Shown here: positions 1 through 64,000 of the stretch, piece by piece
Layout: each line of letters begins with the position of its first letter
How positions within the stretch are numbered: the stretch's first letter is position 1
Assembly (NCBI GenBank): GCA_001464765.1
Contig: LNDV01000025.1
Location: 247,679 to 311,678, forward strand
From: Betaproteobacteria bacterium Ga0077526
GTDB lineage: Bacteria > Pseudomonadota > Gammaproteobacteria > Burkholderiales > Ga0077523
Direction of reading: 5' to 3'
DNA: 64,000 nt
Program-made: the position numbers and the translations under genes
The notes under the pieces: generated by a model
The model's database searches: none
Told to the model about the DNA's origin: nothing
The model's input: only the letters and a program-made list of their open reading frames with translations

Positions 1-1324
1 CGGTGAGCATGGAAGGCGCCGTCGAGGTGTACGCATAGGCTCCCGCCTTCATGCGGTCCCAGCCCTGCTCCATCTTGATGGCCATCATCTCGACCGCGAT
101 GATGGCGTCGTCCACGAGCAGGCCCAGCGCGATGATCAGCGCGCCCAGCGAGATGCGCTGCAGGTCGATGCCGAAGAAGCGCATGCACAGGAACGTCATG
201 GCCAGGACCAGCGGAATCGACAGGGCCACCACGATGCCGGTGCGGAACCCGAGGGACAGGAAGCTCACGGCCAGCACGATCACCACGGCTTCGCCCAGCG
301 TGCGCATGAACTCGTTCACCGAGCGCCCCACCACCGTGGGCTGGTCGGCGACCTGGTGCACGTCGATGCCGACCGGCAGCTCGCGCGTGAGGCGCCCCAT
401 GGTGGCTTCCAGCGCCTTGCCCATGGCGATGATGTCGCCGCCCTTGCGCATGGAGACCGCGAGACCCATCGCCGGCTTGCCGTTGAAGTGCATCAGGCTC
501 TCGGGCGGGTCCGTGTAGCCGCGCCGGACCGTGGCGATGTCGCCCAGCCGGAACAGCCTGCCGTTGGCCTGGATGCCGATCTCGCGGATGCTCTCCACGG
601 ACTTGAAGTCGCCGCTGACGCGCACGAACACCTTGTCGTCGCGCGTCTCGAAGTTTCCGGAGGGCGTCATCTCGTTCTGCTGACGCAGCACCTGGAACAG
701 CGACAGCGGGTCGATGCCGAGCGTCGTCAGCTTGCGGTGCGACATCTCGATCCAGATCTTCTCGGCCTGCTCGCCCAGGATGTCGACCTTGCCGACGTCG
801 CGCACCTGCAGCAGTTCGCGGCGGATGTCCTCCACGTAGTCGCGCATCTCCGCGAAGCCATAGCTGTCACTCGTGAACGCGTAGATGTTGCCGAAGGTGT
901 CGCCGAACTCGTCGTTGAAGAACGGCCCGCGCACGCCGGAAGGCATGGAGAAGCGGATGTCCGAGAGCTTCTTGCGGACCTGATACCAGGAGTTGGGGAC
1001 TTCCTTGGGCGGGATGCCATCCTTCAGGTACACGAAGATCAGCGACTCGCCCGGCCGCGAGAAACTCCGGGTGTAGTCGAGGTAGGGGACTTCCTGGAGC
1101 TTCTTCTCGATGCGCTCGGTGACCTCCTGCTCCACCTCGCGCGCGGTCGCGCCGGGCCACATGGCCCGAACCACCATGATCTTGAAGGTGAACTCCGGGT
1201 CCTCCGCCTGGCCGAGATTCAGGTAGGACATGGCGCCCGCCACGGCGAACGCGATCATGAAGTACAGCGTGAGCACCGGATGCTCCAGTGCCCACCGCGA
1301 AAGATTGGGGCGGGTCGGGATCAT
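1..1324 (-). CDS. RND efflux transporter permease (AcrB/HAE1-like); 5' part only, the N-terminal ~441 aa, continuing beyond the window start
   Basis: Minus-strand translation from the ATG at 1322-1324 reads MIPTRPNLSRWALEHPVLTLYFMIAFAVAGAMSYLNLGQAEDP..., a typical RND N-terminus. It is absent from the ORF track because there is no in-window stop. Its ATG overlaps the TGA of the upstream MFP (ATGA). Confidence 0.7.
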   Translation of the reverse strand, partial: MIPTRPNLSRWALEHPVLTLYFMIAFAVAGAMSYLNLGQAEDPEFTFKIMVVRAMWPGATAREVEQEVTERIEKKLQEVPYLDYTRSFSRPGESLIFVYLKDGIPPKEVPNSWYQVRKKLSDIRFSMPSGVRGPFFNDEFGDTFGNIYAFTSDSYGFAEMRDYVEDIRRELLQVRDVGKVDILGEQAEKIWIEMSHRKLTTLGIDPLSLFQVLRQQNEMTPSGNFETRDDKVFVRVSGDFKSVESIREIGIQANGRLFRLGDIATVRRGYTDPPESLMHFNGKPAMGLAVSMRKGGDIIAMGKALEATMGRLTRELPVGIDVHQVADQPTVVGRSVNEFMRTLGEAVVIVLAVSFLSLGFRTGIVVALSIPLVLAMTFLCMRFFGIDLQRISLGALIIALGLLVDDAIIAVEMMAIKMEQGWDRMKAGAYAYTSTAPSMLT

Positions 1325-2421
1325 GGGGCGCGGGGCGCGAGGATGCGGACCTTCTCGTTGGGGAACAGCTTCTGCACGCCGGCGCGCACCACCGTGTCGC
1401 CGGGCTTCAGGCCCGCGACGATGGTGACGTGATCATCGGCAAAGCGCCCCACCTTCACCGGACGCAGGCTCACCTGACTCGCCGCCGGATCGACGATCCA
1501 CACGGCCGTGTCCGACCCCTTCTGGTAGAGCGCCGTGGACGGCAGCCGCACCGTGTTCGCGTCCGCCGCCACGTCGAGAAACACGTTGGCTGTCATGCCG
1601 AGCTGCACCTGATCGTCCGGGTCGAGCAGCGAGATCTTGGCGAGGTAGGTCCGGGTGATGGCATCGGCGCTCGGCGCGATTTCACGCACACGCCCTTTGT
1701 AGAGGTGATCCGGCGAGGCCCACAGATTCACCCGCACTTCGGCGCCGCGTTTCAGCTCGTTCAGCCGATTCTCGGGAATGCTGACCGCCACCTCCTTGAA
1801 CCCGGGCCGGGCGATGCGGAACACCGGCTGACCGGCGGCGACCACTTGTCCGGCCTCGGCAGCGATCGCCGTGACCACGCCGTCCTCCTGCGCGCGCAGC
1901 GTGGTGTAGTCGGCCTGGTTGCGATTAACGGAGAGCTGGGCTCGCGCCTGCGAGAGTTGGGCGGCCGCGACGTCGAAGGCAGCCTTGCGCCGGTCGTACT
2001 CGGCCGCACTGATGAAGCCCTGCCGGAAGAGATCGCCGAAGCGGGCGAGATCGGCCTTGGCCTGGGTGTGCGAGGCTTCCGCCGCCGCCACGCCCTGCCG
2101 CGCCCCCTCGATGCCGAGATTCTGGTCGCCGGGATCGAGCCGCGCGAGCACCTGGCCGCGCTTCACGACATCGCCGACTTCCGCCATGCGCTCGGCGACC
2201 TTGCCGGGCACCCGGAAACCGAGTGCGGTCTCGTAGCGCGCGCGGATGTCGCCCGTGTAGCTCGCGGACAGCGTGCCGTTGCCCGCCTCCACGCGCACCA
2301 CGTTGACTGCCCGCGGCGCCTCCACCGGCTTCGCCTCGGGTTTGCAGGCGGCAAGCGCCAGAGGCAACAGCAGTGCGGGAAGCATCCTGGCCATGGGGCC
2401 CGTGCCTGTCGTTGTCTTCAT
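1321..2421 (-). CDS. RND efflux periplasmic adaptor (membrane fusion protein), lipoprotein-type
   Basis: Lies within track ORF 1321..2856. The internal start [29 protein letters not shown] gives a lipobox signal. Biotinyl-lipoyl, beta-barrel and MP domains are recognisable (VFRIARPGFKEVAVSIPE..., RVNLW...YKGRVREIAP). The start overlaps the RND stop at 2418-2421; alternative starts lie at 2394 and 2385. Confidence 0.8.
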   Translation of the reverse strand: MKTTTGTGPMARMLPALLLPLALAACKPEAKPVEAPRAVNVVRVEAGNGTLSASYTGDIRARYETALGFRVPGKVAERMAEVGDVVKRGQVLARLDPGDQNLGIEGARQGVAAAEASHTQAKADLARFGDLFRQGFISAAEYDRRKAAFDVAAAQLSQARAQLSVNRNQADYTTLRAQEDGVVTAIAAEAGQVVAAGQPVFRIARPGFKEVAVSIPENRLNELKRGAEVRVNLWASPDHLYKGRVREIAPSADAITRTYLAKISLLDPDDQVQLGMTANVFLDVAADANTVRLPSTALYQKGSDTAVWIVDPAASQVSLRPVKVGRFADDHVTIVAGLKPGDTVVRAGVQKLFPNEKVRILAPRAP

Positions 2422-5400
2422 CGGAGCATTTCCTCTTCCTGGCCGGCGCGCGCCGGTCCCGTTGGGGCGGTGTCCTGCGGCACGGAGCCGCCCCAACGTC
2501 TGCGAAGGAACTTCTCGAAGTCGTCGAGATAGGTGTAGACCACCGGTACCACCAGCAGCGTCAGGAACGTCGAGGCGAGCACCCCGCCGATGACCGCGTG
2601 GGCCATCGGGGCGCGCGTCTCGGCGCCCTCCCCGACGCCGAGCGCCAGGGGCAGCATGCCGAACACCATGGCCGCCGTCGTCATCAGAATCGGGCGCAGC
2701 CGGACCCTCGCCGCCTCGTGAATCGCGTGGGTCCGGTCGTCGCCGCGGGCAACAGCTTGGTTCACGAAGTCCACCAGCAGGATCGCGTTCTTCGTGACCA
2801 GCCCCATCAGCATGATGAAGCCGATCGTCGAGAAGATGTTGAGCGTGCTGCGCCACAGGAGCAACGCCCCCAGGACCCCGATCAGCGACAGCGGCAGCGA
2901 CACCATGATAGCAACTGGCTGCAGGAAGCTGCGGAACTGGGATGCCAGAATCAGATAGATGAATACGACCGCCAGGGCGAGCGCCTGGACCGCGTAGGCG
3001 GACGTCTCGGCGATATCCTTGGCGGAGCCACCCATCACGAAGCGGTAGCCCGGCGGAATGGCGATGTCCGCGAGCCTAGCCTTCAGTTCCTTGCTCACGT
3101 CCCCGGCCGGCCGGCCGTGCACGTTGGCCGACACGAGCACTTCGCGCTGAAGATCCCGGCGGTTGATCTGCGTGGGTCCCGTCGCCGGGACGAACTGCGC
3201 GACCTGTCGCAGGGCGATCATCCGGGCCTCCCCGTCCACTGCGGACCGCGCGACGTACAGCCGTTCGAGATCGGCCCCGGTGCGGCGATCTTCCTGCGGC
3301 AGCCGCACCCGCACGTCGTAGTTCTCCGCATCGGGCGCCTTCCAGGTGCTGATCGCCTCGCCGGCGATCAGCGGCCGCAGCGCACCTCCCACTTCCGCGA
3401 GTCCGACGCCGAGGTCGCTCGCCGCCTCGCGGTCGAGGCGGACCTCGAGGGTGGGCTTCGCAGCCTTCAGGGAACTGTCCAGATCCACCGGACCGGGTAC
3501 CGAGCGCAGGGCCGCCATCACCTCCCGCGACAGGCGCTCCAGCACGGCGATGTCCTGCCCCTGGATGCTCACCTGCAGCGGCTTGCCGCTCGACACGGAC
3601 GAGTACTGGCCTATGTACGTGACGTCGATCCCGGCGATTCGGGCCAGCCGCTCGCGGAACGGATGCGCGAGCGCCTTCTGCGACAGCTTGCGCTCGGCCC
3701 TCGGCTTGAGCCGCACGAACACGGTGCCGTAGTTCTTGCCCAGCACGAAGCCGGTGTTCAGCGTGGAATAGGTCTGCTCGACCTCGGCGAACTCACGCAG
3801 CGCCGCCTCCGCCTGCAGCACCTTGGCCCGCGTGAACTCCAGCGTCGAGCCCGGCGCGGTGTTGAGCTGCACGACGATCTCCGACAGATCCGCCTCGGGC
3901 AGGAACTCGGTGCCGATCGCGGGCACGAGCGCGAAGCTGCCGAAGAAGCTCGCCGCCGCGATGCCGATGGCGGTCTTGCGCCACACGAGCGCCCAACGGA
4001 CCATGGACTGGTAGAAGCCGCTCACCCGCTGGAAGCCCCACTCGAACGCCTGCAGCACCCGCGCGATCGGCCCCCTGCCGCGGGTCTCCAGCGCATCGGG
4101 GTCGTGCCACACGCTGGAGAGCATGGGGTCCAGCGTGAAGCTCACCAGCAGGGACAGCAGCACCGCACAGGTGACGGTCATGCCGAACGGGTAGAAGAAG
4201 CGTCCGATGATCCCGCCCATGAAGGCGACCGGCACGAACACCGCGCAGATGGTGAAGGTCGTGGCGAGCACCGCGAGGCCGATCTCGTTCGTGCCGTCGA
4301 GCGAGGCCTGGCGGTGGTCCTTGCCCATGCCGAGGTGGCGCACGATGTTCTCGCGCACCACGATGGCGTCGTCGATGAGCAGGCCGACGCTCAGGGACAT
4401 GCCCATGAGCGTCATCACGTTGAGCGAGTAGCCCAGCGCGTACATCGCCGTGAAGGTGCCGATCAGCGCGATCGGCAGCGTGAGCCCGGTGATCACCGTG
4501 CTGCGCCAGGAGCGCAGGAACAGGAACACGATCAGCACCGTGAGGCCGGCGCCCTCGACGATCGTGCTGCGCACGTTGGCGACGGAATTGCGGATGCCCT
4601 GCGAGGTGTCGCGCACGAAGGAGATCTTCACGTCAGGCGGCAGCTGGGACACGAGTTCGGTGACGACGCTGCGCACGCCCGCCACCACGTCGAGCGTGTT
4701 GGCGCTCTGTGCCTTGACGATGTCGATCGCCACGCCCGGCGTGCCGTTGATGAGTGCGACGCTCTCCTCCTCCTGCTGGCCATCGACGGCCTGCGCCACC
4801 TGCCACAGGTAGATCGGCGAGCCGCCGCGCCGCGCGACGATGATGTCGCGGAACTGCGCCACGTCGCGGATCCGGCCCTGCACCTTCACGAGCCGCTCCG
4901 ACTCGTTCGACGACAGCGCGCCGGCGGGCAGTTCCTGGTTTTCCTCGCGGATCGCGCGGATCACCTGGTCCACGCCCACACCGAGGGATTCCATCTCGGC
5001 CGGGCGCAGCACGATCTGCACTTCGCGGCGCGTCCCGCCGACCCGGGTGACCCGTCCCACGCCGCGGGCGCTTTCCACGCGCTTCATCACGACCTGGTCC
5101 GCGAGCATCGTGATCTCGCGCAGGCTCCGCGTGGGCGAGCTCAGCGCGAGCGACAGGATCGGGAACTCCTCGGGGTTGAATCGCGACACGACGGGCTCGT
5201 CCACTTCCTTGCGGAAGGCGGCGCGCGCACCGGCGACTTTCTCGCGCACATCCTGCGCGGCCCGTGACGGATCCGTCTTGAGGTCGAACTCTGCGATGAC
5301 CAGCGACTGGCCTTCGTACGATCGGGAGGTGAGCGTCTTCAGGCCGCTGATGGTGTTGACGGCCTCCTCGATGCGACGGGTGATGTCGGACTCCACCACC

Positions 5401-5570
5401 TCGGGCGCCGCGCCGACGTAGCGCGTGTTGACCACCACCACCGGGAAGTCGACCGACGGGAACTGCTCCACGGACAGGCGCCCGTAGGAGAACACCCCCA
5501 GGACCAGAATCCCGAGCATGAGCATCGTGGCGAAGACGGGGTTGCCGATGCTGACGCGGGTGAACCACAT
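2418..5570 (-). CDS. RND multidrug efflux transporter permease (HAE1/AcrB family), 1050 aa
   Basis: Full-length ORF. The N-terminus [47 protein letters not shown] is the AcrB signature, and the 12-TM topology is apparent. Confidence 0.9.
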
Positions 5571-5588
5571 GGCGTTCGGTCCGGAGAC

Positions 5589-6743
5589 TCAGGCAGCCGG
5601 CTTGGCCGGGCCCACCCGGACGCGGTCGCCGGGCCGCACGTTGCCGAGATTCGCGTTCAGTACCCTGGCCCCCGGTGTCAGGCCCTCCAGCACCTGTACC
5701 ACGCCGCGGGCGATGTCCCGCGCGCCGAGGCGGACGACCCTGCGGCTCACAAGCCCGTCGGCGACGACCAGGACGAAGGCCTCTCCGCCCTCCTCGCGCA
5801 CCGCGGCGACCGGCAGGAGGACCGCGGCATCCACGGTACCCGCGAGCAGTTGTCCCTTGGCGAACATGCCCCCCTTCAATTCGCGGCCTGCGTTGTCGAG
5901 GACCACATAGACCTTCACCGCGCGCGAGCGGTCATCGGCGGTGGGATTGATGCGCTCCACCCGGCCGACGAACCCCTTCTCGGACATGCCCTCGATCCGG
6001 AAGGCGACGCTCGCCCCCACGGCCACCATCCCGATGTCGGACGCGGGAACATCCGCCTCCAGCTCGAGGCGAGACAGGTCGACGAGAGAGACGATGCGGG
6101 CGTCGACCGGCAGCTTCTCGCCGGGCTGGCTGAATCTCTCTGCGACGATGCCACCCATCGGCGCGAACACGCGGGCATCGGCAGCGGCCTTGCGCGCCAG
6201 TTCGAGCTGAGCCTCGGCCACTCGGACATTGGCCTGCGCCACCTCCACCGTGCTGGCCACGGTGTCCGCCGCGTTGCGCGAGATGAACTTCTGCTCCAGC
6301 AATTGTTCATTCATCGTCCAGTTCTTCCGGGCGAGGCTCAGCTGCGCACGGGAGGCTTCCAGTCCCGCCCGCTTCTCGGCGACACGCGCCCGCAGCTCGG
6401 TGTCGTCGATCTCGGCGATCAGTTCACCGCGACGCACCGTGGTGCCTTCGCGAACGCGGAGTTCCCGGAGTTCCCCGGCCACCTTCGACTTGACCAGGGT
6501 CTTGGCATACGGCCGCAAGGTGCCCGACAGGGGAATCGTGTGCTGCAGGGGTCCCTGCGTGACTTCGCCCAGGTCGACCGGGGCGAGCTCCATGACCCGC
6601 GCCTCGGCGGGTCTGGCGGCGTCGGTCTTCGGGGCGCCGCGGTGCTTGAGGGCCCACGCCCCGCCGCCGGCAAGCGCCACGACCGCGATCGCCAGCAGGA
6701 TCCTGCGCGTCCAGGGACCGCGCCGGCCGGGGGCGGCGCTCAT
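5589..6743 (-). CDS. RND efflux periplasmic adaptor (membrane fusion protein)
   Basis: Internal start MSAAPGRRGPWTRRILLAIAVVALAGG (one TM anchor) within track ORF 5589..7481. Coiled-coil hairpin and MFP beta-barrel motifs are present. The ATG overlaps the TetR stop (ATGA at 6740-6743). Confidence 0.85.
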   Translation of the reverse strand: MSAAPGRRGPWTRRILLAIAVVALAGGGAWALKHRGAPKTDAARPAEARVMELAPVDLGEVTQGPLQHTIPLSGTLRPYAKTLVKSKVAGELRELRVREGTTVRRGELIAEIDDTELRARVAEKRAGLEASRAQLSLARKNWTMNEQLLEQKFISRNAADTVASTVEVAQANVRVAEAQLELARKAAADARVFAPMGGIVAERFSQPGEKLPVDARIVSLVDLSRLELEADVPASDIGMVAVGASVAFRIEGMSEKGFVGRVERINPTADDRSRAVKVYVVLDNAGRELKGGMFAKGQLLAGTVDAAVLLPVAAVREEGGEAFVLVVADGLVSRRVVRLGARDIARGVVQVLEGLTPGARVLNANLGNVRPGDRVRVGPAKPAA

Positions 6744-7414
6744 CGGGCCTCCGGCAACGCGGAGGCACCCGCGGCGGGTCTGGCGCGAAGGCCGTCGATC
6801 GCGAGTCGCATGTGGATGCCCAGGTACTTCTCGGGATCGATCGGCTGACGCTCGCACATGCTGAAGGAGTGGCGCCAGAGGAGCAGGAAAACCAGGGGTG
6901 CCAGGACGAGCCGGGTACCGTACTCGGGATCGATCGCGATGAACTCCCCGCGATCGCGCCCGGCCTCCAGAACCTTGCGCACCAGCCCGTATCCGCGACT
7001 GATGACTTCGGTGTAGTAGAAGTCCGCCAGTTCCGGGAAATTCTTGGCCTCGGCGAACATGAGCTTGGGAATGCCGCCAAGCTGGGAAGTGCCGACCTCT
7101 TCCCACCAGCCGAAGATGATCTTCTCCAGGAGTTCGGTCATGGGGCCGGAGTGTGCCTCGAAGACTTTCTCGCCGCGCTGGATGGCCGGCACCAGCCCGC
7201 CGCGGATCACGGCCTTGAAAAGGCTCTCCTTGCTGTCGTAGTAGAGGTACAGGGTGCCCTTGCTGACACCGGCCCGGGCGGCGACGTCGTCGAGGCGGGT
7301 GGCGGCGTAGCCCTTCTCGACGAAGATGTCGAGCGCGGCGGCCAGGAGTTCGGCGGGACGGGCTTCCTTGCGGCGGGTCCAGCGGGTGAGCGCCGGCGAA
7401 GCGGTCTTGGGCAT
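6740..7414 (-). CDS. TetR/AcrR family transcriptional repressor
   Basis: The N-terminal HTH RRKEARPAELLAAALDIFVEKGYAATRLDDVAARAGVSKGTLYLYY is the TetR_N signature. It is the first gene of the efflux operon. The start is uncertain: ATG at 7414 or TTG at 7444. Confidence 0.85.
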   Translation of the reverse strand: MPKTASPALTRWTRRKEARPAELLAAALDIFVEKGYAATRLDDVAARAGVSKGTLYLYYDSKESLFKAVIRGGLVPAIQRGEKVFEAHSGPMTELLEKIIFGWWEEVGTSQLGGIPKLMFAEAKNFPELADFYYTEVISRGYGLVRKVLEAGRDRGEFIAIDPEYGTRLVLAPLVFLLLWRHSFSMCERQPIDPEKYLGIHMRLAIDGLRARPAAGASALPEAR

Positions 7415-7420
7415 GGAGCT

Positions 7421-7446
7421 TGTTATTGACTGATTGGTCAGCAATG
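7421..7446. promoter_or_regulatory. Candidate TetR operator in the divergent tetR / AmmeMemoRadiSam intergenic region
   Basis: Imperfect palindrome TTGACTGATTGGTCAGCAA (TGAC-N6-GTCA) immediately at the tetR start. Assigned by position only. Confidence 0.3.
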
Positions 7447-7556
7447 TAAGCGACGTGCTGCAGTGCGGTCAACGCCGGCAAACCGGGAAAGACCGCGGTT
7501 GCGGGCGGCAGACCCCGGCGCTACGCTGCCCGGGTACCCCCAGAGAGGTTTCATCG

Positions 7557-8924
7557 ATGCAGGTCACGACACGTCCGCCGGCTGTGGCCGGACAGTTCTA
7601 CGCCGCCGATCCGGTCGCGCTGCGGCGGGACGTCCGCACCCTGCTGGCGGAAGCGCAGCCCCACGGCGCCGTGGCGGTGCCGAAGGCACTGATCGCTCCC
7701 CATGCGGGATACGTGTACTCGGGGCCGGTGGCGGCCAGCGCCTACGCGCGCCTGGCCCCGCTGCGTGACAAGGTCCGCACGGTGGTGCTGCTGGGACCGA
7801 CGCATCGCGTCGCCGTTCACGGACTGGCGCTGCCCGGGGCAGACCGCTTCGCGACGCCGCTGGGCGAAGTTCCGGTCGATGCGGAGGCAGCCGCGGCCCT
7901 GGCCGACCTCCCGCAGGTCGTGGTCAGCCCGCAGGCCCACGCGCAGGAACATGCGCTGGAGGTGCACCTGCCCTTTCTCGTGGAGGCGCTGGGCACCTTC
8001 CGGCTGCTGCCGCTGGCCGTGGGTCGTGCGAGCCCTGACGAAGTTGCCGAAGTGCTGGACCGGCTCTGGGGCGGACCGGAGACGCTCATCGTCGTGAGTT
8101 CGGACCTCTCCCACTATCAGCCGTACGACGCCGCGAAACGCACAGACCAGAGCACGGTGCGACGCATGCTGGCCTTCTCGACGGATATCGACCCGCACGA
8201 GGCCTGCGGCGCGGCGCCCGTCAACGGCCTGCTGCTTGCAGCCCGGCGCCGAGGCATGCAGGCGCAACTCCTCGACCTGCGGAACTCCGGCGACACGGCT
8301 GGCGATCGCCAGCGCGTGGTGGGCTATGCGTCCATCGCGCTGTTCGATGGGGTGCCGGGCAGCACAACGGAGGCGAAGGGCGAGGACCGCGGCACGACGC
8401 TGCTTCGGATCGCGCGGGCGGCCATCGCCCGGCAGCTCGGCCTCGATCGCCAGGTCCGCACCGACGCCCCCTGGCTGCAGGAGCCGGGCGCCGTGTTCGT
8501 GACGCTGCACAAACAGGGTGAGCTGCGCGGATGCATCGGCAGCCTCACCCCCCAGCGGCCCCTGCGCGAAGACGTCGAGAAGAACGCGCGCTCCGCGGCG
8601 TTTCTCGACCCGCGCTTCCGGCCGCTGTCGCTGCGCGAGTTCGACGAGGTCGACCTGGAGGTGAGTGTCCTGTCCGCCGCGGAGCCGATTCGCTTCACCG
8701 ACGAGGCCGACCTGCTGCGCCAGCTGCGGCCCGGCGTCGACGGGCTCATCCTCGAACACGGGCCGCACCGCGGCACCTTCCTCCCGCAGGTCTGGGAATC
8801 GCTGCCCGACCCCCGCGACTTCCTCGCGCATCTGAAGCGCAAGGCGGGGCTCCCGGCGGACATCCGCACGGCGGATCTGCGCATTTCCCGCTACACGGTG
8901 CAGCATTGGAACGAGACGAAGTGA
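7557..8924 (+). CDS. Fused AmmeMemoRadiSam system protein B (MEMO1-like, N-terminal) and protein A (AMMECR1 domain, C-terminal)
   Basis: Start MQVTTRPPAVAGQFYAADP with GAGAGG about 10 nt upstream. The N-terminal ~280 aa carry the MEMO1 motifs (APHAGYVYSG, GPTHR, EHALEVHLPFL, SSDLSHY). The C-terminal ~170 aa are AMMECR1-like (GAVFVTLHKQGELRGCIGSL...GTFLPQVW). One continuous ORF. Confidence 0.8.
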   Translation: MQVTTRPPAVAGQFYAADPVALRRDVRTLLAEAQPHGAVAVPKALIAPHAGYVYSGPVAASAYARLAPLRDKVRTVVLLGPTHRVAVHGLALPGADRFATPLGEVPVDAEAAAALADLPQVVVSPQAHAQEHALEVHLPFLVEALGTFRLLPLAVGRASPDEVAEVLDRLWGGPETLIVVSSDLSHYQPYDAAKRTDQSTVRRMLAFSTDIDPHEACGAAPVNGLLLAARRRGMQAQLLDLRNSGDTAGDRQRVVGYASIALFDGVPGSTTEAKGEDRGTTLLRIARAAIARQLGLDRQVRTDAPWLQEPGAVFVTLHKQGELRGCIGSLTPQRPLREDVEKNARSAAFLDPRFRPLSLREFDEVDLEVSVLSAAEPIRFTDEADLLRQLRPGVDGLILEHGPHRGTFLPQVWESLPDPRDFLAHLKRKAGLPADIRTADLRISRYTVQHWNETK

Positions 8925-10045
8925 CCCTGGCCCTCGAAGGCGAGTCGCATCCCGCCCGCTGGTGGCACGCCGCGGAAGACGGGCGTCTGCAGTGCGACCT
9001 GTGTCCGCGCGACTGCCGGCTGAACGACGGTCAGCGCGGCGCGTGCTTCGTCCGCGCGCGAACCGGGGACCGGATGGTGCTCACCACCTACGGGCGCTCG
9101 TCCGGCTTCTGCATCGATCCGATCGAGAAGAAGCCGCTCAACCATTTCTACCCAGGCACCTCGGTTCTGTCGTTCGGCACAGCCGGCTGCAACCTCGCGT
9201 GCAAGTTCTGCCAGAACTGGGACATCTCCAAATCGCGGGACATGGACCGCCTCATGGACCGCGCGAGTCCGGAAGCCATCGCGGACGCCGCGGTGCACGG
9301 CGGATGCCGGAGCGTCGCCTACACGTACAACGACCCCGTGATCTTCGCCGAGTACGCCATCGACGTGGCACAGGCCTGCCGGGACCGCGGCGTGAAGTCG
9401 GTCGCCGTGACCGCGGGCTACATGCACGCCGAACCGCGCCGCGAGTTCTACGCGCACATGGACGCCGCGAACGTCGATCTGAAGGCGTTCACCGAGGACT
9501 TTTACGTCCGCCAGACCGGTTCTCACCTCGCACCGGTGCTCGACACGCTGCGCTACCTCGTGCACGAGACGGACGTGTGGGTCGAGATCACGACGCTGCT
9601 CATCCCGGGCGCGAACGACAGCGACGCCGAACTCGCAGCACTGTCCGCCTGGGTGGCAAAGGATCTCGGGTCACACGTGCCGCTGCACTTCACTGCCTTC
9701 CACCCGGACTACCGCATGCAGGATAGACCCCGCACCCCCGCGTCCACGCTGACCCGGGCCAGGGACATCGCGATGGCCGAAGGCCTGCGCTATGTCTACA
9801 CGGGCAACGTGCACGACGCCACCGGCGGCACGACCTTCTGCCCCCGCTGCCACGAGGCGCTCGTCACGCGTGACTGGCACGACATCCGCGCGTACCACCT
9901 CACGCCAGGTGGCCACTGCCCCCATTGCGCCACCGAGATCCCCGGCCGCTTCGAACGTTTCCGCGGGGCGTTCGGGCCGCGCCGCATTCCTGTCCGGCTC
10001 TCCTCGCCGATGGCAGCTTCGCCCGCCGGACCGGAACGAACATGA
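8921..10045 (+). CDS. AmmeMemoRadiSam system radical SAM enzyme
   Basis: The GTG start overlaps the upstream stop (GTGA). Sequence ...HPARWWHAAEDGRLQCDLCPRDCRLNDGQRGACFVR, then CNLACKFCQNW, which is the CxxxCxxC radical SAM cluster motif typical of this family. Confidence 0.8.
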   Translation: MTLALEGESHPARWWHAAEDGRLQCDLCPRDCRLNDGQRGACFVRARTGDRMVLTTYGRSSGFCIDPIEKKPLNHFYPGTSVLSFGTAGCNLACKFCQNWDISKSRDMDRLMDRASPEAIADAAVHGGCRSVAYTYNDPVIFAEYAIDVAQACRDRGVKSVAVTAGYMHAEPRREFYAHMDAANVDLKAFTEDFYVRQTGSHLAPVLDTLRYLVHETDVWVEITTLLIPGANDSDAELAALSAWVAKDLGSHVPLHFTAFHPDYRMQDRPRTPASTLTRARDIAMAEGLRYVYTGNVHDATGGTTFCPRCHEALVTRDWHDIRAYHLTPGGHCPHCATEIPGRFERFRGAFGPRRIPVRLSSPMAASPAGPERT

Positions 10046-12588
10046 ACGACCTTCCCACGTCTCCGGGAAATCCGGAAGAGGGATCGTCCCCGGTGGAGCG
10101 CGCCCCGGAAGTACAACGCGTTCGCCGTCGGCGACGCCGCTCCCGCTCCGAGGAGGCGACTTCGGAACCGTCCTCGGTGCTCTTGCGCCTCGCGAGCGCG
10201 GCGGCCTCGCTGGCATCGCTCGCGGCGGGCTGCCTGCTCGCGGTCCACCACCCGACGTTCGGGGTCTGGTTCCTGCTGCCCATGGCGCTGGCGATTGCGC
10301 TCACGGCATGGTTGCCCGGCGCCTGGCCGCGCTGGCTGCTCCCCCTGCTGCCTCTGATCGGGGGCATGCCCTGGACCGGGTGGCTGGTCGTGGAGGAACT
10401 GGATCTCCTCGCGCTCGCCGCGGCCGCAGGCGGCTACGCGCGCTGGACCATGACCGGCCCGCCCCGCACCGGCCGCACGCAGTCGATAGGCGCTCTGCTG
10501 GGGGCGGCAGTGCTCGCCGCCTATCTGATGTCGTTGTTCGTGAGCATGGAACGCGGGATTGCGGACGCGGGCGGCCTCGTCCTGGGATGGTGGCAGGGCT
10601 ACTACGAACCGCTGAACTCCGTGCGACTCGCGAAGAGTCTGCCGCTGGTGCTGCTCCTTCTGCCGCTCTGGCTGCGCCAGCAGGATCGCCGGTCGGACCC
10701 CACGACGGAGCACTTCCTCGCGGGCATGACCGGCATGCTTGCCACCATCGGCCTGACGGTCGTCTGGGAGCGCTTCGCGAACACGGGCCTCACGAATTTC
10801 ACGACGGACTACCGGGCCACCGGCCTCTTCTGGGAGATGCACGTCGGCGGGGCGGCACTGGACGCGGCACTGGTGCTCGCGTTCCCGTTCGCCGCGGTGG
10901 CGCTGCTGCGCGCCCGTTCGCCGGCCGGCTGGATCTTCTCCGGCGCGGCGCTCGCACTCGGCGGTTACGCGGCCCTCACCTCCTTCTCGCGCGTGGTGTA
11001 TGTCGGCGTGCCGCTCGGTCTCGCCCTCGTCGCGATCGCGTGGTTGCGGCAATCGGCGCGAAACCGCAGCGATGTTCGCACCGGCAGCGTCGTGGCCACG
11101 ATCGCACTGCTGTGCGCGTTCGCCGCCGCCGCCTTCAGCGTGTTTCCGGTGGGCGGATACCGCGGACTCGCCGCCGCACTCGGCGTTTTCGCGCTGCTGC
11201 CTGCTGCCGTCGCGGCCGTGCCCGGAATGCCGGTGGCGTTGCGTGTCGTCGGGATCGCAGGCGGTGCCGTCCTCGCCGCAGCCTACTGGGGCATCTATCA
11301 GTTACTGCCCAAGGGTGCGTACCTCGGGTACGTCGCACTGGCGGGCGCCGCCGTCATCGCCACGGTGCTTGCGCTGTGGCGGTTGCGGGAGGGGCAGGCC
11401 CCGTGGCCCCCCGCCGCCGTGCTGCTGCTGGCGAGCGTCGTGGGTCTGAGCCCGGGTATCGCCTGGATATCGATGTACTGGGGCGAGACGTCCTCGGCGT
11501 CCGGCTCGGGACTGGTGGCCGCGATTGCCCCCCTGGTCATCGCCATCGCAGCGGCCGCGGGACGCAGCCCGTGGCCCGCGTCGCTCCGCGGGCATGCCGT
11601 CCGCGGCGGCATGCTTGGGATGGTCGGGCTCGTGGTGGCGGTCTTCTCGGGGGGGAGCTACATGGGAGACCGATGGTCTTCCCTGGAAAACGACTTCGGC
11701 ACCCGGGTCACCCACGCGCAGGGCGCACTGGCGCTGCTGCACGGCCCGGCGGACGAGATCGTCGGGAGGGGTCTCGGCCGCTACGCCGCCTCGCGCCTGC
11801 TCTCGGGCTCGCAGGAGGACCAGACCGGGACGGTGCTGTGGACCCGCGACGACGGTGCCTGGCGCATGCTGCTCACGAGCGGCAAGCACGTGCTCGGATG
11901 GGGCGAGATCTTTCGGGTGTCTCAGCGCATCGACGAACCCGGCGGCAACGCGCGGGTCCGGGTGCGCATGCGGACCAAGGTGCCGGTGGATCTGCACGCG
12001 GAGGTCTGCGAGAAGCACCTGCTCTACAACGAAGCGTGCCTCGTCGGCCTGAACAAGATCGCCCATGCGGTCGGCGAGTGGCACACCTTCGAGTGGCCGC
12101 TGCAGGGGGACACCGCGCCCACGCGAGGATTCCCTCTCGCCCAGCGCTTCATCACCTTCTCCCTCGCGCTCGCGTCGCCGGGGACCGCGGCGGAGATCTC
12201 GTCGATCGAACTGTTCGATGCCCAAGGCGCACAGCTCATCGCCAACCCGACCTTCGCCAATGGCGGTGCCCGCTGGTTCTTCTCCAGCGACCGGCACCAC
12301 ATGCCGTGGCACGCCAAGAACCTGGCGGTGCATCTGCTGTTCGAGCAGGGCATCGCAGGCTTCGCGCTGTTCTCGCTCCTCTGCGCCCTCGCGCTGTGGC
12401 GAGTGACGCTCGGCAAGCTCCGGGATGACCCGCTGGCACCCGCGGTACTCGGCAGCCTCATCGGGGTGTTCGTGGTCGGCACCGGCGACAGTCTGCTGGA
12501 CATGCCCCGGATCGCGTTCGTGGTCTATCTGGTCCTCGGCGCCGCGGTCCTGCTGGGTCATCGGGAACCGGACCGCGGCAGGGGCTGA
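10042..12588 (+). CDS. Large polytopic membrane protein with O-antigen ligase/polymerase-like (Wzy_C-like) motifs and an inserted soluble domain, 848 aa
   Basis: The ATG overlaps the rSAM stop (ATGA). Many hydrophobic segments. Loop motif RVTHAQGALALLHGPADEIVGRGLGRY and C-terminal HAKNLAVHLLFEQGIAGFALF resemble the WaaL/Wzy_C conserved R/H motifs. A roughly 200-aa non-hydrophobic insert lies between them. Confidence 0.65.
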   Translation: MNDLPTSPGNPEEGSSPVERAPEVQRVRRRRRRSRSEEATSEPSSVLLRLASAAASLASLAAGCLLAVHHPTFGVWFLLPMALAIALTAWLPGAWPRWLLPLLPLIGGMPWTGWLVVEELDLLALAAAAGGYARWTMTGPPRTGRTQSIGALLGAAVLAAYLMSLFVSMERGIADAGGLVLGWWQGYYEPLNSVRLAKSLPLVLLLLPLWLRQQDRRSDPTTEHFLAGMTGMLATIGLTVVWERFANTGLTNFTTDYRATGLFWEMHVGGAALDAALVLAFPFAAVALLRARSPAGWIFSGAALALGGYAALTSFSRVVYVGVPLGLALVAIAWLRQSARNRSDVRTGSVVATIALLCAFAAAAFSVFPVGGYRGLAAALGVFALLPAAVAAVPGMPVALRVVGIAGGAVLAAAYWGIYQLLPKGAYLGYVALAGAAVIATVLALWRLREGQAPWPPAAVLLLASVVGLSPGIAWISMYWGETSSASGSGLVAAIAPLVIAIAAAAGRSPWPASLRGHAVRGGMLGMVGLVVAVFSGGSYMGDRWSSLENDFGTRVTHAQGALALLHGPADEIVGRGLGRYAASRLLSGSQEDQTGTVLWTRDDGAWRMLLTSGKHVLGWGEIFRVSQRIDEPGGNARVRVRMRTKVPVDLHAEVCEKHLLYNEACLVGLNKIAHAVGEWHTFEWPLQGDTAPTRGFPLAQRFITFSLALASPGTAAEISSIELFDAQGAQLIANPTFANGGARWFFSSDRHHMPWHAKNLAVHLLFEQGIAGFALFSLLCALALWRVTLGKLRDDPLAPAVLGSLIGVFVVGTGDSLLDMPRIAFVVYLVLGAAVLLGHREPDRGRG

Positions 12589-12660
12589 AGGGTCTCCGCG
12601 TCGTCGGTCCCGAAGCGTCGCTCACCTTCGCCACGGTGACGGCAGTCGGGAACTCGCATC

Positions 12661-12690
12661 GAAAAAAAAGGCGCCGGAAGCTTCCGGCGC
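12661..12690 (-). terminator. Intrinsic terminator (possibly bidirectional) between two convergent genes
   Basis: Perfect palindrome GGCGCCGGAAGCTTCCGGCGCC preceded on the plus strand by A8. This is a U-run for the minus-strand PEP-CTERM gene. Confidence 0.7.
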
Positions 12691-12722
12691 CTTCAATGAA
12701 CGAGTGGAAACGCAGGGGTGGA

Positions 12723-13478
12723 TCAGTTGCGGCGCTTGCGGCGGGCGTTGGCGACGCCGAGGATCCCCAGTCCGGCCAGAAGCATGGCGTACTCGGACGG
12801 CTCCGGCACCGGGACCGGCGCAAAGCCTTCGAACGTGGCCGCCCTGAAAGGGGGATCGTCATCGTTCGGTAGGGCACCCGCCGCCTGGGTGATGCTGACC
12901 GCGCCTTCGAGGTAGTCGAACGCCGTCGCGTTGGTCTTGATGAGGTACCAGGCCGTGACGGGATTTTCTTCCTCGATGGAGATGTCGATGCGCAGATCGA
13001 CGATGTCGTCGCTGAAGACGTCACCGGCCTGCGGGCGGGTGCGGCCGGTGGTGGAATGCGCCGCGCTGCGGAGGCGATCGCCTTCGCCGTACCATGCCAC
13101 GGACACGTCGTAGCCCGCGAAGCCCCGGCGGAAGATGTCGTTCACTTCGAGCACGTAACCGTTCTGCTCCTCCACCTCGAGGGTGAACTGCGAGGCGAAC
13201 ACCAGCGTGTTGTCGGCGTTGCTACGGTACACAAAGTCCTGGAACAGGCCGATGTCGTTGCCGTCGTACAGCACCGAGCTGATACGGCGGGCAACACGGG
13301 TGTACCCGTTGGCTTCCGGCGTCCAGCCATCACCGAGGAAGAGCGGGTCGGACGCGGGGTTGTTCACACCGGTCACGCGCAGCGGGCTGGTCTCGGGCAG
13401 CATCACGAAACCGCCGGCGAAGACGGGGCTGCAGAGTGCCGCGAGCGAGGCCGCGACGATGGTTCGAGTAAATCTCAT
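12723..13478 (-). CDS. PEP-CTERM sorting-domain protein (251 aa)
   Basis: Signal peptide MRFTRTIVAASLAALCSPVFA. The C-terminus VPEPSEYAMLLAGLGILGVANARRKRRN is the PEP-CTERM motif plus TM plus basic tail. Confidence 0.75.
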   Translation of the reverse strand: MRFTRTIVAASLAALCSPVFAGGFVMLPETSPLRVTGVNNPASDPLFLGDGWTPEANGYTRVARRISSVLYDGNDIGLFQDFVYRSNADNTLVFASQFTLEVEEQNGYVLEVNDIFRRGFAGYDVSVAWYGEGDRLRSAAHSTTGRTRPQAGDVFSDDIVDLRIDISIEEENPVTAWYLIKTNATAFDYLEGAVSITQAAGALPNDDDPPFRAATFEGFAPVPVPEPSEYAMLLAGLGILGVANARRKRRN

Positions 13479-14037
13479 GGGGTAGGTCCCTCCGGTCTGG
13501 TCATTGGATGCCAATCCGCGACGGACGCGATGCAACGGGAACAAGGCCTGGACCGGACTGGTGGCTTTCGGACAGCCACTTCTTCTGCGCTGACGCGCAC
13601 GTGCCGGCGCCGAAGAAGGTCGGTGCGGAAGCTCGACGCATCGAAGGACAGCCGTGGGACAGGTCTCGTGTTTTCGTTGTATACCGCGTTTCGTTCTGGA
13701 TCTGCGCCGGGAGTGCCCTTGTCGGCTCACCCGCCAGCGCTGTCCCGACGGTAGTGCACCGGACGCCTCGGCACCACCGAACCTCTCCCGCCCTGCATCG
13801 GGACCATTTCCCGACACCGCGGTCTGATCGCAGCGGGTCGACATCGGGACCAGTACCGCGACTCGGCGAAGCCGTCCCGAAAGTCGACGGCCTCCCGGGC
13901 GACCTTGGGTCGCGCGGGCAGTCCGGCGCCCGGGGTCCGGTCCTGCGGGCAGCGGAGCCCGTATCATTCGGGTCCGACGAACTCCCCGGGCTGTCTCACG
14001 TCATAGCAACGGGGCCGCGAGACCCTCCGCCCTTCCG

Positions 14038-16164
14038 ATGCCCAGAATCCTCATCCTCTTCCTGCTGACCCTGATGGCCTGGCCTGTAGTGGCCGAGCCG
14101 GTCCAGACACCCCATGCCGAGGCCGAGCTGGTGGCCGCGCAGCGCCACGCCGAACCCGGCAAGGCGCTTACCGTGGCGCTGCGCCTGAAGCACGAGCCGG
14201 AGTGGCACACCTACTGGCGCAACCCGGGCGACTCGGGCATGCCCACCCGCATCACCTGGGAACTGCCCGAGGGCGTGAAAGCCAGTCCGATCCTCTGGCC
14301 CGTCCCCGAACGGATCCCGGTCGGTCCGCTGACCAACTACGGGTACGAAGGCGAGATCTTCCTGCTCACGGAGATCGCCGTCCCTGCGAACTGGCCGGCG
14401 GGCCAGCCTCTGCCGCTCAAGGCCAAGGCGGACTGGCTCATCTGCAAGGAGATCTGCCTGCCGGGCGGCACGTCGCTGTCGCTGGAAGTACCCACCGCCG
14501 CGGGGGCGTCGACTCCGCACGACCAATGGGGCGAACCGATCGCGAAAGCCCGGGCCGCGCTCCCGGTCGAGTCTGGCGCCTGGAGCACGAAGGCGTCCGT
14601 CACTGAGCGGTACATCGTGATCGACGCGACACCGCCGGAAGCCGACCGGCCCGGCGTCGAGACGCTTAGCTTCTTCCCCGACACGCCCGAGATCCTCGAC
14701 AACCCGTCGCCGCAGACCCTCGAGAAGACTTCTGACGGACTGCGCCTGCTGCTCGTCGCCGCGCCGGGCTTCAAGGGCCAGGTGCAGTCGCTCAGCGGTC
14801 TCCTGGTCGTCGAAGGCTCCGGCGGCCGCAAGGCATGGCAGGTCGCCATGGACTATCCGGGCGGTGCGCCCACGGTGACCGCCGTCGCGCCGGCGTCCAC
14901 GGTTTCGGCCGCCGACATCCAGGCTTCCGCCTCGGCGCCAACGGCAACCATCGGACTGCTGATGGCCCTGGTTCTCGCCTTCGGCGGTGGCGTGGTCCTC
15001 AATCTCATGCCCTGCGTGTTCCCGGTCGTCTCCATCAAGGTGCTGGGCTTCGTCGATCAGGCACACGGCGATCGCGCCGATCTGCGCAATCACGGCCTCG
15101 CGTTCGCGGCGGGCATCGTGGTGTGCTTCTGGATCATCGCCGGCGTGCTGCTCGCCCTTCGCGCGAGCGGCGAGGCCCTCGGCTGGGGGTATCAGCTCCA
15201 GTCCCCGCCCATCGTGGCCGCGCTGGCGGTGCTGTTCTTTGTGCTGGGCCTCAACCTGAGCGGGTGGTTCGAGATCGGCATGAAGGTGCAGAGCGTCGCG
15301 GGCAACGTGGCCACGAAGACCGGCCTCTCGGGCGCCTTCCTGTCCGGCATGCTCGCCACCGCGGTGGCGACACCCTGCACCGCACCGTTCATGGGCGCTG
15401 CGCTGGGGTTCGCTCTGACGCAGCCCGCCGCGCTCGCCATGGCGGTGTTCACCGCGCTCGCCCTGGGCATGGGTCTGCCCTACGTCCTGCTCTCCCTGTT
15501 CCCCGCGCTGACACGCTGGCTGCCACGACCGGGGCGGTGGATGGAGACGCTGAAGCAGTTCCTCGCCTTCCCGCTGTATCTCACGGTCGTGTGGCTCGTG
15601 TGGGTCCTCGGCGAGCAGCTCGGCGTGACGGCCGCCGCGAAGCTGCTGGTAGGCCTCGTCCTGCTCACCGCGGCCATCTGGGCGTGGCGCCGGTTCGGCG
15701 GCCTTGCGCAACCGGCAGGTGTCGCCTTTGCCGCCCTGCTTGGCGTGGGTTCGCTCTGGTTCGCATGGCCGTCCGGTGAAGCCCAGGCGGGCAAGGCAGC
15801 CGCCACGACAGCGGGGTGGTCGGCATTCTCCGACGGTGAACTCGACAAGCTCCGCGCCAAGGGCCCCGTGTTCGTCGACTTCACCGCGGCATGGTGCGTC
15901 ACCTGCCAGGTCAACAAGCGGGTGGTGCTGCAGTCGGAGTCTGTCGAGCAGGCTTTCGCGGCCCGCGGCGTAGCGCGGATGCGCGCCGACTGGACCCACC
16001 GGGACGAAGCCATCACCCGCGCCCTCGCGCGCCTCGGACGAAGCGGTGTCCCGGTGTATGTCGTCTACCCCGCCGGGGGCGGCGCGCCGGAACTGCTTCC
16101 GGAATTGCTGACGCGCGAGATCGTCCTCGCCGCGCTCGACCGCGCCGCCGGACCGAATCGCTGA
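14038..16164 (+). CDS. dsbD: Thiol:disulfide interchange protein DsbD (protein-disulfide reductase)
   Basis: N-terminal periplasmic domain, central TM core with CVFPVV, and C-terminal thioredoxin fold with WCVTCQ. 708 aa. Confidence 0.9.
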   Translation: MPRILILFLLTLMAWPVVAEPVQTPHAEAELVAAQRHAEPGKALTVALRLKHEPEWHTYWRNPGDSGMPTRITWELPEGVKASPILWPVPERIPVGPLTNYGYEGEIFLLTEIAVPANWPAGQPLPLKAKADWLICKEICLPGGTSLSLEVPTAAGASTPHDQWGEPIAKARAALPVESGAWSTKASVTERYIVIDATPPEADRPGVETLSFFPDTPEILDNPSPQTLEKTSDGLRLLLVAAPGFKGQVQSLSGLLVVEGSGGRKAWQVAMDYPGGAPTVTAVAPASTVSAADIQASASAPTATIGLLMALVLAFGGGVVLNLMPCVFPVVSIKVLGFVDQAHGDRADLRNHGLAFAAGIVVCFWIIAGVLLALRASGEALGWGYQLQSPPIVAALAVLFFVLGLNLSGWFEIGMKVQSVAGNVATKTGLSGAFLSGMLATAVATPCTAPFMGAALGFALTQPAALAMAVFTALALGMGLPYVLLSLFPALTRWLPRPGRWMETLKQFLAFPLYLTVVWLVWVLGEQLGVTAAAKLLVGLVLLTAAIWAWRRFGGLAQPAGVAFAALLGVGSLWFAWPSGEAQAGKAAATTAGWSAFSDGELDKLRAKGPVFVDFTAAWCVTCQVNKRVVLQSESVEQAFAARGVARMRADWTHRDEAITRALARLGRSGVPVYVVYPAGGGAPELLPELLTREIVLAALDRAAGPNR

Positions 16165-16183
16165 AACCCTGGGGATTGCCATC

Positions 16184-16780
16184 ATGAAGATCGTTGCTCT
16201 GACCGCCCTGCTCGCCTGTGTCTCGCTGCCGGTGTCCGCCGCTGCCGTGCCCGGCCAACCCGCCGCGGACTTCAAGCTCACCGACGTCACCGGAAAGTCG
16301 CTGCGCCTGGCGGACTATCGCGGCAAGTACGTGGTGCTCGAGTGGTTCAACCAGGGCTGCCCGTTCGTGCAGAAGCACTACGAGAGCGGAAACATGCAGT
16401 CGCTCCAGCGGAAGTTCACGGACCGCGGCGTGGTGTGGCTCGCCATCAGTTCCACCAATCCGAAGAGTTCGGACTACCGCGATCCGGTGCGGGCGCAGGG
16501 TGTGATGAAGGATTGGCAGATGGCGCCGAGCGCGTTCCTCCTGGACGAGGACGGCAATGTGGGCCGCGCCTATGGCGCGAAAGCCACACCTCACATGTTC
16601 GTCGTCGATCCCAAGGGAAAGGTCATCTACGCCGGCGCGATCGACGATGCGCCCACCTGGCGGCCCGAGGACGTGAAGACCGCCCGCAACTACGTCGCCG
16701 CCGCGCTCGACGAATCCATGGCCGGCAAGCCCGTGAGCCAGCCGTCGACCGCCGCCTATGGCTGCTCGGTCAAGTACTGA
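16184..16780 (+). CDS. Periplasmic thioredoxin-fold protein (redoxin/TlpA-like)
   Basis: Signal peptide, then a WFNQGCPFV redox motif. Adjacent to dsbD. Confidence 0.8.
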   Translation: MKIVALTALLACVSLPVSAAAVPGQPAADFKLTDVTGKSLRLADYRGKYVVLEWFNQGCPFVQKHYESGNMQSLQRKFTDRGVVWLAISSTNPKSSDYRDPVRAQGVMKDWQMAPSAFLLDEDGNVGRAYGAKATPHMFVVDPKGKVIYAGAIDDAPTWRPEDVKTARNYVAAALDESMAGKPVSQPSTAAYGCSVKY

Positions 16781-16799
16781 CCCGGCGCCCCGGGCCCCC

Positions 16800-17963
16800 G
16801 TGCCGGCGAGCCCGGCTACCCGCTGGGACATTTTCTGCAATGTCGTCGACCATTTCGGCGACATCGGTGTGTCGTGGCGGCTCGCGCGGCAATTGCGCGA
16901 AGAGCACGGCATGGCCGTCACTCTCTACGTCGACGACCTCGAGTCCTTCCGGCGCCTGTGCCCGGCCGTCGACGCGGACGCGCCTACCCAGTCGGTGGAG
17001 GACATCACGGTGCACCGCTGGGTGGAGGCCATGCGCTTCGAGCGACCGGCCGACGTCGTCATCGATGCCTTCGGCTCGCGGGCCCCACCCGCCTACCTCG
17101 AGGCGATGTCGAAGCGCCCTACCCGCCCGGTCTGGATCAATCTGGAATACCTCAGCGCCGAGGACTGGGTGGAGGACTGCCACCGGGTGCCGTCGCCTCA
17201 CCCCCGACTGCCCCTCACCCGGTTCTTCTTCTTCCCGGGATTCACTGCGGGCACCGGCGGCCTGCTGGAGGAACGCCACCTCGCGCAGCAGCGCCTGAGC
17301 TTCCTTGGCAGCGCCGAGGCCCGGGCGACGGCCTGGTCCTGCTGGGAATGCGAGCCGCCCTCGGGCGAACGGACGCAAATCTCCCTGTTCGGCTACGGCG
17401 GGCCTTCGGTACCGACCCTGCTGCGGGCTTGGGCCGACGGATCGGAGCCGATCCGCCTGCTGGTGCCCGAAAGCCGGGTCCTGGACGACGTAGCGCGGTT
17501 CGCCGGCCAGTCCGCCCTGCGTGCCGGTGACCGCGCGTCCTTCGGTGCCCTGGACATCGCCGTCCTGCCCTTCCGCACCCAGGCGGACTACGATCAGCTG
17601 CTCTGGCTGTGCGACTGCAACTTCGTGCGGGGGGAGGACTCCTTCGTCCGGGCGCAGTGGGCCGAACACCCCTTCGTGTGGAACATCTATCCGCAGACCG
17701 GCGGCGCCCACTGGGCCAAGCTGCACGCCTTCATCCACCGCTACGGCGAGGGGATGGACGCCGATGCCATGGTCGCCGTCCGGGAGTTCTGGCGATTGTG
17801 GAACCGTGGAGAGACTTCCTCCGCCACGCTCGGGCAGGCCTGGCGCCGTTTCTGGCTGCTGCGGGAAGACCTGCAGGCGCACAACGCGGGCTGGGCCGCG
17901 AAACTGCGCACGCTCGGCAATCTGACGGCCAATCTGGTGCGATTCGCAGTCGAGCGGCTATAA
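16800..17963 (+). CDS. earP: EF-P arginine 32 rhamnosyltransferase EarP
   Basis: TRWDIFCNVVDHFGDIGVSWRLARQL is the EarP N-terminal signature. It lies immediately upstream of efp. The start is uncertain: the track ORF begins at 16758 and there is an in-frame GTG at 16800. Confidence 0.8.
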   Translation: MPASPATRWDIFCNVVDHFGDIGVSWRLARQLREEHGMAVTLYVDDLESFRRLCPAVDADAPTQSVEDITVHRWVEAMRFERPADVVIDAFGSRAPPAYLEAMSKRPTRPVWINLEYLSAEDWVEDCHRVPSPHPRLPLTRFFFFPGFTAGTGGLLEERHLAQQRLSFLGSAEARATAWSCWECEPPSGERTQISLFGYGGPSVPTLLRAWADGSEPIRLLVPESRVLDDVARFAGQSALRAGDRASFGALDIAVLPFRTQADYDQLLWLCDCNFVRGEDSFVRAQWAEHPFVWNIYPQTGGAHWAKLHAFIHRYGEGMDADAMVAVREFWRLWNRGETSSATLGQAWRRFWLLREDLQAHNAGWAAKLRTLGNLTANLVRFAVERL

Positions 17964-18014
17964 TCCGCGGTTAATTCGTCTTACCCCTCCTTCCCGTCTC
18001 TTGCAGGTTTCCCT

Positions 18015-18575
18015 ATGAAGACAGCCCAGGAACTGCGCGTGGGCAACGTGATCATGGTCGGTAACGACCCGCTGGTCGTGCAACGCGCCGAGTTCAACAA
18101 GTCCGGTCGCAACGCGTCGGTCATGAAGATGAAGCTCAAGAACCTTCTCACCGGCTCCACGACCGAAACGGTCTACCGCGCCGACGAGAAGTTCGATGTG
18201 GTCGTGCTCGAACGCCGGGATTGCAACTACTCCTACTTCGCGGACCCCATGTATGTCTTCATGGACTCCGAGTACAACCAGTACGAAGTCGAGAAGGACA
18301 ACATGGGCGACGCGCTCAACTTCCTCGACGAAGGCCTGCAGTGTGAAGTGGTGTTCTACCAGGGCAAGGCCATCTCGGTGGAAATGCCCGCCTCGGTCGT
18401 GCGCGAGATCATCTACACCGAGCCCGCCGTCCGCGGCGACACCTCGGGCAAGGTGCTGAAGCCCGCAAAGATCAATACCGGTTATGAAGTCTCCGTGCCG
18501 CTCTTTTGCGCCACGGGCGACAAGATCGAGATCGACACCCGCACGGGCGAGTACAAGCGCCGCGTCGCTGCCTGA
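18015..18575 (+). CDS. efp: Translation elongation factor P, Arg32 type (rhamnosylated)
   Basis: [14 protein letters not shown]...[16 protein letters not shown] carries Arg at the modified loop position. 186 aa. Confidence 0.95.
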
Positions 18576-18642
18576 CCGTTCTGTCGTACGCATCCGCGAA
18601 ACGCCGGGCCCTGCCCGGCGTTTTCGTTTGTGCGATCCCCGT

Positions 18643-19800
18643 TCAGCCCTTCGAGGTGTCGCGCCGGAAGCCGACGGCGCCGAGCACGAGCACGGCCACC
18701 GCGCTGGCCGCCACGACTCCGAGTCCCAGCCGCAGGGATCCGAACTCCGCCACGAAACCGATCGCCGGCGGACCGAGCAGGAACCCGCCGTAGCCGAAGG
18801 TCGCCACCGCCGCGATGGCCGTGCCCGAGGGCATCGTGACCGATCGCGCGGCCGTGCTGACCAGACACGGAAAGATGCAGGAGTAGCCCGCACCGACGAG
18901 CGCGAACCCGAGGATCGCGACCGGGGCCGAACCCGCGGCGATGACCACCGCCATGCCGAAGGCGGCGAGCGCACCGCCCCATCGCACGACCGCTGCCGGC
19001 CCCAGGCGCTGGATGAATCGGTCGCCCGTGAAGCGGCCCAGCGCGACGAACATCGAATACGCCGCGAACCCCGAAGCCGCGACGCCCGGCGTGGCTTCCA
19101 GCACCTTCGCAAGGTACAGCGCGCTCCAGTCGGCCATCGCGCCCTCCCCCAGCAGCAGACAGAAAGCCACGACGGCCACGACCGCGAGTTCGCGGTTCGG
19201 CCAGGCGAGCCGTTGTTCCCGTCGGCCCGCCCCGGCAGCGGCAGACAGCGAAGACGCACATGCGGCCACCACGACCAGCCCCACGACACCCAGCACCACG
19301 AGGTGTATCGCCGGAGACCACGCCTGCGCAGCCACCACGCCGCCCGCCACGGCCCCCAGCAGACCGCCCAGGCTGTACATCCCGTGGAAGAACGCCATCG
19401 TCGAGCGCTGCGCCCGCGCTTCGTGATCCGCGGCCAGGGCGTTCATCGCGACGTCCATACCGCCGATGCCCGCGCCGAACAAGGCGAGAAGCCCGGCCAG
19501 CGCCAGCGGATCGGGCGCTGCGGCCGGGAGCATGAGCGTGAGGCAGAACGCGATGGCGAGCGCGCGGGTGACGGGCGCCGCGCCCCAACGGGACACCGCG
19601 ACGCCCACGAGCGGCATGGCCACGATGGAGCCCGCCGCCGCCGCGAGCAGCGCGAGGCCCAGCTCGGCCTCGCCGATCGCCAGCCGGCGCTGCACGTCCG
19701 GAATGCGCGTTGCCCAGTTGGCGAAGCCGAACCCGTTCAGGAAGAACAGGAGCGCGACGACTAAGCGTTCGCGCGACAGAGGCGTGGAGGAAGTGGGCAC
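18643..19800 (-). CDS. MFS transporter
   Basis: 385 aa with 12 predicted TM segments and MFS-type charged loops. Confidence 0.8.
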   Translation of the reverse strand: MPTSSTPLSRERLVVALLFFLNGFGFANWATRIPDVQRRLAIGEAELGLALLAAAAGSIVAMPLVGVAVSRWGAAPVTRALAIAFCLTLMLPAAAPDPLALAGLLALFGAGIGGMDVAMNALAADHEARAQRSTMAFFHGMYSLGGLLGAVAGGVVAAQAWSPAIHLVVLGVVGLVVVAACASSLSAAAGAGRREQRLAWPNRELAVVAVVAFCLLLGEGAMADWSALYLAKVLEATPGVAASGFAAYSMFVALGRFTGDRFIQRLGPAAVVRWGGALAAFGMAVVIAAGSAPVAILGFALVGAGYSCIFPCLVSTAARSVTMPSGTAIAAVATFGYGGFLLGPPAIGFVAEFGSLRLGLGVVAASAVAVLVLGAVGFRRDTSKG

Positions 19801-19929
19801 CGCGCGATTATCGCGGAATCACCCGCCCGCGCGACGTCCGGCTGTGGATGCCATGCGCATCGCGCGAGAACCCGCGAACTGTCCGCGGACGATCGGCGGA
19901 GGAACGCGAGGCCGGCGGCAGACAGCCCC

Positions 19930-20103
19930 CTACTCGCCGGCTCGCGCCGCGTATCGCCGCCGCAGGATGGTGGGGACGTCGAAATCCACCGGACCGCGAT
20001 GCCAGTGGCGCCGCAACGTACGGGTGAGTTCGGGCGAGGGGTTGGAAAGCGTAGCGGCGACGCGACGCGCGCGGGTGCTGCGGACCTGATCGAAAGGACG
20101 CAT
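19930..20103 (-). CDS. Small basic hypothetical protein (57 aa) downstream of the WYL regulator
   Basis: ATG preceded by GGAGG 6 nt upstream. Sequence MRPFDQVRSTRARRVAATLSNPSPELTRTLRRHWHRGPVDFDVPTILRRRYAARAGE. No recognisable domain. Confidence 0.4.
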   Translation of the reverse strand: MRPFDQVRSTRARRVAATLSNPSPELTRTLRRHWHRGPVDFDVPTILRRRYAARAGE

Positions 20104-20149
20104 GGTGAGACCTCCTGCTGTCCCCCGCCTCTCGGGGGTTGAAGGGAGA

Positions 20150-21151
20150 CTACCGGTGGACAGGCTCAGGAGATGAGCCACCCGTCTGCGCAGGGTATCG
20201 ATCGAGCGCACGGCGCAGTTCCGCGGCCACGGCCTGCCGCAGGCCGGCAGGATTCAGGACTTCCACCTCCGCGCCGTGCTTGAGGATGTCCATGGCGAGT
20301 TCCCGCGCATCGCTGTAGGGCAGTGCGAGCACGTAGCTGCCGTCGTCCGCGAGGATCCCGCGCTGCTCCGGGTGCCAGATCTCGCGCGCCACCCAGCGCG
20401 CACGCTCGGGCGTGAAGCGCAGTTCCGCCCATTGCACGTCGGCGCCGGAGAAGATGCCGTAGCCGCTCGCCAGTTCACGGTCCATGTCAGTGTCCGGCAC
20501 GTCGCGGGCGGGCGCGTCCACGGTGAGGACCGACGTGATCGCATCCACCGAGAAACTGCGCAGACCGTCGCGCAGATGGCACCAGGCGTCGAGGTACCAG
20601 TTGTCGCGGTAGTACACGAGTCGCTGGGGCGACAGCTCGCGTTCCACCGTCGCGCCCGAGGCCCGGTTGAAATGGACCACGCGGACTCGACGCCGGTCCA
20701 GGAGCGCCTGGGCAAGGACACCGAACTGCGCCGAGGCGACGGGTCGCCGCGCCACGTGCAGCAGCCGGACGCGCTGACGGACTTCGGCCGCGGCATGGCC
20801 GTGGCTGCCCAGCAGCTTCTCCAGGCGTTCACCGATGGGCCCGAGGTGCGGATCGAGGACACCGGGGTCGATGCTGGCGAGCAGTTGATGCATGGTGAGG
20901 AGCGCGTGCGCCTCGGCCGCGGTGAACCATAGCCCCGGCAGTTCCTGCTCCGGATTGTTCGAGTCCAGCCGGTACCCGCCCGCGTCCCGGTCCCACACGA
21001 CCGGCACGCTCAGGCGGTCCCGGAGGTAGGCCATGTCGCGCTTGAAGGTGGCGCGCGATACCTCGAGGTCTTCGAGGAAGGTCTCGATCGGCACGAGGCG
21101 CCGCGACTGCAGCAGCCGCTTGATGCGATAGAAGCGTTCGGTCCGATCCAT
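20150..21151 (-). CDS. HTH-WYL domain transcriptional regulator (YafY/DriD-like)
   Basis: N-terminal HTH (MDRTERFYRIKRLLQSRRLVPIETFLEDLEVSRATFKRDMAYLRD), then a WYL core (YYRDNWYLDAWCHLRDGLRSFSVDAI), then a WCX-like C-terminus. Confidence 0.85.
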   Translation of the reverse strand: MDRTERFYRIKRLLQSRRLVPIETFLEDLEVSRATFKRDMAYLRDRLSVPVVWDRDAGGYRLDSNNPEQELPGLWFTAAEAHALLTMHQLLASIDPGVLDPHLGPIGERLEKLLGSHGHAAAEVRQRVRLLHVARRPVASAQFGVLAQALLDRRRVRVVHFNRASGATVERELSPQRLVYYRDNWYLDAWCHLRDGLRSFSVDAITSVLTVDAPARDVPDTDMDRELASGYGIFSGADVQWAELRFTPERARWVAREIWHPEQRGILADDGSYVLALPYSDARELAMDILKHGAEVEVLNPAGLRQAVAAELRRALDRYPAQTGGSSPEPVHR

Positions 21152-21256
21152 GGTGTTGGTCAGGGGGCCCGGAAGAGATCAGGGGGAACTTTGCCAGGTT
21201 GACACCCCTCCATGCTGGCATCATCATGCTTTACTGCAAAAGAGGGGTAGAACTTC

Positions 21257-21787
21257 ATGAATGCAATCGGTAAATGTCTCAAGCAAGCGACGTCTCTGGG
21301 CGTCGTCGCGACGATGGTGCTTCTGTCCGGATGCAATGCGCTCGGTGTCGGCGGCAGTTCCGGAAAGACCGCCCCCACACCGCCCGGGCAGGCCACGACC
21401 GCCGGCTCGGCCAACCCGAATTATCAGCCCGTTTCAGACATCCCCATCCCACCGTCCACGAAGATCAACACCGAGCGCTCGGTGATCCTCGGCAGCGCAG
21501 ACCGCTGGTTCGGCCGCATGGTCCTCGTGCTGGACCGTCCGTCCACCATGGCCTACGCTTACTACCTGGAACAGATGCCGCCCTTCGGCTGGGAACTGGT
21601 GTCTGCGGTCCAGGGAAAGGTCTCCACGCTGACCTTTACCCGCGGTGAGCGGGCTGCCACGGTGGAGATCACGGCGTCGGCACTGCGCGGTTCGGAAGCC
21701 ACGGTGACGATCAGCCCTCGGCCCGCGACGCCTCCCGCCGCACCGACGGTGAACCCCAATGCCGGGGCTGCCGCACCGAAGAAGTGA
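21257..21787 (+). CDS. Hypothetical lipoprotein
   Basis: Signal peptide with lipobox VLLSGC. No recognisable domain. Confidence 0.55.
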   Translation: MNAIGKCLKQATSLGVVATMVLLSGCNALGVGGSSGKTAPTPPGQATTAGSANPNYQPVSDIPIPPSTKINTERSVILGSADRWFGRMVLVLDRPSTMAYAYYLEQMPPFGWELVSAVQGKVSTLTFTRGERAATVEITASALRGSEATVTISPRPATPPAAPTVNPNAGAAAPKK

Positions 21788-21821
21788 GGCAGCCCGCGCT
21801 TTCTGCCACGGAGAGTACGCG

Positions 21822-22208
21822 ATGCCCATCGAGGGGATGAATCACTTCACCGTCCTGGCGAAGGATCTGGCGGCGACCCGCCACTTCTACGTCGACGTTC
21901 TGGGTCTGGAGGAAGGCCCGCGCCCGGATCTCGGTTTCCCGGGCGTCTGGCTCTACGTGGGCAAGCAGGCCGTGCTGCACGTCATCGCAGGCAGGCCCAT
22001 GCCAGCGGATCCCAAGGGCGTCCTCGATCACATGGCGTTCACAGCCACGGACCTCGCGTCCGTGGTCACACGCCTGAGGACCCATGGCATCAACTACGAT
22101 CTGCGGCGCCAGAACCAGTCCGGCACCTGGCAGTTGTTCTGTTTCGATCCGAGCGGAGCCCGGGTCGAACTCGACTTCAGCGCCGAGGAAGCGGCCCCGG
22201 CACCCTGA
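21822..22208 (+). CDS. VOC (glyoxalase/bleomycin resistance/dioxygenase) family protein
   Basis: MPIEGMNHFTVLAKDLAATRHFYVDVLGLEE is the typical VOC N-terminal beta-alpha-beta-beta-beta module. 128 aa. Confidence 0.75.
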   Translation: MPIEGMNHFTVLAKDLAATRHFYVDVLGLEEGPRPDLGFPGVWLYVGKQAVLHVIAGRPMPADPKGVLDHMAFTATDLASVVTRLRTHGINYDLRRQNQSGTWQLFCFDPSGARVELDFSAEEAAPAP

Positions 22209-22238
22209 CCCCGCCTCGCCTGCCTGCGGGACAGGAAC

Positions 22239-22574
22239 TCAAAGTTCGCTTTCCTTCAGGCAGGCGGCGTAGCCCTGGTCCCCGATCAGTTCGGCGGGCA
22301 TCCCGGTGCGCCCGGCCTGCGCTTCCCGCCCGATCAGTTCATAGGCACGGTCGATCGTGCGATTGACGAACTGGACTTCGTTCTCGGTCTCGTCGCCGTG
22401 CCAATGGATCGTGACCTGGTCGCGGGCCTTCCCCTGACTGTGGTGGTAGGCGGCCGCCGCATGCAGCCGGGCGACGTAGACGCACCGCTCCTCACGGGTC
22501 ATGGCCGTGATCCGATCGGCCAGAGCATCAGAACAGGGCAAGGCAAGCACGAGAAGGGTCAGGATTCGGCGCAT
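22239..22574 (-). CDS. Hypothetical secreted protein
   Basis: Signal peptide MRRILTLLVLALPCSDALA. No recognisable domain. Confidence 0.45.
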   Translation of the reverse strand: MRRILTLLVLALPCSDALADRITAMTREERCVYVARLHAAAAYHHSQGKARDQVTIHWHGDETENEVQFVNRTIDRAYELIGREAQAGRTGMPAELIGDQGYAACLKESEL

Positions 22575-22959
22575 GGGCACTCCAGAAAGGACCATCCGAC
22601 AGCCGGATGATGGCCAGAACTCTATGCCCGGGTCACCCCTCGCTCAAGCGGACAGCGGCGATTCGTCCAACCACAGGCGGGGTCGCTCCAAGGAGATATT
22701 CCGGCGCACGAAAACGGGCGCACGGGGGGTTGCATCTGCGATGCCCCGGAGGGGCCCGAAAATGCTCGTGGAGCGTATCTCTAGTACTTTTGTCAAGCAC
22801 ATGAGAGAAAGTTATCAAACGGGAACACTTGACTTTCAATGCGCTTCCCGAATCCCCTTGCAGCCACTGGGGGACGGCAGCAACTGCATGTTTTTATTAG
22901 TCAAAAGCACTGCGCAATTCTTGATCGTTCCAACCTAAGTATGCCGTGCGCAAGCGTTT

Positions 22960-23015
22960 TTTCGGGTTATCCGGGGGCTTGTGCACAGATTTATCCACAG
23001 ATCCTGTGGATGGTT
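22960..23015. promoter_or_regulatory. AT-rich intergenic region with DnaA-box-like motifs and a 17-bp perfect palindrome
   Basis: GGGTTATCCGGGGGCTTGTGCACAGATTTATCCACAGATCCTGTGGATGG contains TTATCCACA (a DnaA-box consensus), a flanking TTATCCGGG, and the palindrome TCCACAGATCCTGTGGA. Confidence 0.35.
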
Positions 23016-23048
23016 CGTGGCACTACCGTGACACGCTTCCGGACCGGA

Positions 23049-23459
23049 CTATTCGGGCCCGCAGTCGACTACGACGACATAGCCGACCCAGTTCCAGGTA
23101 GACGCCCGCATGGGGGTCACAGCGGAGTCGATTTCCCAGCCCTGTGTACCGCTCACGGGCCCGAGGATCGTCCGGCGACCCTGCCGGCACCTCGGCGGGC
23201 AGTCTTCGAGCTCGGATGCTGCCGCGCGCTCGTGGGCACGGGCGAGGCGGACGTCATAGGCCCTTTCAAACGCGCGCTGGGCGGCGACGACGGCATCATC
23301 GCCCAGGCCGTTGCCGGCCACCCATTCGAATATCAGACGCTCCTGAGGCGGGCAGCGCTCCACCGCGAGCATCAGCGGTTCTTCGTCACGTCCGCGACGC
23401 CGTGAAGACTTGCGGACCTCATCGTCCTCATCGGCTTTCCTGCCACCCTTCTTGCCCAT
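23049..23459 (-). CDS. Hypothetical protein (136 aa)
   Basis: ATG preceded by GGAGGTACC. Sequence MGKKGGRKADEDDEVRKSSRRRGRDEEPLMLAVERCPPQERLIFEWVAGNGL... with no recognisable domain. Confidence 0.45.
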   Translation of the reverse strand: MGKKGGRKADEDDEVRKSSRRRGRDEEPLMLAVERCPPQERLIFEWVAGNGLGDDAVVAAQRAFERAYDVRLARAHERAAASELEDCPPRCRQGRRTILGPVSGTQGWEIDSAVTPMRASTWNWVGYVVVVDCGPE

Positions 23460-23526
23460 GGGGTACCTCCTGTTCGCGCACTCTCCAGGCAATCTACCGG
23501 AGCCAAGTCGCGACCGTCTATCACAG

Positions 23527-24744
23527 TCAGCGAACCGGCCCCCGAAGCGCCAGGACGTCTGCATGCAGCGCGTCGAGGTCCAGCCGATCCGGGGGCACCG
23601 GAGCACCGACCGCGAGACCGAGACGCGGCCGGAAGCCCTTGGGCACCCAACGCGCGAGACCCGCATATCGCCGACTGAAGATGCCGCCCCAGAGTCCGGA
23701 CAGCCCCATCGGGATGACCGGCGCCGGCGTCCGGGCGACGATGTCCTGCACCCCTCTGCGGAACCGCTGCAGTTCGCCGTCCCGGGTGATCGCGCCCTCC
23801 GGGAAGATCCCCACCAGTTCCCCGGCGGCGAGTGCCTCGGCCACGTCGTCGTAGGCCTTGCGCAGGGCGGCCGGATCCTCCCTCGCCGGCGCGATGGGGA
23901 TCGCTCGGGAGTGGCGGAAGATGTAACTCATCACGGGCACGCGGAAGATCCGGTGGTCCATCACGAAGCGGATCGGACGGGCGCAGGACCCCATGATGAT
24001 CACCGCATCGGCGAAGCTGACGTGATTGCAGGCGATCACGGCCGCACCTTCGTCCGGCACCTGCTCGAACCCGCGGCGATCCACCCGGAACAGGACACGC
24101 ACCAGCAGCCAGGCCAGGAAGCGCAGGAAGAACTCGGGGATGCGGAAGTAGATGTACCAGGCGACCAGCCCGTTCAGCAGGGCGAGCGCGACCCAGGCGA
24201 GCGGGGTTGGCACACCGCCGTTTCCCACCCCAAGACTCGCCGCCCAGGCGAAGGCCCCGAACACGCCACCGGCCGCCAGGGCAGCGACGACCCGCTGCGC
24301 GCGCGATGCCGTATTGCGCCGGTCGCGCACGAACCGGAACAGCGGCACGAGATACCACGCCAGAAACGCCCCGGAGCCACCGAACACCACCAGCCAGAAC
24401 ACCGACACCGCGCTGGCCGATGCGATGCCGGTCCACAGCGCAACGCCCGCGACGAAAGGCAGCGCGGCGAGCCCGACCGATCCGAACGGAATCAGCCCCA
24501 GCTCGTTGTGTCCGTGAGCCAGCGCGACCTCGAGGGCGTAGGCGACGATCCCACCGACGACAAGCGCACCGAGCAGAGCCGGAAATGCCGCCGGGCCACT
24601 TGCCAGCGCAAGCATGCCGAGGAACACGCCGTAGGCGACCGCCCAGCCCAGCCCGAGGATGGACAGGCCCAGAGGCTCGTCGTGAAAGAGCCCGTGGGCG
24701 AGTCCCGCCACGGGCCCGGAATCTCCGGGGCCGGTCATCGGCAC
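23527..24744 (-). CDS. Membrane-anchored lysophospholipid acyltransferase (PlsC domain) with an N-terminal polytopic domain
   Basis: The C-terminal half has the acyltransferase motifs IACNHVSFADAVI (HX4D) and GIFPEGAITR. The N-terminal ~200 aa are hydrophobic. Confidence 0.75.
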   Translation of the reverse strand: MPMTGPGDSGPVAGLAHGLFHDEPLGLSILGLGWAVAYGVFLGMLALASGPAAFPALLGALVVGGIVAYALEVALAHGHNELGLIPFGSVGLAALPFVAGVALWTGIASASAVSVFWLVVFGGSGAFLAWYLVPLFRFVRDRRNTASRAQRVVAALAAGGVFGAFAWAASLGVGNGGVPTPLAWVALALLNGLVAWYIYFRIPEFFLRFLAWLLVRVLFRVDRRGFEQVPDEGAAVIACNHVSFADAVIIMGSCARPIRFVMDHRIFRVPVMSYIFRHSRAIPIAPAREDPAALRKAYDDVAEALAAGELVGIFPEGAITRDGELQRFRRGVQDIVARTPAPVIPMGLSGLWGGIFSRRYAGLARWVPKGFRPRLGLAVGAPVPPDRLDLDALHADVLALRGPVR

Positions 24745-24793
24745 CGGCCTGGATCACCGGCGCCAGGAATGGACCCGGCACCGGACAGCGACA

Positions 24794-25099
24794 TCACTTG
24801 GAGAGGCATTCGCTCATGAACTTCTTGCGGTCGGCGCCCTTCAACGCCTTCGTCTTGGCGTCGGCGTTGCAGGTCTTCATCTTTTCCTGCTGTGCCGTGA
24901 GGTCCTTCTTGACCTCTTCCTTCGCCGCGCTCAGGCACTCCTTCATGAACGTCTTGCGCGCATCGCCTTCGAGCGCCTTGGTCTTGGCGTCGGCGTTGCA
25001 CTCCTTCATCTTGTTCTGCTGCTCGTTCGCGGCGTGGACGGGCATGCAGGCCAGGATCGCCAGGGCGGCGACGGCGGACAACTTTGCAACGATGTTCAT
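24794..25099 (-). CDS. psiF: PsiF repeat protein (phosphate-starvation-inducible PsiF family), periplasmic
   Basis: MNIVAKLSAVAALAILACMPVHA signal peptide, then two KECNADAKTKALxGxxRKxFMxECLS repeats. GAGGGAAGC SD upstream. Confidence 0.8.
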   Translation of the reverse strand: MNIVAKLSAVAALAILACMPVHAANEQQNKMKECNADAKTKALEGDARKTFMKECLSAAKEEVKKDLTAQQEKMKTCNADAKTKALKGADRKKFMSECLSK

Positions 25100-25299
25100 G
25101 AGCTTCCCTCTTGCTGTTGACGACTGGTGAAGTGATCGGCGTCTTGCGCGGCCGGTCGGCCCCTGGAGTGCTCCCGGAGAGCATCCACGCCGACGGGGCG
25201 GAGTTTCGCACCAAACCGCTGTCCGGGGCATCGGCCCCGGAACTTTCCCTGGCCGGGGCGTCTCTGACCGGGCGTCTCCCTCCGAGGAAATCCTCTGCC

Positions 25300-25845
25300 A
25301 TGATCCTGCGCTTTCTGCCCGCGCTGCTGCTAGCCGCCGCCATCGTTCCTGCCGACGCTTCCGCTGCCGGCTGCCCGCCCCTGCTCAACCACAAGCTGAA
25401 GACCCTCGACGGCAAGCCGCTCGACCTCTGCCAGTTCGAGAACCGGCCCATCCTCGTGGTCAACACCGCGAGCAAGTGCGGCTTCACCCCCCAGTTCGAA
25501 AAGCTGGAGGGCCTCTACCGTCAATACAAGGACAAGGGTCTGGTGGTGGTGGGATTCCCCTCCAACGACTTCCGTCAGGAACTCGCGACCAATCAGGAAG
25601 TGGGAGAGTTCTGCCGCATGACCTACGGCGTGCAGTTCCCGATGGCCGAGAAGACGTCCGTCACGGGCGAAGGCGCCAGCGCCTTCTACAAGCAGCTCGC
25701 GGCCGCCACGCAGGAAGCGCCGCGCTGGAACTTCCACAAGTACCTCATCGCACCGGACGGTCGCACGGTCTACAGCTTCCAGACCCAAGTGGAGCCCGAC
25801 TCTCCGCAAGTGATGGGCAAGTTGCAGGGCATGCTCGCGAAGTAG
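25300..25845 (+). CDS. Glutathione peroxidase (periplasmic/secreted form)
   Basis: Signal peptide, then LVVNTASKCGFTPQ (active-site Cys), FPSNDF and WNFHKYLI motifs. Confidence 0.9.
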   Translation: MILRFLPALLLAAAIVPADASAAGCPPLLNHKLKTLDGKPLDLCQFENRPILVVNTASKCGFTPQFEKLEGLYRQYKDKGLVVVGFPSNDFRQELATNQEVGEFCRMTYGVQFPMAEKTSVTGEGASAFYKQLAAATQEAPRWNFHKYLIAPDGRTVYSFQTQVEPDSPQVMGKLQGMLAK

Positions 25846-25978
25846 CCTCGCAGGCACTCTTCACCTCGACGCCCCGCCCCAATCTGGGCGGGGCGTTTTG
25901 TTTTTCGGCGCTGCTTCGGTAACCTCGGGGCCGGCACAGCCATGCCGGCTGCATGCCGCAGGGGAAAAGCGGGACTGG

Positions 25979-28900
25979 ATGCACGGTCGCATCATTCATC
26001 CAGTCAGACCTTCCCCAGACTTCCTTACCGGAGCGTCCTATCCCGTGCCTCTGCTCGACCGGGTTCTGAAGCTGCGCGCGCAGAAGGCTGCCGCGCCGGA
26101 CGCCTCGCCGCGACCACCTCGACGCCGTCTCCGCAAAATCCTCATCGGGGTCGCGGTGGCGTTCGTCGCGCTCATCGCGTTCGGATTCTTTGCCGCACCG
26201 CCGATACTTCACTCGCTGCTGACATCCCGGCTGTCCGAGGAACTCGGCCGCAAGGTCACCGTCGGCGACATCCGCATCAACCCGTTCGCGCTGACGCTCG
26301 AGATACACGATTTCGTCATCCACGAACCCGGATCGACGCAACGGTTCGTTGCGTTCCAGCGCCTGAAGGTGGACGTCGACGCCGAATCGATCTACCGCCG
26401 TGCGCCAGTTCTGTCCGAGGTGACGCTCGAGAAGCCGTACGTCAACGTGGTGCTCCTCGCGCGAAACCGGCTCAACTTCACCGACCTCATCGAGAAATTC
26501 AGCAAGGACAAGAAGCCCGACGAGCAACCGGCGCGCTTCTCGGTGAACAACATCCGGATCCTTGGGGGCGAGGTCGACGTGGACGACCGGCCGCGCAAGA
26601 CGAAGCATCAGGTGCGCGAGCTGGCGCTCGCCGTGCCGTTCGTCTCGAACCTGCCCTACCACGGCAACATCTTCGTGCAGCCGGCGTTCGGCGCGAGCGT
26701 GAACGGCACCCGCTTCGACGTGAAAGGCAAGTCGAAGCCGTTCAGTGAGGCACGCGAGACCGACCTGGAACTCTCGCTGAAGGACCTCGACCTGCCCTAC
26801 TACCTGCGCTACCTGCCTATGACGCTGCCGTACCGCATCGCCTCCGCGCGGCTCGATCTGGATGCCACCATCGGCTTCGCGCAGCCAGCAGGCAAACCGT
26901 CGCGGCTCACGGTCACGGCATCGACTGCGCTACGCGCCGTGCGGGTCATCGCGTCCACCGACGCGCCCCTGGTCTCGTTTGAACGCCTGGACGTCCGGAC
27001 CAAGCCCATCGACGTATTCGGCGACGTCATCGCCGTCGCGTCGGTCAAGCTCGCCGGCGCCGACGTGAACGCGATACGGCAGGCGGACGGCGTCCTGAAC
27101 CTCGCCATCCTCGGGGCGACCGGCGCCTCGACTTCCCAGGAGGAGCAACCACCGGAGCCGAAGCCGGCCGGCGACGCAAAGCCCAAGACGATCACGGTGG
27201 ACAAGATCGAGCTGAGTGCCGCACGCATCCGCTTCCAGGACGACATGGTGCAGCCGGCGTTCCAGACTGTCATCGCACCGCTCGACGTCGTTGTCGAAGG
27301 CATCTCCACCGCCGCCGGGGCGCAACCCGCGCACTTGCTCCTCACGGCCACCACCGACGCGCAGGAATCGCTTCGCATCGAGGGCACGGCGAGCGTCGCG
27401 GGCAAGAGTGCGTCAATCGACGCTTCGCTCTCGCAGGTGCCGATTCCCCGCTACGCGGCGTACTACCGGAACGCCATCGCTTTCGACATCGGCTCGGGCA
27501 CGCTGTCGCTATCTGCGCATGCGGACGTGGCTGCGCCGCCGGAAGGTCTCTCGCTGCTGCTGTCGAAGGGCACGCTCGATCTCGCTGCCCTTCGGCTGCG
27601 CAAGGCGGGCGAGCCCGCTGACTTCCTTTCGCTCGCGCAATTCTCGGTGAAGGACACCTCCCTCGACCTGGCGCAGCAGCGCGTCACCGTGGGCGACATC
27701 CTCGCGGACAAGCTCGACGTGCGCGCGCGTCGTGCGAAGAACGGCGTGGTGAACCTGGCCACGCTCACGCCTTCGAAGCCCGCCGAGGCCAAGCCGGCAC
27801 CCGCCCCGGACGCCGCGCCGGCCAAACCGTGGGTGATAACGCTCGCGCATGTGCTTGTCGACCGGAGCCTGATCGAGTTCCAGGACGCCGTGCCCGCGAC
27901 GCCGGTCACGCTCTCGCTGAGCCCCACGCGGGTGGAAGTGTCCGATCTCGTTCTAGGCGCGCCGGGTACCGCCAGGCTCGCGCTCAAGACACTGCTGAAC
28001 GGCAAGGGCAGCTTCGACGCCTCCGGGACCTTCGCGATCGACCCGGTGGCGCTGGACCTGAAGACCCGCATCGCGAACCTCGACATCCCCACCTTCCAGC
28101 CCTACTTCGCGGATCGTCTCAATGTCACCCTGGCCGGTGCACGCGTCGGCGCCGACGGGCGACTCGGCGTGCGCCTGCCTGCGGGCAAGCCCGCGCTGAT
28201 CTCCTACGAGGGCGACGCCGGCATCTCGAAGTTCGCGTCCACCGACAATCGCACCGGCGAAGACCTGCTGCAGTGGGAGTCGCTCTACTTCAAGGGCGTG
28301 CGCGCGAAGAGCGAGCCCTTCGCACTCGCCATCCGGGAGGTCTCGCTCACGGACTTCCGGTCCCGACTGCAGGTCAATGCCGACGGCACGCTCAACGTAC
28401 AGGGTCTGGTCGCGCAGGACCCGAACGCCGCGCCGGCGGAATCGCCGGACGCGCCTGCGAAGCCCGGCAACCCGTCGGAGACCAAGGCGGCAGACGCGAG
28501 CCCCGTGCCGCGGTCCATCACCATCGACCAGGTCACGCTCCAGGGCGGCACCGTGCTCTTCAGCGACAAGCTCGTGAAGCCCAACGTGAGCGCGACGCTC
28601 ACCGAGATCGGCGGACGGGTCACGGGCCTGCTGGCCGATCCGTCGACGAAGGCCGACGTGGACCTGCGCGGGCGGCTCTCCAACCAGGCCCCGCTGGAAA
28701 TCACCGGCAAGGTGAACCCGCTCTCCGGCGACTTGTACGCCGATCTGAAGGTGAGCTTCCGGGATATCGAACTACCGCCGTTCACGCCCTACTCCGGCAA
28801 GTATGCCGGCTACACCATCGAGAAGGGCAAGCTCACGCTCGATCTGCGCTACCTCATCGAGAAACGGAAGATCACCGCCGAGAACAAGGTGTTCATCGAC

Positions 28901-29710
28901 CAGTTCACCTTCGGGGAGAAGGTGGAGAGCGCCGACGCCGTGAACCTGCCGGTGCAGCTGGCCGTGTCGCTCCTCAAGGACCGCGACGGACGCATCAATC
29001 TCGACGTGCCCGTATCGGGCTCGCTGGACGACCCCAAATTCAAGCTGGGGCGGGTGATCTGGCAGATCATCGTGAACTTGTTCACCAAGGCCGTGACAGC
29101 GCCCTTTGCCCTGCTGGGGTCCCTCATGGGCGGCAGCGGCGAGGAGCTGTCGTACCTGGAGTTCGCCCAGGGCTCGAGCACGCCGGACGACGCCGGCAAC
29201 GCCAAGCTCGCCCAGCTCGCCAAGGCCCTGACGGACCGACCGGCCCTCGGCCTCGAAGTCACGGGGCGTGTCGATCCGGAGACCGATCGGGAGGCCCTGC
29301 GCCAGATTGCCTTCGAGAACAAGCTGAGGGCCCAGAAGTTCGCCGCACTGAGCCGCGAGGGCCAGGCGCCGGCCTCCGTCGAGGCGACGGTCTACACGCC
29401 GGACGAAGTCGAGGGCCTCCTCCGCAAGGCCTACAAACAGGAGAAGTTTCCGAAGCCCCGCAACGCCATCGGCCTGGAGAAGTCCCTCCCCGCGTCCGAG
29501 ATGGAGAAGCTGATCCTGACCAGCATCGTGGTCGGTCCGGACGATCTGCGCCAGCTGGGTCTCCAGCGCGCCCAGAGCATCAAGGACACCCTCGTGACCC
29601 GCCACGGCATCGCGTCGGAACGAGTCTTCCTCGTCGAGGCCCGTACGGAACCCGGCGGCTCCGGCAAGGACAAAGGCAGACCGAGCCGCGCGGACTTCGT
29701 GATCCGCTGA
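25979..29710 (+). CDS. Large AsmA-family / DUF748-type protein (1244 aa), single N-terminal TM anchor
   Basis: N-terminal TM (ILIGVAVAFVALIAFGFFAAPPIL), then a long beta-rich region with repeated GxxDLxxxxV modules typical of AsmA/TamB-like proteins, and a distinct C-terminal domain. The start is uncertain. Confidence 0.7.
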   Translation: MHGRIIHPVRPSPDFLTGASYPVPLLDRVLKLRAQKAAAPDASPRPPRRRLRKILIGVAVAFVALIAFGFFAAPPILHSLLTSRLSEELGRKVTVGDIRINPFALTLEIHDFVIHEPGSTQRFVAFQRLKVDVDAESIYRRAPVLSEVTLEKPYVNVVLLARNRLNFTDLIEKFSKDKKPDEQPARFSVNNIRILGGEVDVDDRPRKTKHQVRELALAVPFVSNLPYHGNIFVQPAFGASVNGTRFDVKGKSKPFSEARETDLELSLKDLDLPYYLRYLPMTLPYRIASARLDLDATIGFAQPAGKPSRLTVTASTALRAVRVIASTDAPLVSFERLDVRTKPIDVFGDVIAVASVKLAGADVNAIRQADGVLNLAILGATGASTSQEEQPPEPKPAGDAKPKTITVDKIELSAARIRFQDDMVQPAFQTVIAPLDVVVEGISTAAGAQPAHLLLTATTDAQESLRIEGTASVAGKSASIDASLSQVPIPRYAAYYRNAIAFDIGSGTLSLSAHADVAAPPEGLSLLLSKGTLDLAALRLRKAGEPADFLSLAQFSVKDTSLDLAQQRVTVGDILADKLDVRARRAKNGVVNLATLTPSKPAEAKPAPAPDAAPAKPWVITLAHVLVDRSLIEFQDAVPATPVTLSLSPTRVEVSDLVLGAPGTARLALKTLLNGKGSFDASGTFAIDPVALDLKTRIANLDIPTFQPYFADRLNVTLAGARVGADGRLGVRLPAGKPALISYEGDAGISKFASTDNRTGEDLLQWESLYFKGVRAKSEPFALAIREVSLTDFRSRLQVNADGTLNVQGLVAQDPNAAPAESPDAPAKPGNPSETKAADASPVPRSITIDQVTLQGGTVLFSDKLVKPNVSATLTEIGGRVTGLLADPSTKADVDLRGRLSNQAPLEITGKVNPLSGDLYADLKVSFRDIELPPFTPYSGKYAGYTIEKGKLTLDLRYLIEKRKITAENKVFIDQFTFGEKVESADAVNLPVQLAVSLLKDRDGRINLDVPVSGSLDDPKFKLGRVIWQIIVNLFTKAVTAPFALLGSLMGGSGEELSYLEFAQGSSTPDDAGNAKLAQLAKALTDRPALGLEVTGRVDPETDREALRQIAFENKLRAQKFAALSREGQAPASVEATVYTPDEVEGLLRKAYKQEKFPKPRNAIGLEKSLPASEMEKLILTSIVVGPDDLRQLGLQRAQSIKDTLVTRHGIASERVFLVEARTEPGGSGKDKGRPSRADFVIR

Positions 29711-29856
29711 TCAACGAGTGCGTCGCGTCATCGGCCTGTGGCTATAATCGGCTCGCGGTGAGGGAGGCCAGTCGGTTCTCTTCCGCCCGATCCGGGACAC
29801 GCCATCGTCAACCTCAACTCTCGCCATGGCGAGGTTCACGAAGCTGGGAGCACATC

Positions 29857-30000
29857 ATGACCAAGACGGAACTCAAGGAACAGAACGACGCCCTGCGCAA
29901 TCTCCTGATGGAGATCCGCGACATGATCGACTCCGAACTCGAAGCCATGGACGACTACGACGAGGACGAAGAAGAGGAAGAGGAAGACGAGGAAGATTGA
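29857..30000 (+). CDS. Small acidic protein with a poly-Glu/Asp tail (47 aa), hypothetical
   Basis: GGGAG about 10 nt upstream of the ATG. Sequence MTKTELKEQNDALRNLLMEIRDMIDSELEAMDDYDEDEEEEEEDEED. It could be a spurious frame of the upstream ORF tail. Confidence 0.35.
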   Translation: MTKTELKEQNDALRNLLMEIRDMIDSELEAMDDYDEDEEEEEEDEED

Positions 30001-30071
30001 ACGATTGCCGCGCATCACGAGAGGGTTGACCGGCCTTCCCCCCCTTCTGTATAGTGCGCGGCTTTCCAAGT

Positions 30072-30147
<76 letters not shown>

Positions 30148-30169
30148 CTTAGTTTGACCGCAGTACCGG

Positions 30170-30245
30170 GTCCCCATCGTCTAGAGGCCTAGGACATCGC
30201 CCTTTCACGGCGGTAACCGGGGTTCGAATCCCCGTGGGGACGCCA
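30170..30245 (+). tRNA. tRNA-Glu (anticodon TTC)
   Basis: GTCCCCATCGTCTAGAGGCCTAGGACATCGCCCTTTCACGGCGGTAACCGGGGTTCGAATCCCCGTGGGGACGCCA, with anticodon loop CTTTCAC. Confidence 0.9.
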
Positions 30246-30249
30246 ACGA

Positions 30250-30280
30250 ACAAAGCCACCTTCCAGGTGGCTTTTTTCGT
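30250..30280 (+). terminator. Intrinsic terminator after the tRNA-Ala/tRNA-Glu pair
   Basis: AAAGCCACC-TTCCA-GGTGGCTTT stem-loop followed by TTTTT. The same hairpin recurs in every copy of the repeat module. Confidence 0.7.
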
Positions 30281-30285
30281 TGGTG

Positions 30286-30708
30286 CTCCCCGAGGGGATG
30301 CAGAACCCCGACAAGGGGTCGACCACGACGCACCGCGTCGTGGGACGCCGCACCAGCGGCGGTCCCGCGCCATCGGACGCGGGATGGACGGATCGCCACA
30401 AGGCGAGACGGATACACCAAAACGCACTGCGTTTTGGGACGCCGCTCCGGCGGCGGTCCTGCGCCGTCGGGCGCAGGATGGACGGATCGCCATAAGGCGA
30501 GACGGACACAATCCCCGTGGGGACGCCAAAACACGAAAGCCACCCATCGGGTGGCTTTCTTGTTTTGGTGTTCCCGCAGGGGATGCAGAACCCCGACAAG
30601 GGGTCGACCACGACGCACCGCGTCGTGGGACGCCGCCCCAGGCGGCGGTCCCGCGCCACCCGGACGCGGGATGGACGGATCGCCATGAGGCGAGACGGAC
30701 ACAAACCC
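30286..30708. repeat. Tandem array, locus 1, of ~150-nt structured repeat units (two full and one partial) with interspersed terminator-like hairpins
   Basis: The unit core GGGGATGCAGAACCCCGACAAGGGGTCGACCACGACGCACCGCGTCGTGGGACGCCGC...CGGACGCGGGATGGACGGATCGCCATAAGGCGAGACGGACACAATCCCCGTGGGGACGCCAA is repeated at 30286-30416 and 30571-30708, with a partial copy at 30437-30528. Each unit ends in a 19-nt mimic of the tRNA-Glu 3' end. Confidence 0.8.
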
Positions 30709-30744
30709 CCACAGTATTCCCACCAAATCAGTCACTTCGGCCTT

Positions 30745-31248
30745 TCATTTGCTTGGACGCATGGCCGTGTCTAGCTGATGTCTAAAATTCGGAGCGGTGT
30801 AAAGGTCCGAGGGCGCTGATCGCCCCCCGACACTGCGTGGATCGATCGCGAGTTCTGAGACATCTGCCGATGAAATGCGAGATTGCACACTGATGCGTTC
30901 GCATCCGCGCGGCGAGACGTTGCGAGCCCCCACACAGCGCTCACCACAATCCGTGTCGATTGCTGGCACGGTGACGGCGAACTCGTCGCTGCCACGACGC
31001 CAGCGCACCGGCAACCTCCCCATCAGTTCAGCATCGGGATCGCAACTGTTCGCGCGTGGATCCACGCGGATCTCCGCAAACTCCGCCAGCGTCTTCTCGC
31101 TCTTGAATGCAGCCAACGCTACCTTCGCCTTGAAGGCTGCCGTGCCTCCTTTTGGGCCTTCTCTCGTCAATGCTCCTTTTTCGGGCGACACCGTGGCCGA
31201 TGAGAGCAGAGACTTCAGTGATCCGCCAGTCCCGTTTCCTGGAACCAC
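30745..31248 (-). CDS. Hypothetical protein (doubtful)
   Basis: 167-codon ORF in a lower-GC stretch just inside the putative island. No domain and no clear SD. It may be non-coding. Confidence 0.2.
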   Translation of the reverse strand: MVPGNGTGGSLKSLLSSATVSPEKGALTREGPKGGTAAFKAKVALAAFKSEKTLAEFAEIRVDPRANSCDPDAELMGRLPVRWRRGSDEFAVTVPAIDTDCGERCVGARNVSPRGCERISVQSRISSADVSELAIDPRSVGGRSAPSDLYTAPNFRHQLDTAMRPSK

Positions 31249-31346
31249 CTCTGGAAAACCGCGTTCACTGGAGCCAAGCTATCGCATAACCGGTCCAGCT
31301 TCGTCCAGCGCGGGACCATGCGTTTCTGCTCGATGCTGTGCGCCTC

Positions 31347-32252
31347 TCACTGAACGAGTCCAACAGCTACCACCATCGAAGGCGCCTTCTCCAATACGCT
31401 TTGCGCGACCGACCCCAGCAACAAGCCCGTGACCGGGCCAAGCCCGCGTGTTCCCATCACGATGATGCCGTACGCGCCTTCCCTTGCAGTCTCGATAATG
31501 GCGATGTGAGCGTCATCGCCGACAACCACGTGCTCTGTGTATGCCACACCCGCTCGAGTGAGCGCACCGCGGGCTCCAGCCAGCGCTTCCTCCACACGCT
31601 TGCCTGACCAGACCTCGACTACCTTCTCGCGTGGACCAAGAATGGTACTTGCCAAGGTAAGCCCGGGCTCGACATGCACCAGTTGCACCTCGCCGTTGCA
31701 CAACAGCGCAAGGCGTGAGGCAAACGCCGCTGCGCGCATTGCGCTCTCCGAGCCATCGACCGCCAACAGCAATCGCGGCGGCAAAACGGGTGGGGGGTTA
31801 TCCGCAGCGCGCACTATGAGTACCGGAATGGTGGCTCTCCGGATTACTTTGGTCGATGTCGAGCCCAGAAGCGCGGCGCGGACGACCCCCAGACCGCGCC
31901 TTCCCATCACAATCGCATCGCAGGACAGTGCTTGCGCGCGCGTGACGATCGCGCTGGCGGCATCGTCTATCTGCTTTTCGATCTCGAACGGGATCGAACT
32001 TGAACGCATGACCGTCGCTGCTTGCCCGAGGATGTCAGCCGCACTGCGGTCGCGTTCGTCCAAAGCTACTCTGGCTGGTGCGAGTATGCCGACTTCACCG
32101 GACATGACGGGCTTTTGGACACTGAGGAGAGTACAGCGCAGGCGGCTCCCGTCAGCGCCAATCTGCGTGACCCAGCGCACTGCGGCTAGCGAATGCGCGG
32201 ACCCATCCACGGCAACGAGAAAGTGAAGCTCTTGGTTTCTTTCAGCGGTCAT
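31347..32252 (-). CDS. Universal stress protein, tandem UspA domains
   Basis: Two Usp domains (FLVAVDGSAHSLAAV..., LLLAVDGSESAMRAA...) with GxxGxG-like ATP motifs (MGRRGLG, MGTRGLG). Confidence 0.85.
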   Translation of the reverse strand: MTAERNQELHFLVAVDGSAHSLAAVRWVTQIGADGSRLRCTLLSVQKPVMSGEVGILAPARVALDERDRSAADILGQAATVMRSSSIPFEIEKQIDDAASAIVTRAQALSCDAIVMGRRGLGVVRAALLGSTSTKVIRRATIPVLIVRAADNPPPVLPPRLLLAVDGSESAMRAAAFASRLALLCNGEVQLVHVEPGLTLASTILGPREKVVEVWSGKRVEEALAGARGALTRAGVAYTEHVVVGDDAHIAIIETAREGAYGIIVMGTRGLGPVTGLLLGSVAQSVLEKAPSMVVAVGLVQ

Positions 32253-32313
32253 CTCTTTCCTCATGAGAAAGGCCGAACTACGGCATACCTTTCGATCCTT
32301 GCGGACGCTGGTC

Positions 32314-35046
32314 TCAGAGCGCACGCACCGTGCGCAGGCGCAAACGTAGCTGCTTCTCTACTTCAATGATGGCAAACAACGCGATGCCGACAAGTACGAT
32401 GAGCAGCCCGTCCAGCAATGGCACCGATTCGGTCCCCAATACCGCTTGCAGCGGTGGAAGGTAAGTGATCGAAAACTGGGCGACCGTGATGATGATGACC
32501 GTCAGCCACACCACCTTGGTACCACGCACTGCTCTCCAGGTAAGCGAGGTTGCATAGATGTTGCGAATGAAGAACAGATGGAAGATCTCCATGACGACAA
32601 GTGTGTTGAGGGCGATGGTGCGGGCAAGCTCGACCGAGTAGCCGCGGTCGATCGCGTAGGCGAAGATGCCGAATACGCCGCAAACGAACAGAACAGCCAC
32701 CAGCACGATGTGCCACACCAGCTCTCCGTTGAGCAGGGGTTCGTTGCGAGCGCGGGGCGGACGGCGCATCGTTCCGTCCTCCGTCGGCTCGAACGCCAAT
32801 GCAACGCCGAGCGTGACGGCGGTAATCAGGTTGATCCACAGGATCTGCACCGGCGTTACCGGCAACGTCATCCCCACGAGCAGCGCCGCGACAATGGTCA
32901 TGGCTTCGCCTGCGTTGGTGGGAAGCGTCCAGCTGATGACCTTCTTGATGTTGTCGTAGACCGTCCGCCCCTCCCGGACGGCCGCGACGATCGACGCGAA
33001 GTTGTCGTCCGCCAGCACGAGTTCCGCGGCCTCCTTAGCGGCCTCGGTGCCCTTCTTGCCCATCGCGATACCCGCATCCGCCCGTTTCAGCGCCGGCGCG
33101 TCGTTCACTCCGTCACCGGTCATGGCGACGCTGATGCCGTGTGACTGCAGCGCCATGACCAGGCGGAGCTTGTGCTCGGGGCTGGTGCGGGCGAAAACAT
33201 CGGTCTCCAGCACCGCGCCGGCAAGCCTCGGGTCGTTCATGGCGTCAAGATCGACGCCGGTGAGTACCTTCTCCGGATTCAGCAAACCGATTTGCCGAGC
33301 GATCGCCCTTGCAGTTCCCGCATGATCGCCAGTAATCATCTTCACGCGAATGCCCGCGCTATGGCATTCGCCCACTGCTGCAATCGCCTCCAAGCGCGGC
33401 GGGTCGATCAGTCCGACCAGCCCGAGCAGTGTCAACGTGCCTTCGACTTCCGCGTGGTCGAGAACCGTGCGCTCTGGCAACACGGGTAGTGACGCGAGCG
33501 CGAGCACGCGCTGACCTTGCGAAGCGATGCGGTCGGCGGATTCGTGCCAGAACCTCGCCTCCAGGGGCTGCACCCCACCCGAGGCCGATCGTTGCTCCTT
33601 GCACATGGAGACGATCCGCTCCGGCGCGCCCTTCACGAAGACGAACGCATGCTCTTCGCGGTCATGATTCAACGTGGCCATGAAACGATGCTTGGCATCG
33701 AAGGGGATGGCGTCGGTGCGGGTCCAGGTGATGCGCTCATCGCGCCAGTCGACGCCGGCCTTACCAGCCAATGCGAGGAGTGCACCTTCCATCGGGTCGC
33801 CCTCCACCGTCCAATCGCCTTCGTGCTCGCGCAGCGATGCGTCGCTGCACAAGGCAGCGACACGGCCCAGTTCGGCCAGCATCGGGTGTTCGATGGCTGC
33901 GATCGCGCGCCCCCCAAGGAAGATCTCACCTGCAGGTGCGTAGCCCGCGTCCGGAACCACATACACGCCAGCAACGGTTGCGACAGACGCCACGGCCATC
34001 TCGTTGCGTGTGAGCGTGCCGGTCTTGTCCGTACAGATCACCGACACCGAACCCAGCGTCTCGATGGCAGGAATTCGCCTGACGATGGCGTTGCGCCGGG
34101 CCATGGCGTGCACGCCGATGGCGAGGGTGATGGTCATAACGGCCGGCAGCCCTTCGGGTATCGCGGCCACGGACACTCCGACCACCACCATGAGCATGTC
34201 TGCGAAGGGGTAGTGGCGGACGAAGTAGCCGAAGGCGAGCAGGATCGCGGCGACTAACAGGATCACCAGGGTCAGCCAGCGGGCGAACACGTCCATCTGC
34301 TTCACCAGCGGCGTCGTCAGTGCCTCGACGGTCGAGAGCATCCCGCTGATGCGCCCAATCTCGGTCGCCGCCCCCGTGGCGACCACCACGCCTTTGCACT
34401 GGCCCGTGGTGACGAGCGTGCCGCTGAACGACATGCAGGTCCGGTCGCCCAGCGCCGCGCCCTTGGAAACCGGTTTGACGCCCTTCTCCACCGGTATCGA
34501 TTCGCCGGTGAGGATGGCCTCTTGAACGAATGCGCCGTGCGTCACGACAATCCGCACATCGGCGGGCACCTTGTCGCCGGCCTCGAGCAGCACGATGTCC
34601 CCGGGCACGAGCGCCTCACCGTCCACCGTCTGCCGTTCGCCGCCGCGCAGCACCGCGGCGCGAGGGGCAAGCATCCGGCGTATGGCTTCCATGGCCTTCT
34701 CTGCCTTGCCTTCCTGGACGAAGCCAATGACTGCGTTCGCGATCACCACCGCGAGGATCACCGCCGTGTCCGCCATGTGATCCAGCGCGAGCGTGATCAC
34801 GGCCGCCCCCAGCAGCAAGTAGATCAGAATGTTGTGAAACTGCAGCAGAAAGCGCATGAGTGCGCCTCGCCTTGGTCGCTCGGGGAGGCGATTGGGGCCG
34901 TAGGTCTGGAGCCGTGCCTGCGCCGCGTCTGTGCTCAAACCCGACGGAGTGGTACTCAGCTCGGCAAGCACTGATTCCACGGAACGGTCATGCCAGCTTG
35001 GCATGGTCGTCGTCGACGTGTCGTTCGGTACCGTCGACTCACGCAT
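32314..35046 (-). CDS. Cation-translocating P-type ATPase (type II, Ca2+/Mg2+-like), 910 aa
   Basis: DKTGTLT phosphorylation motif, TGES, MITGDH, GDGVNDAPALK, and 10 TM helices. Confidence 0.9.
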   Translation of the reverse strand: MRESTVPNDTSTTTMPSWHDRSVESVLAELSTTPSGLSTDAAQARLQTYGPNRLPERPRRGALMRFLLQFHNILIYLLLGAAVITLALDHMADTAVILAVVIANAVIGFVQEGKAEKAMEAIRRMLAPRAAVLRGGERQTVDGEALVPGDIVLLEAGDKVPADVRIVVTHGAFVQEAILTGESIPVEKGVKPVSKGAALGDRTCMSFSGTLVTTGQCKGVVVATGAATEIGRISGMLSTVEALTTPLVKQMDVFARWLTLVILLVAAILLAFGYFVRHYPFADMLMVVVGVSVAAIPEGLPAVMTITLAIGVHAMARRNAIVRRIPAIETLGSVSVICTDKTGTLTRNEMAVASVATVAGVYVVPDAGYAPAGEIFLGGRAIAAIEHPMLAELGRVAALCSDASLREHEGDWTVEGDPMEGALLALAGKAGVDWRDERITWTRTDAIPFDAKHRFMATLNHDREEHAFVFVKGAPERIVSMCKEQRSASGGVQPLEARFWHESADRIASQGQRVLALASLPVLPERTVLDHAEVEGTLTLLGLVGLIDPPRLEAIAAVGECHSAGIRVKMITGDHAGTARAIARQIGLLNPEKVLTGVDLDAMNDPRLAGAVLETDVFARTSPEHKLRLVMALQSHGISVAMTGDGVNDAPALKRADAGIAMGKKGTEAAKEAAELVLADDNFASIVAAVREGRTVYDNIKKVISWTLPTNAGEAMTIVAALLVGMTLPVTPVQILWINLITAVTLGVALAFEPTEDGTMRRPPRARNEPLLNGELVWHIVLVAVLFVCGVFGIFAYAIDRGYSVELARTIALNTLVVMEIFHLFFIRNIYATSLTWRAVRGTKVVWLTVIIITVAQFSITYLPPLQAVLGTESVPLLDGLLIVLVGIALFAIIEVEKQLRLRLRTVRAL

Positions 35047-35432
35047 CAGATCTTGACCTTTGAGATGCGATCGAACCGAAATTCAACAGACCCTGGCCGC
35101 AGCGCCTCACAGGACCTGTCCGCGGCCGACATCACGAAGCGCGTGCGCTGTCGTCCTCTCCCACCAACCGCGATCACGGTCAAGCCGGAGGCGCTCGGCG
35201 CTGACTCTTCGTGCCATGTCCGTCTGACCAGCCATGAAATGCGGACGTTGGTTCCAGGCGGCAACATGTTCGATGACAGGACTTGTCAGGTGAAGCAGAG
35301 GAGCGCTGCTACAGAGTAAGCCGTGCGCTTGGCGCCTAGATGCTCGGTAAGCACGATGACGGCACGTGCAGCCTTGACCGAGACGACGTGCGTTGATCGG
35401 CGTGAGCGGTTGCTGCGCATCCCCTGGTCGGC

Positions 35433-36302
35433 CTATTTGACCACCGTCACCGGTACGTCGGCGCTGTGGATCGTCTTGTAGGCGGTAGACCCGAGGACCA
35501 GCGCCGCCATCCCGCCGAGCCCTCGTGATCCCATGACGATATGCGCGAAGCCATGCGACTTCGCTGAAGCACCAATCAGGTTCGCCGGATCGCCGCAGTC
35601 GACGGCGATTGCATACGGAATGCCCGCCGCGTCGAGCCGGCGGCGGGCGATCTCGGAGAACTGCGCCGCGTGCTCCTGCTGGTGCTCCACAATCGCCTCC
35701 TGCGACAAACCTCGCGTCTGCCATTCCACGACCGGCTCCTGGACATTGAGAAGCTTCACCTGGGCACCGACGTGCCCTTTGGCGCGACCGATAACGTAGC
35801 CCAAGGCGCGATTCGCGTGCTCCGATCCATCGACCGGCACCAGCACGGGGGCGAACAGCGACGACCATACACTGGTGTCCTTGACCAACGTGACGGGTAG
35901 CTGAGAAAGGTGCACGACCTGCGTTGCGACGGAACCGAGCACGAGATTGCCGAGGGCGCCCATTCCTCGTGACCCCATCACGATTTCCGTGCAGGCCGAG
36001 TCCATCGCGTGACGAGTGATGGTCTCCCCGATATGGCCGCGCAAGAGGTGCGACTGGTAGCCAATTCCCGTTTGACCTAGGAGCGCGCAGAACGGTCGTA
36101 GCGTGTCTTCGCCGTAGGCACGCAGGGCTGTTTCGATCGTGTCATCCGAGAGGTGCGCACGAACCAAACCGGACTCGACTCGAGGCTGGACATTGAGAAC
36201 GTCGATCGTGGCCCCCGGGCAGCGTTTCGCAAGGTCGATCCCAAAGCGTAGCGCCTGCATAGCAGCATCCGATCCGTCCACGGGAACGAGTATCTTGTTC
36301 AT
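35433..36302 (-). CDS. Universal stress protein, tandem UspA domains
   Basis: MNKILVPVDGSDAAMQAL... and VLVPVDGSEHANRAL..., with MGSRGMG and MGSRGLG. Confidence 0.85.
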   Translation of the reverse strand: MNKILVPVDGSDAAMQALRFGIDLAKRCPGATIDVLNVQPRVESGLVRAHLSDDTIETALRAYGEDTLRPFCALLGQTGIGYQSHLLRGHIGETITRHAMDSACTEIVMGSRGMGALGNLVLGSVATQVVHLSQLPVTLVKDTSVWSSLFAPVLVPVDGSEHANRALGYVIGRAKGHVGAQVKLLNVQEPVVEWQTRGLSQEAIVEHQQEHAAQFSEIARRRLDAAGIPYAIAVDCGDPANLIGASAKSHGFAHIVMGSRGLGGMAALVLGSTAYKTIHSADVPVTVVK

Positions 36303-36895
36303 TCGTCTTGCTCCTACGCTATGTTGGTTCTCTTGGGACGATGTTGTGTCGCGCCGTGCGTCGGATCGGTAGTCTTCACTCCCCATTCGCGGCGCGGCAA
36401 CATCGTGTGCGTGCACGTCCAACCCAGACCGTAAGCCGTCGAGCACCTGCGCGGATGTCAGCACTCAGGGCTGTGCGCGATGCTCCCGGACGACGTCGAA
36501 CGCGGGGGCCACGCCGTACCGGCCAACATGTGCTGCCCCAGCTTCGCTGCGAAGCGAGTGAATGCGAGATTCCATGATGTTCCCTTTCCCGAGTGAGCCC
36601 GGAATGCGTCAACGCGGAAGATAAGCGTCGATGCGCTGCGGGAAAACCACCCTATTGGTGAACAACAGTTCTGGAAAACCGAACAGACGACCACAAGAAA
36701 TCACGCCTCACCCGAACCACGGATTCCGCTCAGTGAGCGTGGAAGGCTACTTTGACCTTCGTACGCCCTCGCCATGGAGGATCTTTGCTCGCACTCGCGT
36801 GGCGCGGGTTGACTTTAATCAACCCACCTTGCATACAGTGCACCAAAATGCCTGGACAACGGCCACGTGGGGCATCGAGACGAGAGGACAGCGGA

Positions 36896-38551
36896 TTGCA
36901 CGGCGTTTTCGGGGAGTTTGCACTGTTGCTGATGTTGGCTGCCTGCGCGGGTGCGGCGTCGCTTTGGCTGCGCCAGCCGCTGTTGATCGCCTATATCGTC
37001 ATTGGTATCGTCGCCGGTCCCGCGGTACTTGGGGTAGTCACCGCGCACGATCAGATTGACCTGCTCGCACAGGTTGGTGTGGCGGTGTTGCTTTTCGTCG
37101 TCGGCCTCAAGCTTGATCTGCAACATGTCCGCCATATCGGGCCCGTTGCTCTGGCCACCGGCTTGGGCCAGCTCACTTTCACCATTGTCATAGGGTTCAT
37201 GCTTATCCTGGCGATGGGGAAAGGCTGGTTAGAGGCGCTCTACGTCGCCATCGCGCTGACGTTCTCCAGCACCATCATCATCGTCAAGCTGCTTTCGGAC
37301 AAACGCGAAATCGACTCGCTGCACGGGCGGATCGCAGTCGGGTTCCTTATCGTCCAGGATCTTGCGGTCGTGATCGCGATGATGGTGATGAGTGCATTGC
37401 GTGGCGACGACGGAGAGAGCTCTTTGCTCGCCCTGGCGGGCTCGCTCGCGGCGCTGATCGGCGCCGCCGCCGTGGGCTTGTCTCTACTGATGCGCTACGT
37501 GCTGCCGAGGGTCGTCGATCGCATGGCGCAATCGCAGGAATTGCTGCTGGTCTTCGCCGTCGCGTGGGGCACGGGATTGGCGGCACTCGGCGATTGGGCC
37601 GGGTTCTCAAAGGAAGCCGGCGCGTTCCTAGCCGGCTTCTCGCTGGCTTCGACCCAGTATCGCGATGCCATCAACGCGCGCCTGACCGGTATCCGCGACT
37701 TCCTTCTGTTGTTCTTTTTCATCGATCTCGGTGCCAAGCTTGAGTTCTCCACACTCGGCGGCGAGATCTGGCCCGCGGTGGTGCTGTCGCTTTTCGTATT
37801 GATCGGCAATCCGCTGATCGTGATGGTCATCATGGGGTATATGGGCTATCGCAAGCGCACCGGCTTTCTTTGCGGGCTGACGGTGGCGCAGATCAGCGAG
37901 TTTTCGATCATCTTCGTCGCCATGGGCATCGCACTCGGCCACATCGGCACTGCGGCGCTGGGGCTGACCACGCTGGTTGGTCTGGCGACCATTGCGCTGT
38001 CGACTTACATGATTCTTTACTCCCACCCGCTCTACGAAAGACTGGCGCCTTGGCTTGGCGTCTTCGAGCGCAAGCGTCCCCACCGCGAACTGGCAGTGGC
38101 GACGGAGCGCAACGACCTGCGTGAGGCCGACGTGATCGTATTCGGTCTCGGACGTTATGGCAGCCACTTGGCGCTCGGCCTGCGCAAGGCCGATCTGAGG
38201 GTACTCGGGGTCGATTTCGATCCCGAGGTGGCAAGCGCGCTGAGGCGCCGGGGTCTTCCAGTGCGTTACGGGGACTGCACGGCCGGCGAGTTCCTTGAGA
38301 GCCTGCCACTCAAGGACACGCGCTGGGTGGTCAGTACTCTGCCGGACATGGCCTCGAACCGCGATCTATTGCGCGGCCTGCGGGAGTTGAATTTTTCCGG
38401 TGACGTGGCGGTCGTTGCACGCGAGGAAACCGTTGACATTGGACTGAAGAAGCTCGGCGCCTCGATTGTTCTCTACCCCATGCGCGATGCCGTCGATTAT
38501 GCAGTCGATACGTTGGCCCAGGTTCTCCGTCCCCCGGAGGGTAGACAATGA
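36896..38551 (+). CDS. CPA2-family monovalent cation:proton antiporter with a C-terminal TrkA-N (KTN) domain
   Basis: TTG start with GAGAGGA SD. Na_H_Exchanger-type TM core (LLIAYIVIGIVAGPAVLG), then a Rossmann-type VIVFGLGRYG domain. Confidence 0.8.
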   Translation: MHGVFGEFALLLMLAACAGAASLWLRQPLLIAYIVIGIVAGPAVLGVVTAHDQIDLLAQVGVAVLLFVVGLKLDLQHVRHIGPVALATGLGQLTFTIVIGFMLILAMGKGWLEALYVAIALTFSSTIIIVKLLSDKREIDSLHGRIAVGFLIVQDLAVVIAMMVMSALRGDDGESSLLALAGSLAALIGAAAVGLSLLMRYVLPRVVDRMAQSQELLLVFAVAWGTGLAALGDWAGFSKEAGAFLAGFSLASTQYRDAINARLTGIRDFLLLFFFIDLGAKLEFSTLGGEIWPAVVLSLFVLIGNPLIVMVIMGYMGYRKRTGFLCGLTVAQISEFSIIFVAMGIALGHIGTAALGLTTLVGLATIALSTYMILYSHPLYERLAPWLGVFERKRPHRELAVATERNDLREADVIVFGLGRYGSHLALGLRKADLRVLGVDFDPEVASALRRRGLPVRYGDCTAGEFLESLPLKDTRWVVSTLPDMASNRDLLRGLRELNFSGDVAVVAREETVDIGLKKLGASIVLYPMRDAVDYAVDTLAQVLRPPEGRQ

Positions 38552-39465
38552 GTACGCTTGAATGCATTCTAGTTGCAATGGATCTCTCGGCGCCTGCGCG
38601 ACATGCGGCGGAGCGTGCCTTTCGCGTCGCCGCGCGCACCGGCTTTGAACTTCACATTCTTCACGTACAGGAGCTCGACGCTCTCGATTCGCTGCGCGAC
38701 CTGCTCGGTGCGTACTTGCCGACAGCCAAGGAGGCTGTCGCAGAGGAAGCACGCGAACGACTGAGGCAATTGGCCGCCGACCCGGCTCGCCACCGTGGCG
38801 TCGCCGCGAAGACGCGGGTCGTCTCAGGCGTACCGCTCCCGGTTATTGCCAGCGAGGCTGACGCACTGGATGCCCGCCTCCTCGTGCTCGGTGCGCGTGG
38901 CGAGTCCTTTTTGCAACATGCGATGCTTGGTTCAACAGCATCGCGCTTGCTGCGCAAGTCGGTGCGGTGGCCGGTACTAGTGGTCAAGCAACCGCCTCGC
39001 GAGGATTACAGCAACGTTCTTGTCGCGGTGGATTTCTCGCCGGCCTCTCAGCTTGCGATCCGTGAGGCGAGGCGATGGGCCCCTGGGGCTGATCTTGTTC
39101 TGCTGCATGCCTTTGAGTTGCCTTACGAGGGCAAGCTGGCCTTTGCCGGCGTCGACGAGCAGGTCGTTCGACAATACATCACTGCCGGCATCGAGGCTCG
39201 GCGCATTCGACTGCATGAGGTGGCGGCCAACGCAGGTCTTAGATCGGGCGACTATTTGGTGCGGGTGATCCATGGCGACGCGCCTCGGCAGATCATCGCC
39301 ATGGAGCAGGAGTACGATGTCGATTTGATCGTCATGGGCAAGCACGGGACGCACATCGTTGAGGAGTTGTTCCTCGGTAGTGTCACCAAGCATGTACTGG
39401 CCGATGCTCAAGGCGACGTGCTGGTGGTCGCCGACCCGCGTCCTGGAGTGGGCGGACTGCCTTGA
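38548..39465 (+). CDS. Universal stress protein, tandem UspA domains
   Basis: ATGA overlap with the antiporter gene. ILVAMDLSAPARHAAE... and VLVAVDFSPASQLA... Confidence 0.85.
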   Translation: MSTLECILVAMDLSAPARHAAERAFRVAARTGFELHILHVQELDALDSLRDLLGAYLPTAKEAVAEEARERLRQLAADPARHRGVAAKTRVVSGVPLPVIASEADALDARLLVLGARGESFLQHAMLGSTASRLLRKSVRWPVLVVKQPPREDYSNVLVAVDFSPASQLAIREARRWAPGADLVLLHAFELPYEGKLAFAGVDEQVVRQYITAGIEARRIRLHEVAANAGLRSGDYLVRVIHGDAPRQIIAMEQEYDVDLIVMGKHGTHIVEELFLGSVTKHVLADAQGDVLVVADPRPGVGGLP

Positions 39466-39805
39466 GCACACTGATACTCGTGGGCGTCGGCGGCTTGTCC
39501 TTTTCGGCATGCGCTCATGACTGACGGTCTCAATCGCTGATCGTGGCGCGTCACCGCGTACAGCCCGTCGAAGGACCGGCGCATGTCCACTTGCCAACCG
39601 CACAGACGCACTCGTACCTGACCCTCGGGGAAGAACGTCAGCGTCACACCAGGTGCAGGCTCAGACCGCCGCCGAGGTCCAGGTGCAGTTCCCTCGCCGC
39701 GGCTGGCGTGAACACTCCCGAGGACATCGTACCCAGATCGACGAACGCCGCCTCGGCTTTGGGCGCCACGACGAGATCGGCCGCGCCCAAGCGGCAGCGC
39801 CACTA

Positions 39806-40925
39806 GCGGACCGTAACACTTGCATAGGAAGTATCATCGTGTCCATGGAGGGCGCGATGAGACTGAAACTTACCAAGACCTAACTGGTGGAACTGCAGCG
39901 GCAAGCGAATGCGAGGAACGGTCGAGCTGATTCGGCGCGCCACGCGCGCCTGATTCTGCTGCTGTCCGAGGGACTGACCTGGGCCGAGATTCGCGCGAAG
40001 CTCGATTGCAGTGACAGCTACATCGATCGTTGGAGCAAGCGATTTGCGACAGACCGACTCGCCGGACTGTTCGCCCGTCACGCTGGACGCGAGCGCTACA
40101 AGGTGACCGATGGAATCGAAGCGCGCGTTCTGGCCTGGACGACGAAGCGCAAGCCAGCCGATGGCTCGACGCACTGGTCCTCGCGCAAGCTTGCGACTGA
40201 ACTCGGCGGCGGCATCTCGCACATGACGGTAGCGCGCATCTGGGCCAAGCACGGGCTCAAGCCGCATCGGCTCGAAGGCTACATCGCCTCGAATGATCCG
40301 GACTTCGAGACCAAGGCGGCCGACGTCATCGGGCTCTATCTCAATCCGCCGCAGCACGCAGCGGTGTTCTGTGTCGATGAGAAGACGGCGATACAGGCGC
40401 TCGATCGCAAGGACCCGGTGCTGCCGCTGTCGCCGGGGCGCGCCGAGCGGCATGGGTTCGAGTATTTCCGTCACGGCACGCTGTCGCTGTACGCAGCCTT
40501 CAACACCAAGACGGGAGAGGTGTTGGGCAAGCCCGCCGAGCGACATACCTCGGCCGAGTTCGTCGCCTTCCTCACCGATCTGGTGGCCAACCAGCCCGCG
40601 AACAAAGAGATCCACGTGATCGCTGACAACCTCTCGGCGCACAAGACGAAGCGGGTCGAGGAATTCCTGGCCGAGAACAAGAATGTTCATTTGCACTTCA
40701 CCCCTACGTACTCGTCGTGGCTCAACCAGGTCGAACTGTGGTTCGCCAAGATCGAGCGCGACGTCATCGCCCGCGGAGTGTTCACCTCCGTGTCCGATCT
40801 GAAGAGGAAACTCATGCGATACATCCGCCAGTACAACAAGCAGGCCAAGCCCATGAAGTGGAAGTACTTCGATGCATCGCGCAGAATCACTCCCGATTCA
40901 ATCGTTACAGTCCACTAGCGTCAGA
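39806..40925 (+). mobile_element. IS630-family insertion sequence (~1.1 kb) with imperfect terminal inverted repeats
   Basis: Left end CTAGCGGACCGTAAC, right end reverse-complemented CTAGTGGACTGTAAC (13 of 15 match). A single transposase ORF between them. The boundaries are approximate. Confidence 0.7.
39857..40918 (+). CDS. IS630-family DDE transposase, interrupted by an in-frame TAA after codon 8 (ATG 39857 ... TAA 39881-39883; GTG restart at 39887)
   Basis: MRLKLTKT*LVELQRQANARNGRADSARHARLILLLSEGLTWAEIRAKL... is the IS630 N-terminal HTH. The DDE core with D...D...E spacing is present in the C-terminal half. It may be a pseudogene or may depend on the downstream GTG. Confidence 0.65.
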
Positions 40926-41452
40926 GCGCGCCCCCCCTGAACGAAAACGCCACGGCCTCGCCATATCTGGTGGGAACGCCACCCACCACTGCCGTCACTG
41001 CCAGAAAAAGCCCGATACCTGTGACATCCGTCACAGCTGTTGTCGAGTTCCACGTGATAGCTTCCGCAACAGCATCGCGCTTGCCTCGCCATGCCGGCGC
41101 GGCAGTACGTGGTCGGACGGCTAGCTTGATCGCGAACGCACGCCGTGGACTGCGCCCCAACTGACGATGAAGTTCCTGCACCTCACGGTGAGCTTCCAGG
41201 TAGCACCCGAGGGACAGAACATCTCAGAGGCTTGGGGGCTGGCAGCAGCCGCAATTCTTCCGGCCGCGCCTTGAAGGTGCGCTGGCGGGGCGCAGTTTCG
41301 AATGTCCAGCGCGATGCCGGGCAGTCCCGCCCGTCAGAGAGCTTCGGTGCAGTGTGCGTAGCGTCCGCCCCGCATAGGAATCTGTCGGGACCGCGCCGTC
41401 ACGACTGGAGTATGGAACGACGTGAGGACGCCATGGAGAGACGCGCCAACGA

Positions 41453-43864
41453 ATGCCCTGGCGACTATGGACGGAGACGACATTGAGAGACTCGCGCAGA
41501 AACTCCCTACGACTGAGCATCACAGCAGGATTCATCACCATCATTGTGACGGGCTCGAGCTACGGCAACGACAATCGATGGTTCGGAGGTATAGGAACGT
41601 GGGAAACCGGCGCCAATTGGAGTCTGCTTCGCCCTCCGACGGAATCCGACCGCGCCGTCGTCAACATCGGCACCAGCCAGTTCTCGACACCGATCACGGT
41701 GGGTGGGTTTCGCCTGGGAAGTGCCAGCCTGTCAGGCACCGAAGACTTCGTTGTTGCCGGGGATGCCACCTGGGCCGGAGGCACCATGGGTGGCACAGCG
41801 CACTACACGTTCAGAGGAAACACGACCATCTCGACGAACGTGTCGAAGTGGCTCGGCGACCAAGCCGTATTGTCTCTCGCAGGCAATACAACCTGGGCCC
41901 GAAACACGATTGTCGACGGCAACACGATCAACCTTGTCGGGACCGTACTCAACAACAATGCGGTTTTCTCCGATCAGAACACGTTCGACACCTCGATATC
42001 CGGTGCGCTCTTCAGCAACGCGTTCAACAACAACGGAACGTACCGCAAGAGCGGCGGCAGCACCACGTGGATTTCGGCGGCGTTCAACAATACCGGGTCG
42101 GTCTTGATCGAGCGTGGGATCTTGCGGCTAAGCGACGGGACTTCCTCCGGCGGTAGGTTTTCCGTCGCCAACGGGGCGGTGCTCAGACTAACAGGCCCCT
42201 ATTCGCTCAACGGAGCCGGGATCGAGGGTCCCGGACTTGTCGAAATCGCCGGCATTCTGGTCAGGATGAGCGATAGCACGATCTCCGCGCCGGTCCAGAT
42301 GACTCCCGGCAGCGTTCTCACTGGTAGTGGCGCAACCTTCAGCCATTCCCTAACCTGGTCGGGCGGTCTGATTTCGGGATTCGGCACATTTCGGTCGGAG
42401 GGAGGCACACGAATCACCGGAGACGAGGCCAAGTATCTGGACGGGCGTGTCACGGTTTTCCTCGCAGGCGACACCACATGGGATGGAAACACTGGAGATA
42501 CCGGCAACGAAATCGTTTTCAATGGCGGCACGTTCAAGAATCAGGCAACGTTCACCGACTCGAATTCGTTCAGCTCTTCGATCAGGGGAACTGCGGGAGA
42601 CAGCACTTTCGAGAACTCGGGCACATACCGCAAGACTGGGCCCAGGACCACGGCGATCCAGATCGGCTTCGAGAATTCCGGGGTTGTCGATATCGTCGCC
42701 GGCTCGCTTTCGCTGCGAAACGCCCGCGGGTCAGGCACCTTCAACGTCAACGCGGATGCCCAACTCCTTCTGGGGTCGAGTCGTCTCGGGAACGCAGCAT
42801 TTCGAGGGGACGGCATCGTCGAGTTAAGTGGATCTCAACTCCTTAACGGCACCTCCTTTTTCACACCCGTGACAGTCTCCGGAAGCACCACGATCCTCGG
42901 CACGGGCGCCACTTTCCAGGGCCCCGTGAACTGGACGGGAGGCTCATTCGCGGACGCCGGGACCTACCGCTGGCAAGGTACCAACCGACTCTCGGCGTTT
43001 ATGTTTCTGAGTGGAGGAGCCACGCTGATCTTGGACGGGAATACCGCGTGGACGACGGATCCCGTAACTTCGAGTCGCAATATCGTCTTCGTTGATGGGA
43101 CGCTCATCAACCGAGCCACATTAACGGACGACGAGGCATCGGATACCAGCATGCTGGATCGCGGCGGTTCGAATGTCTTCAATAACCGGGGCCTCTACAG
43201 AAAAGCAGGGACCGGGACAACAACGATTCAAGTCAACCTCGTCAATTCGGGACAAATGGACTTGAGCGCGGGAACACTGTCTTTATCGTCCGCGTTCGAC
43301 AACGCCGGGCTTATCTCCATAGGAGAAGGCGCTGTGTTGGCATCGACGCGTGGAGGCGTCTCGAATGCGACAACCGGAGTTGTCTCTGGGGCCGGAACCA
43401 TAGTGCTTTCGGGGGGCTCGTTTCGCAACGACGGCCGACTTGCACCGGGAGGTGTCATGACGGCAGGACAACTTGCCATCGACGGAAATCTGGTGATGGG
43501 CGCCGAAAGCGTCCTCGAGATAGGCGTCACCGATGTTCTGTATTTCGATACGCTGGCGGTGTCCGGAAGCGTCCTCCTGAACGGACGGCTCGTGTTGCGC
43601 GGGTTGACAGACTTCATTCCCGGTCTGGGCGACAGCTTCCGTGTTCTGACAAGCAATGGTGGCCAAATCGAAGGCGGAGCCTTCTCCGCCATCTCGTGGG
43701 AGGGCCTGCAGGGCATTCGCTTTGACGCGACTTACAACGCCCATGACGTCACACTAAACGTTGTAGCGATCCCCGAGCCGTCCACTCAGTTCTTGATGCT
43801 GGCCGGCACCTTCATGGTAGGAGGCCTGGCCTTGAGACGAAAGCGCAGGCTAGACGCTCGCTAA
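41453..43864 (+). CDS. Large PEP-CTERM protein with beta-helix-like repeats (803 aa)
   Basis: Repetitive G/T/N/S-rich modules (...NNNGTYRKSGGSTTWISAAFNNTGSV..., ...NSGTYRKTGPRTTAIQIGFENSGVV...) and C-terminal VAIPEPSTQFLMLAGTFMVGGLALRRKRR, the PEP-CTERM anchor. Confidence 0.8.
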   Translation: MPWRLWTETTLRDSRRNSLRLSITAGFITIIVTGSSYGNDNRWFGGIGTWETGANWSLLRPPTESDRAVVNIGTSQFSTPITVGGFRLGSASLSGTEDFVVAGDATWAGGTMGGTAHYTFRGNTTISTNVSKWLGDQAVLSLAGNTTWARNTIVDGNTINLVGTVLNNNAVFSDQNTFDTSISGALFSNAFNNNGTYRKSGGSTTWISAAFNNTGSVLIERGILRLSDGTSSGGRFSVANGAVLRLTGPYSLNGAGIEGPGLVEIAGILVRMSDSTISAPVQMTPGSVLTGSGATFSHSLTWSGGLISGFGTFRSEGGTRITGDEAKYLDGRVTVFLAGDTTWDGNTGDTGNEIVFNGGTFKNQATFTDSNSFSSSIRGTAGDSTFENSGTYRKTGPRTTAIQIGFENSGVVDIVAGSLSLRNARGSGTFNVNADAQLLLGSSRLGNAAFRGDGIVELSGSQLLNGTSFFTPVTVSGSTTILGTGATFQGPVNWTGGSFADAGTYRWQGTNRLSAFMFLSGGATLILDGNTAWTTDPVTSSRNIVFVDGTLINRATLTDDEASDTSMLDRGGSNVFNNRGLYRKAGTGTTTIQVNLVNSGQMDLSAGTLSLSSAFDNAGLISIGEGAVLASTRGGVSNATTGVVSGAGTIVLSGGSFRNDGRLAPGGVMTAGQLAIDGNLVMGAESVLEIGVTDVLYFDTLAVSGSVLLNGRLVLRGLTDFIPGLGDSFRVLTSNGGQIEGGAFSAISWEGLQGIRFDATYNAHDVTLNVVAIPEPSTQFLMLAGTFMVGGLALRRKRRLDAR

Positions 43865-43904
43865 GGATCCACCGGGGGCTGCACCCGCTCGGCTGGCTGG
43901 GACA

Positions 43905-44102
43905 GGTCGACCCAAGCGCACCGCGTCGTGGGACGCCGCCCCAGGCGGCGGTCCCGCGCCATCGGACGCAGGATGGACGGATCGCCATAAGACGAGACGG
44001 ACACAATCCCCTTGGGGACGCCAACGAACAAAGCCACCTTCCGGGTGGCTTTTTTCGTTAGTGCTCCCCGAGGGGATGCAGAACCCCGACAAGGGGTCGA
44101 CC
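43905..44102. repeat. Locus 2 of the structured repeat family: partial unit, tRNA-Glu 3'-end mimic, terminator-like hairpin, and the head of another unit
   Basis: ...CACCGCGTCGTGGGACGCCGCCCCAGGCGGCGGTCCCGCGCCATCGGACGCAGGATGGACGGATCGCCATAAGACGAGACGGACACAATCCCCTTGGGGACGCCAACGAACAAAGCCACCTTCCGGGTGGCTTTTTTCGTTAGTGCTCCCCGAGGGGATGCAGAACCCCGACAAGGGGTCGACC. Confidence 0.8.
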
Positions 44103-44265
44103 CGCCTGCCGTTTCGAGTATCAACGGCTCTTGGAGAGTCGCGTCCTGGATGGATGAGACTCGACGCCGCAGTTTAAACGGCTCAGGGGGCAAGCACTCC
44201 AAGTGAGCGCGCCGATCCGCCCAAATGAGCCCCCGCCGCTAGAAAGCGCGGCAGGGGGCTCACCC

Positions 44266-45402
44266 TCAACGCAACGTCACCAACCCGTTCAACACCTGGT
44301 CCAGACCGCCGAACACCGAGATCTTGTCGATGCGCTCGGCAATGCGTTCCAGAGTCTCGAGTTCCTTCATCCGCAGCGCCACCGGACTGCCTTCCATCAC
44401 CTTGGCCGTGTTCAGCAACGACCGGGTGGCTGCCGTCTCTTCGCGTCGCCGAATCGCGTTGGCCTCGGCTGCTTTCTCGGCCTCGACGACCTGTGCCAGG
44501 ATCGTTCTCATCTCTCCCGGCAGGACAATGTCCTTCACCCCGACGCCATCCACCTCGATCCCGTGGGGCTCGAGCCTGGACCGCACGTGGGCCGACACCA
44601 CGTCATCGATCACCGACTTGTTCTCCAGCAACTCGTCGAGGGTGCGCGTACCGACCGCCGAACGCAGACCGAACTGGCACTCCCGGTACAGAATGTCCGC
44701 CGGCTTGGCCAGTTGCTTGAAGGCCTTCAGAACGTCCTGAAAACGCCAGGTGGCCGACAGGTTCAGACGCAGACTCACCTTGTCCCGGGTAAGAATCTCC
44801 TGGCCGGTGATCTCCAGCACCTGGAGACGCATCTCCACGACGGCGACCGCCACGTCCCGGTTGAACTTCCAGAACGCGTACGTGCCCGGGGCCAGCATCC
44901 GATCGATCACACCATCGATCCACAAGACACCGGCGCCGTGTTCCGGCACCTGCACCTGATGCACGCCCGCCAGACCGGCAACCGGGCGCACACGAGCGGG
45001 CGACTGCAGCAGCCGCGAGGTCAGTGCAGCCGGCACTTCAGCCGACTCAGCGATGTCGATCACCTCGACGCCCACATCCACCTGCCCTTTCCAGTACAAG
45101 CCCCGGGTACTCGGGGCGAGCACTTCGACCAGCACGCCGTTCTCGGTGCGCAACCCGACCTGAGTCTCGGAGAGTTCGACTCGTACGAACTCCTCGGCGA
45201 CCAGCGCCGGCTCCTTCGCCATGAAGTAGTCTGCAAGCGGATGGACGAACGCGGGGCGCTCCAGGGCAAAGGTCTCCACGGCCCAGGTGTCGATGCCGTT
45301 GAACACCCAGTGCTTGCCGGGTCTCAGCAGGCGGTCGAAGTCGCCGTTGCGAAACAGCAACGCGCGTTCGTTCTTCTTCACAGTGATACGTTGAATCTTC
45401 AT
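44266..45402 (-). CDS. SPFH/band 7 domain protein (stomatin/flotillin-like)
   Basis: 378 aa with a central SPFH domain and a C-terminal coiled-coil rich in E/A/R (VVEAEKAAEANAIRRREETAATR). Confidence 0.8.
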   Translation of the reverse strand: MKIQRITVKKNERALLFRNGDFDRLLRPGKHWVFNGIDTWAVETFALERPAFVHPLADYFMAKEPALVAEEFVRVELSETQVGLRTENGVLVEVLAPSTRGLYWKGQVDVGVEVIDIAESAEVPAALTSRLLQSPARVRPVAGLAGVHQVQVPEHGAGVLWIDGVIDRMLAPGTYAFWKFNRDVAVAVVEMRLQVLEITGQEILTRDKVSLRLNLSATWRFQDVLKAFKQLAKPADILYRECQFGLRSAVGTRTLDELLENKSVIDDVVSAHVRSRLEPHGIEVDGVGVKDIVLPGEMRTILAQVVEAEKAAEANAIRRREETAATRSLLNTAKVMEGSPVALRMKELETLERIAERIDKISVFGGLDQVLNGLVTLR

Positions 45403-45681
45403 GGGACTCTCCTTGTCCTCTTGGGTACTGATGAATGGGTGCCGTTACAGCGAAGGCGGCGGACACCGAGTGCCGTGAACCGGGCCAACCGGAGAACCTG
45501 GGCAGCCTCCCCTGAGAAGGCCACTTCGGCTGTCTGACGGCGCAATTCGGGCGAGCCCATTGCCTGGCCACCTCCACTGACGGGGATGGGATTCCCACGA
45601 GCCGGCACAGCCACGAGGCTGTTCCAGCGCCGCAATCGGCCCATCACCCGCGTTCGGCGGGGTACTTCCAATCGCACTGTA

Positions 45682-45750
45682 TGGAGCGGGACTCGAACCC
45701 GCGACTCGCGACGGTTTAGATCGCTGCTCTACCTGACTGAGCTATCCGCA
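45682..45750 (-). pseudogene. tRNA-like sequence (a): canonical D-arm and T-arm, aberrant anticodon loop, unpaired acceptor stem
   Basis: Minus strand: CTGCGGA-TA-GCTC-AGTCAGGTA-GAGC-A-GCGAT-CTAAACC-GTCGC-GAGTC-GCGGG-TTCGAGT-CCCGC-TCCA.... The 3' acceptor strand does not pair with the 5' strand, and the anticodon reads AAA. Confidence 0.45.
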
Positions 45751-45754
45751 GTAA

Positions 45755-45807
45755 GGGTCACCCGGGACTCGAACCCGGCACCTTTCAGTGCAACCGTTGA
45801 TGACCCC
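45755..45807 (-). pseudogene. tRNA-like fragment (b): T-arm plus a pairing acceptor stem only (~53 nt)
   Basis: GGGTCAT...CCGGG-TTCGAGT-CCCGG-GTGACCC-T. The D-arm or anticodon arm is missing. Confidence 0.4.
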
Positions 45808-45999
45808 CTATCCGCTGCATCCGGCGACGCGACATATGCGGCCACGACGGACATTGCCGGTTGCCGCACATCGGCGGGGCGGGCGTTAACCCGAACCCCT
45901 GACCTGTGAGCGTTCGCCCTCAACAGCAGATTCTTCTATCCCCGAGCATCGCTGCTCGGTAGAAATTCTTTCGGCATGCCCGCGCTCCCGCATCGAGGG

Positions 46000-46071
46000 C
46001 ACGCCCGGGTGGACTCGAACCACCGACCTCGACCTTCGGAGAGTCGCGCTCTTCCTCTGAGCTACGGACGT
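46000..46071 (-). tRNA. tRNA-Arg (anticodon CCG)-like; structurally complete with A1-U72 and G73, no encoded CCA
   Basis: ACGTCCG-TA-GCTC-AGAGGAA-GAGC-G-CGACT-CTCCGAA-GGTCG-AGGTC-GGTGG-TTCGAGT-CCACC-CGGGCGT-G. All stems pair, with one U-G. It sits inside the island next to the decayed copies. Confidence 0.55.
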
Positions 46072-46164
46072 GTCGTCGGGCCTTGGGCCCCCGCCAGGCG
46101 CTCCCCGACAGCGCCGCGACGCCCACACTGTCTCGGCTCCGCGCGGAACGTCGTCTGCGGGTTG

Positions 46165-46234
46165 TGCCCCGTGCACGATTCGAACGTGCGACCTCCGGAT
46201 TCGTAATCCGGCGCTCTCGCTCCGCTGAGCTATC
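46165..46234 (-). pseudogene. tRNA-Arg (anticodon ACG)-like sequence (d) lacking a pairing 5' acceptor strand
   Basis: ...TA-GCTC-AGCGGAGCGA-GAGC-G-CCGGA-TTACGAA-TCCGG-AGGTC-GCACG-TTCGAAT-CGTGC-ACGGGGC-A. The 7 nt upstream (TTACTGA) cannot pair with ACGGGGC. Confidence 0.45.
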
Positions 46235-47257
46235 AGTAACGGTCGCGGCGCGCCTGGACACACCCGAAGGGGAGCGGATGGCTCGCCTCACCAGCACGGC
46301 CGTGGCAACGCCACGTTCTTCGCTCGGTGCGACTCCGCCTCCCATGCAAGGTCGATCCACGGCCAGAGCCGAGACCGCCTTGCGCCAAATTGTCAAAGGA
46401 CGTTCGCCGACGAACGGCGCTGCGATCCCTCGACCGCAGATCTGCGAGGTGGCGCGGACCAAACAGGGTGAAACGAAAAACAAAAAGCCCGGATCCTTGC
46501 GGATTCCGGGCCTCTGCGAGCAGAGCGTGGACGGTGCGCGCTAGGCGCTACCCTCCCCCGGAAAAGTCGAAATCCCTCGCCGTTGCCATGTCGGAAAATG
46601 CCCCACAACAGCCGGCACCGACACCACGCGCCATCCCTTCGGGCATGGCATCCCGACACCGCGCATGCGCGCACACGGACCGATGCTCGGTCGGAATGCG
46701 GCAGGGGTCGGGCGGAATACGTCGTTTGCGTTCATGGGAGCGACAGCGCCTAGGCGCCAGCGTGGGTCAGCGATGGCGAGAAATGTAAATACTATTTACT
46801 TTCCCGTCAACCCCTTTGTCGAATCTGCGCGAAATGCGGGGCGGCGCACGCCGATCGCGTTCGTGGCGATCGAGGGCGAAGCCCGCGTGTCCCTTCCGCG
46901 GACGCCGAAATCCCGAGGCGTTGGTTGATCCCCCCGATCGCCTGACCTGCTCCCCGCCCGCAGACTGGCGCGACGTCGGGTCATCGTGAAGAGAAGCGAC
47001 GCAACCAACCACGCCGCACGTCACCGGAGCGTCTTGCACTGGTCTGCATTCGGGGCGCTCCCAGGCATGCAGATGCGGCCGGCCGGACAGTTTTCAGCAG
47101 GCGATCTCCGACACTTCGCCGAAAAATCTCGTATCTGACTGACCGGGCCCGAACGGTCTTCGAGAGCGGCCTGATTGTTGGCCGTCGAGGGGTCCGCGTT
47201 GTCGCGGAATTCCCCGCTGGCCCAGGCTGATCGCGCTATTGAGTCGAATACAAACCC

Positions 47258-47830
47258 ATGAAAACCTACGATATCCACGAAGCTGCCGAATTCCTGAAAA
47301 TCGATCGCACGACCGCCCTGGAACTCGCCGGATCTAGTGAACTTCCCGGGGCAAAGGTGGGACGTTCCTGGGTCTTCCTGGAGTCGGATCTGATCGAGTA
47401 CCTCCGCGATCGGGTCCGCCAGCAAACCAACGAGCGTCGGGCGCTGGTTCGAACCCAGGCCCTGGCGATCCCAGGCCACCCCGCGGAGGGCCCACCGCGA
47501 CGACGGCGTCGCCGCCCGCCGCCTTCGCTGGACGATGTCACCGTCCCGGCCAGCCCGCCCGCCCCCCCCGCCCCCCCCGTTCCTCAAGCACTGGGAATGG
47601 GTGAACAGGGCGCCATTCGCTTCGAGGTCGCTAAGTGGAGTGGGCTGACTCCCGGACTTCGGGCGCGGAGCACGCCGGCGCCAATGAAACGGACCGATGG
47701 CTTCGCATCCGCAATGGCGGAGTTTCCAGGATGTAGTCGCACGTGCCGAGGATCGAGGAGAACCTCAACGGCCGCCCGCCCCTTGAGCAAGACAGCCGAC
47801 CGCCAGAACGCGGAGACCCCGCTCGAATAG
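47258..47830 (+). CDS. Helix-turn-helix DNA-binding protein (excisionase/AlpA-like HTH_17) with a low-complexity Pro/Arg-rich tail
   Basis: MKTYDIHEAAEFLKIDRTTALELAGSSELPGAKVGRSWVFLESDLIEYLRD is the HTH_17/Xis-type motif. The C-terminal 120 aa are low complexity and may be over-extended. Confidence 0.55.
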   Translation: MKTYDIHEAAEFLKIDRTTALELAGSSELPGAKVGRSWVFLESDLIEYLRDRVRQQTNERRALVRTQALAIPGHPAEGPPRRRRRRPPPSLDDVTVPASPPAPPAPPVPQALGMGEQGAIRFEVAKWSGLTPGLRARSTPAPMKRTDGFASAMAEFPGCSRTCRGSRRTSTAARPLSKTADRQNAETPLE

Positions 47831-48042
47831 CAGTCGGTGCAGCGTCGCAACGCTCACGCCGAACTCCTGCGCAAGCGCAGCGTTACCGTATGGCCGAGAC
47901 CGTCAGGGCGGAACGCGCCAAATTCCTTACCTGCTAGCGGGTGCCCCCGTGAGCGCGGATACCGTGACTGGCCGGGGCGGAATGGCGATTATTGCCATTT
48001 CATGCCATTTCTGGCACCGTTACACGATCTAGGAGGTACGCT

Positions 48043-48303
48043 ATGCAAAGCATGAACATCTCGCTGCCTGACCCACTCAAGCAGTTCGTAGACGGCCAGG
48101 TTTCGACGGGGCGCTACAGCAGCGCGAGCGAGTACGTGCGCGAACTCATCCGCGCTGACGAGAAACGCAAGGCCGAAGAGCAACTCGAAGCCAAGCTCCT
48201 AGAAGGTTTGAGCAGCGCTGACAGCGAGCTGACCCCCGCGGACTGGAATGCCATCCGCAAGGAAGCCCTGGCCAAGGTCGAAGCGCGAAAGCAAACGCGC
48301 TGA
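48043..48303 (+). CDS. parD: Type II antitoxin, ParD family (ribbon-helix-helix)
   Basis: AGGAGG SD. Sequence MQSMNISLPDPLKQFVDGQVSTGRYSSASEYVRELIRADEKRKAEE. Confidence 0.85.
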   Translation: MQSMNISLPDPLKQFVDGQVSTGRYSSASEYVRELIRADEKRKAEEQLEAKLLEGLSSADSELTPADWNAIRKEALAKVEARKQTR

Positions 48304-48308
48304 AGCCG

Positions 48309-48626
48309 ATGGTCCGCAAGCGCGAGGGGGCGCGGCGCGACCTGGTCGAGCACTTCGTCTATCTGGCGGAGAACGCCGGGCTCGACGTGGCCGAACGCTT
48401 CCTGAGCAACGCCGAAGCCACCTTCGGCGACCTTGCGCAGCAGCCCAGGATCGGCGCGCCGCTCAACCTGCAGCGCCCTGAGCTGGTCAACCTCCGCAAG
48501 TGGCGAATAAAGGACTTCGACAATCACCTCGTCTTCTACGAGCCACGCCCGGATGGGGTGTCCATCGTGCGTGTGCTGCACGCGGCCAGCGACTGGTGGG
48601 GCCTACTGGGACTGGCAGACACCTGA
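48309..48626 (+). CDS. parE: Type II toxin, ParE/RelE family
   Basis: 6 nt downstream of the parD stop. Sequence ...RRDLVEHFVYLAENAGLDVAERFLSNAEATFGDLAQQPRIGAP...WRIKDFDNHLVFYEPRPDGVSIVRVLHAASD is the ParE fold signature. Confidence 0.8.
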   Translation: MVRKREGARRDLVEHFVYLAENAGLDVAERFLSNAEATFGDLAQQPRIGAPLNLQRPELVNLRKWRIKDFDNHLVFYEPRPDGVSIVRVLHAASDWWGLLGLADT

Positions 48627-48666
48627 CGCTCCCGTGGCGAATGGCGACAATCGCTGCCCGCTGGCA

Positions 48667-48709
48667 TTTCACGGCGGTAACCGGGGTTCGAATCCCCGTG
48701 GGGACGCCA
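48667..48709 (+). repeat. Direct repeat of the 3' 43 nt of tRNA-Glu(TTC), from the anticodon loop to the 3' end; putative attR of the island
   Basis: TTTCACGGCGGTAACCGGGGTTCGAATCCCCGTGGGGACGCCA is identical to 30203-30245. The 5' half of the tRNA is absent. Confidence 0.8.
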
Positions 48710-49125
48710 ACGAACAAAGCCACCTTCCGGGTGGCTTTGTTCGTTGGTGCTCCCGCAGGGGATGCAGAACCCCGACAAGGAGTCGACCACGACGCACTGC
48801 GTCGTGGGACGCCGCCCCGCGGCGGTCCTGCGCCATCGGGCGCAGGATGGACGGATCGCCATAAGGCGAGACGGACACAATCCCCGTGGGGACGCCAAAA
48901 CACAAAAGCCACCCAATAGGTGGCTTTTTTCGTTGGTGCGCCCCGAGGGGATGCAGAACCCCGACGAGGGGTCGACCACGACGCACCGCGTCGTGGGACG
49001 CCGCCCCGCGGCGGTCCTGCGCCACCGGACGCGGGATGGACGGATCGCCATAAGGCGCAACGGACACAATCCCCGTGGGGGCGCCAGTAAAAACAGCGGC
49101 TTAGGCCGCTGTTTCCATTTCTAGC
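48710..49125. repeat. Locus 3 of the structured repeat family: terminator hairpin plus two full units, each ending in the tRNA-Glu 3' mimic and followed by a hairpin
   Basis: Units at about 48749-48897 and 48939-49085. Hairpins at 48710-48748, 48898-48938 and 49091-49115 (AAACAGCGGCTTAGGCCGCTGTTT). Confidence 0.8.
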
Positions 49126-49339
49126 CCCGCCGTGTCTAGATCGTGTACATCTAGATCGTACAGAATGCGGGGGTCCAAGACGTAGCGCGATCGGTCGTGC
49201 AGCCTGCGACGACGGCCGGGATGGCGGCGAAGAATTGTTTGTCCGAGTCGTGGAATTCGATCAGGTGGGACCAGCTCGCCCTGATCCGACAAGCCGCGTG
49301 AGGTGAGGGCGCATTTCGAAACGTTCGCGGCAGAGCGTC

Positions 49340-49864
49340 ATGTCCAGGCCCCGACTGTGCCCGTGTCACCTCATCCAGATCTGCGAGTCTCTTGCCCCGA
49401 CTGTCGTCCTTCGCGAGATGTGTTTTCCCCGAGCCCCGGAATTGGACGTCCGGTGGCAACGAGCTGCAGCACGGGCCGAGTTGATGGGCGTCCTGGGTCA
49501 AGCGCTCGGCTTCGATGCCCGGGCGGCCCACTCCGCCGGTCTGTTCGAGGAATGCGGAAAGGCATTGCTGTTTCGACACTCGCCCGACCGCTATCGCTCC
49601 CTCTGGGCGACAGAGCCGACGGACGACAGCACGTTCGGCTCGCTCGAACAAGATGCCTTCGGCATCTCGCACGACATCCTGGGCGCGGCCTTGTGTGAGA
49701 CCCTGGGGCTTGCGGCCCTCGGCCGCACACAGCGCGCGCCACGATGTCGAGTTCCAGTCCACTCTGGTGCTGCCGAACCCAGACAGACATCCCGCCATCT
49801 GCTCCCTGTCTGCTTCGCGCATCGCGTTGTGAGCTTTCCCGCAGACACCGCAAGATGTGTGTAA
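49340..49864 (+). CDS. Possible HDOD-domain-like ORF (uncertain, perhaps a remnant)
   Basis: ...LEQDAFGISHDILGAALCETLGLAALG weakly resembles the HDOD C-terminal motif. No SD was checked, and a larger antisense ORF is present. Confidence 0.25.
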   Translation: MSRPRLCPCHLIQICESLAPTVVLREMCFPRAPELDVRWQRAAARAELMGVLGQALGFDARAAHSAGLFEECGKALLFRHSPDRYRSLWATEPTDDSTFGSLEQDAFGISHDILGAALCETLGLAALGRTQRAPRCRVPVHSGAAEPRQTSRHLLPVCFAHRVVSFPADTARCV

Positions 49865-49965
49865 ATCGTTGCGAAGCAGTTGAACTTGCCCCCGCGCAGA
49901 TTTCAGCGGTCATCCCCGCGGGTAACATCGTCTCGGCGTCCAGGGCTGAGCCCCCGGCCGGCAGC

Positions 49966-52900
49966 TCACACGCTCGACCGCCTCTCGATTTTGATCAGGT
50001 TGCCAATGTGCTCGGGGCGATGCAGCAGATAACCCTGGGCAAAGTCCACTCCAATCACCCGCAGGCGCTCGAGCACCTCGGCGTTGTCGACGAATTCCGC
50101 CACTGTCTTCAGCCCCATCAGTCTGGCCACATCGATAAAGCAGCGTACAGCTGCGTCGTCCAAAGGGTCGCTCAACAGATCGCGAATGAATTGGCCGTCG
50201 ATCTTCAGGTAGTCCACTGGCAGTGTCTTTAGGTACCCGAACGAAGAGGCGCCAGCACCGAAGTCGTCGAGTGCGACTTTGACGCCTGCCTCGCGCACCT
50301 GCCTGATGAAGATGGCGGCGTCCGCCAAGTTGGTGACGGCGGCCGTCTCCGTAATCTCGAGGCAAAGTCTTGAACAAATCGAGTCACCGGCTGCGGTGAA
50401 CAGTTCTAGCGCCCAAGCGTGGAAGGCCCGGTCACCGACAGACTGGCCCGAAAGGTTGACGCTCAGGCTCCCGACGAGGTCCTCCAAGGGCAAGCTTAGA
50501 AGCCAGTCGATCGCATGTCGTAGAACCCAGCGGTCTATTCGCGCCACGAGATGGAAGCGCTCTGCGGCGGGAAGGAATGCTCCAGGTAGCGCCAGCGAAG
50601 CGTCTTCGTTCTGCATGCGCAGCAGGACCTCGGCGTGCACACCTTTCGGCGCTTCCTTGAGACCGTGGATGCGCTGGGCGAACAACACGAAGCCTTCGTG
50701 GTCGAGCGCGTGTTCGATGCGTGACGTCCACTGGACTTCGTGGTGTCTTGCCCTCATCGCGGCGTCGGTGTCGAACCACGCGTGGACCCGATTTCGCCCC
50801 GCCTCCTTGGCGGCGTAGCAGGAAGCGTCCGCAGCCTGATGAATCGCCGCCGTGCTCGCCCAGCGCTTGTCCACGGGCACCAGCCCGATGCTGGTGCCGA
50901 TCCGAAAGCGCCTGTTCTCGTGGATAAACCTGAAATCGTCCATCCGATCGCAGATGTTCTGCGCGACCCGGTTGGCTTGATCCGACGTGCAGTGTTCGAG
51001 GATGATGGCGAACTCGTCGCCTCCCAGGCGTGCGAGCGTGTCGCGACCACGGATCGCATCGGCCAGCAACTTGCTGACCTGTTGCAGCAATCGATCACCA
51101 ATCGCGTGACCGCAAGCGTCGTTGACCAGTTTGAACTGGTCCAGGTCGATGTAGAGAAGCGCGTGATGGCTGTGGTTGTCGTGCGCCTGCCGCAAGGTCC
51201 GTAGCAACCGGGTTTCGAATTCCTCGCGGTTGACCAGGCCCGTCAGCGCGTCGTGCGTGGCGCGATAGGTCATCTCGCCACTCAGCCGCCGCTGTTCGCT
51301 GACGTCGTGGAACACGAGAACGACGCCCAATACTTCGTCTGCGGCATTGCGGATCGGCGCCGCTGAGTCTTCGATTCCAAACTCCGTGCCGTCTCGGGAG
51401 ATCAGCAGCGTGTGGTTCGCCAGGCCGACGATCTTGCCCTGTGCCAGGCAAGTGGCTACCGGGTTCTCCGCGACGGCGCGGGTCTCTTCGTTGACGATGT
51501 GGAAGACTTGGCTCAGCGGGAGCCCCTTTGCCTCGGTGGCCAGCCAGCCCGTCATCCGCTCGGCCACCGGGTTGAGCCAGTTGACCGCACCGGCTGCGTC
51601 GGTGGTGATCACCGCGTCGCCGATGGACTGAAGCGTGACCCGCATCAGTTCGTGCTGCTGAGCGAGTTCCGCACCGAGCTGCAGCAAGGCCTCGTCGCGG
51701 CGCTTGCGTTCCGTGATGTCGGTATGAATGCCGAAGACCCATTCCGGCCGACCATCGGGCGTACGGGCGACAAGACGCCCGCGGTCCTCGACCCAGACCC
51801 AGTGGCCGTCGCGGTGGCGCAGGCGCACTTCGGCCACGTAGGCTTCGCTGCGCCCAGCGAAGTGATCGCGCAGCAGCCGGCGCGTCTGTTCCAGTTCGTC
51901 CGGGTGGGCGACGTCGGCGCGGAATTGGTTCGTCACCGCACCCAGTTCCTCGACTTTCCAGCCGATGATCTCGGCCCAGCGCGGGTTGACGATCACTTCA
52001 CCGGTCTGGACATTCCATTCCCAGGTGCCGGCGCTGGTCCCCTCGATCAGGTTGCGCAGGCGCTCGTGTTCCCTTGCCAGCTCCCGTTCCGCGCGCCGAC
52101 GAAGAGTCACATCCTTGGTCACGGCGAGACTGTGCGTCGGTTGACCGTGTTCGTCGCGCTCGAGGATGGCCGACAGCAGCACGTCGATGATCTCGCCTCG
52201 GCTGCTGACCATCTGGTAAGGCACCTCGTCGCAGCGCCCTTCTCTGAAGAAAGCCGGAAGGACTTCGTCGCGGGCGCGCCGACGCGACTCTTCGGTGAGG
52301 AAGTCCGAAGAAAGCCGTCCGACGACTTCATCGCGCCGGTAGCCCAGGCGGGCCAGCCACGCATCGCTGACGTGCAGCAGCCGATCGGTCGAATCAATCG
52401 AGTGCAGCATGGCCGGTGTGGTCTCGTACATCGCCCGCAGCCGGTCGCGCGCCAACTCGAGAGCCTGCTGATGCTCGCGTCGCTGCGTGATTTCCTGGAC
52501 TGTGCCGCACAGGCCGTCGACCCGCCCAGCGGGGGCGCGCAAGGCCTCGCCGCGGGCTTCCACCCAGCCGCATTGACCGTCGGGGCGCTGGTAGCGCAAC
52601 TCCAGCGTATAGGGCTCGCCTGTTTGCAGCGCGAGCACGACCCGCTCACTCAGCGCTGCGTAGGACTCGGCGTCGTAGATGCGGGCCTGCTCCGCAAAGC
52701 TGGGCGGACCGCCTTGTGGATCGACGCCGAGAATGGAGAACATCTGCGCGGACCAGCTGACACGGTCCCCGTCTAGCTGCCAGGTCCAGCTGCCCGTTCG
52801 ACCCAGTCTCTGGGCTTCTTCCAGGGCCAGTTGCGTCGACTTGAGCGCCGTCACGTCACTGACCTTCACAAAGAAGCCGCGGACCTCGCCACCGCTGCAA

Positions 52901-53589
52901 TCCGGCACGTAGTGCGCCCACGTGTGACCCAGGCTTCCGTCGGCCTTGGTCAGTTCGCGCTCGAACTGTTGCTCCCGGCCGGCCAGAGCAGCTCGGGCAT
53001 AGCCTTCGTTCAGCTTGAAGAGACGTTCTCCGAGCAGCTCCTGGAGCGAGATGCCGATGAGCTGTTCAGGCTGCCGGCCGAACCATTCCACGTAGGCCTT
53101 GTTGGCGAAGCGGCAGCGTAGGTCCTTGTCCCAGTAGCCCACCATGCCAGGAATCGCGTCGGTGATTCCCTTGATGAAGCGTCGACTTTCGTCGAGCGCC
53201 CGGCTCGTGGCTTCGGCCAGATTGCGCTGCTCGACGAGCTCTGCCTCGAACCGGTGGCGATCGCGCGCGACGAACACGGTCCAGAAATACGCAGGCTCAC
53301 GCAGGTGCTCTCCCAGCCGGCTGTTCAGCAGCACGGGCACACGGGCGTGGTCAGAACCGATGACTTGCAAGTGAACTTCCTGGACGCACCCGTCACGTAG
53401 CAGGGTCGGCCAGACGTGGGTCTGCAGGAAGATGCGGCTGGCAGGAGGGAGAAAGTCTTCGATCGAGGTGCCAACGCGGCTCTCTCGCGATCCACCTACC
53501 AGACTCAAGAGTTCAGCGTTGGCGTCGAGCAGCCGCCCCATGGCGTCCGTGACGCCCACGGCGCAGGGCAATTGGTCCAGCGGGCTCAT
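49966..53589 (-). CDS. Multi-PAS sensor protein with GGDEF and EAL domains (c-di-GMP turnover), 1207 aa
   Basis: Five to six PAS/PAC modules, GGDEF (RLGGDEFAIIL) and EAL (CLEITETAAV ... KIDGQFIRDL). Confidence 0.9.
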   Translation of the reverse strand: MSPLDQLPCAVGVTDAMGRLLDANAELLSLVGGSRESRVGTSIEDFLPPASRIFLQTHVWPTLLRDGCVQEVHLQVIGSDHARVPVLLNSRLGEHLREPAYFWTVFVARDRHRFEAELVEQRNLAEATSRALDESRRFIKGITDAIPGMVGYWDKDLRCRFANKAYVEWFGRQPEQLIGISLQELLGERLFKLNEGYARAALAGREQQFERELTKADGSLGHTWAHYVPDCSGGEVRGFFVKVSDVTALKSTQLALEEAQRLGRTGSWTWQLDGDRVSWSAQMFSILGVDPQGGPPSFAEQARIYDAESYAALSERVVLALQTGEPYTLELRYQRPDGQCGWVEARGEALRAPAGRVDGLCGTVQEITQRREHQQALELARDRLRAMYETTPAMLHSIDSTDRLLHVSDAWLARLGYRRDEVVGRLSSDFLTEESRRRARDEVLPAFFREGRCDEVPYQMVSSRGEIIDVLLSAILERDEHGQPTHSLAVTKDVTLRRRAERELAREHERLRNLIEGTSAGTWEWNVQTGEVIVNPRWAEIIGWKVEELGAVTNQFRADVAHPDELEQTRRLLRDHFAGRSEAYVAEVRLRHRDGHWVWVEDRGRLVARTPDGRPEWVFGIHTDITERKRRDEALLQLGAELAQQHELMRVTLQSIGDAVITTDAAGAVNWLNPVAERMTGWLATEAKGLPLSQVFHIVNEETRAVAENPVATCLAQGKIVGLANHTLLISRDGTEFGIEDSAAPIRNAADEVLGVVLVFHDVSEQRRLSGEMTYRATHDALTGLVNREEFETRLLRTLRQAHDNHSHHALLYIDLDQFKLVNDACGHAIGDRLLQQVSKLLADAIRGRDTLARLGGDEFAIILEHCTSDQANRVAQNICDRMDDFRFIHENRRFRIGTSIGLVPVDKRWASTAAIHQAADASCYAAKEAGRNRVHAWFDTDAAMRARHHEVQWTSRIEHALDHEGFVLFAQRIHGLKEAPKGVHAEVLLRMQNEDASLALPGAFLPAAERFHLVARIDRWVLRHAIDWLLSLPLEDLVGSLSVNLSGQSVGDRAFHAWALELFTAAGDSICSRLCLEITETAAVTNLADAAIFIRQVREAGVKVALDDFGAGASSFGYLKTLPVDYLKIDGQFIRDLLSDPLDDAAVRCFIDVARLMGLKTVAEFVDNAEVLERLRVIGVDFAQGYLLHRPEHIGNLIKIERRSSV

Positions 53590-53621
53590 GGACGAGGGCC
53601 TGTGTCAACCGTTACCGGCAA

Positions 53622-54419
53622 CTACGCCAGATAGTCGCGCATGGCGTCGATCACGAGGGCCGGATTGCTGAGGTGCGCGCAATGCCCCGCAACGTCCAGC
53701 ACCCGCAAGGTGCTGCCGGGCAAGCGGGCATGGAGGTACTCGCCCACACCCAGGGGGGCGAGGTTGTCCTTGCGGTGCTGCAGCAGCAGAGACGGCCGCG
53801 ACACCTTGGGCAGGTCAGCCCGGTTGTCGGCGAAGAAGGTGGCTCGCGCGAACACCTTCGCCACGACCGGATCTGTCGAGCAGAAGCTGTCGGCCAGTGT
53901 GCTGGCCACGGCGCCTTCGCCCGCCGCGCCCGCCACGACGGGCGCCAAGTACTGGGCCCATCCCATGTAGTTCTGATCCATCAGGGTCAACAAGCCTTCG
54001 AGATCTTCGCGCTCGAAGCCTCCGAGGTAGGCAGGCGGATCGTTCAGGAAGCACGGCGACGGGCCTAGTAGAACGAGCCTGTCGAACAAGTCCGGACGCT
54101 CTATCGAGGCGAGGATGCCAATGCTGCAGCTGACAGAATGGCCGACGAACGTCACCCCATCCTTCAGGCCGAGTGCGTCGCAGACTTCGATGACGTCTTG
54201 CGCGTAACCCTTCAGGTCGGCGTAACGCGTTGGGTCGAAGGCGGTGCGATCGGACTTTCCGCTGCCCACATAGTCAAAGAGCACCTGGCGATGCGTCGAC
54301 GCAAAGGCCGGCGTGACGAGGTTCCACATGTCCTGGCTGCAGCCAAAGCCGTGCGCATAGAGTAGAACGGGGCCACTTTCACGCAGGACCTTGACATTGT
54401 TTCGCTCGAGGATTTGCAC
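53622..54419 (-). CDS. Alpha/beta hydrolase, RsbQ/D14-like
   Basis: GTG start with an AAGGAGA SD. Sequence VQILERNNVKVLRESGPVLLYAHGFGCSQDMW..GHSVS nucleophile elbow ...H. An ATG at 54443 is an alternative start. Confidence 0.8.
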   Translation of the reverse strand: MQILERNNVKVLRESGPVLLYAHGFGCSQDMWNLVTPAFASTHRQVLFDYVGSGKSDRTAFDPTRYADLKGYAQDVIEVCDALGLKDGVTFVGHSVSCSIGILASIERPDLFDRLVLLGPSPCFLNDPPAYLGGFEREDLEGLLTLMDQNYMGWAQYLAPVVAGAAGEGAVASTLADSFCSTDPVVAKVFARATFFADNRADLPKVSRPSLLLQHRKDNLAPLGVGEYLHARLPGSTLRVLDVAGHCAHLSNPALVIDAMRDYLA

Positions 54420-55147
54420 CGAAGTCTCCTTTAGTCGCCGCATCCTTGTATGGCGTTCTGCGGCTATGCTGGGCGCGGGCGATCGGACATTGGCGCAGGA
54501 AACCCGGACGCGGGCGGTCGCGGCACCACAATTGCCCACAGACTTATCTAGCTTCCTCGCAAATTTCCGCTGATTTTTCAGCTCTTGTCAATCCGCGGGC
54601 TAACGGAGCCAGCGCAAAGTGGCGTTTAGCGGCCCCGAACGGGTGATGGGTTTCGCCCGATTTCGAGGCCGTCGCAATCGCTGTTGGCGAGGCTGGTTGA
54701 GCCCGGTGATGATCGCGGTCGAACACTTCATCGAGCCACTGGTTGTAGCGGTCGGTCAGCTCGGTGCTGATCAGGGTTCGGAGGAATTTGTCGCCGAGCC
54801 AGTGACTGGCGTGGAGGCAGCCGTGGTCGCCGTTGTTGTCCAGGTGCGCCGGAACCCACTGGCGAACGGCGCGCTGTGCGTAGGTTGTCGCGGGGGTGAA
54901 CCGGGGCTTCAGGCTCACCAGCAGGATGACTGGTTCTCCAGACTGACGGTGGTGCGATTGCGACCGAGCTTGACGTGATGGCGATGATAGCCGCGGGTGA
55001 GCATGTCGAGGTGGCGCGTGGTGGGTGGAGAGCAGGTTCCAGTCAGACGTGCAGGTGAAGGTCTGCGTCATCTGGCTGGGTGTGCCGGCCGGCGTGCGCA
55101 GGATGGTGACATCGCCGATGTCGGCGTAGACCATTTCTGTGCGCCGC

Positions 55148-55723
55148 TCAAGCGGGTCTGCTGTGTGCCTCATCCTCCTGAGACAGCAACTTCAGTCCCA
55201 ATGCCGCTTCCCGCTCGAGAGCGGCCAGCAATGCCTCCCGTTCGAGCGGCACTTCCACCGGTAACGAACCGACCCGGCGTGTGCGTTTCAGCAGGTTCGC
55301 CCGATGCGAGGCCACGTATGCATAGAGGTCCTGCGCCCGGTATCCGTCGGGAAAGACGTGACTCACCTCGATATCGTCCGTGCTCACGACCGACGCCCGG
55401 ATCGGGCCGGTCGCGCCCTCGGGCTCGAGCAGCAGGTAGTTGCCGTCCTCGACGTCCATCACGCCGCTTCGAATGAGTGCGGGCTCTCCACGGACGAGCC
55501 GCTCACGCGCTACGCTGAGCTGCGGTGTGATGCGATGCAAGGGGCCGAGGCTCAGGCGCGGCGCAAGATGTTCCCGACCTCCCGCCATGATGCTGATCGT
55601 GACCATGCTCAAGTCCACGCGATTCGCTAACCGGGCGGCGGCGTCGAGTGCGAGATAGTCCGACAACGTGATGGTGTCGGCGGATGCGCCCAGGTAGAGC
55701 ATCAATCGGAAGTCGTCGTGCAT
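55148..55723 (-). CDS. Hypothetical protein (190 aa) immediately downstream of the giant repeat protein
   Basis: MHDDFRLMLYLGASADTITLSDYLALDAAARLANRVDLSMVTISIMAGG... has no recognisable domain. It is 80 nt downstream of the stop of the 55802..58663 gene. Confidence 0.5.
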   Translation of the reverse strand: MHDDFRLMLYLGASADTITLSDYLALDAAARLANRVDLSMVTISIMAGGREHLAPRLSLGPLHRITPQLSVARERLVRGEPALIRSGVMDVEDGNYLLLEPEGATGPIRASVVSTDDIEVSHVFPDGYRAQDLYAYVASHRANLLKRTRRVGSLPVEVPLEREALLAALEREAALGLKLLSQEDEAHSRPA

Positions 55724-55801
55724 GCGAACCTCTCGTTTGGCGGTCGTTGCGCGCGGGACGGCCACCTGCGCCGACTTGGCCGTCCGGCGTCCGGCGCCTC
55801 G

Positions 55802-58663
55802 TCAGGGAATATGCCCCATCAGGCGACCGATGGCCACCAGATCCCGCCCCGGCAGATTCGCTGCCGCCGCCGCGGGGCGCGGATAGTACTGGGTTATGCC
55901 CACGGGGTATGTGTTCGCTGCCGGGGCGCCGGAGCGCTCCACGCCGACGCGATAGTTCGCTATGTCCTGCTGCAGGAAACTGCCCCCGCCCACCATCGGC
56001 AACCAAGCCGACTGGTCCGCGAGCCCCTGAACGGCTGCGTTTCCCGGCAGCGCACCAACAAGCGCTCCCACATTCGTACCCACCGCGAGCATCCCGATAT
56101 TGCCGCCGTTGTTGTTGCGCATGCAGTTGGCGAACGTGAAGAGAAAGCGCTCGTAAGTGTGCCCCTCCTGGACATGCCGTTGCCGATTGCCATTGATGCC
56201 GAGGCTCACCTGATAGCCGCCGCCGTTGAGGGCTCCGGCAAACACCACCGCGGGTACCGCAACGACCGGCGCCGCACCCGCCACGTGGTTGGCGACAAAC
56301 AGCGGGGCCTGCACTTGAAGTGTCGCCCAGGCCGGCGCACCGCACACGCCGCCCGCAGCCGCGCTTCGGATCCATGCGGGCTGCCAGGCATGGGCAGCTG
56401 CCCGCTGCAGGGCCCACACCAGCTGCGCGTTCGAAGGTGCGCCCGGACGGGTCAGGACGTTGCCGATCGTGGTCCCGACTTCCTGAGCCCCCCAATTCGC
56501 CGCCGGCACGAGGGCGGCGCCCGCGGCCGCGGCGCCACCAGTCCCGAGAAAGGTGGACAGCGACGCCGCCGGGATCGTCGCGAGAATCGCGGCGCCGACA
56601 CAAGTCCCGGCATCGGCGGCAGTCCAGCCGGCACCCAGCATGCCGAAGCTGTTCGCGGGAAAGTTGGCGGCCTGCTGCAGGGCGACCAGCTGGGCCGCGG
56701 TGAGGCCTGCGGCGATTACGCTGGCCACAAAGATACCGAACTGGTCGGGGGCCCAACCGGCGCCCATCATCGCCGCCCCGGACGCCGGGAAGTTCGGCGC
56801 CACCAGCACAGCTTGCAGATTCGCTGCACCCAGACCCGCCGCGAGCGCCGCCCCAGCGAATCCCCCAAGCTGGGCCGGTGTCCAGCCCGCTGCGACCATC
56901 GCCTGCGTCGAGGCCGGCACACCCGGGGTGGTGAGCAATCCCTGCAAGGTGGCTGCGGCCACGCCGGTCGCCAATGCCGTCCCGAGAAAAGTGCCCAGCG
57001 GGGCATATGTCCAGCCGGCGGCGATCAGGTTCGCGGCCGAACCGGGAAACCCCGCCTGAGACAGCAGCGTCTGGAACGCTGTCGCCGTCGCGGTGGCGGC
57101 CAGCACTGCGGACGTGAAGGTGGCGAACTGCGCGGCAGTCCACCCTGCTGCCACCATCGCGAAGGACGACGCCGGAAAACCAACCGTGCCAAGCAAGGTC
57201 TGCAGCGCTGGCGCTGCGGTGCCCGTCGCGATGGTCTGCGTGACGAACGCGACGAGATTTGCGTTGGTCCATCCGGCGTTGCACATCGCCGCGAGATCGT
57301 TCGGCGCCCAGTTGGCGATGCGAGCCAACGCCGCGACATCGTTTTCCTGGTTGGCGAGATTCGCGTGCGCCGACGCCATGGCCACCCACTGTGCGGCTGT
57401 GCGACCGCCGGCATTGGCTGCGAACAACCCTGCCAGGGCGGATGCGTTCGCGGCGTTCCAGCCGCCCGCGATTCGCACAAACAGCGCCGCGTCATTCTCC
57501 TGATTGACCAGGCCGCCGCCCGCGCCTGCGACAGCCGCCCACTGTGTCGCCGTGCGGCCTCCGGCATTGACGCAGTAGAGGCTGGCGAGTGTCGCCAGGT
57601 TGGGCGCATTCCACCCGACACCGATCCGCGCAAACGACGCCACGTCGGCGTGCTGATTCGCCAGTGTGTTGCCGGCAACGGCGATCGCAATCCAATCCCC
57701 CGCCCCGAGGCCAGCCGCATTGGCAACGAACGCGCCGGCGAGTGCCGCGAGACCAGCAGCATTCCATCCGCCGGCAGTCCGGGCGAAGGCCGCGACATCG
57801 TTTTCCTGATTGGCGAGCGCGTTGCCGACACCGGCAATCGCAGCCCACTCCCGCGCCGTACGCCCGCCTGGGTTGCCGAGAAAGAGGCCCGCCAGAGCGG
57901 CCAGATTTCCCCCATTCCATCCGCCTCCGACGCGGGCGAAGGCCGCGACGGCGTCTTCCCGGTCGACCAGCACTTTGCCGATGTCGTACCACTCCTGCGC
58001 GCCGCGTCCGCCGTTGTCACCCTGAAAACGACGCACCAGACCCACGGCATTCGCCGGCGTCCATGCCGCCAGTTCCAGCCCGAAGCGCTGGACGATGTCC
58101 ACGTGCAAGCCGCTTTCCACGAAGGCGAGTGCCAGGGCTCGAGCCATTGCGGAAGCGACGCCGTTGCTCTCCAGACGAGCGGCCCACAGGGAATGGGCGT
58201 TGGGCCCCTTCTTCCCCCTCGCAAGCTGAATCGGCGGCGCTGGCCCATTGGACGCGGCGTGGTGATGTGGCGTTCGCCGTGCCGATGACATCCGCGCGGG
58301 CTCGGTGACTGCAGGCGTCATTCCTCTTGGCGCAGACGGCGCTGTCCCCCGACCGCCGCCAGGAGCAACGGCACCGAATGCGGCCGCGATGCTATCGCCT
58401 TGGGCCTGCATGACGGGGGAGCCGATCAACGCCTGCGCGGAACGCCTTTGCGTCACGGTCACCGGACCACCCGCGATGGCCCTGGCCGTCTCCCTCTGCC
58501 CGCGAGCGCGCGGGCTGCCGTTGATCGAGGCGTCGTTGCCGCCGGCCGTACCTGCCGCGAGACGGACGGACTCACCCTCGACCGTGGACACGGATCTCGA
58601 TTCCGGCTCCCTCGAAGCGCCGACTTCCGCCTTTGGTATCGATACCCTGGAGATCTCGCTCAT
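55802..58663 (-). CDS. Giant tandem-repeat protein (~953 aa): Ser-rich N-terminus, six ~47-aa repeats, seven ~43-aa repeats, and an unclassified C-terminal domain
   Basis: Start MSEISRVSIPKAEVGASREPESRSVSTVEGES with a GGGGAAGGTG SD; the track ORF begins further upstream at 58786. Repeat family 1 is VAAFARxxGGWNAxNLAALAGLFxxNAGGRTAxxWAAxAGxGNxLANQEND. Repeat family 2 is FPASxxAMVAAGWTxAQxGxFxxAxLAAGxxAAxLQxLL. The C-terminal ~200 aa include GINGNRQRHVQEGHTYERFLFTFANCMRNNNGGN. Confidence 0.65.
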   Translation of the reverse strand: MSEISRVSIPKAEVGASREPESRSVSTVEGESVRLAAGTAGGNDASINGSPRARGQRETARAIAGGPVTVTQRRSAQALIGSPVMQAQGDSIAAAFGAVAPGGGRGTAPSAPRGMTPAVTEPARMSSARRTPHHHAASNGPAPPIQLARGKKGPNAHSLWAARLESNGVASAMARALALAFVESGLHVDIVQRFGLELAAWTPANAVGLVRRFQGDNGGRGAQEWYDIGKVLVDREDAVAAFARVGGGWNGGNLAALAGLFLGNPGGRTAREWAAIAGVGNALANQENDVAAFARTAGGWNAAGLAALAGAFVANAAGLGAGDWIAIAVAGNTLANQHADVASFARIGVGWNAPNLATLASLYCVNAGGRTATQWAAVAGAGGGLVNQENDAALFVRIAGGWNAANASALAGLFAANAGGRTAAQWVAMASAHANLANQENDVAALARIANWAPNDLAAMCNAGWTNANLVAFVTQTIATGTAAPALQTLLGTVGFPASSFAMVAAGWTAAQFATFTSAVLAATATATAFQTLLSQAGFPGSAANLIAAGWTYAPLGTFLGTALATGVAAATLQGLLTTPGVPASTQAMVAAGWTPAQLGGFAGAALAAGLGAANLQAVLVAPNFPASGAAMMGAGWAPDQFGIFVASVIAAGLTAAQLVALQQAANFPANSFGMLGAGWTAADAGTCVGAAILATIPAASLSTFLGTGGAAAAGAALVPAANWGAQEVGTTIGNVLTRPGAPSNAQLVWALQRAAAHAWQPAWIRSAAAGGVCGAPAWATLQVQAPLFVANHVAGAAPVVAVPAVVFAGALNGGGYQVSLGINGNRQRHVQEGHTYERFLFTFANCMRNNNGGNIGMLAVGTNVGALVGALPGNAAVQGLADQSAWLPMVGGGSFLQQDIANYRVGVERSGAPAANTYPVGITQYYPRPAAAAANLPGRDLVAIGRLMGHIP

Positions 58664-59164
58664 CACCTTCCCCGGCCAGCCACACCTCGGGTGGGCACCC
58701 GCCCTCCCGAGCAACTCTGACGGGAGTCTGTCAGGTTCGCGCGGACATGCCATCGGCAGGATGCTGACCCGGGGGTTCTCGAACACCTAGCGAATCACGC
58801 GCGGCCGTGCGAACTGCGCTTTCGGCACCGCACTCCCCGGCGACCGGCCCACCCGCTACCGGCAAGCCGCAGGTCATGATGAGTCCTCCAGTCAACGTCG
58901 CATGACGCGGCCTGGAGCGCTGTTTGCCAGCAGGGGCGGGAAGCCGTAGCCGGGATTGCGGGCGATCCCGGCTTCCCGGGCTCGTTCGTGCCCAGTCGGC
59001 TGGTTGCGGCCAGTCGATGGCGTCCGGTTCACAGCTTCGACGGGAGATCGACAAGACCGCGTTGGCACACACCAACCCTTTGCGACAGCCGGCATGGCCG
59101 AGAGCAGGCGCTCGCCTGGAACGCCGGTGTATTCTCCAGTGAAGACCAAAGGAGAAGGGAATCG

Positions 59165-62116
59165 ATGACCGACGACAACTCGCCGGAAGCAGAAGGCACG
59201 GACGCCGCATCGGCTCCGCCCCCCTCTCCCAAACCGGCACGGTTTCCGGTCGTCGGGCTCGGCGCGTCCGCAGGCGGGCTGGAAGCGCTGCAGGGATTTC
59301 TGCGCAACGTCCCGGCCGACAGCGGCATGGCGTTCGTGGTCGTCTCGCACATGGACCCCGATCACCCCAGCATGCTGCCCGAGATCCTTCGGCGCGCCGC
59401 GATGATCCCCGTGACCGAGGCGCAGGACGGCATGGTCTTCGCGCCGAACCACGCTTACGTCGCACCGCCCAACAGCGAACTGTCCCTCGTGGCTGGCGCG
59501 CTCTGCGTTACCACGCCCGATCTGCCGCGCGGTCAGCGCATGCCGATCGACCATTTCTTCGAGTCGGTGGCGTCGGACCGCGGCGAACTCGCAGTCGGCG
59601 TGGTCCTCTCCGGGACCGGAACCGACGGCACCTTCGGCCTGCGCGCCATTCTGGGCAACGGCGGACTCAGCGTCGCGCAGGATCCCGCGACGGCCACGTT
59701 CGACGGCATGCCTGCCAGCGCGATCGCCGCCGGCTTCGCGCGCCGGGTGCTGCAGGTGGCCGAGATGCCCGCCGCGATCATTGCCGATCTGGACATCCGG
59801 CGCTCCGGCGTACGGCAGCCGCTGACGCCCGCGCAGATCCGGGGCCTCAACCGGGTCCTGTCGGCGCTGCGCTCCGTGAGCGGCCAGGATTTCTCGCACT
59901 ACAAGAAGGCGACTGTCTCCCGGCGCGTGACGCGTCGGATGCAGGTGCACCACATCGAGGACCTGGAGATCTACGCCCGGTACGTTCAGGAACATCCGAC
60001 CGAGGCCAGGGCGCTGGTCGCCGAACTGCTCATCAACGTGACCAGCTTCTTCCGGGACCCGGAAGCCTTCGCCGTCCTGAAGCGGGACGTGCTGTCGCGC
60101 ATCGTGGCCAGCGCAGCGGACGGCCACGTGATCCGCGTGTGGGTGGCCGGCTGTTCCTCGGGCGAGGAAGCCTATTCGATCGCCATCCTGCTCCGTGAGC
60201 TCATGGCAGAAACGCACGCCGCGCTGAAGGTCCAAATCTTCGCCACCGATGTCGACGATGATGCAGTCGCTCTTGCACGGGTCGCTGTCTATCCCGCCGC
60301 GAGCGTGGCCGGCGTAGGCCGCGAACGTCTTGAGCGATTCTTCGTAAAGGACGATTCGGGATACCGGATCTCGCGAGAGATCCGGGACATGGTGATCGTC
60401 GCCACGCAGAATGTCGTGAAGGACCCGCCGTTCACCAAGCTCGACCTCGTAAGCTGCCGCAACCTGCTCATCTATCTGGATGCCGCCGCCCAGGAGCAGG
60501 TGATCGCATCGTTCCACTACGCGCTGAAGCCGGGCGGCGCGCTGTTCCTGTCCCCGTCGGAGAGCATCGGCGATCAGACGGATCTCTTCGCCCCCGTGGA
60601 CCGCACGTGGAAGATCTACGAGGCAAAGCCCAAGGCCTCACGCACCCTGAACAGCTTGCCCGGTCACTCGGGTAGCCACGCGACCCAGTCCGTTCCGCAG
60701 AAACCCACGACAAGCCCGGAACCCAAACCCGCCCTGCTCAACCCGACGGAGATCATCCGGCGCGCGCTGCTGCAGTGGTTCGCCCCGCCGGCCGTGCTGA
60801 CCGACGCGACGGGCAACATCCTCTTCGTGCACGGCGAGACCGGCCGCTATCTGCGCCCGGCCCCCGGGCAGGCCACGTTCAACGTGATCGAGATGGCGCG
60901 CGAGGGTCTGCAACTGCCCCTGCGCAAGGCGTTTCAGCTGCTGCGCGACGACGCCAAGGGCAGCGTGGATGTCGAGGCCGCATTCCGCGCCGATGACGCC
61001 GATGAGATCGTGCGCCTCGGCGTTCGAGCGGTGAGCGCATCGGCAGGCGGCGAGACGCTCGCGCTGGTCACGTTCGAGGATCCCGCCGAGGCTTCCCGCA
61101 AGCTTCGCCGCAAGGCGAGCCGCCGCGGACCTGCATCGGTCCCGGTCCTGCGAGTCGAGGAACTCGAGCGCGAACTCGCCTACACGACGGAGAACCTGCA
61201 GGCCACCATCGAGGAGAAGCAGGCGGCCATCGAGGAACTCCAGTCGACGAACGAGGAACTGCAGTCCACCAACGAGGAGATGCAGTCCACCAACGAGGAA
61301 CTCGAAACCTCCAAGGAGGAGCTGCAGTCGGTCAACGAGGAGATGACCACCGTCAACGCCGAACTCCGCGCGAAGATCGAGCAGCTGGCCGGCACCCGGA
61401 ACGACCTCAAGAACCTGCTCGACAACATCAGCATCGGCACGATCTTCCTGGACCGGGACCTCGCCATCCGCAGCTTCACGCGGGAAGCGCTGGCCATCTA
61501 CCATCTGGTCAAGACCGACGTGGGCCGCCCGCTCAGCGACTTCAAACCGGACATCGACGAGGAAGACCTGCTCGCCGATGCCGAGGCCGTCATGGCCTCG
61601 CTCGTGCCGAGGGAGCGCGAGGTTCGCACCCCTGCCGGCGCCTGGTACCTCGCGCGGGTTCAGCCCTATCGCACGCTGGAGAACGTGATCGATGGTGTGG
61701 TGCTCACCTTCTCGGACATCACGCCGCGCGTCAAGGCCGACGCCGTGCTTCGCGAGGCCCGCGAGTTCGCCGAGGCCATCGTCGACACCGTCCGCGATCC
61801 GCTGCTGGTCCTCGACGAGAATCTCGATATCGTCGCCGCGAGCCGCTCCTTCCACGCGACCTTTCGCACGAGTGCAGCGGGCATCGTCGGCCACCGGTTC
61901 TTCGAGCTCGACGACGGACAATGGGATTCGCCCGTGCTCCGCGAGGCGCTGCAGCAGTTGCTGCCGCAGAATCGCGTCATCGAGGACCTCCAGATCGAGC
62001 GGCAGGTCCCGGGCAAGGGAATCATGAGGATCCGGCTCAATGCGAGGCGACTGCACGGCGAAGGGACGCCCAGCCCGAAGATCCTGCTGTCGCTGTCGGT
62101 CGACGGGACAGCGTGA
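59165..62116 (+). CDS. CheB methylesterase - CheR methyltransferase fusion protein with a coiled-coil and C-terminal PAS domains
   Basis: AAGGAGAAGGG SD. CheB catalytic motifs (VVGLGASAGGLEAL, GTGTDGT), CheR SAM-binding motif (VWVAGCSSGEEAYS), heptad repeats EELQSTNEELQSTNEEMQSTNEELETSKEELQSVNEEM, and PAS modules. Confidence 0.85.
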   Translation: MTDDNSPEAEGTDAASAPPPSPKPARFPVVGLGASAGGLEALQGFLRNVPADSGMAFVVVSHMDPDHPSMLPEILRRAAMIPVTEAQDGMVFAPNHAYVAPPNSELSLVAGALCVTTPDLPRGQRMPIDHFFESVASDRGELAVGVVLSGTGTDGTFGLRAILGNGGLSVAQDPATATFDGMPASAIAAGFARRVLQVAEMPAAIIADLDIRRSGVRQPLTPAQIRGLNRVLSALRSVSGQDFSHYKKATVSRRVTRRMQVHHIEDLEIYARYVQEHPTEARALVAELLINVTSFFRDPEAFAVLKRDVLSRIVASAADGHVIRVWVAGCSSGEEAYSIAILLRELMAETHAALKVQIFATDVDDDAVALARVAVYPAASVAGVGRERLERFFVKDDSGYRISREIRDMVIVATQNVVKDPPFTKLDLVSCRNLLIYLDAAAQEQVIASFHYALKPGGALFLSPSESIGDQTDLFAPVDRTWKIYEAKPKASRTLNSLPGHSGSHATQSVPQKPTTSPEPKPALLNPTEIIRRALLQWFAPPAVLTDATGNILFVHGETGRYLRPAPGQATFNVIEMAREGLQLPLRKAFQLLRDDAKGSVDVEAAFRADDADEIVRLGVRAVSASAGGETLALVTFEDPAEASRKLRRKASRRGPASVPVLRVEELERELAYTTENLQATIEEKQAAIEELQSTNEELQSTNEEMQSTNEELETSKEELQSVNEEMTTVNAELRAKIEQLAGTRNDLKNLLDNISIGTIFLDRDLAIRSFTREALAIYHLVKTDVGRPLSDFKPDIDEEDLLADAEAVMASLVPREREVRTPAGAWYLARVQPYRTLENVIDGVVLTFSDITPRVKADAVLREAREFAEAIVDTVRDPLLVLDENLDIVAASRSFHATFRTSAAGIVGHRFFELDDGQWDSPVLREALQQLLPQNRVIEDLQIERQVPGKGIMRIRLNARRLHGEGTPSPKILLSLSVDGTA

Positions 62117-62339
62117 CCCTCCCGCCGCAATTCGCCGCGCCGCCCGGGCAGGCGCAGGCGCAGGCGCAGGCCGAAAATCCTGCTCCAGTTGACCGTGATC
62201 AAGCCGATAATGTGTTGGCCATGTAGCTTCGGCAGGAGGGGGTCCGTTGTTCCTGCAACGTCGTCATGTCGACGCCAGGACAAGGCCGGGCAGGTTCGTC
62301 GCGTCCGGATACCGTCCCTCTCCCCCCATAGAGGGAGCC

Positions 62340-63749
62340 ATGCCAGCCAAATCCCAGAAGGTCCCGTCTCCCCCTCCCGGGCAGATCCCGGAGGCGCTCG
62401 CCCCTGCCGGCACCCCATCGGTGTCCGACCCGGGAGCGCCCTCCGCCGACGCGGGCCGCGTGGAGCACCTTCTCCAGGAGCTGCGGACCCACCAGGTCGA
62501 GCTGGAAATGCAGAACGCGGAGCTGCGGGCGGCGCAGCTCGCCCTCGCAGAGAGCCGGGACCGCTACCTCGATCTTTACGAGTTCGCGCCGGTGGGGTAC
62601 CTCACGGTCAAGACCACCGGCCGGATCACACAGATCAACCTGACGGGCGCCACCATGCTCGGCGCGACCCGCGCTGCGCTCCTCGCCGGATTCTTCGACC
62701 GGTTCGTTTCACAGGATTTCCTCACGCTCGCGCAGTCGGAAATGCGCGCAGCCGCGGTCGACGACACGCCGCGGCGCTGCGAGGTGACCCTCCGGCGTCT
62801 CGACGGCACGTCCTTCCATGCCCGCCTGGAGATGCGCCGTGTCCCGCCGGATGACGGCGGCGGATGCGTGCGCGTCGCCATGAGCGACATCTCGGACCTC
62901 CACGAAGCCCAGCAGGCCCTGCAGAAGTCACACGACCACCTCGAGGACATCGTCCGCACCCGCACGGCGGAAGCCGTCGTCGCGAAGGAAGCCGCGCAGA
63001 CCGCCAATCGCGCCAAGTCGGAATTCCTGGCCAACATGTCCCACGAATTGCGCACGCCCATGCATGCGATCCTCGCGTTCGCCCGGCTCGGCCTGCAGAA
63101 GTCGGGAGCAAACCCCGGCGGCGACCCGTCGCTGCACCACTACTTCGAGCGGATCGATCAGAGCGGTTCCCGCCTGCTGGTGCTGCTGAACGATCTGCTC
63201 GATCTGGCCAAGCTCGAGTCCGGCCAAATGCGCTACGAGATCGCCACGCACAACTTGCAGAGCATCGTCACCGATGTGATCGCGGAACTGGAACCCGTGG
63301 CGCTGGACCAGAAGGTGAACATCGTCGTCGGCGTCACCGCCAAGGACTCGATGGTGCTGTGCGATGGCATACGGATCGGCCAGGTCATCCGCAACGTGCT
63401 GTCCAACGCCCTGCGGTTCACACCGCCCAACGGGCATGTCTACGTCCGCCTCGAGGACGCGTCGCTCCCGGCACCGGGTCGGGCTGCCGCGGAGGAAGTG
63501 CGGGCGGCCATTCGTGTTGAGATCTGCGACGAGGGCGTAGGCATCCCCGAAGACGAACTCGAGGCCGTGTTCGAGAAGTTCGTCCAGAGCAGCAAGACCC
63601 GCACAGGCGCGGGCGGCACGGGGCTTGGCCTGCCGATTTCCCGCGAGATCGCCCAGCACCACGGCGGCACGCTGCGCGCGCTCCGCCACCAGGGTGTGGG
63701 CTCCGTTTTCGAGCTGGTCCTGCCGCGCGAGCCCGTTACGGGTCAGTGA
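62340..63749 (+). CDS. PAS-domain sensor histidine kinase (HisKA + HATPase_c)
   Basis: GAGGGAG SD. H-box FLANMSHELRTPMHAIL, N/G boxes (VLSNALRF, GTGLGL), an N-terminal coiled-coil and PAS. Confidence 0.85.
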   Translation: MPAKSQKVPSPPPGQIPEALAPAGTPSVSDPGAPSADAGRVEHLLQELRTHQVELEMQNAELRAAQLALAESRDRYLDLYEFAPVGYLTVKTTGRITQINLTGATMLGATRAALLAGFFDRFVSQDFLTLAQSEMRAAAVDDTPRRCEVTLRRLDGTSFHARLEMRRVPPDDGGGCVRVAMSDISDLHEAQQALQKSHDHLEDIVRTRTAEAVVAKEAAQTANRAKSEFLANMSHELRTPMHAILAFARLGLQKSGANPGGDPSLHHYFERIDQSGSRLLVLLNDLLDLAKLESGQMRYEIATHNLQSIVTDVIAELEPVALDQKVNIVVGVTAKDSMVLCDGIRIGQVIRNVLSNALRFTPPNGHVYVRLEDASLPAPGRAAAEEVRAAIRVEICDEGVGIPEDELEAVFEKFVQSSKTRTGAGGTGLGLPISREIAQHHGGTLRALRHQGVGSVFELVLPREPVTGQ

Positions 63750-63750
63750 G

Positions 63751-63912
63751 CCCCGGAGTCGTCGCTGCGCGACTCGTCCGGGCTACGAAAATACCCCGCG
63801 ACTTCGGTGGAGGCACCACACCCCGTAGCCCGGATGGAGCGAAGCGAACTCCGGGGGCGGTGGTCGCCACCGTGACGATGCCCCGGAGTCGTCGCTGCGC
63901 GACTCGTCCGTA
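63751..63912. repeat. Two copies of a ~30-bp palindromic (REP-like) direct repeat
   Basis: CCCCGGAGTCGTCGCTGCGCGACTCGTCCG at about 63751 and about 63883, containing the AGTCG...CGACT inverted repeat. Confidence 0.6.
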
Positions 63913-64000
63913 TATGGACTCCTCCCGGTTTGCAAGCAGAACGTTTGATGGTTTTTTGATCGACTGCGACCGTATATCCGGCCTCTGAGGTGGGCGTAGT

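Follow-up and report, generated by a model that had tools for sequence, protein, structure and literature searches.

An apparent integrase-less island remnant at tRNA-Glu is framed by arrays of a structured repeat with tRNA-matched ends

Results

Layout of the tRNA-Glu locus

We analyzed a stretch of 64,000 nucleotides (the window) from Betaproteobacteria bacterium Ga0077526. A tRNA-Ala/tRNA-Glu operon is followed here by an array of structured units, two segments of cargo genes separated by a unit fragment, and a second array.

30026-30055, plus strand: sigma-70-like promoter (TTGACC-18-TATAGT) driving the tRNA-Ala/tRNA-Glu operon
30072-30147, plus: tRNA-Ala(GGC)
30170-30245, plus: intact tRNA-Glu(UUC) (TTC gene)
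30246-30279, plus: terminator T1 (hairpin 30252-30274 and T-run)
30280-30528, plus: unit W1 (anti-tail, small hairpin Hm, two tandem cores, tail)
30529-30564, plus: terminator T2 (hairpin 30535-30559)
30565-30709, plus: unit W2 (5' arm and core complete)
30710-43904: island segment 1 (three Usp proteins, P-type ATPase, CPA2 antiporter, IS630, 803-aa PEP-CTERM-like protein)
43905-44023, plus: partial unit W3 (H1 damaged, H2-H4 intact)
44024-44102, plus: T1-type terminator, then 5' module (anti-tail and Hm) of a further unit
44103-48666: island segment 2 (SPFH, decayed tRNA-like cluster, HTH_17 protein, ParD, ParE; GC 0.643)
48667-48709, plus: half tRNA-Glu, attR-type, exact copy of the 3' 43 nt (30203-30245)
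48710-48743, plus: second copy of T1
48744-48897, plus: unit W4, the best-preserved copy (closing helix, Hm, H1-H4, 19/19 tail; 178.9 bits)
48898-48932, plus: second copy of T2
48933-49086, plus: unit W5 (tail 18/19)
49087-49125, plus: terminator T3 (AACAGCGGC..GCCGCTGTT), of a type unlike T1 and T2
49126-55500: continued atypical composition (223-aa protein, PAS-GGDEF-EAL, alpha/beta hydrolase, 209-aa protein)

No promoter-like site other than the one listed was found in 29900-30900. A preliminary description of this DNA had correctly placed the intact tRNA-Glu gene and the exact copy of its 3' 43 nt, and had taken this 43-nt direct repeat as the delimiter of the interval. The real flanking repeats are longer, because homology extends through the terminator and two units of about 150 nt: the arrays at 30203-30709 and from 48667 to about 49074-49086 are colinear over 0.4-0.5 kb, and a third fragment lies at 43905-44102. 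Similarly, the extra copy of the tRNA's final 19 nt (the 'tail', 30227-30245) that had been noted near 44005-44025 is present at 44005-44023 with 18/19 matches, but it is not the only one. Instead of three tails there are six, starting at 30227, 30510, 44005, 48691, 48879 and 49068, against a chance expectation of about 0.03.

In the left array, W1 carries two tandem 94-nt cores (30325-30418 and 30419-30509) before its tail (30510-30528, 19/19 compared to the tRNA). A tail on the left, T1, and an anti-tail on the right together form a palindrome of about 73 nt, and the same arrangement recurs as inverted repeat I3 at 48694-48760. The right-hand units W4 and W5 are 92% identical to each other. 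The homology of W2 to the right-hand array ends within the tail (AAACCCC), and unrelated DNA begins at 30710. W3 starts with the palindrome GGTCGACC, which marks the boundary between 5' module and core, and the 5' module of the further unit at 44024-44102 breaks off directly after the same palindrome. All three internal junctions of the island are module boundaries of the unit: 30709/30710 lies within a tail, and GGTCGACC marks both 43904/43905 and 44102/44103. T3, which also ends the one-unit array of a related locus (L004), is probably the native terminator of the tRNA-Glu locus.

Architecture and covariation of the unit

The unit is about 150 nt long and contains five internal hairpins (Hm, H1-H4). 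Its 5' arm, the anti-tail, is imperfectly complementary to the 3'-terminal 19 nt of the upstream tRNA; it is followed by the 4-bp hairpin Hm and the motif CGACC, by H1, H2 and H3 with covarying stems, and by the nearly invariant H4 (GGAUGGACGGAUCGCC-N4-GGCGAGACGGMCAC) with two tandem G.A motifs. The 3' arm, the tail, copies tRNA positions 58-76 (A58 to CCA). An intrinsic terminator follows every unit, and no promoters were found inside the units. The window holds six core copies, all on the plus strand, where none would be expected by chance; their tandem arrangement is that of one metagenome assembly. No Rfam family matched the unit, and neither ARAGORN nor the tRNA and tmRNA models recognized it. 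The unit is probably a new structured RNA or DNA element, and an element of this kind, with tRNA-tail-matched ends, has apparently not been described so far.

H1 occurred in five different versions, each of which is fully Watson-Crick. In the model alignment, 91.9% of the cells were paired compared to 39-49% when the partners were slid by 1-3 columns, and double (compensatory) changes were found in 21 of 49 pairs, matched by none of 500 shuffles. W4 folded with -95.4 kcal/mol (z = -7.2), and the L003 unit reached z = -6.2. The plus strand folded better than the minus strand by 10.5 kcal/mol, and the intact copies contained 19 G.U pairs versus 5 A.C mismatches, with one G.U pair being invariant. 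Both measures point to the plus strand as the structured one. We infer a function as RNA rather than as single-stranded DNA from this strand asymmetry and the terminators. Between the window and the orthologous locus L009, identity was 85% for the unit and 94% for T1, but 64% for the Ala-Glu spacer and 78% for neighboring coding DNA, which may be a sign of selection on the unit and T1.

The unit behind other tRNA genes

In other uncultured Burkholderiales, the core follows tRNA-Ser(CGA) (L002), tRNA-Gly(CCC) (L003), tRNA-Ser(GGA) (L005) and tRNA-Glu (L009 and L004), with a core identity of 63-88% behind the four different tRNAs. The units of L002, L003, L005 and L009 occur without an island or mobile gene. 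The tail matched the adjacent tRNA in 17-19 of 19 positions at every locus except for the decayed copy of L004 (13/19), whereas comparison with tRNAs from other amino-acid families gave 10-13 of 19; the tails of the two Ser loci are similar. For each anti-tail, the best pairing partner was the local type of tail (Glu, Gly, Ser). Copy number varied from 1 in L004, whose array has only the terminators T2 and T3, and 1.5 in L009 to 2.5 + 2 in the window. Among the relatives, L009 alone reads through the locus, with tRNA-Glu and 1.5 units followed by unrelated genes. The empty site suggested in the preliminary description, with 30245 running into about 49126, was not found in any relative. L022 has the integrase att but no unit; because of this, and because the L002 and L003 units lack mobile genes, the unit is separate from the integrase att. 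In scans for exact patterns, which missed L009, a core 24-mer occurred in only 1 of 185,579 species genomes, and three metagenome contigs contained a core pattern of 29 nt with 23 bases specified. No copies were found in plasmid, phage and viral collections.

Cargo, composition and the missing integrase

Searches with Pfam, PHROGs and tRNA models agreed with the cargo reported in the preliminary description (three tandem-Usp proteins, P-type ATPase, CPA2 antiporter, IS630, 803-aa protein, SPFH, HTH, ParDE and tRNA-like genes). Pfam assigned the transposase gene to IS630/DDE_3 and gave a weak PEP-CTERM match for the 803-aa protein, PHROGs classed the HTH_17 protein as excisionase-like, and the tRNA-like cluster lies on the minus strand at 45678-46232. 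The excisionase-like gene and ParDE are located at the island's right end and were counted in favor of an island. Segment 1 has a GC content of 0.616 and a GC3 of 0.67-0.80; for the whole interval, GC3 is 0.67-0.86 versus 0.87 for core genes. The lower GC proposed for the interval was therefore confirmed inside it, but is not limited to it: the genes at 49151-55173 have a GC3 of 0.70-0.78, so that atypical composition extends to about 55.5 kb and does not end at 49125. At the distal end of the L004 locus, past the integrase island, lies a homologue of the beginning of the 209-aa gene.

As described before, the interval lacks an integrase. Pfam searches on all sizeable ORFs identified no integrase or fragment in 30.2-49.1 kb, a six-frame Pfam search found no remnants in the unassigned stretches, and tblastn with the L004 integrase detected none in the window. 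In L004 and L022, a tyrosine integrase gene (Pfam Phage_integrase, 1e-30) abuts a half tRNA-Glu with the same boundary nucleotide as 48667, and the left edge of the copy at 48667-48709 falls into the anticodon loop. Judged by this shared boundary, the right edge at 48667 is a genuine, canonical anticodon-loop-type attR. With this edge and no surviving integrase, the earlier view of an immobilized island remnant at tRNA-Glu is supported: the interval looks like a horizontally acquired, integrase-less mosaic, that is, an ordinary decayed island.

Discussion

In many respects, the locus resembles tRNA-integrated genomic islands and their integrase-less derivatives (cis-mobilizable elements, CIMEs, known from the accretion of Streptococcus ICEs). 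Shared features are an intact tRNA at one end and its 3' part as a direct repeat at the opposite end, an anticodon-loop crossover boundary, atypical composition, a toxin-antitoxin system, an excisionase-like gene and the lack of an integrase. In contrast to these, the flanking repeats in the window measure 0.4-0.5 kb and consist of an independent structured element, and the internal boundaries are not att cores. The ends of the unit recall RNAs with tRNA-like ends (the tRNA-like domain of tmRNA, viral tRNA-like structures, mascRNA and the engineered 'tRNA scaffold'), in which the ends pair as an acceptor/T-stem-like helix with an NCCA end and enclose a foreign structured domain. However, the unit lacks the T loop and the 5' strand of the T-stem, its CCA and discriminator base are paired with the 5' leader, and its helix copies the adjacent tRNA and has no fixed identity.

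The preliminary description had interpreted the 19-nt copies as scars of stacked integrations. They are instead the 3' arms of a conserved unit, and the scar interpretation is not supported since this unit also occurs behind tRNA-Ser, tRNA-Gly and tRNA-Glu without islands and is absent from the L022 att. In full, it would take the tails as core sites of T-loop-type integrations, the sequence to their left as the P arm of protein-binding DNA sites, and the arrays as stacked attR remnants of elements otherwise deleted, which we consider improbable. The tail does begin in the T loop, at position 58, and for tRNA-targeting integrases this is a classic site of crossover; tail and terminator are duplicated in an attR-like manner, core and tail stand at the end of island segment 1, and the integrase-bearing islands of the relatives use tRNA-Glu. 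Yet at four independent loci a single unit stands between a pair of terminators, with no further remnants of an element and no mobile genes, covariation is seen in stems H1-H4 and in the closing helix but would not be expected of protein-binding arms, the inverted tail copy is left unexplained, and the integrase family seen targets the anticodon loop, with its L022 att free of the unit. That the whole order of array, segment 1, fragment, segment 2 and array is a chimeric assembly path, stringing together alternative strain-specific insertions at one tRNA-Glu locus, appears quite improbable. The window is indeed a metagenome contig (JGI 3300002461), six short-read contigs from the source organism and relatives all stop at tRNA-Ala, and an independent contig of the right flank stops within W5. 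However, the three array copies differ (the extra core at the left, the H1 damage in W3 and point differences), so the joins do not run through identical sequence, and units, half tRNA and cargo would be real even if their order were wrong, and they recur in the L004 and L009 assemblies.

A period of about 189 nt (terminator, anti-tail, core, tail) might also be a non-autonomous miniature element that homes to tRNA 3' ends, a reading we regard as unlikely, as we do its conceivable route: integration of a folded single strand whose anti-tail:tail stem mimics the double-stranded target, or an integrase acting in trans, with arrays built by repeated integration beside the tRNA. In the CTX-phage-type hairpin attP, a stem of inverted target copies mimics the double-stranded target (dif), and integrated copies lie in tandem beside it. 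The unit likewise has two inverted target copies about 100 nt apart that are able to pair, and tandem copies next to the target; here, however, the target is a tRNA 3' end and not dif, the spacer is a conserved multi-hairpin, there is no phage genome, and nothing points to Xer or another recombinase. Such an element would fit the rare and patchy distribution of a core that is yet 63-88% identical behind four tRNAs, the local origin of both tail and anti-tail, the copy number differing among close relatives, the strong structure as a single strand of either chemistry, and the right-hand order of T1 (with the unit nearest the tRNA), T2 (with the next) and an outermost, probably native T3, of which L004 has only T2 and T3. 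On the other hand, the element has no known recombinase, replication gene or circular form, plasmid, phage and viral collections are devoid of copies, no mechanism would re-tailor tail and anti-tail to a new tRNA, and each unit's terminator resembles the local one, which fits local duplication better than arrival from elsewhere. It is very improbable that the core is a scaffold whose 19-nt tail or anti-tail either guides it to the tRNA gene, in the way of TnpB omega-RNA or of the homing crRNA in CRISPR transposons, or serves a tRNA-primed reverse transcriptase as primer-binding site. A conserved scaffold plus a variable 19-nt 3' end with the sequence of a DNA target close by would suit a guide, and the anti-tail is complementary to tRNA positions 58-76, the same 3'-terminal 18-19 nt, ending at 58/59, to which primer-binding sites of retroviruses and LTR retroelements are complementary. 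But the tail pairs with the anti-tail, no Rfam omega-RNA or crRNA matched, and no TnpB, IscB, Cas12, Tn7-like or reverse-transcriptase gene lies in the window interval or beside any unit; the unit locus also lacks LTRs, the complementarity is incomplete, and the tRNA end recurs in the same sense 130 nt downstream.

We favor two superimposed things, a decayed integrase-less island and a structured repeat family, a reading that we hold, with its inferred mechanism, at about even confidence. In this mechanism, the unit, which has no promoter of its own, would be transcribed by read-through from the upstream tRNA operon. Its RNA would adopt a multi-hairpin fold whose closing helix imitates the acceptor/T-arm end of the neighboring tRNA, and this tRNA-like helix may provide tRNA-like 3'-end trimming and stability. 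A terminator after each unit and the lack of an internal promoter speak for read-through, and there is a precedent in the dual-terminator sRNAs RrA, RrB and RrF at the ends of E. coli rRNA operons (PMC8144298). These, too, are short conserved structures flanked on both sides by intrinsic terminators where a stable-RNA operon ends, but have no sequence relationship to the unit, which follows tRNA genes in tandem arrays with ends copied from the upstream tRNA. Against read-through, good terminators would leave little read-through RNA, and the right-hand array has no upstream tRNA promoter. In the closing helix, the 5' leader is paired with GCCA, a pairing reported to hinder RNase P (PMC9433436); a simple story of tRNA-like processing is therefore not clean. 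By the exact-pattern scans, the unit is too rare for a housekeeping RNA. The model does not account for one core behind four tRNAs, each with tail, anti-tail and terminator of local origin.

Under the favored two-part reading, units would multiply locally by duplication of the period of tail, terminator, 5' module and core. The resulting direct repeats of 0.2-0.5 kb would supply homology and perhaps also fragile palindromes, and joining, duplication and rearrangement of acquired DNA would have taken place there. We propose that every internal island junction falls on a module boundary because the unit repeats provided the joining sites. The fallback of the preliminary description, a structured repeat mediating the rearrangements, comes closer to these junctions than its scar reading. 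The best explanation for the arrays that frame and subdivide the island is that they belong natively to the region 3' of certain tRNA genes in this group of uncultured Burkholderiales.

Repeat arrays of a structured unit flank the tRNA-Glu island

Two adjacent tRNA genes, both recognised by ARAGORN and Rfam, stand at the left end of the island, which the preliminary description had placed at 30170-49125 and bounded by a 43-nt repeat:

30072-30147, tRNA-Ala(GGC)
30170-30245, tRNA-Glu(UUC)

The copy of the tRNA-Glu 3' portion is present as described (48667-48709 equals 30203-30245 at 43/43 positions, with the left edge in the anticodon loop), and the interval has the island-type arrangement, with an intact tRNA on the left and its 3' portion directly repeated on the right. 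However, sequence reading and alignment showed that the repeat does not end after 43 nt, as homology extends across a terminator hairpin and a pair of ~150-nt units. Similarly, the copy of the 19-nt tRNA end AATCCCCGTGGGGACGCCA that had been taken to split the region does lie at 44005-44023 on the plus strand, but further copies occur at 30510, 48879 and 49068 as well. Allowing at most one mismatch, the window holds six copies, all on the plus strand, where 0.03 would be expected by chance.

To describe the arrays, we use b for the tRNA 3' half up to position 57, t for the 19-nt tail, T for a terminator, m for the 5' module and c for the 94-nt core:

Module layout of the window
30203-30709, left array: tRNA-Glu(..b t) T1 m c c t T2 m c t*
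30710-43904, island segment 1
43905-44102, fragment between the segments: (GGTCGACC) c t T1 m
44103-48666, island segment 2
48667-~49074, right array: b t T1 m c t T2 m c t T3

The left and right arrays are colinear, the left one having one additional core. Three internal junctions can be placed: 30709/30710 falls within a tail, while 43905 and 44102 lie at the palindrome GGTCGACC between m and c. In the first window copy, W1, two 94-nt cores (30325-30509) stand in tandem without tail, terminator or 5' module between them, and these twin cores differ by compensatory changes in hairpins H1 and H3 (CACGACGC/GCGTCGTG versus CAAAACGC/GCGTTTTG and CCCGCG/CGCGGG versus CCTGCG/CGCAGG). At L005, a unit-bearing locus of another uncultured Burkholderiales member, a single complete unit is followed by a further terminator and a further 5' module (1893-1975). 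The latter is broken at the m/c boundary (GGTTCAAAC), the same boundary as in the window fragment 44058-44102, and the DNA beyond it contains an ORF. Breaks or duplications may recur at this m/c boundary.

Unit ends match the neighbouring tRNA

Pattern scans of public genomes and metagenomes located the core on four other contigs, and a look-up of a flanking protein added a fifth. In these loci the unit follows different tRNAs:

Unit-bearing loci in other uncultured Burkholderiales
L002, unit downstream of tRNA-Ser(CGA)
L003, unit downstream of tRNA-Gly(CCC)
L004, unit downstream of half tRNA-Glu
L005, unit downstream of tRNA-Ser(GGA)
L009, unit downstream of tRNA-Glu

An intact tRNA gene and its terminator precede the unit in four of the five loci, L004 having only the tRNA-Glu 3' half, and a terminator of its own lies 3' of the unit in all five. 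The tail is identical to the last 19 nt of the local tRNA at 17-19 of 19 positions, except in L004, where it is decayed (13/19). Against tRNAs of other amino-acid families only 10-13 positions agree, and the two Ser tails are alike. The 5' arm is an imperfect reverse complement of the local tail type, and the terminators before and after the unit are alike within a locus and different between loci. As tails, terminators and 5' arms are bound to the locus, the unit divides into local parts (tail, terminator and anti-tail) and common parts (the small hairpin and the core).

The surroundings are ordinary chromosomal genes in L002 (serS, SLT, tRNA-Ser, unit, GGDEF-EAL, flhD) and L003 (penicillin amidase, tRNA-Gly, unit), and in L009 the tRNA-Glu with 1.5 units is followed directly by unrelated housekeeping-type genes. 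Exact-match scans returned one locus in genomes and three in metagenomes and missed L009, which is one base off the pattern, so the family is larger than these counts. The covariance model R1 found no extra copies elsewhere in the window or in the other loci searched, and blastn in distant mode gave no match to a unit in plasmid and phage collections. In viral contigs, a first pattern scan gave 0 matches and a relaxed pattern 5, all due to chance and without model match or nearby tRNA. Nothing scored when a six-frame pseudo-protein of the unit was compared with a collection of 5.8 billion proteins for ORFs wrongly called over other arrays.

The units share a conserved structure

RNAfold predicted one shared architecture for each unit, in which a closing helix of ~18 bp, formed by the first ~20 nt with the tail, encloses a 4-bp hairpin followed by the hairpins H1, H2 and H3. 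H4 is a long irregular hairpin with two tandem G.A motifs in the almost invariant GGAUGGACGGAUCGCC-N4-GGCGAGACGGMCAC. H1 occurs in five different versions, all of them fully paired, and H4 shows compensatory changes from A.G/G.A to C-G/G.U in L009 and to G-C in L002-L005. In an alignment of ten copies, which was fitted to the covariance model, 91.9% of the cells are paired, compared to 39-49% with the partners slid by 1-3 columns. Double-sided changes affect 21 of the 49 pairs in this fitted alignment and were matched by none of 500 shuffles; H1 and the closing helix are legible in the raw sequences. Folding gave -95.4 kcal/mol (z = -7.2) for the plus strand compared with -84.9 kcal/mol (z = -4.5) for the minus strand, and intact copies contain 19 G.U pairs versus 5 A.C mismatches, with one G.U pair being invariant. 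Between the window and L009, orthologous identity amounts to 85% in the unit, 94% in T1, 64% in the Ala-Glu spacer and 78% in adjacent coding DNA. The unit family is thus well supported as a conserved structure.

All units are rich in GGA triplets, with 8 in the window copy W4 against ~3 expected from base composition by a hand estimate. Four of the triplets, within GGGAC and GGAUGGACGGAUC, are kept in nearly all loci, L009 having GGC at one of them. This richness is probably the cause of weak Rfam matches to rsmX and RsmW (E = 0.1-6). As a sign of Hfq/CsrA binding, the eight triplets of W4 are only suggestive. A CsrA/RsmA-type partner is conceivable, although most GGA triplets in the units are predicted to be paired.

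The unit is distinct from the att of an integrase family

At L004, where synteny is rearranged, the half tRNA-Glu directly adjoins genes for a 432-aa tyrosine integrase, a PriCT-2 primase and an antitoxin. An integrase 93% identical to that of L004 adjoins the same half tRNA-Glu at L022, in another chromosomal context (9780-9880, minus strand). Here, another terminator stands 3' of the half tRNA and the unit is absent, so tRNA-Glu loci occur both with and without units. In both cases the half tRNA begins at the window's TTTCACGG in the anticodon loop, a canonical crossover sublocation. The 43-nt half tRNA is therefore a real att boundary of this integrase family, which Burkholderiales metagenome genomes commonly carry. 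The unit is distinct from that att and no part of it, because the att occurs without it in L022 and units stand among ordinary genes in L002, L003 and L009. A tblastx comparison of the L004 island with the window island revealed no homology except the units.

The preliminary description had noted the lack of an integrase in the island, and the search for remnants bears this out: Phage_integrase, Recombinase and Resolvase had no Pfam match in the sizeable ORFs of the interval or in its six-frame-translated unassigned DNA, and the L004 integrase as tblastn query against the window found nothing below E = 0.3. With att repeats on both flanks and without recombination genes, the interval 30.2-49.1 kb shares these two traits with CIME-like elements, which are integrase-less and att-flanked. 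Pfam confirmed the reported cargo of three tandem-Usp proteins, a P-type ATPase, a CPA2 antiporter, an IS630-type transposase, SPFH, ParD and ParE, together with an 803-aa protein with a weak PEP-CTERM end and an excisionase-like HTH_17 protein. The IS630-family transposase (DDE_3 and HTH domains) is located at 39887-40918 within island segment 1. Island segment 2 contains a decayed tRNA-like cluster (45678-46232, minus strand), which resembles what is left of a tRNA array of the phage or ICE type:

45678-45751, minus, odd 'Phe(AAA)' tRNA-like gene
near 45770-45790, minus, lone T-arm
45997-46072, minus, good tRNA-Arg(CCG)
46173-46232, minus, truncated Arg(ACG)-like gene

The island is also lower in GC, as had been proposed (0.616-0.643 versus 0.677), and GC3 is 0.67-0.86 in island genes versus 0.87 in core genes. 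Its right limit at 49125 did not hold: genes at 49151-55173 are as atypical as the island (GC3 0.70-0.78), so the compositional anomaly continues to ~55.5 kb. The stretch 49126-55500 encodes a 223-aa unknown protein, a PAS-GGDEF-EAL protein, a hydrolase and a 209-aa unknown protein. At L004, a homologue of the 5' end of the 209-aa gene (55056-55171) stands at the distal end of the locus, past the integrase island. Given this homologue and the atypical composition, the true variable region may comprise ~25 kb. Taken together, the island at tRNA-Glu is of an ordinary kind, a decayed mosaic that lacks an integrase. The earlier account of its structure was right in part and missed the main feature, the ~150-nt unit family with tRNA-matched inverted ends.

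The locus is a systematic assembly breakpoint

The window comes from one metagenome contig, and its segment order is that of one assembly. Six contigs from independent short-read assemblies of the organism and its relatives (L006, L007, L008, L013, L014 and L015) end at or just before tRNA-Ala, and one further contig ends within the window copy W5. The segment order is therefore provisional, and assemblies break systematically in the tRNA and unit region. Differences among the array copies speak against a trivial collapse. For an empty site, we inspected DUF748 homologues: the contigs of 6/7 relatives stop at tRNA-Ala, and a complete genome with a 50%-identical homologue has no tRNA at the corresponding position. 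L009 is colinear with the window through tRNA-Glu and the units and then continues with genes that the window lacks. Neither these contigs nor L009 yielded an empty site. A small, extremely acidic ORF of 45-47 aa (MTKTELKEQNDALRNLLMEIRDMIDSELEAMDDYDEDEEEEEEDEED; window ~29857-30003, L006 5908-6051, L009 13841-13984) separates the DUF748/AsmA-like gene from tRNA-Ala and is conserved in all relatives that were inspected, including those with as little as 50% DUF748 identity.

Discussion

With Rfam 15, only tRNA matches reached gathering thresholds in the whole window, and at E <= 10 no match in 48600-49200 exceeded 24 bits, all being far below family thresholds. ARAGORN and the Rfam tRNA/tmRNA models recognised no tRNA or tmRNA in any unit, and a word search of the literature found no tRNA-tail-matched repeat. 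The unit family is absent from Rfam. In a MITE or IS-derived repeat, copies would share conserved terminal inverted repeats and have a short target-site duplication; here, anti-tail and tail vary with the adjacent tRNA, and the duplicated flank of ~55 nt consists of tail plus terminator. For the guide of an RNA-guided nuclease or transposon, TnpB, IscB, Cas or Tn7-like domains would be expected, and none occur in the window interval or beside the L002 and L003 units. A pseudo-tRNA whose T loop is interrupted by an insertion was suggested by GGGGTTCGA upstream of the core, which is T-arm-like in the Glu and Ser(GGA) units. This reading is ruled out by L002 and L003, whose GTCCGACC and GTTCGACA at that position cannot pair with the local T stem. 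As the 5' arm is complementary to T-loop bases 59-60, it represents a genuine inverted tail copy rather than the 5' strand of the tRNA itself.

An architectural precedent is provided by the RrA/B/F-type sRNAs of E. coli, which lie between the dual terminators of rRNA operons and are made by terminator read-through (PMC8144298). In the window, the unit likewise lies between two terminators (30252-30274 and 30535-30559) downstream of a stable-RNA gene, a layout that recurs in L002, L003, L005 and L009. The anatomy, the covariation, the tRNA-specific ends, the terminator after every unit and a single promoter-like site, upstream of tRNA-Ala with none belonging to the units, form the basis of the following model. 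The unit would be transcribed by read-through of the tRNA terminator, as are the E. coli sRNAs (PMC8144298), and its RNA would fold into several hairpins with a closing helix that mimics the acceptor/T end of the neighbouring tRNA. This mimicry would probably confer tRNA-like 3'-end trimming and stability, and the invariant H4 is likely the functional or protein-binding part. Arrays may enlarge as the period t-T-m-c is duplicated. Along with the ~73-nt palindromes of tail, terminator and anti-tail, they could offer homology and fragile sites at which acquired DNA has been joined and rearranged.

The read-through model does not explain how one core came to stand behind four tRNAs with locally derived ends, and we therefore keep a mobile-element reading alive, involving either integration in trans or a folded single strand with a target-mimicking stem. 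In the most far-reaching reading, the units would be a new class of self-propagating RNA/ssDNA element that homes to tRNA 3' ends and on arrival gains a direct and an inverted copy of the last 19 nt (58-76) plus a copy of the local terminator, the tandem arrays being hot spots of foreign-DNA capture and reshuffling; we consider this unlikely.

Decayed tRNA-linked islands are common, and the island by itself adds little. The repeat that frames it is a well-supported conserved structure missing from current RNA family libraries, and its arrays break short-read assemblies here in six data sets that are independent of each other. Where tRNA 3' ends recur as short copies close to tRNA genes, these are not automatically integration scars, a caution relevant to island-prediction software keyed on such repeats. 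To our knowledge, no other bacterial non-coding RNA or repeat has ends that track the identity of the neighbouring tRNA. These ends call for a mechanism, be it mimicry of the tRNA end that serves processing, a device for homing or copying from a template.

What the first reader, a model, noticed from the sequence alone, without database searches (positions are those of the whole stretch)
30286..30708. Novel ~150-nt highly structured repeat family ending in a tRNA-Glu 3'-end mimic, always followed by the same terminator hairpin; seven or more copies at three loci
Seen in sequence:
- The units are at 30286-30416, a partial at 30437-30528, 30571-30708, a partial at 43905-44025, 48749-48897 and 48939-49085, with unit heads again at 44063-44102.
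- They share a core with multiple internal hairpins: CCCCGAGGGG, CCCCGACAAGGGG, GACGCACCGCGTC, TCCCGCGCCATCGGACGCGGGA.
- Every unit terminates in ACAATCCCCGTGGGGACGCCAA, which matches the T-arm 3' strand plus acceptor end of the adjacent tRNA-Glu.
- Each unit is followed by a near-identical AAAGCCACC-loop-GGTGGCTTT-T(n) hairpin.
- The six-frame ORFs overlapping these regions are mutually antisense, repeat-derived artefacts.

Inference: this is neither REP nor CRISPR. It could be a tRNA-3'-end-targeting MITE/SINE-like element, a stack of att scars from serial integration and excision, or a structured ncRNA family that hijacks tRNA processing signals.
Basis: seen in the sequence. Interest (0 to 1): 0.7.

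Follow-up and report, generated by a model that had tools for sequence, protein, structure and literature searches.

The report
Structured repeat borrowing neighbouring tRNA ends
Next to a tRNA-Glu gene sits a real, apparently undescribed ~150-base folded element whose conserved core recurs beside other tRNA genes in other Betaproteobacteria, each time wrapped in copies of that tRNA's own 3' end; what it does is not known.

Summary
The repeat family is real. I count six conserved cores ("bodies"), five "heads" and four "tails" at three loci, not seven or more units.

Each full unit has three parts:
- Head: an inverted copy of about the last 28 nt of the neighbouring tRNA, followed by a direct T-stem/TTCGA half.
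- Body: a conserved 94-128 nt core of four hairpins.
- Tail: a direct copy of the tRNA from T-loop A58 to CCA, followed by a terminator hairpin.

Six homologous loci turned up in other Betaproteobacteria. They lie beside tRNA-Ser(GGA), tRNA-Ser(CGA), tRNA-Gly(CCC) and a tRNA-Glu fragment. There the head and tail copy that local tRNA, not tRNA-Glu, so the "tRNA-Glu mimic" is local copying.

Body helices covary: 97% of cells are paired and 10 pairs change on both sides (0/500 shuffles reach this). The tRNA-sense strand always folds better than its complement. Rfam, the phage and plasmid collections and the literature searches found no match.

A separate, ordinary feature overlaps the family. An 18.5-kb low-GC island is bounded by a duplicated tRNA-Glu 3' half, which is a normal att structure.

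Best reading, at moderate confidence: a new modular, plus-strand structured RNA element lodged in the T-loop of a tRNA-3'-end hairpin. Its function and its means of spread are unresolved.

The parts
30170..30245 (+). tRNA-Glu(UUC). Positions ~49-76 are the template for the heads and tails. It is co-transcribed with tRNA-Ala (30072-30147) from a promoter-like site at 30026-30055.
   Evidence: ARAGORN, Rfam, promoter scan
30252..30274 (+). Terminator hairpin T1 (AAAGCCACC/GGTGGCTTT plus a T-run). It is the centre of a 44-nt-arm quasi-palindrome formed by the tRNA 3' end and head 1.
   Evidence: 38 of 44 arm positions match
30280..30322 (+). Head of unit 1: an inverted copy of tRNA-Glu 49-76 plus spacer, then the direct half GGGGTCGA.
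30323..30416 (+). Body 1a (helices H3-H6). It has no tail and is joined directly (ACA|CC) to the next body.
30417..30510 (+). Body 1b. Its H3 carries two compensated pairs (CG->AA on one arm, CG->TT on the other).
30510..30528 (+). Tail of unit 1, identical to tRNA-Glu from A58 to CCA.
   Evidence: (family D8)
30536..30558 (+). Terminator hairpin T2.
30565..30722 (+). Unit 2: head 30565-30607, body 30608-30703, and a degenerate tail. No terminator follows. The island interior starts here.
43905..44104 (+). One circularly permuted period inside the island, with GTCGACC at both ends and no tRNA nearby. Order: GTCGA, body 43911-44005, tail 44005-44023, terminator 44030-44052, head 44058-44100, then CC.
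48667..48709 (+). Copy of the 3' half of tRNA-Glu, from the anticodon loop to CCA. It is the attR-type repeat of 30203-30245 and marks the right boundary of the 18.5-kb island.
48716..48738 (+). Terminator hairpin. It is the centre of the quasi-palindrome formed with head 48744-48786 (40 of 44 arm positions match).
48744..48897 (+). Unit 4, complete: head 48744-48786, body 48787-48879, tail 48879-48897.
48905..48927 (+). Terminator hairpin between units 4 and 5.
48933..49086 (+). Unit 5, complete: head 48933-48975, body 48976-49068, tail 49068-49086 (variant GGGGGCGCCAG).
49092..49113 (+). A different terminator hairpin (AACAGCGGC/GCCGCTGTT) that closes the array. It is conserved at the homologous locus L064.

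Best explanation
This is an undescribed family of modular structured elements that live in the 3' flank of tRNA genes in Betaproteobacteria.

Shown, anatomy:
- After the tRNA and its terminator comes an inverted copy of the tRNA's last ~28 nt (T-arm, acceptor 3' strand and CCA).
- A direct copy of the same segment follows, then a second terminator.
- The conserved 94-128 nt body (helices H3-H6) is lodged in the direct copy. It sits exactly in the T-loop, between TTCGA and the following A/T-T.
- The invariant stretches are GGAUGGACGGAUCGCC-N4-GGCGAGACGG(A/C)CACA.

Predicted fold (the helices come from MFE and RNAalifold predictions; base-pair covariation supports the body helices only):
- Head and tail pair into a long closing helix. 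This helix has the geometry of a stacked acceptor/T-stem with a 3' NCCA.
- It encloses a multi-helix junction.

Inferred, mechanism:
- The functional form is a plus-strand RNA made by read-through from the tRNA operon. No promoter of its own was found.
- It ends at its own terminator and may be trimmed by tRNA-processing enzymes (RNase P and 3' exonucleases).
- The tRNA-derived flanks are products of how the module is installed and kept, not an evolved mimic. Candidate processes are recombination or template switching through the duplicated "tRNA 3' end plus terminator" segment, followed by gene conversion with the neighbouring tRNA.
- The same duplicated segment allows tandem gain and loss of units.
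- The patchy distribution, together with a nearly invariant core in hosts of different composition, suggests horizontal spread. That makes it a selfish or mobile-element-associated RNA rather than a housekeeping one.

Its cellular function is unknown.
For: Family membership and context:
- Homologous bodies occur at six other loci beside four kinds of tRNA. Tails match the local tRNA at 17-19 of 18-19 positions. The break in homology always falls at T-loop A58.
- The head is the reverse complement of local tRNA 49-76 plus spacer and terminator arm: 32-40 matches of 43-50 positions at 8 junctions.

Evidence for a selected fold:
- All 8 full units give the same predicted fold, with z-scores of -6.0 to -7.6.
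- Of 29 body pairs, 97.3% of cells are paired, against 89.2% in shuffles and 33-42% when partners are slid.
- Ten pairs change on both sides; 0/500 shuffles reach this.
- The plus strand is 6-14 kcal/mol more stable than the minus strand in 8 of 8 units. G.U cells outnumber A.C cells 22 to 5.

Evidence for selection at the locus level:
- In every locus where a tRNA or tRNA fragment is visible, the unit is in the tRNA's orientation and is followed by a terminator.
- At orthologous tRNA-Ser(GGA) loci in two species, the tRNA and unit are conserved while the DNA beyond the second terminator cannot be aligned. Head and tail follow the lineage-specific T-stem change.
- Glu-type heads fit Glu-type tails (-30 to -36 kcal/mol) but not Ser or Gly tails (-11 to -17).

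Evidence that the body is a discrete module:
- There is a direct body-to-body junction at 30416|30417.
- Heads occur without bodies at 44058-44104 and in L066. In each the similarity to the family ends about where the body would begin.

Absence elsewhere:
- No match in Rfam, phages, plasmids or the papers searched.
Against: - There is no expression data.
- A good terminator stands directly upstream of every unit and no promoter was found. Transcription therefore depends on read-through.
- Only seven independent loci are known, several of them closely related, so the covariation rests on few events.
- For Ser-type units the head-tail pairing cannot be told apart from G-run/C-run composition.
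- The T-loop itself is interrupted and the T-stem 5' strand is not conserved, so tRNA-like processing is conjecture.
- A single-stranded DNA structure would also give covariation and strand asymmetry.
- The permuted copy at 43905-44104 has different break points (GTCGACC) from those at tRNAs. One installation mechanism does not explain both.
- No partner enzyme was identified.
Confidence: 0.45

Rival explanations
1. Att-site debris. The units would be remnants (arms plus displaced tRNA 3' ends) left by serial integration and excision of genomic islands at tRNA genes, or gene-less integrative mini-elements moved in trans by a T-loop-specific tyrosine integrase. The body would be a protein-binding arm acting only as double-stranded DNA.
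For: - A 43-nt tRNA-Glu half (48667-48709) repeats 30203-30245 and bounds an 18.5-kb low-GC island.
- Integrases lie beside the unit arrays in L064 and L047.
- The permuted copy at 43905-44104 is bounded by a 7-bp identity, the size of a tyrosine-recombinase overlap.
- A shared CGTGTCTA...GAATGCG motif flanks the arrays and the L064 integrase.
Against: - Compensatory changes in four helices and the plus-strand stability bias are not expected of a double-stranded binding arm.
- Four of six outside loci have a single unit between a tRNA and ordinary genes, with no integrase.
- The island repeat starts in the anticodon loop, whereas the unit tails start at A58. These are two different phenomena.
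- The L064 integrase-proximal arm contains no unit.
- The head is an inverted tRNA copy, which integration does not produce.
- The H6 probe sequence occurs in only 3 of 185,579 species genomes, and only one of those hits is near an integrase.
Confidence: 0.15
2. Non-autonomous single-strand-DNA transposon. The body would be a miniature IS200/IS605-type element (PATE-like, possibly carrying a guide-RNA scaffold). It would insert without target duplication 3' of TTCGA in T-loop hairpins, and the adjacent tRNA 3' end would lie where such elements read their guide.
For: - The body boundaries are precise and identical beside four tRNA types, always after (T)TCGA.
- The body ends in CACA, with a hairpin near each end.
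- There is a head-to-tail body-body junction at 30416|30417.
- The structure is strand-specific.
- A roughly 20-nt tRNA-derived stretch and a terminator follow the scaffold, as in TnpB-type guide RNAs (comparison from my own knowledge).
Against: - No TnpA, TnpB, IscB or other transposase was found beside any copy or among the window ORFs scanned.
- The two end hairpins are unlike each other, and H3 varies freely in sequence.
- Exact-pattern scans of the genome, metagenome and viral collections found the right-end sequence only in these miniature units, never in a full-length element.
- Rfam's IS605-related and HEARO models do not match.
- The tail is paired with the head, which would mask a guide.
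- This model does not explain the inverted head.
Confidence: 0.1
3. By-product of local DNA rearrangement. Fold-back or template-switch replication at two natural palindromes (the terminator and the T-arm) would create inverted and direct copies of the tRNA 3' end. Tandem duplication would do the rest, and the element would have no function.
For: - The complementarity runs unbroken from the terminator stem through the spacer, CCA, acceptor strand and T-arm. That is what fold-back copying predicts.
- The terminators before and after a unit are often related.
- Copy number differs between relatives: two units in the window against one in L064.
Against: - It cannot explain a body with more than 35 invariant nucleotides and compensated helices shared by hosts of different composition and four tRNA contexts.
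- It cannot explain the conservation of the unit between orthologous loci whose flanks have diverged.
- At most it explains the origin of the head and tail.
Confidence: 0.08
4. Retro-element of the SINE type. The unit RNA would be copied by a reverse transcriptase acting in trans. The head would be a primer-binding site for the tRNA 3' end, or the CCA end a start site.
For: - The head is complementary to the last 16-28 nt of the local tRNA, CCA included.
- The RNA-type structure is on the tRNA strand.
- The ends adapt to each tRNA.
- The element lies exactly at the tRNA 3' flank, with the tRNA end duplicated.
Against: - No reverse transcriptase was found near any copy or among the window ORFs scanned.
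- I know of no precedent in bacteria.
- The model does not account for the body position inside the T-loop.
Confidence: 0.05

Closest known systems
tRNA gene fragments and direct repeats left by tyrosine-integrase genomic islands (attL/attR at tRNA genes)
   Same: Copies of a tRNA 3' end lie downstream of an intact tRNA. The homology break falls in a loop of the tRNA. Islands and integrases occur at the same sites. The window contains one bona fide example (30203-30245 and 48667-48709).
   Different: The units also carry an inverted tRNA copy and a conserved body with covarying helices. Most occur as single units with no island or integrase.
Bacterial MITEs with structured transcripts (for example Correia/NEMIS or ERIC elements)
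   Same: They are about 150 nt long, have terminal inverted repeats and a strong predicted fold, and are non-coding and repeated.
   Different: Here the terminal repeats are copied from the neighbouring tRNA and change with the locus. Copies are not dispersed but sit only in tRNA 3' flanks. No parent insertion sequence was found, and there is no ordinary short target duplication.
tRNA-like modules in non-tRNA RNAs (the tmRNA tRNA-like domain, bacterial Y RNA YrlA, mascRNA)
   Same: The 5' and 3' ends pair into an acceptor-like helix ending in NCCA. RNase P-type processing is plausible.
   Different: The T-loop is interrupted by the body and no D-loop or T-loop mimic is seen. The end sequence is that of the adjacent tRNA rather than a fixed identity. 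Rfam models for these families do not match.
IS200/IS605-derived miniature elements (PATEs) and their guide-RNA scaffolds
   Same: Insertion is precise, without duplication, after a short motif. Hairpins lie near each end. The structure is strand-specific, and a structured scaffold is followed by flanking sequence.
   Different: The end hairpins are dissimilar and no transposase or nuclease partner was found. The head-tail pairing and the inverted tRNA copy have no counterpart in those elements.
Group I introns in bacterial tRNA genes
   Same: A structured RNA interrupts a tRNA-like sequence at a defined loop position.
   Different: Those introns sit in the anticodon loop of functional tRNAs, are at least ~200 nt long and match Rfam RF00028. 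This body is 94-128 nt, sits in the T-loop of a non-functional partial copy and has no Rfam match.

Membership tests
REP/BIME elements | Short (20-40 nt) imperfect palindromes, in many copies dispersed through intergenic regions | tested here: not met
   The unit is ~150 nt with five different hairpins. Copies occur only in tRNA-linked arrays within the 64 kb.
CRISPR array | Identical 23-47 nt repeats separated by unique spacers of similar length | tested here: not met
   The whole ~189-nt period is repeated and there are no unique spacers. The only Rfam CRISPR match has E = 7.6.
MITE | Terminal inverted repeats shared by all copies and by a parent insertion sequence | tested here: not met
   Terminal repeats exist, but they are reverse complements of the local tRNA 3' end and differ between Glu, Ser and Gly loci. 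The IS630-type gene at 39887-40918 is unrelated.
MITE | Short target-site duplication and dispersed insertion sites | tested here: inconclusive
   The flanking direct repeat is the tRNA 3' end (19 nt), often together with the terminator. One copy (43905-44104) is flanked by GTCGACC. Sites are not dispersed.
Integrative-element att repeats at tRNA genes | Direct repeat identical to the 3' part of the target tRNA on both sides of the inserted DNA | tested here: met
   Tails equal tRNA positions 58-76. A separate 43-nt repeat bounds the 18.5-kb island.
Integrative-element att repeats at tRNA genes | A cognate integrase within or beside the inserted DNA, or evidence of excision | tested here: not met
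   No integrase lies between tRNA-Glu and 48667 in the window, nor in L028, L054, L063 or L066. Integrases in L064 and L047 belong to separate islands. Excision cannot be tested with these tools.
Any Rfam 15 family | Score at or above the family's gathering threshold | tested here: not met
   Only tRNAs pass the threshold. Nothing overlaps the bodies, even at E <= 10 in the window or E <= 1 in five other loci.
IS200/IS605-type miniature element | Insertion without duplication 3' of a conserved 4-5 nt motif | tested here: inconclusive
   The body always follows (T)TCGA, with variants GTCGA, TCCGA and AGTGA, and ends in CACA. No empty site was available for comparison.
IS200/IS605-type miniature element | Similar subterminal hairpins at both ends and a TnpA/TnpB-bearing relative | tested here: not met
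   H3 and H6 are unlike each other. Pattern scans found no full-length relative. No such protein was found in the window ORFs scanned.
tRNA-like RNA domains (tmRNA, YrlA and similar) | Acceptor-type helix with 3' NCCA and an intact T-arm | tested here: inconclusive
   A closing helix of 7-18 pairs ending in NCCA is predicted. However, the T-loop is split by the body, and the pairing is not statistically separable from composition in the Ser types.
tRNA-like RNA domains (tmRNA, YrlA and similar) | Processing by RNase P or the CCA enzymes, or aminoacylation | not testable with these tools
   This needs RNA end mapping or in vitro cleavage.
Group I intron in tRNA | Catalytic core (P3-P8) and location in the anticodon loop of a functional tRNA | tested here: not met
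   The body is 94-128 nt, sits in a T-loop copy and gives no RF00028 match.

The most novel reading that the evidence does not exclude
The body is a new kind of small mobile element that targets the universally conserved T-loop sequence of tRNA-type hairpins, acting as RNA or as single-stranded DNA. It would install itself beside tRNA genes by copying the tRNA 3' end in both orientations. That would make it a bacterial counterpart of tRNA-related SINEs or retroplasmids, able to move between different tRNA genes. As a side effect it would create inverted pseudo-attachment sites that genomic islands can use, as L047 suggests.
Probability: 0.2. Interest if true: 0.85.

Novelty: new variant of a known kind. 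Interest (0 to 1): 0.6.

Why it matters
If the element is a functional RNA, it adds a structured RNA family with an unusual design: a fixed core inside end sequences borrowed from whichever tRNA is next door. That points to a link with tRNA processing or tRNA-end recognition.

If it is mobile, it would be the first small bacterial element known to use the T-loop of tRNA-type hairpins as its site. It would also help explain how tRNA flanks gather repeats and islands.

There are practical consequences too:
- Such units create partial and inverted tRNA copies that confuse tRNA and island annotation.
- They form long quasi-palindromes next to essential genes.
- They produce spurious ORF calls.

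Tried and rejected
- Rfam at gathering and permissive thresholds, on the window and on five other loci: only tRNAs matched. A weak sX4 hit covers only tRNA-Ser plus its terminator.
- Viral contig scans with two core patterns: 19 hits and 1 hit, all chance matches in coding DNA.
- Genome scan: 37 hits, of which 3 were real. Metagenome scan: 7 hits, of which 3 were real. A nhmmer hit in Marinobacter (L040) proved to be coding DNA.
- blastn of a unit against the plasmid and phage collections: no match.
- Using a spurious ORF across the repeats as a probe of the protein database: no hits.
- Looking for empty or variant sites through orthologues of the two downstream genes:
  - The 223-aa protein has almost no relatives.
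  - The PAS-GGDEF-EAL orthologues place the host near Roseateles/Paucibacter. Their neighbourhoods hold no tRNA-Glu and no unit.
- Coding potential of the units: rejected, because of indels that are not multiples of three, compensated stems and several open frames on both strands.
- Retron, integron attC, dif/Xer, group II intron remnant and IS110 bridge-RNA readings: considered from memory and dropped. No adjacent reverse transcriptase or recombinase was found, no core-site consensus is present, and the sizes do not fit.
- Duplex-energy test of head-tail pairing: informative only for the Glu type. G-run/C-run composition makes it uninformative for the Ser types.
- Five literature searches, including one for the invariant 16-mer, and one review read: nothing describes this element.

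Full report
**1. What is in the window**

tRNA-Ala(GGC) (30072-30147) and tRNA-Glu(UUC) (30170-30245) lie behind a promoter-like site at 30026-30055. A repeat family occurs at three places downstream: 30246-30722, 43905-44104 and 48667-49113.

Regular-expression mapping gives:
- five heads: 30280-30322, 30565-30607, 44058-44100, 48744-48786, 48933-48975;
- six bodies: 30323-30416, 30417-30510, 30608-30703, 43911-44005, 48787-48879, 48976-49068;
- four tails: 30510-30528, 44005-44023, 48879-48897, 49068-49086;
- five AAAGCCACC/GGTGGCTTT terminator hairpins, plus a different one at 49092-49113.

Its details need these corrections:
- There are six bodies, not seven or more units.
- Two bodies lack a proper tail.
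- One unit has no terminator and one has a different terminator.
- 48667-48709 is a 43-nt copy of the 3' half of tRNA-Glu, not a unit end.

**2. An ordinary island overlaps the family**

- GC falls from about 0.68 to about 0.61 between 31 and 45 kb.
- The 18.5 kb between tRNA-Glu and the tRNA half carries three Usp genes, a P-type ATPase, a Na+/H+ exchanger, an IS630-type transposase, a PEP-CTERM-tailed protein, a Band 7 protein, a small tRNA cluster, an HTH_17 protein and ParDE.
- The bounding repeat starts in the anticodon loop (TTTCACGG...). The same holds at the homologous locus L064, where a tyrosine integrase sits next to the tRNA half.
- This is a normal island at a tRNA gene. It explains the tRNA half but not the units. 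I found no integrase in the window's island.

**3. The family exists elsewhere, and its ends follow the local tRNA**

Exact-pattern scans with the invariant H6 region found three true homologues among 185,579 species genomes (L028, L047, L054) and three in metagenomes (L063, L064, L066). All other hits were chance matches.

| Locus | Upstream tRNA | Tail of the unit |
|---|---|---|
| L054, L066 | tRNA-Ser(GGA) | AATCCCTCCCTCTCCGCCA or AATCCCCCCCTCTCCGCCA |
| L028 | tRNA-Ser(CGA) | AATCCCACCCCCTCCGTCA |
| L063 | tRNA-Gly(CCC) | ATTCCCATTGCCCGCTCCA |

In each case the tail is the 3' end of that tRNA from A58 onward. The "tRNA-Glu mimic" is therefore a local copy.

The head is the reverse complement of the local tRNA from about position 49 to CCA. 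The complementarity continues through the spacer and the terminator arm, with 32-40 matches of 43-50 positions at eight junctions. A short direct copy of the T-stem 5' strand and TTCGA then follows.

Without its body, a unit would be a hairpin made of an inverted and a direct copy of the tRNA 3' end. The body sits in the direct copy's T-loop, after TTCGA and before A/T-T.

Three observations mark the body as a discrete module:
- The break is at the same place beside four tRNA types.
- Two bodies are joined directly at 30416|30417 (...GGATACA|CCAAAACGC...).
- Heads occur without bodies at 44058-44104 and after the second terminator in L066. In each the similarity to the family ends about where the body would begin.

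**4. Structure**

- Eight full units give the same predicted fold: a closing helix (head with tail), a small hairpin, and helices H3 to H6 around a junction. z-scores against shuffles are -6.0 to -7.6.
- On the 12-sequence alignment, 97.3% of cells in 29 body pairs form standard pairs. Shuffles give 89.2% and slid partners give 33-42%.
- Ten pairs show changes on both sides; 0/500 shuffles reach this. Seven of the nine H3 pairs covary.
- H6 has a conserved tandem G.A/A.G interior. The stretches GGATGGACGGATCGCC and GGCGAGACGG(A/C)CACA are invariant or nearly so.
- The plus strand folds 6-14 kcal/mol better than the minus strand in all eight units. G.U cells outnumber A.C cells 22 to 5, although 12 of the 22 come from one invariant pair.
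- Head-tail pairing is type-specific between Glu and Ser/Gly units. For the Ser types it cannot be separated statistically from G-run/C-run composition.
- In L028 a tail change away from its tRNA (CCCTCTCC to CCCCCTCC) is matched by a run of G in the head. In L064 the tail has lost nearly all tRNA similarity, yet 7 head-tail pairs remain in the predicted fold; this residual pairing is not separable from composition in the duplex test (read).

**5. Conservation and distribution**

- L054 and L066 hold the same tRNA-Ser(GGA) locus in two species. The tRNA and the unit align almost without change. Substitutions fall in loops or are compensated, including G.U intermediates in H4. The sequence beyond the second terminator cannot be aligned.
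- Head and tail both follow the lineage-specific change in the tRNA T-stem. This argues for selection on the unit and for sequence exchange with the adjacent tRNA.
- The family is rare and patchy. Its core is identical in hosts of visibly different base composition, which suggests horizontal spread.
- The window belongs to JGI metagenome contig 3300002461|AADWTP_10000249. The same arrangement occurs in an activated-carbon metagenome.
- Orthologues of a neighbouring protein place the host near Roseateles/Paucibacter, at 76-77% identity.

**6. What it is not**

- No Rfam family matches, and there is no match in the phage or plasmid collections.
- The ORFs across it are artefacts.
- No reverse transcriptase, HUH transposase, TnpB or integrase is linked to the units.
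- In L047 a P4-type integrase gene lies next to the complement of the head. That is the canonical "tRNA 3' end then integrase" layout. The inverted tRNA copy has probably been used there as a secondary attachment site (inference).
- Literature searches found no description of the element.

**7. Interpretation**

The best-supported reading is an undescribed modular element whose selected form is a plus-strand structured nucleic acid, most likely RNA. It would be transcribed by read-through from the tRNA operon and end at its own terminator.

The closing helix has the geometry of a stacked acceptor/T-stem with NCCA, so tRNA-processing enzymes may define its ends. That step is inferred, not shown.

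The tRNA-derived head and tail are best seen as traces of installation and maintenance. Candidate processes are recombination or template switching through the duplicated "tRNA 3' end plus terminator" segment, and gene conversion with the tRNA. They are not an evolved tRNA-Glu mimic.

Open points:
- There is no expression evidence, and a terminator stands in front of every unit.
- There are few independent loci.
- The permuted copy is bounded by GTCGACC rather than by the A58 break.
- No partner enzyme was found.

Rival readings keep appreciable weight: att debris or integrase-moved mini-elements, a miniature single-strand-DNA transposon, a pure rearrangement by-product, and a retro-element.

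**8. Verdict**

The feature is real and is not explained by known families. I rate the novelty as a new variant of known kinds (structured RNA motif or small repeat element), with about a one-in-five chance that it is a new type of T-loop-targeting mobile element.

Noticed in passing
window 30246-48666: An 18.5-kb low-GC island is bounded by tRNA-Glu and a 43-nt copy of its 3' half. Its cargo includes three Usp genes, a P-type ATPase, a Na+/H+ exchanger with a TrkA domain, an IS630-type transposase (39887-40918), a PEP-CTERM-tailed 803-aa protein, a Band 7 protein, an HTH_17 protein and ParDE. I found no integrase in it.
   Followed up: partly
window 45678-46232 (minus strand): A small tRNA cluster lies inside the island: tRNA-Arg(CCG), a tRNA called Phe with the unusual anticodon AAA, and a third partial tRNA-like Rfam hit at 46173-46232. 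It looks like a phage- or island-borne tRNA set.
   Followed up: no
window 30765-30800 and 49130-49170; L064 around 6960-7000 and 7330-7360: A shared motif, CCGTGTCTA(N)...GT(A/C)...GAAT(G/T)CGG, lies just beyond both unit arrays. In L064 it also lies next to the integrase-proximal end of the island. It may be an integrase arm-type site left by earlier integrations. The 9-mer count alone is not significant (2 found; 13 of 100 shuffles reach 2).
   Followed up: partly
L047 3423-3600: A P4-type tyrosine integrase gene starts about 145 nt from the complement of a unit head. This copies the usual "tRNA 3' end then integrase" layout and suggests that the inverted tRNA copy in a unit can serve as an attachment site in the opposite orientation.
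   Followed up: partly
window 61572-61642: ARAGORN calls a tRNA-Thr(CGT) here, but Rfam's tRNA model does not. The call lies inside a long ORF next to a 21-nt periodic coding repeat (61172-61360). It is probably a false positive.
   Followed up: no
window 57314-57970 and 61172-61360: Two in-frame periodic repeats sit inside long ORFs: a 153-nt period with five copies, and a 21-nt period with six copies (glutamate- and glutamine-rich heptads). These are repeat proteins unrelated to the finding.
   Followed up: no
L054 303-459 and L066 1582-1751: Sub-threshold Rfam matches to the proteobacterial sRNA sX4 (46 and 35 bits, gathering score 70) cover tRNA-Ser(GGA) and its terminator but not the unit. 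The sX4 model seems to overlap a tRNA-Ser gene.
   Followed up: no
window 16758-17963 and 20150-21151: An EF-P rhamnosyltransferase EarP gene and a WYL-WCX regulator gene lie in the core-genome part of the window, together with an AcrB-type efflux operon (2418-7481) and an AsmA/DUF748 giant protein (25898-29710).
   Followed up: no

Follow-up and report, generated by a model that had tools for sequence, protein, structure and literature searches.

Tandem tRNA mimics ahead of a Band-7 gene in a probable decayed RNA-repair locus

Introduction

RNA-repair operons centred on RtcB are widespread in bacteria, and their Ro/Y-RNA version has been studied; Chen et al. reportedly described YrlA and Y RNAs together with Ro60 (Rsr) in 2014. 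[quoted passage not shown] The vault particle, which contains vault RNA, a major vault protein (MVP) with an SPFH-like shoulder domain and TEP1 with a TROVE domain, has been drawn on as an analogy in the RNA-repair literature.

In a passage on these systems Wang et al. [quoted passage not shown] Parts of a study of cyanobacteria (Santamaria-Gomez et al. 2021, PMC8421152) report that L-arrays are linked to HNH and co-regulated with rtcB, and in those parts the terms “band 7”, “SPFH” and “tRNA-like” do not occur and a fusion of an array to Band-7/RtcB is not mentioned. RlaP is described in PMC12776372 as adding 1–2 nucleotides to damaged RNA 3′ ends.

Here we describe a minus-strand cluster of four tRNA-like elements, (a) to (d), upstream of a Band-7 gene in a 64-kb stretch of DNA (“the window”, meaning the whole stretch analysed). 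We take elements (a) and (b) to be b7a-tRNA, going by the description in Wang et al. and by what Burroughs and Aravind reportedly state in their abstract. The likeness is that a Band-7/SPFH gene is directly preceded on its own strand by a tRNA-like RNA, that homologous loci have RtcB, RtcR and RlaP, and that element (a) is closely tRNA-like with no conserved anticodon identity. The differences are that the window has no RtcB, RtcR or RlaP, and that there is here a tandem of two mimics within a covarying leader of ~490 nt, as against the single tRNA-like gene described for b7a-tRNA. YrlA/Y RNA (Rfam RF02553) is likewise a tRNA-mimicking noncoding RNA inside an RtcB operon with a ring-forming scaffold partner, but the partner here is an SPFH protein and not Ro, and the RNA has, besides its 5′ and 3′ domains, two distinct cloverleaf-like modules where YrlA has a single tRNA-like domain closed by a Ro-binding stem. 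As in L-arrays, elements (c) and (d) and their 5′ flank are colinear with arrays of 13–22 tRNA genes followed by HNH in sister loci; the window, however, keeps one intact and one broken tRNA and has had its HNH gene deleted, and the Burkholderiales array is joined directly to a Band-7/RtcB operon that has a tRNA-mimic leader. The vault resembles this locus by analogy only, in that a small structured RNA goes with a ring or cage protein of SPFH type, whereas the Band-7 protein matches stomatin-type SPFH domains and not MVP.

Results

Four tRNA-like elements

The cluster occupies positions 45675–46239 of the minus strand, and each of its four elements has a textbook T-arm. The T-loop core GTTCGARTC is present in four copies between 45690 and 46185 on this strand and in seven across the 64 kb, where 1.6 are expected by chance; T-loop-like matches at 20957 and 48686 were dismissed as chance-level. 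ARAGORN, Rfam and this T-loop count all agree with the earlier note on this DNA, which had placed four minus-strand T-arm elements here. It had described element (c) (45997–46072, minus strand) as a complete tRNA-Arg(CCG)-like cloverleaf with A1–U72, and indeed ARAGORN calls it and the Rfam tRNA model matches it over its full length (positions 1–71) at 62 bits, with a 7-bp acceptor and all pairs standard. Element (d) (46162–46239, minus strand) was rightly said to have no 5′ strand able to pair, as TTACTGA (46239–46233) cannot pair with ACGGGGC (46172–46166). The AAA anticodon and faulty acceptor ascribed to element (a) (45678–45751, minus strand) were also found; ARAGORN reports it as “tRNA-Phe(AAA)”, and its Rfam tRNA score is 44.4 bits with two non-standard acceptor pairs. 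Element (b) (45756–45806, minus strand) had been taken for a mini-element of acceptor and T-arm; both parts are present, but it has an additional small GAAA-capped hairpin. The statement that three acceptor stems are defective does not hold, since imperfect stems are present only in (a) and (d) and the stem of (b) is 7 bp long. The four elements are neither all standard tRNAs nor all devoid of tRNA homology, the two outcomes that the note had named as speaking against it.

The sequence TTACTG precedes the D arms of both (a) and (d), and the flanks further upstream are dissimilar; this shared sequence could be the mark of recombination between the two elements.

Elements (c) and (d) and the tRNA array

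Element (c) is 91–92% identical to the tRNA-Arg(CCG) of sister loci L007, L088 and L013, and its homologue in the long arrays of sister loci is the last tRNA; its 3′ end is G-CCC, with CCA not encoded. Element (d) gave only a local Rfam tRNA match (46173–46232, model positions 8–63, 41.5 bits). Alignment with six array tRNA-Arg(ACG) genes shows homology that begins at position 8 and runs through the 3′ acceptor strand, an unusually long D loop included, and it is 87–90% identical to its counterparts in L007 and L088; TTACTGA has taken the place of its 5′ acceptor strand, and its 3′ end is A-CAA versus A-CCA. The anticodons CCG of (c) and ACG of (d) are the same as in the array orthologues. Judged by sequence, (c) is an intact, working-looking tRNA-Arg(CCG) gene and (d) is a broken tRNA-Arg(ACG), a pseudogene. 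A perfect 10-bp inverted repeat around (d) (46094–46120/46242–46257) was rejected as a feature; it is not conserved in relatives, and by our estimate chance alone would give ~2–3 of its kind in 1.3 kb of DNA with 65% G+C.

Further upstream, positions 46360–46562 (minus strand) have 71–85% DNA identity to the stretch that precedes the first array tRNA in L007, L013, L069, L085 and L088, and also to L087. We regard this conserved array 5′ flank as non-coding because its tblastx matches are in all frames; it contains an intrinsic-terminator-like hairpin with a T run (~46527–46474) and a TTGACA box (~46397). The order in the sister loci is tRNA array, HNH, leader, Band-7 and RtcB, with 13–22 tRNA genes directly upstream in L007, L085 and L088, and with HNH between array and leader in L007 (gene 3793–4434) and L088. 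Cross-locus comparison of the DNA ahead of the leader places the HNH deletion junction of the window at 45932–45996 (minus strand), where all that is left is sequence resembling the 3′-terminal ~25 nt of HNH and its stop-codon hairpin. Where an L-array has >10 tandem tRNAs, the window has only (c) and the pseudogene (d), and it has no HNH; the homology of (c) and (d) is nevertheless colinear with arrays and HNH, and the window therefore holds a remnant, not a member, of an L-array. Elements (c) and (d) and the array 5′ flank are thus what remained after deletion of the other array tRNAs, HNH and RtcB.

Elements (b) and (a) form a tandem of tRNA mimics

Elements (a) and (b) lie 273–405 nt upstream of the Band_7 gene on the same strand, a spacing like that in 63 other loci, and are two tRNA-like modules mid-way in the leader RNA of that gene. 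The first, (b), is a miniature mimic closed by a 7-bp acceptor-like stem, GGGGTCA/TGACCCU (45806–45800/45762–45756), with a GG-containing linker, the GAAA-capped hairpin (45790–45779) and the T-arm (45778–45762) as its internal parts. It has neither D arm nor anticodon arm in any locus; a contiguous stem of 4–7 bp, varied in sequence, is present in 63 loci, and N-CCA follows it in 56 of 65 loci but is missing in the window (which has UUA instead) and in L087. The second module, (a), belongs to a family in which D arm and T arm are invariant and the acceptor is short, with 4 bp conserved; the acceptor in the window carries a 3-nt insertion relative to the family consensus. Its anticodon loop is CUAAACC, with a pyrimidine (C) at position 37. 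Among 46 relatives the (a)-type anticodon takes 22 different triplets, and in many RtcR-type loci a GNRA hairpin stands in place of the anticodon arm. With an anticodon that varies freely or is absent, (a) therefore cannot be a decoding tRNA.

An earlier alignment of 70 loci by MAFFT and RNAalifold recovered only 17 pairs, with the variable hairpin of (b) misaligned, and was replaced by a curated seed of 28 other loci from which the window was left out and on which covariance model R1 was built. R1 matches the window at 45675–45807 (minus strand) over positions 1–132 of 132, with 111.1 bits and E = 1.4e-24; further weak R1 matches are at chance level. In 74 of the 84 sequences searched there is one full-length R1 match of at least 68 bits ahead of Band-7, and the window score stands mid-table among these 74. 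Paired cells make up 94.8% of the seed, versus 38–49% with slid partners, and double changes are seen at 20 of 35 pairs; the observed values were reached by none of 500 shuffles. Compensatory changes occur at all 6 acceptor pairs of (b), and all 5 anticodon-stem pairs of (a) covary. Invariant arms and covarying stems without a fixed anticodon are, as we read the alignment, the signature of selection for shape and not of decay.

An Rfam search also gave a weak match to YrlA that spans the T-arm of (b) together with the D-arm of (a) (27.0 bits, E = 0.006). Membership in that family was dismissed, as the gathering score is 69 bits and there is no Rsr; no TROVE (Ro60/Rsr) gene was found among the Pfam calls in the 21 kb around the locus or among the scanned ORFs.

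The leader RNA

The two modules are part of a much larger conserved unit. Conservation across 79 loci runs from ~45931 to the ATG, and RNAalifold on 39 loci gave a fold of 137 pairs for a leader RNA of ~490 nt (45441–45931, minus strand). Its pairs are formed in 90–95% of cases versus 32–54% with slid partners, values that are inflated relative to these controls by prediction and scoring of the structure on one alignment; the observed covariation was reached by none of 200 column shuffles. With this strong covariation the leader is predicted to fold into a 5′ domain (45931–45810), the two tRNA mimics, a small hairpin (45673–45662) and a long 3′ rod (45658–45441), all on the minus strand. A search of Rfam 15 with the leader matched no family. 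The leader is probably transcribed with the operon.

The Band-7 gene and its repair-operon context

The gene downstream of the leader (44266–45402, minus strand) encodes a 378-aa Band-7/SPFH protein of the slipin/stomatin-like kind (Pfam Band_7, 3.6e-30) with >7800 relatives; its C-terminal half resembles stomatin, which has been solved as 16-mers. RtcB is encoded downstream of Band-7 in ~65 of 80 genome loci and a divergent RtcR upstream in ~30 of 80. The complete Burkholderiales form ends in Band-7, RtcB and then often RlaP. In an alternative version of the locus a divergent RtcR and a sigma-54 promoter take the place of array and HNH, and by Pfam the B. cenocepacia locus L005 reads RtcR, tRNA-like pair, Band_7, RtcB and RlaP. 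These RtcR-type relatives carry TGGCAC-N5-TGGCA ahead of the leader; no sigma-54 promoter was seen by eye before the leader in the window. A tblastn search to E = 10 returned only noise for RtcB, RtcR, RlaP and HNH in the 64-kb window, so this locus is linked to repair only through its homology with sister loci. Leader and Band-7 are likewise kept without RtcB in a second orphan, L087 (87% protein identity), whose genomic context is different. In a search for similar DNA in plasmids only tRNA genes matched, the B. cenocepacia match included, and a Mycolicibacterium plasmid match was set aside as merely a plasmid tRNA array.

Discussion

The cluster is very probably a composite RNA-repair locus (tRNA array, HNH, leader, Band-7 and RtcB) in decayed form. 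By analogy with Y RNA and Ro60, the leader RNA would be the tRNA-shaped partner of an oligomeric, stomatin-like ring scaffold of Band-7 protein, and scaffold and leader together would present or recruit damaged tRNAs for repair; tRNA-handling enzymes (RtcB, RlaP, RNase P and the CCA enzyme) would be gathered there, and the adjoining tRNA array would supply spare tRNAs. We infer a role for the leader as an RNA-repair cofactor. More broadly, and tentatively enough that we would not be surprised to see it fail, we propose that b7a-tRNA is the core of an uncharted ~490-nt RNA with ~130 conserved pairs that partners a soluble stomatin-like cage protein and has been fused in Burkholderiales to long tRNA arrays and RtcB as a combined “spare tRNAs plus tRNA repair” island, and that the pair of RNA and Band-7 is able to persist alone. 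That RNA would comprise the 5′ domain, a mini-tRNA that has no D arm and ends in N-CCA, a free-anticodon cloverleaf and a 220-nt rod.

Could the leader instead be a 490-nt 5′ UTR that acts in cis on the expression or processing of the Band-7/RtcB mRNA? Possible routes are cleavage by RNase P or RNase Z at the modules, binding of a tRNA-recognising protein, or the sensing of tRNA-cleaving toxins. The RNA extends unbroken from the region of the promoter to a point 40 nt short of the start codon, its 3′ rod stops just ahead of the ribosome-binding site, and no terminator lies between RNA and gene; in RtcR-type loci the sigma-54 promoter precedes the first conserved block by ~35 nt, and the leader must therefore belong to the operon transcript. 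The RNA is thus contiguous with the mRNA, so a purely cis role fits the sequence data equally. We nonetheless think such a role unlikely, though it deserves serious weight, in view of the very large and elaborate leader and of a tRNA mimicry that parallels the YrlA Y RNAs, stable RNAs that act in trans and are encoded in the equivalent rsr-rtcB operons; moreover, the orphan RNA and Band-7 have been kept without RtcB in two genomic contexts, which argues for an RNA–protein partnership. Cis-regulatory and trans-acting roles are mutually compatible.

Alternatively, the whole locus in the window, leader included, might be a non-functional relic heading for loss. Array, HNH and RtcB have gone from the window, as have the CCA and CAUGCCGC motifs (the leader departs from the family consensus in having CAUGCCGC replaced by AUAUGUCGC), and 13 of 136 consensus pairs, about 10%, are broken. 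The other ~90% of these pairs are intact, however, and the Band-7 ORF is also intact, with a dN/dS of 0.12 versus orphan L087 and of 0.12–0.17 versus relatives. Comparison of the window with L087, which retains the same leader and gene in another context, shows 5 double-compensatory and 18 one-sided pair-keeping changes, more pair preservation than neutral drift is expected to give, and paired columns have changed more slowly than unpaired ones (substitutions in 19% versus 33%). A dead relic is thus improbable. The Band-7 gene and the RNA fold appear still to be under purifying selection as an orphan pair, which presumably works with a ligase encoded elsewhere, and the departures from conserved spots may reflect partial decay of the window copy.

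The earlier note had itself proposed that the truncated copies are scars of nested integrations, the displaced attachment-site halves of tRNA-targeting elements. The region is indeed lower in G+C than its flanks and has genes of mobile-element type (an IS630 transposase, ParDE and an AlpA-like HTH_17), among which the elements are tRNA-derived with incomplete cloverleafs, as attachment-site fragments are, (d) being without a pairing 5′ strand. Yet no integrase is present among the Pfam calls and scanned ORFs within ~10 kb on either side, and elsewhere in the window there is no copy of any element and no direct repeat longer than chance (the best has 15 nt, with E = 0.03, and bears no relation to tRNA). 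Nor is the right part of the tRNA kept, since (d) retains positions 8–76 and not just a 3′ half and aligns to the array tRNA-Arg(ACG); the order of (d), (c) and flank is colinear with the tRNA arrays, and (a) and (b) show structured-RNA conservation, covarying and keeping a constant distance to Band-7 in 74 of the 84 sequences searched. We find integration scars scarcely credible. The description of the elements as decayed tRNA copies survives for (d), and the note's other suggestion, island-borne small RNAs derived from tRNAs, comes near the truth for (a) and (b), which are tRNA mimics within a noncoding RNA.

We give equally little credence to the reading that all four are ordinary island tRNAs, decoding now or until recently, with (a) and (b) as further array pseudogenes, for although sister loci have 13–22 bona fide tRNA genes directly upstream and (a) receives a tRNA score from both ARAGORN and Rfam, (a)-type modules lack a conserved anticodon and often have a tetraloop instead, with covarying stems and invariant D and T arms, (b) never has a D or anticodon arm and yet 6 of its 6 acceptor pairs covary, and both are also found in RtcR-type loci without any array.

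The Band-7 version of the repair operon with its tRNA-like RNA has been a 2016 prediction without an Rfam entry. Supplied here are a covariance model, a covariation-supported secondary structure, in which two tRNA mimics are predicted within a large folded RNA, and a set of ~75 loci that includes compact orphan pairs; together model, structure and locus set make the RNA–protein partnership directly testable. For annotation, they account for a recurring kind of “odd tRNA” that tRNA finders report with an anticodon that is random or undetermined; the tRNA-Phe(AAA) of ARAGORN is an example. In Burkholderiales, RtcB repair and the long tRNA arrays that go with HNH, which have been described separately, are joined as one physical module. 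If the broader proposal made above is true, the persistence of a lone RNA and Band-7 pair would imply a function beyond that of assisting an adjacent ligase.

The four elements and their setting

The 1.1-kb stretch directly 5' of, and on the same strand as, a Band-7/SPFH gene of 378 aa (44266–45402, minus strand; Pfam 3.6e-30) holds four tRNA-like sequences, (a) to (d), and no credible ORF. All four have canonical T-loops (45675–46239, minus strand), and that interval holds four copies of the core GTTCGARTC, where 1.6 would be expected across the whole 64 kb of the G+C-rich window. On the minus strand, ARAGORN calls (c) (45997–46072) a tRNA-Arg(CCG), to which the Rfam tRNA model gives 62 bits, and (a) (45678–45751) a “tRNA-Phe(AAA)”, which scores 44 bits with two acceptor pairs broken; (d) (46173–46232) is a local match to positions 8–63 of the model (41.5 bits), and (b) (45756–45806) is composed of an acceptor-like stem, a small GAAA hairpin and a T-arm. 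No family of Rfam 15 other than tRNA itself matches the region. The earlier note described these elements essentially correctly, except that the acceptor stem of (b), which it took to be defective, pairs perfectly. Its suggestion that decayed tRNA copies here may mark old integration sites is not supported: no integrase was found within ~10 kb on either side of the locus, the window has no repeats that match the elements, and what is kept of the tRNA is the wrong part.

The nearest homologues of the Band-7 gene are from Burkholderiales, and metagenome contigs carry identical copies of it; the window also encodes PEP-CTERM and GGDEF/EAL proteins. The locus is flanked by a DDE_3 IS630-family transposase gene (39887–40918, plus strand), a gene for an AlpA-like HTH_17 protein (47258–47830, plus strand) and a ParE toxin gene (48309–48626, plus strand) with ParD upstream of it. 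A 24-kb stretch of lower G+C content (~30–55 kb of the window) starts directly past tRNA-Ala/tRNA-Glu (30072–30245). The 71-nt tRNA-Thr(CGT) that ARAGORN reports at 61572–61642 (plus strand) lies inside long ORFs, goes unreported by the Rfam tRNA model at the gathering score, and is probably a false call.

(a) and (b) are conserved modules of Band-7/RtcB loci

When plasmid and chromid records were searched at the DNA level, one match was informative, that in Burkholderia cenocepacia. The locus there has the same tandem: a mini-helix that bears a T-arm and, 3' of it, a tRNA-like element with GCCGGC-GAAA-GCCGGC in place of the anticodon arm. Its neighbours by Pfam are RtcR (divergent), Band_7, RtcB and RlaP, which identifies the locus as an RtcB RNA-repair operon. 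From more than 7800 relatives of the window's Band-7 protein, 80 genome loci, all from Burkholderiales and with 64–80% protein identity, were taken as a comparative set. A tblastn comparison places RtcB 3' of Band-7 in about 65 of the 80 and a divergent RtcR on the 5' side in about 30, and RlaP is also often present; all three are absent from the window. Nearly every locus has a pair of T-loops 64–82 nt apart, ~255–400 nt 5' of the Band-7 start, which corresponds to the (b)+(a) tandem.

A curated seed of 28 loci, with the window excluded and the structure drawn by hand, has 94.8% of its cells paired, against 38–49% when the pairing partners are slid as a control. Compensatory double changes are found in 20 of its 35 pairs, and none of 500 shuffles reaches the observed values. 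Every one of the six pairs in the (b) acceptor stem covaries, as does each of the five in the (a) anticodon-like stem; the D arm and both T-arm cores do not vary. A covariance model made from these 28 loci matches the window at full length (45675–45807, 111.1 bits, E = 1.4e-24) and finds exactly one comparable match upstream of Band-7 in 74 of the 84 sequences searched. Among 46 relatives called tRNAs by ARAGORN, the (a)-type elements have 22 different “anticodons”, and many loci with a divergent RtcR gene (RtcR-type loci) have a GNRA-capped hairpin as the anticodon arm; selection on (a) is thus for the shape of a tRNA and not for decoding. Element (b) is a mini-tRNA without a D arm. A conserved GG in the linker 3' of its 5' strand could stand in for the D-loop, and 56 of 65 loci have a CCA between (b) and (a), typically as N-CCA directly 3' of the acceptor strand. 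The earlier note's alternative of island-borne tRNA-derived RNAs was therefore close to the truth for these two elements.

Four Variovorax loci (L081, L082, L084 and L086, ~4480–4660) carry a divergent sub-type of leader: the (b) module is apparently missing or replaced, the tRNA-like module has a changed D arm (TGCTCATGGTTGAGC), and none of them is among the full-length model matches listed.

The modules are part of a longer leader RNA

Over 79 loci conservation spans from ~45931 to the start codon of Band-7, and RNAalifold predicts 137 pairs in this ~490-nt leader (39 loci, mean identity 68%). These comprise a 5' domain (45931–45810; 40 pairs, 94.8% paired versus 32–54% with slid partners), the tRNA-like modules (45806–45682; 33 pairs, 92.5% versus 35–47%), a small hairpin (45673–45662; 4 pairs, 96%) and a 3' rod (45658–45441; 58 pairs, 90.1% versus 33–46%), all on the minus strand; the structure was predicted on the scored alignment itself, which favours predicted over slid pairings. 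In each of the three domains scored for covariation (5' domain, modules and rod), none of 200 column shuffles reached the observed value. RtcR-type loci have a sigma-54 promoter (TGGCAC-N5-TGGCA) ~35 nt 5' of the first conserved block, which places the whole leader within the operon transcript there.

(c) and (d) are left over from a long tRNA array

In loci that lack RtcR, 13–22 same-strand tRNA genes precede an HNH endonuclease gene, which in turn precedes the leader. In L007, L085, L088 and L069 (arrays at 2141–3819, 1615–3874, 2494–4808 and 687–3714, respectively) the order is 13–22 tandem tRNA genes, HNH, leader, Band-7 and RtcB; an RNA-repair operon and a long tRNA array are thus physically joined. 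Long arrays of this kind (“L-arrays”) are reported to be linked to an HNH gene, to adjoin and be co-regulated with rtcB, and to be induced by translational stress (Santamaria-Gomez et al. 2021, PMC8421152). SSB, DUF932 and ParE genes follow the L088 module, which suggests that it lies within a mobile element.

The window is colinear with these array-bearing loci: 44265–45933 is 75–80% identical to their Band-7 gene and leader, (c) is 91–92% identical to the last array gene, a tRNA-Arg(CCG), (d) is 87–90% identical to the array tRNA-Arg(ACG), with which it shares an unusually long D-loop, and 46360–46562 (minus strand) is 71–85% identical to the non-coding stretch just 5' of the first array tRNA in five sister loci. 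Elements (c) and (d) are therefore remnants of such an array, and “decayed copy”, as the earlier note had it, is right for (d), whose 5' acceptor strand reads TTACTGA instead of ACCTCGT and whose CCA is CAA. All that remains of HNH is a sequence 3' of (c) resembling the last ~25 nt of the gene and its stop-codon hairpin, and at the protein level the window retains no trace of HNH, RtcB, RtcR or RlaP.

The stretch at 46360–46562, also kept in the relative L087, carries a hairpin and T run resembling an intrinsic terminator (~46527–46474) and then a TTGACA box near 46397, and may be an array promoter or regulatory region. The only sigma-70-like promoter match in 44–48 kb is TTGACG-17-TACATT (46782–46810, minus strand), in a stretch also conserved in L087 and L088 (83–85% over 31–40 nt). 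A G+C-rich inverted repeat on either side of (d) (46094–46120/46242–46257; 10 bp perfect, 16 bp at 88%) was set aside, being at the estimated chance level for this composition and not seen in relatives. A TTACTG hexamer stands 5' of the D-arm sequence ATAGCTCAG in both (d) (46233–46239) and (a) (45752–45757), on the minus strand, and the sequence further upstream is unrelated between the two; this could reflect an old recombination of the tRNA-like module with an array tRNA, or coincidence.

The orphan pair

L087 (87% protein identity), the closest relative whose genomic context is available, is likewise an orphan, having Band-7 and the leader without RtcB, and haem-uptake genes downstream; it shares with the window the leader from ~45931 onward and the array 5' flank, and none of the tRNAs. 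Between the two orphans the Band-7 dN/dS is 0.12, ~90% of the consensus RNA pairs are intact in each, pair-keeping changes comprise 18 one-sided and 5 double, and 19% of paired columns differ versus 33% of unpaired ones. Both have lost the CCA after (b) and have an altered CAUGCCGC motif, so the orphan lineage has relaxed, or else changed, part of the function.

Possible roles of the leader and Band-7

In its C-terminal half the Band-7 protein is similar to stomatin, for which 16-mer assemblies have been solved, and its sequence shows no membrane segment. Residues 1–150 are well conserved in the family, although neither the Pfam Band_7 match nor the stomatin matches reach them. No hydrophobic segment is evident, and Band-7 may thus be a soluble SPFH protein that carries an additional N-terminal domain. 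The most likely role, judged from the analogous Ro60 and Y RNA of rsr-rtcB operons, is for the leader and Band-7 to form a ribonucleoprotein. While cleaved tRNAs are being repaired, its tRNA-shaped modules would recruit or imitate substrates of enzymes that handle tRNA, candidates being RtcB, RlaP (reported to add 1–2 nucleotides to damaged 3' ends; PMC12776372), RNase P and the CCA enzyme, and the neighbouring array would supply spare or decoy tRNAs. The leader may instead act cis-regulatorily, a role that could coexist with the ribonucleoprotein one.

According to Wang et al. (2018, bioRxiv 10.1101/312249), RtcB is encoded beside a Band-7 protein and a non-coding RNA predicted by Burroughs & Aravind (2016), the b7a-tRNA, which is proposed to be a functional analogue of YrlA, a tRNA-like Y RNA, and which at that date lacked experimental validation; we found no use of the term elsewhere in the literature searched. 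The cluster comprises known kinds of element, an orphan and partly eroded member of the predicted b7a-tRNA class together with L-array remnants, and what may be new is the two-module architecture, the covarying leader of ~490 nt and, in Burkholderiales, the way it is fused directly to tRNA arrays.
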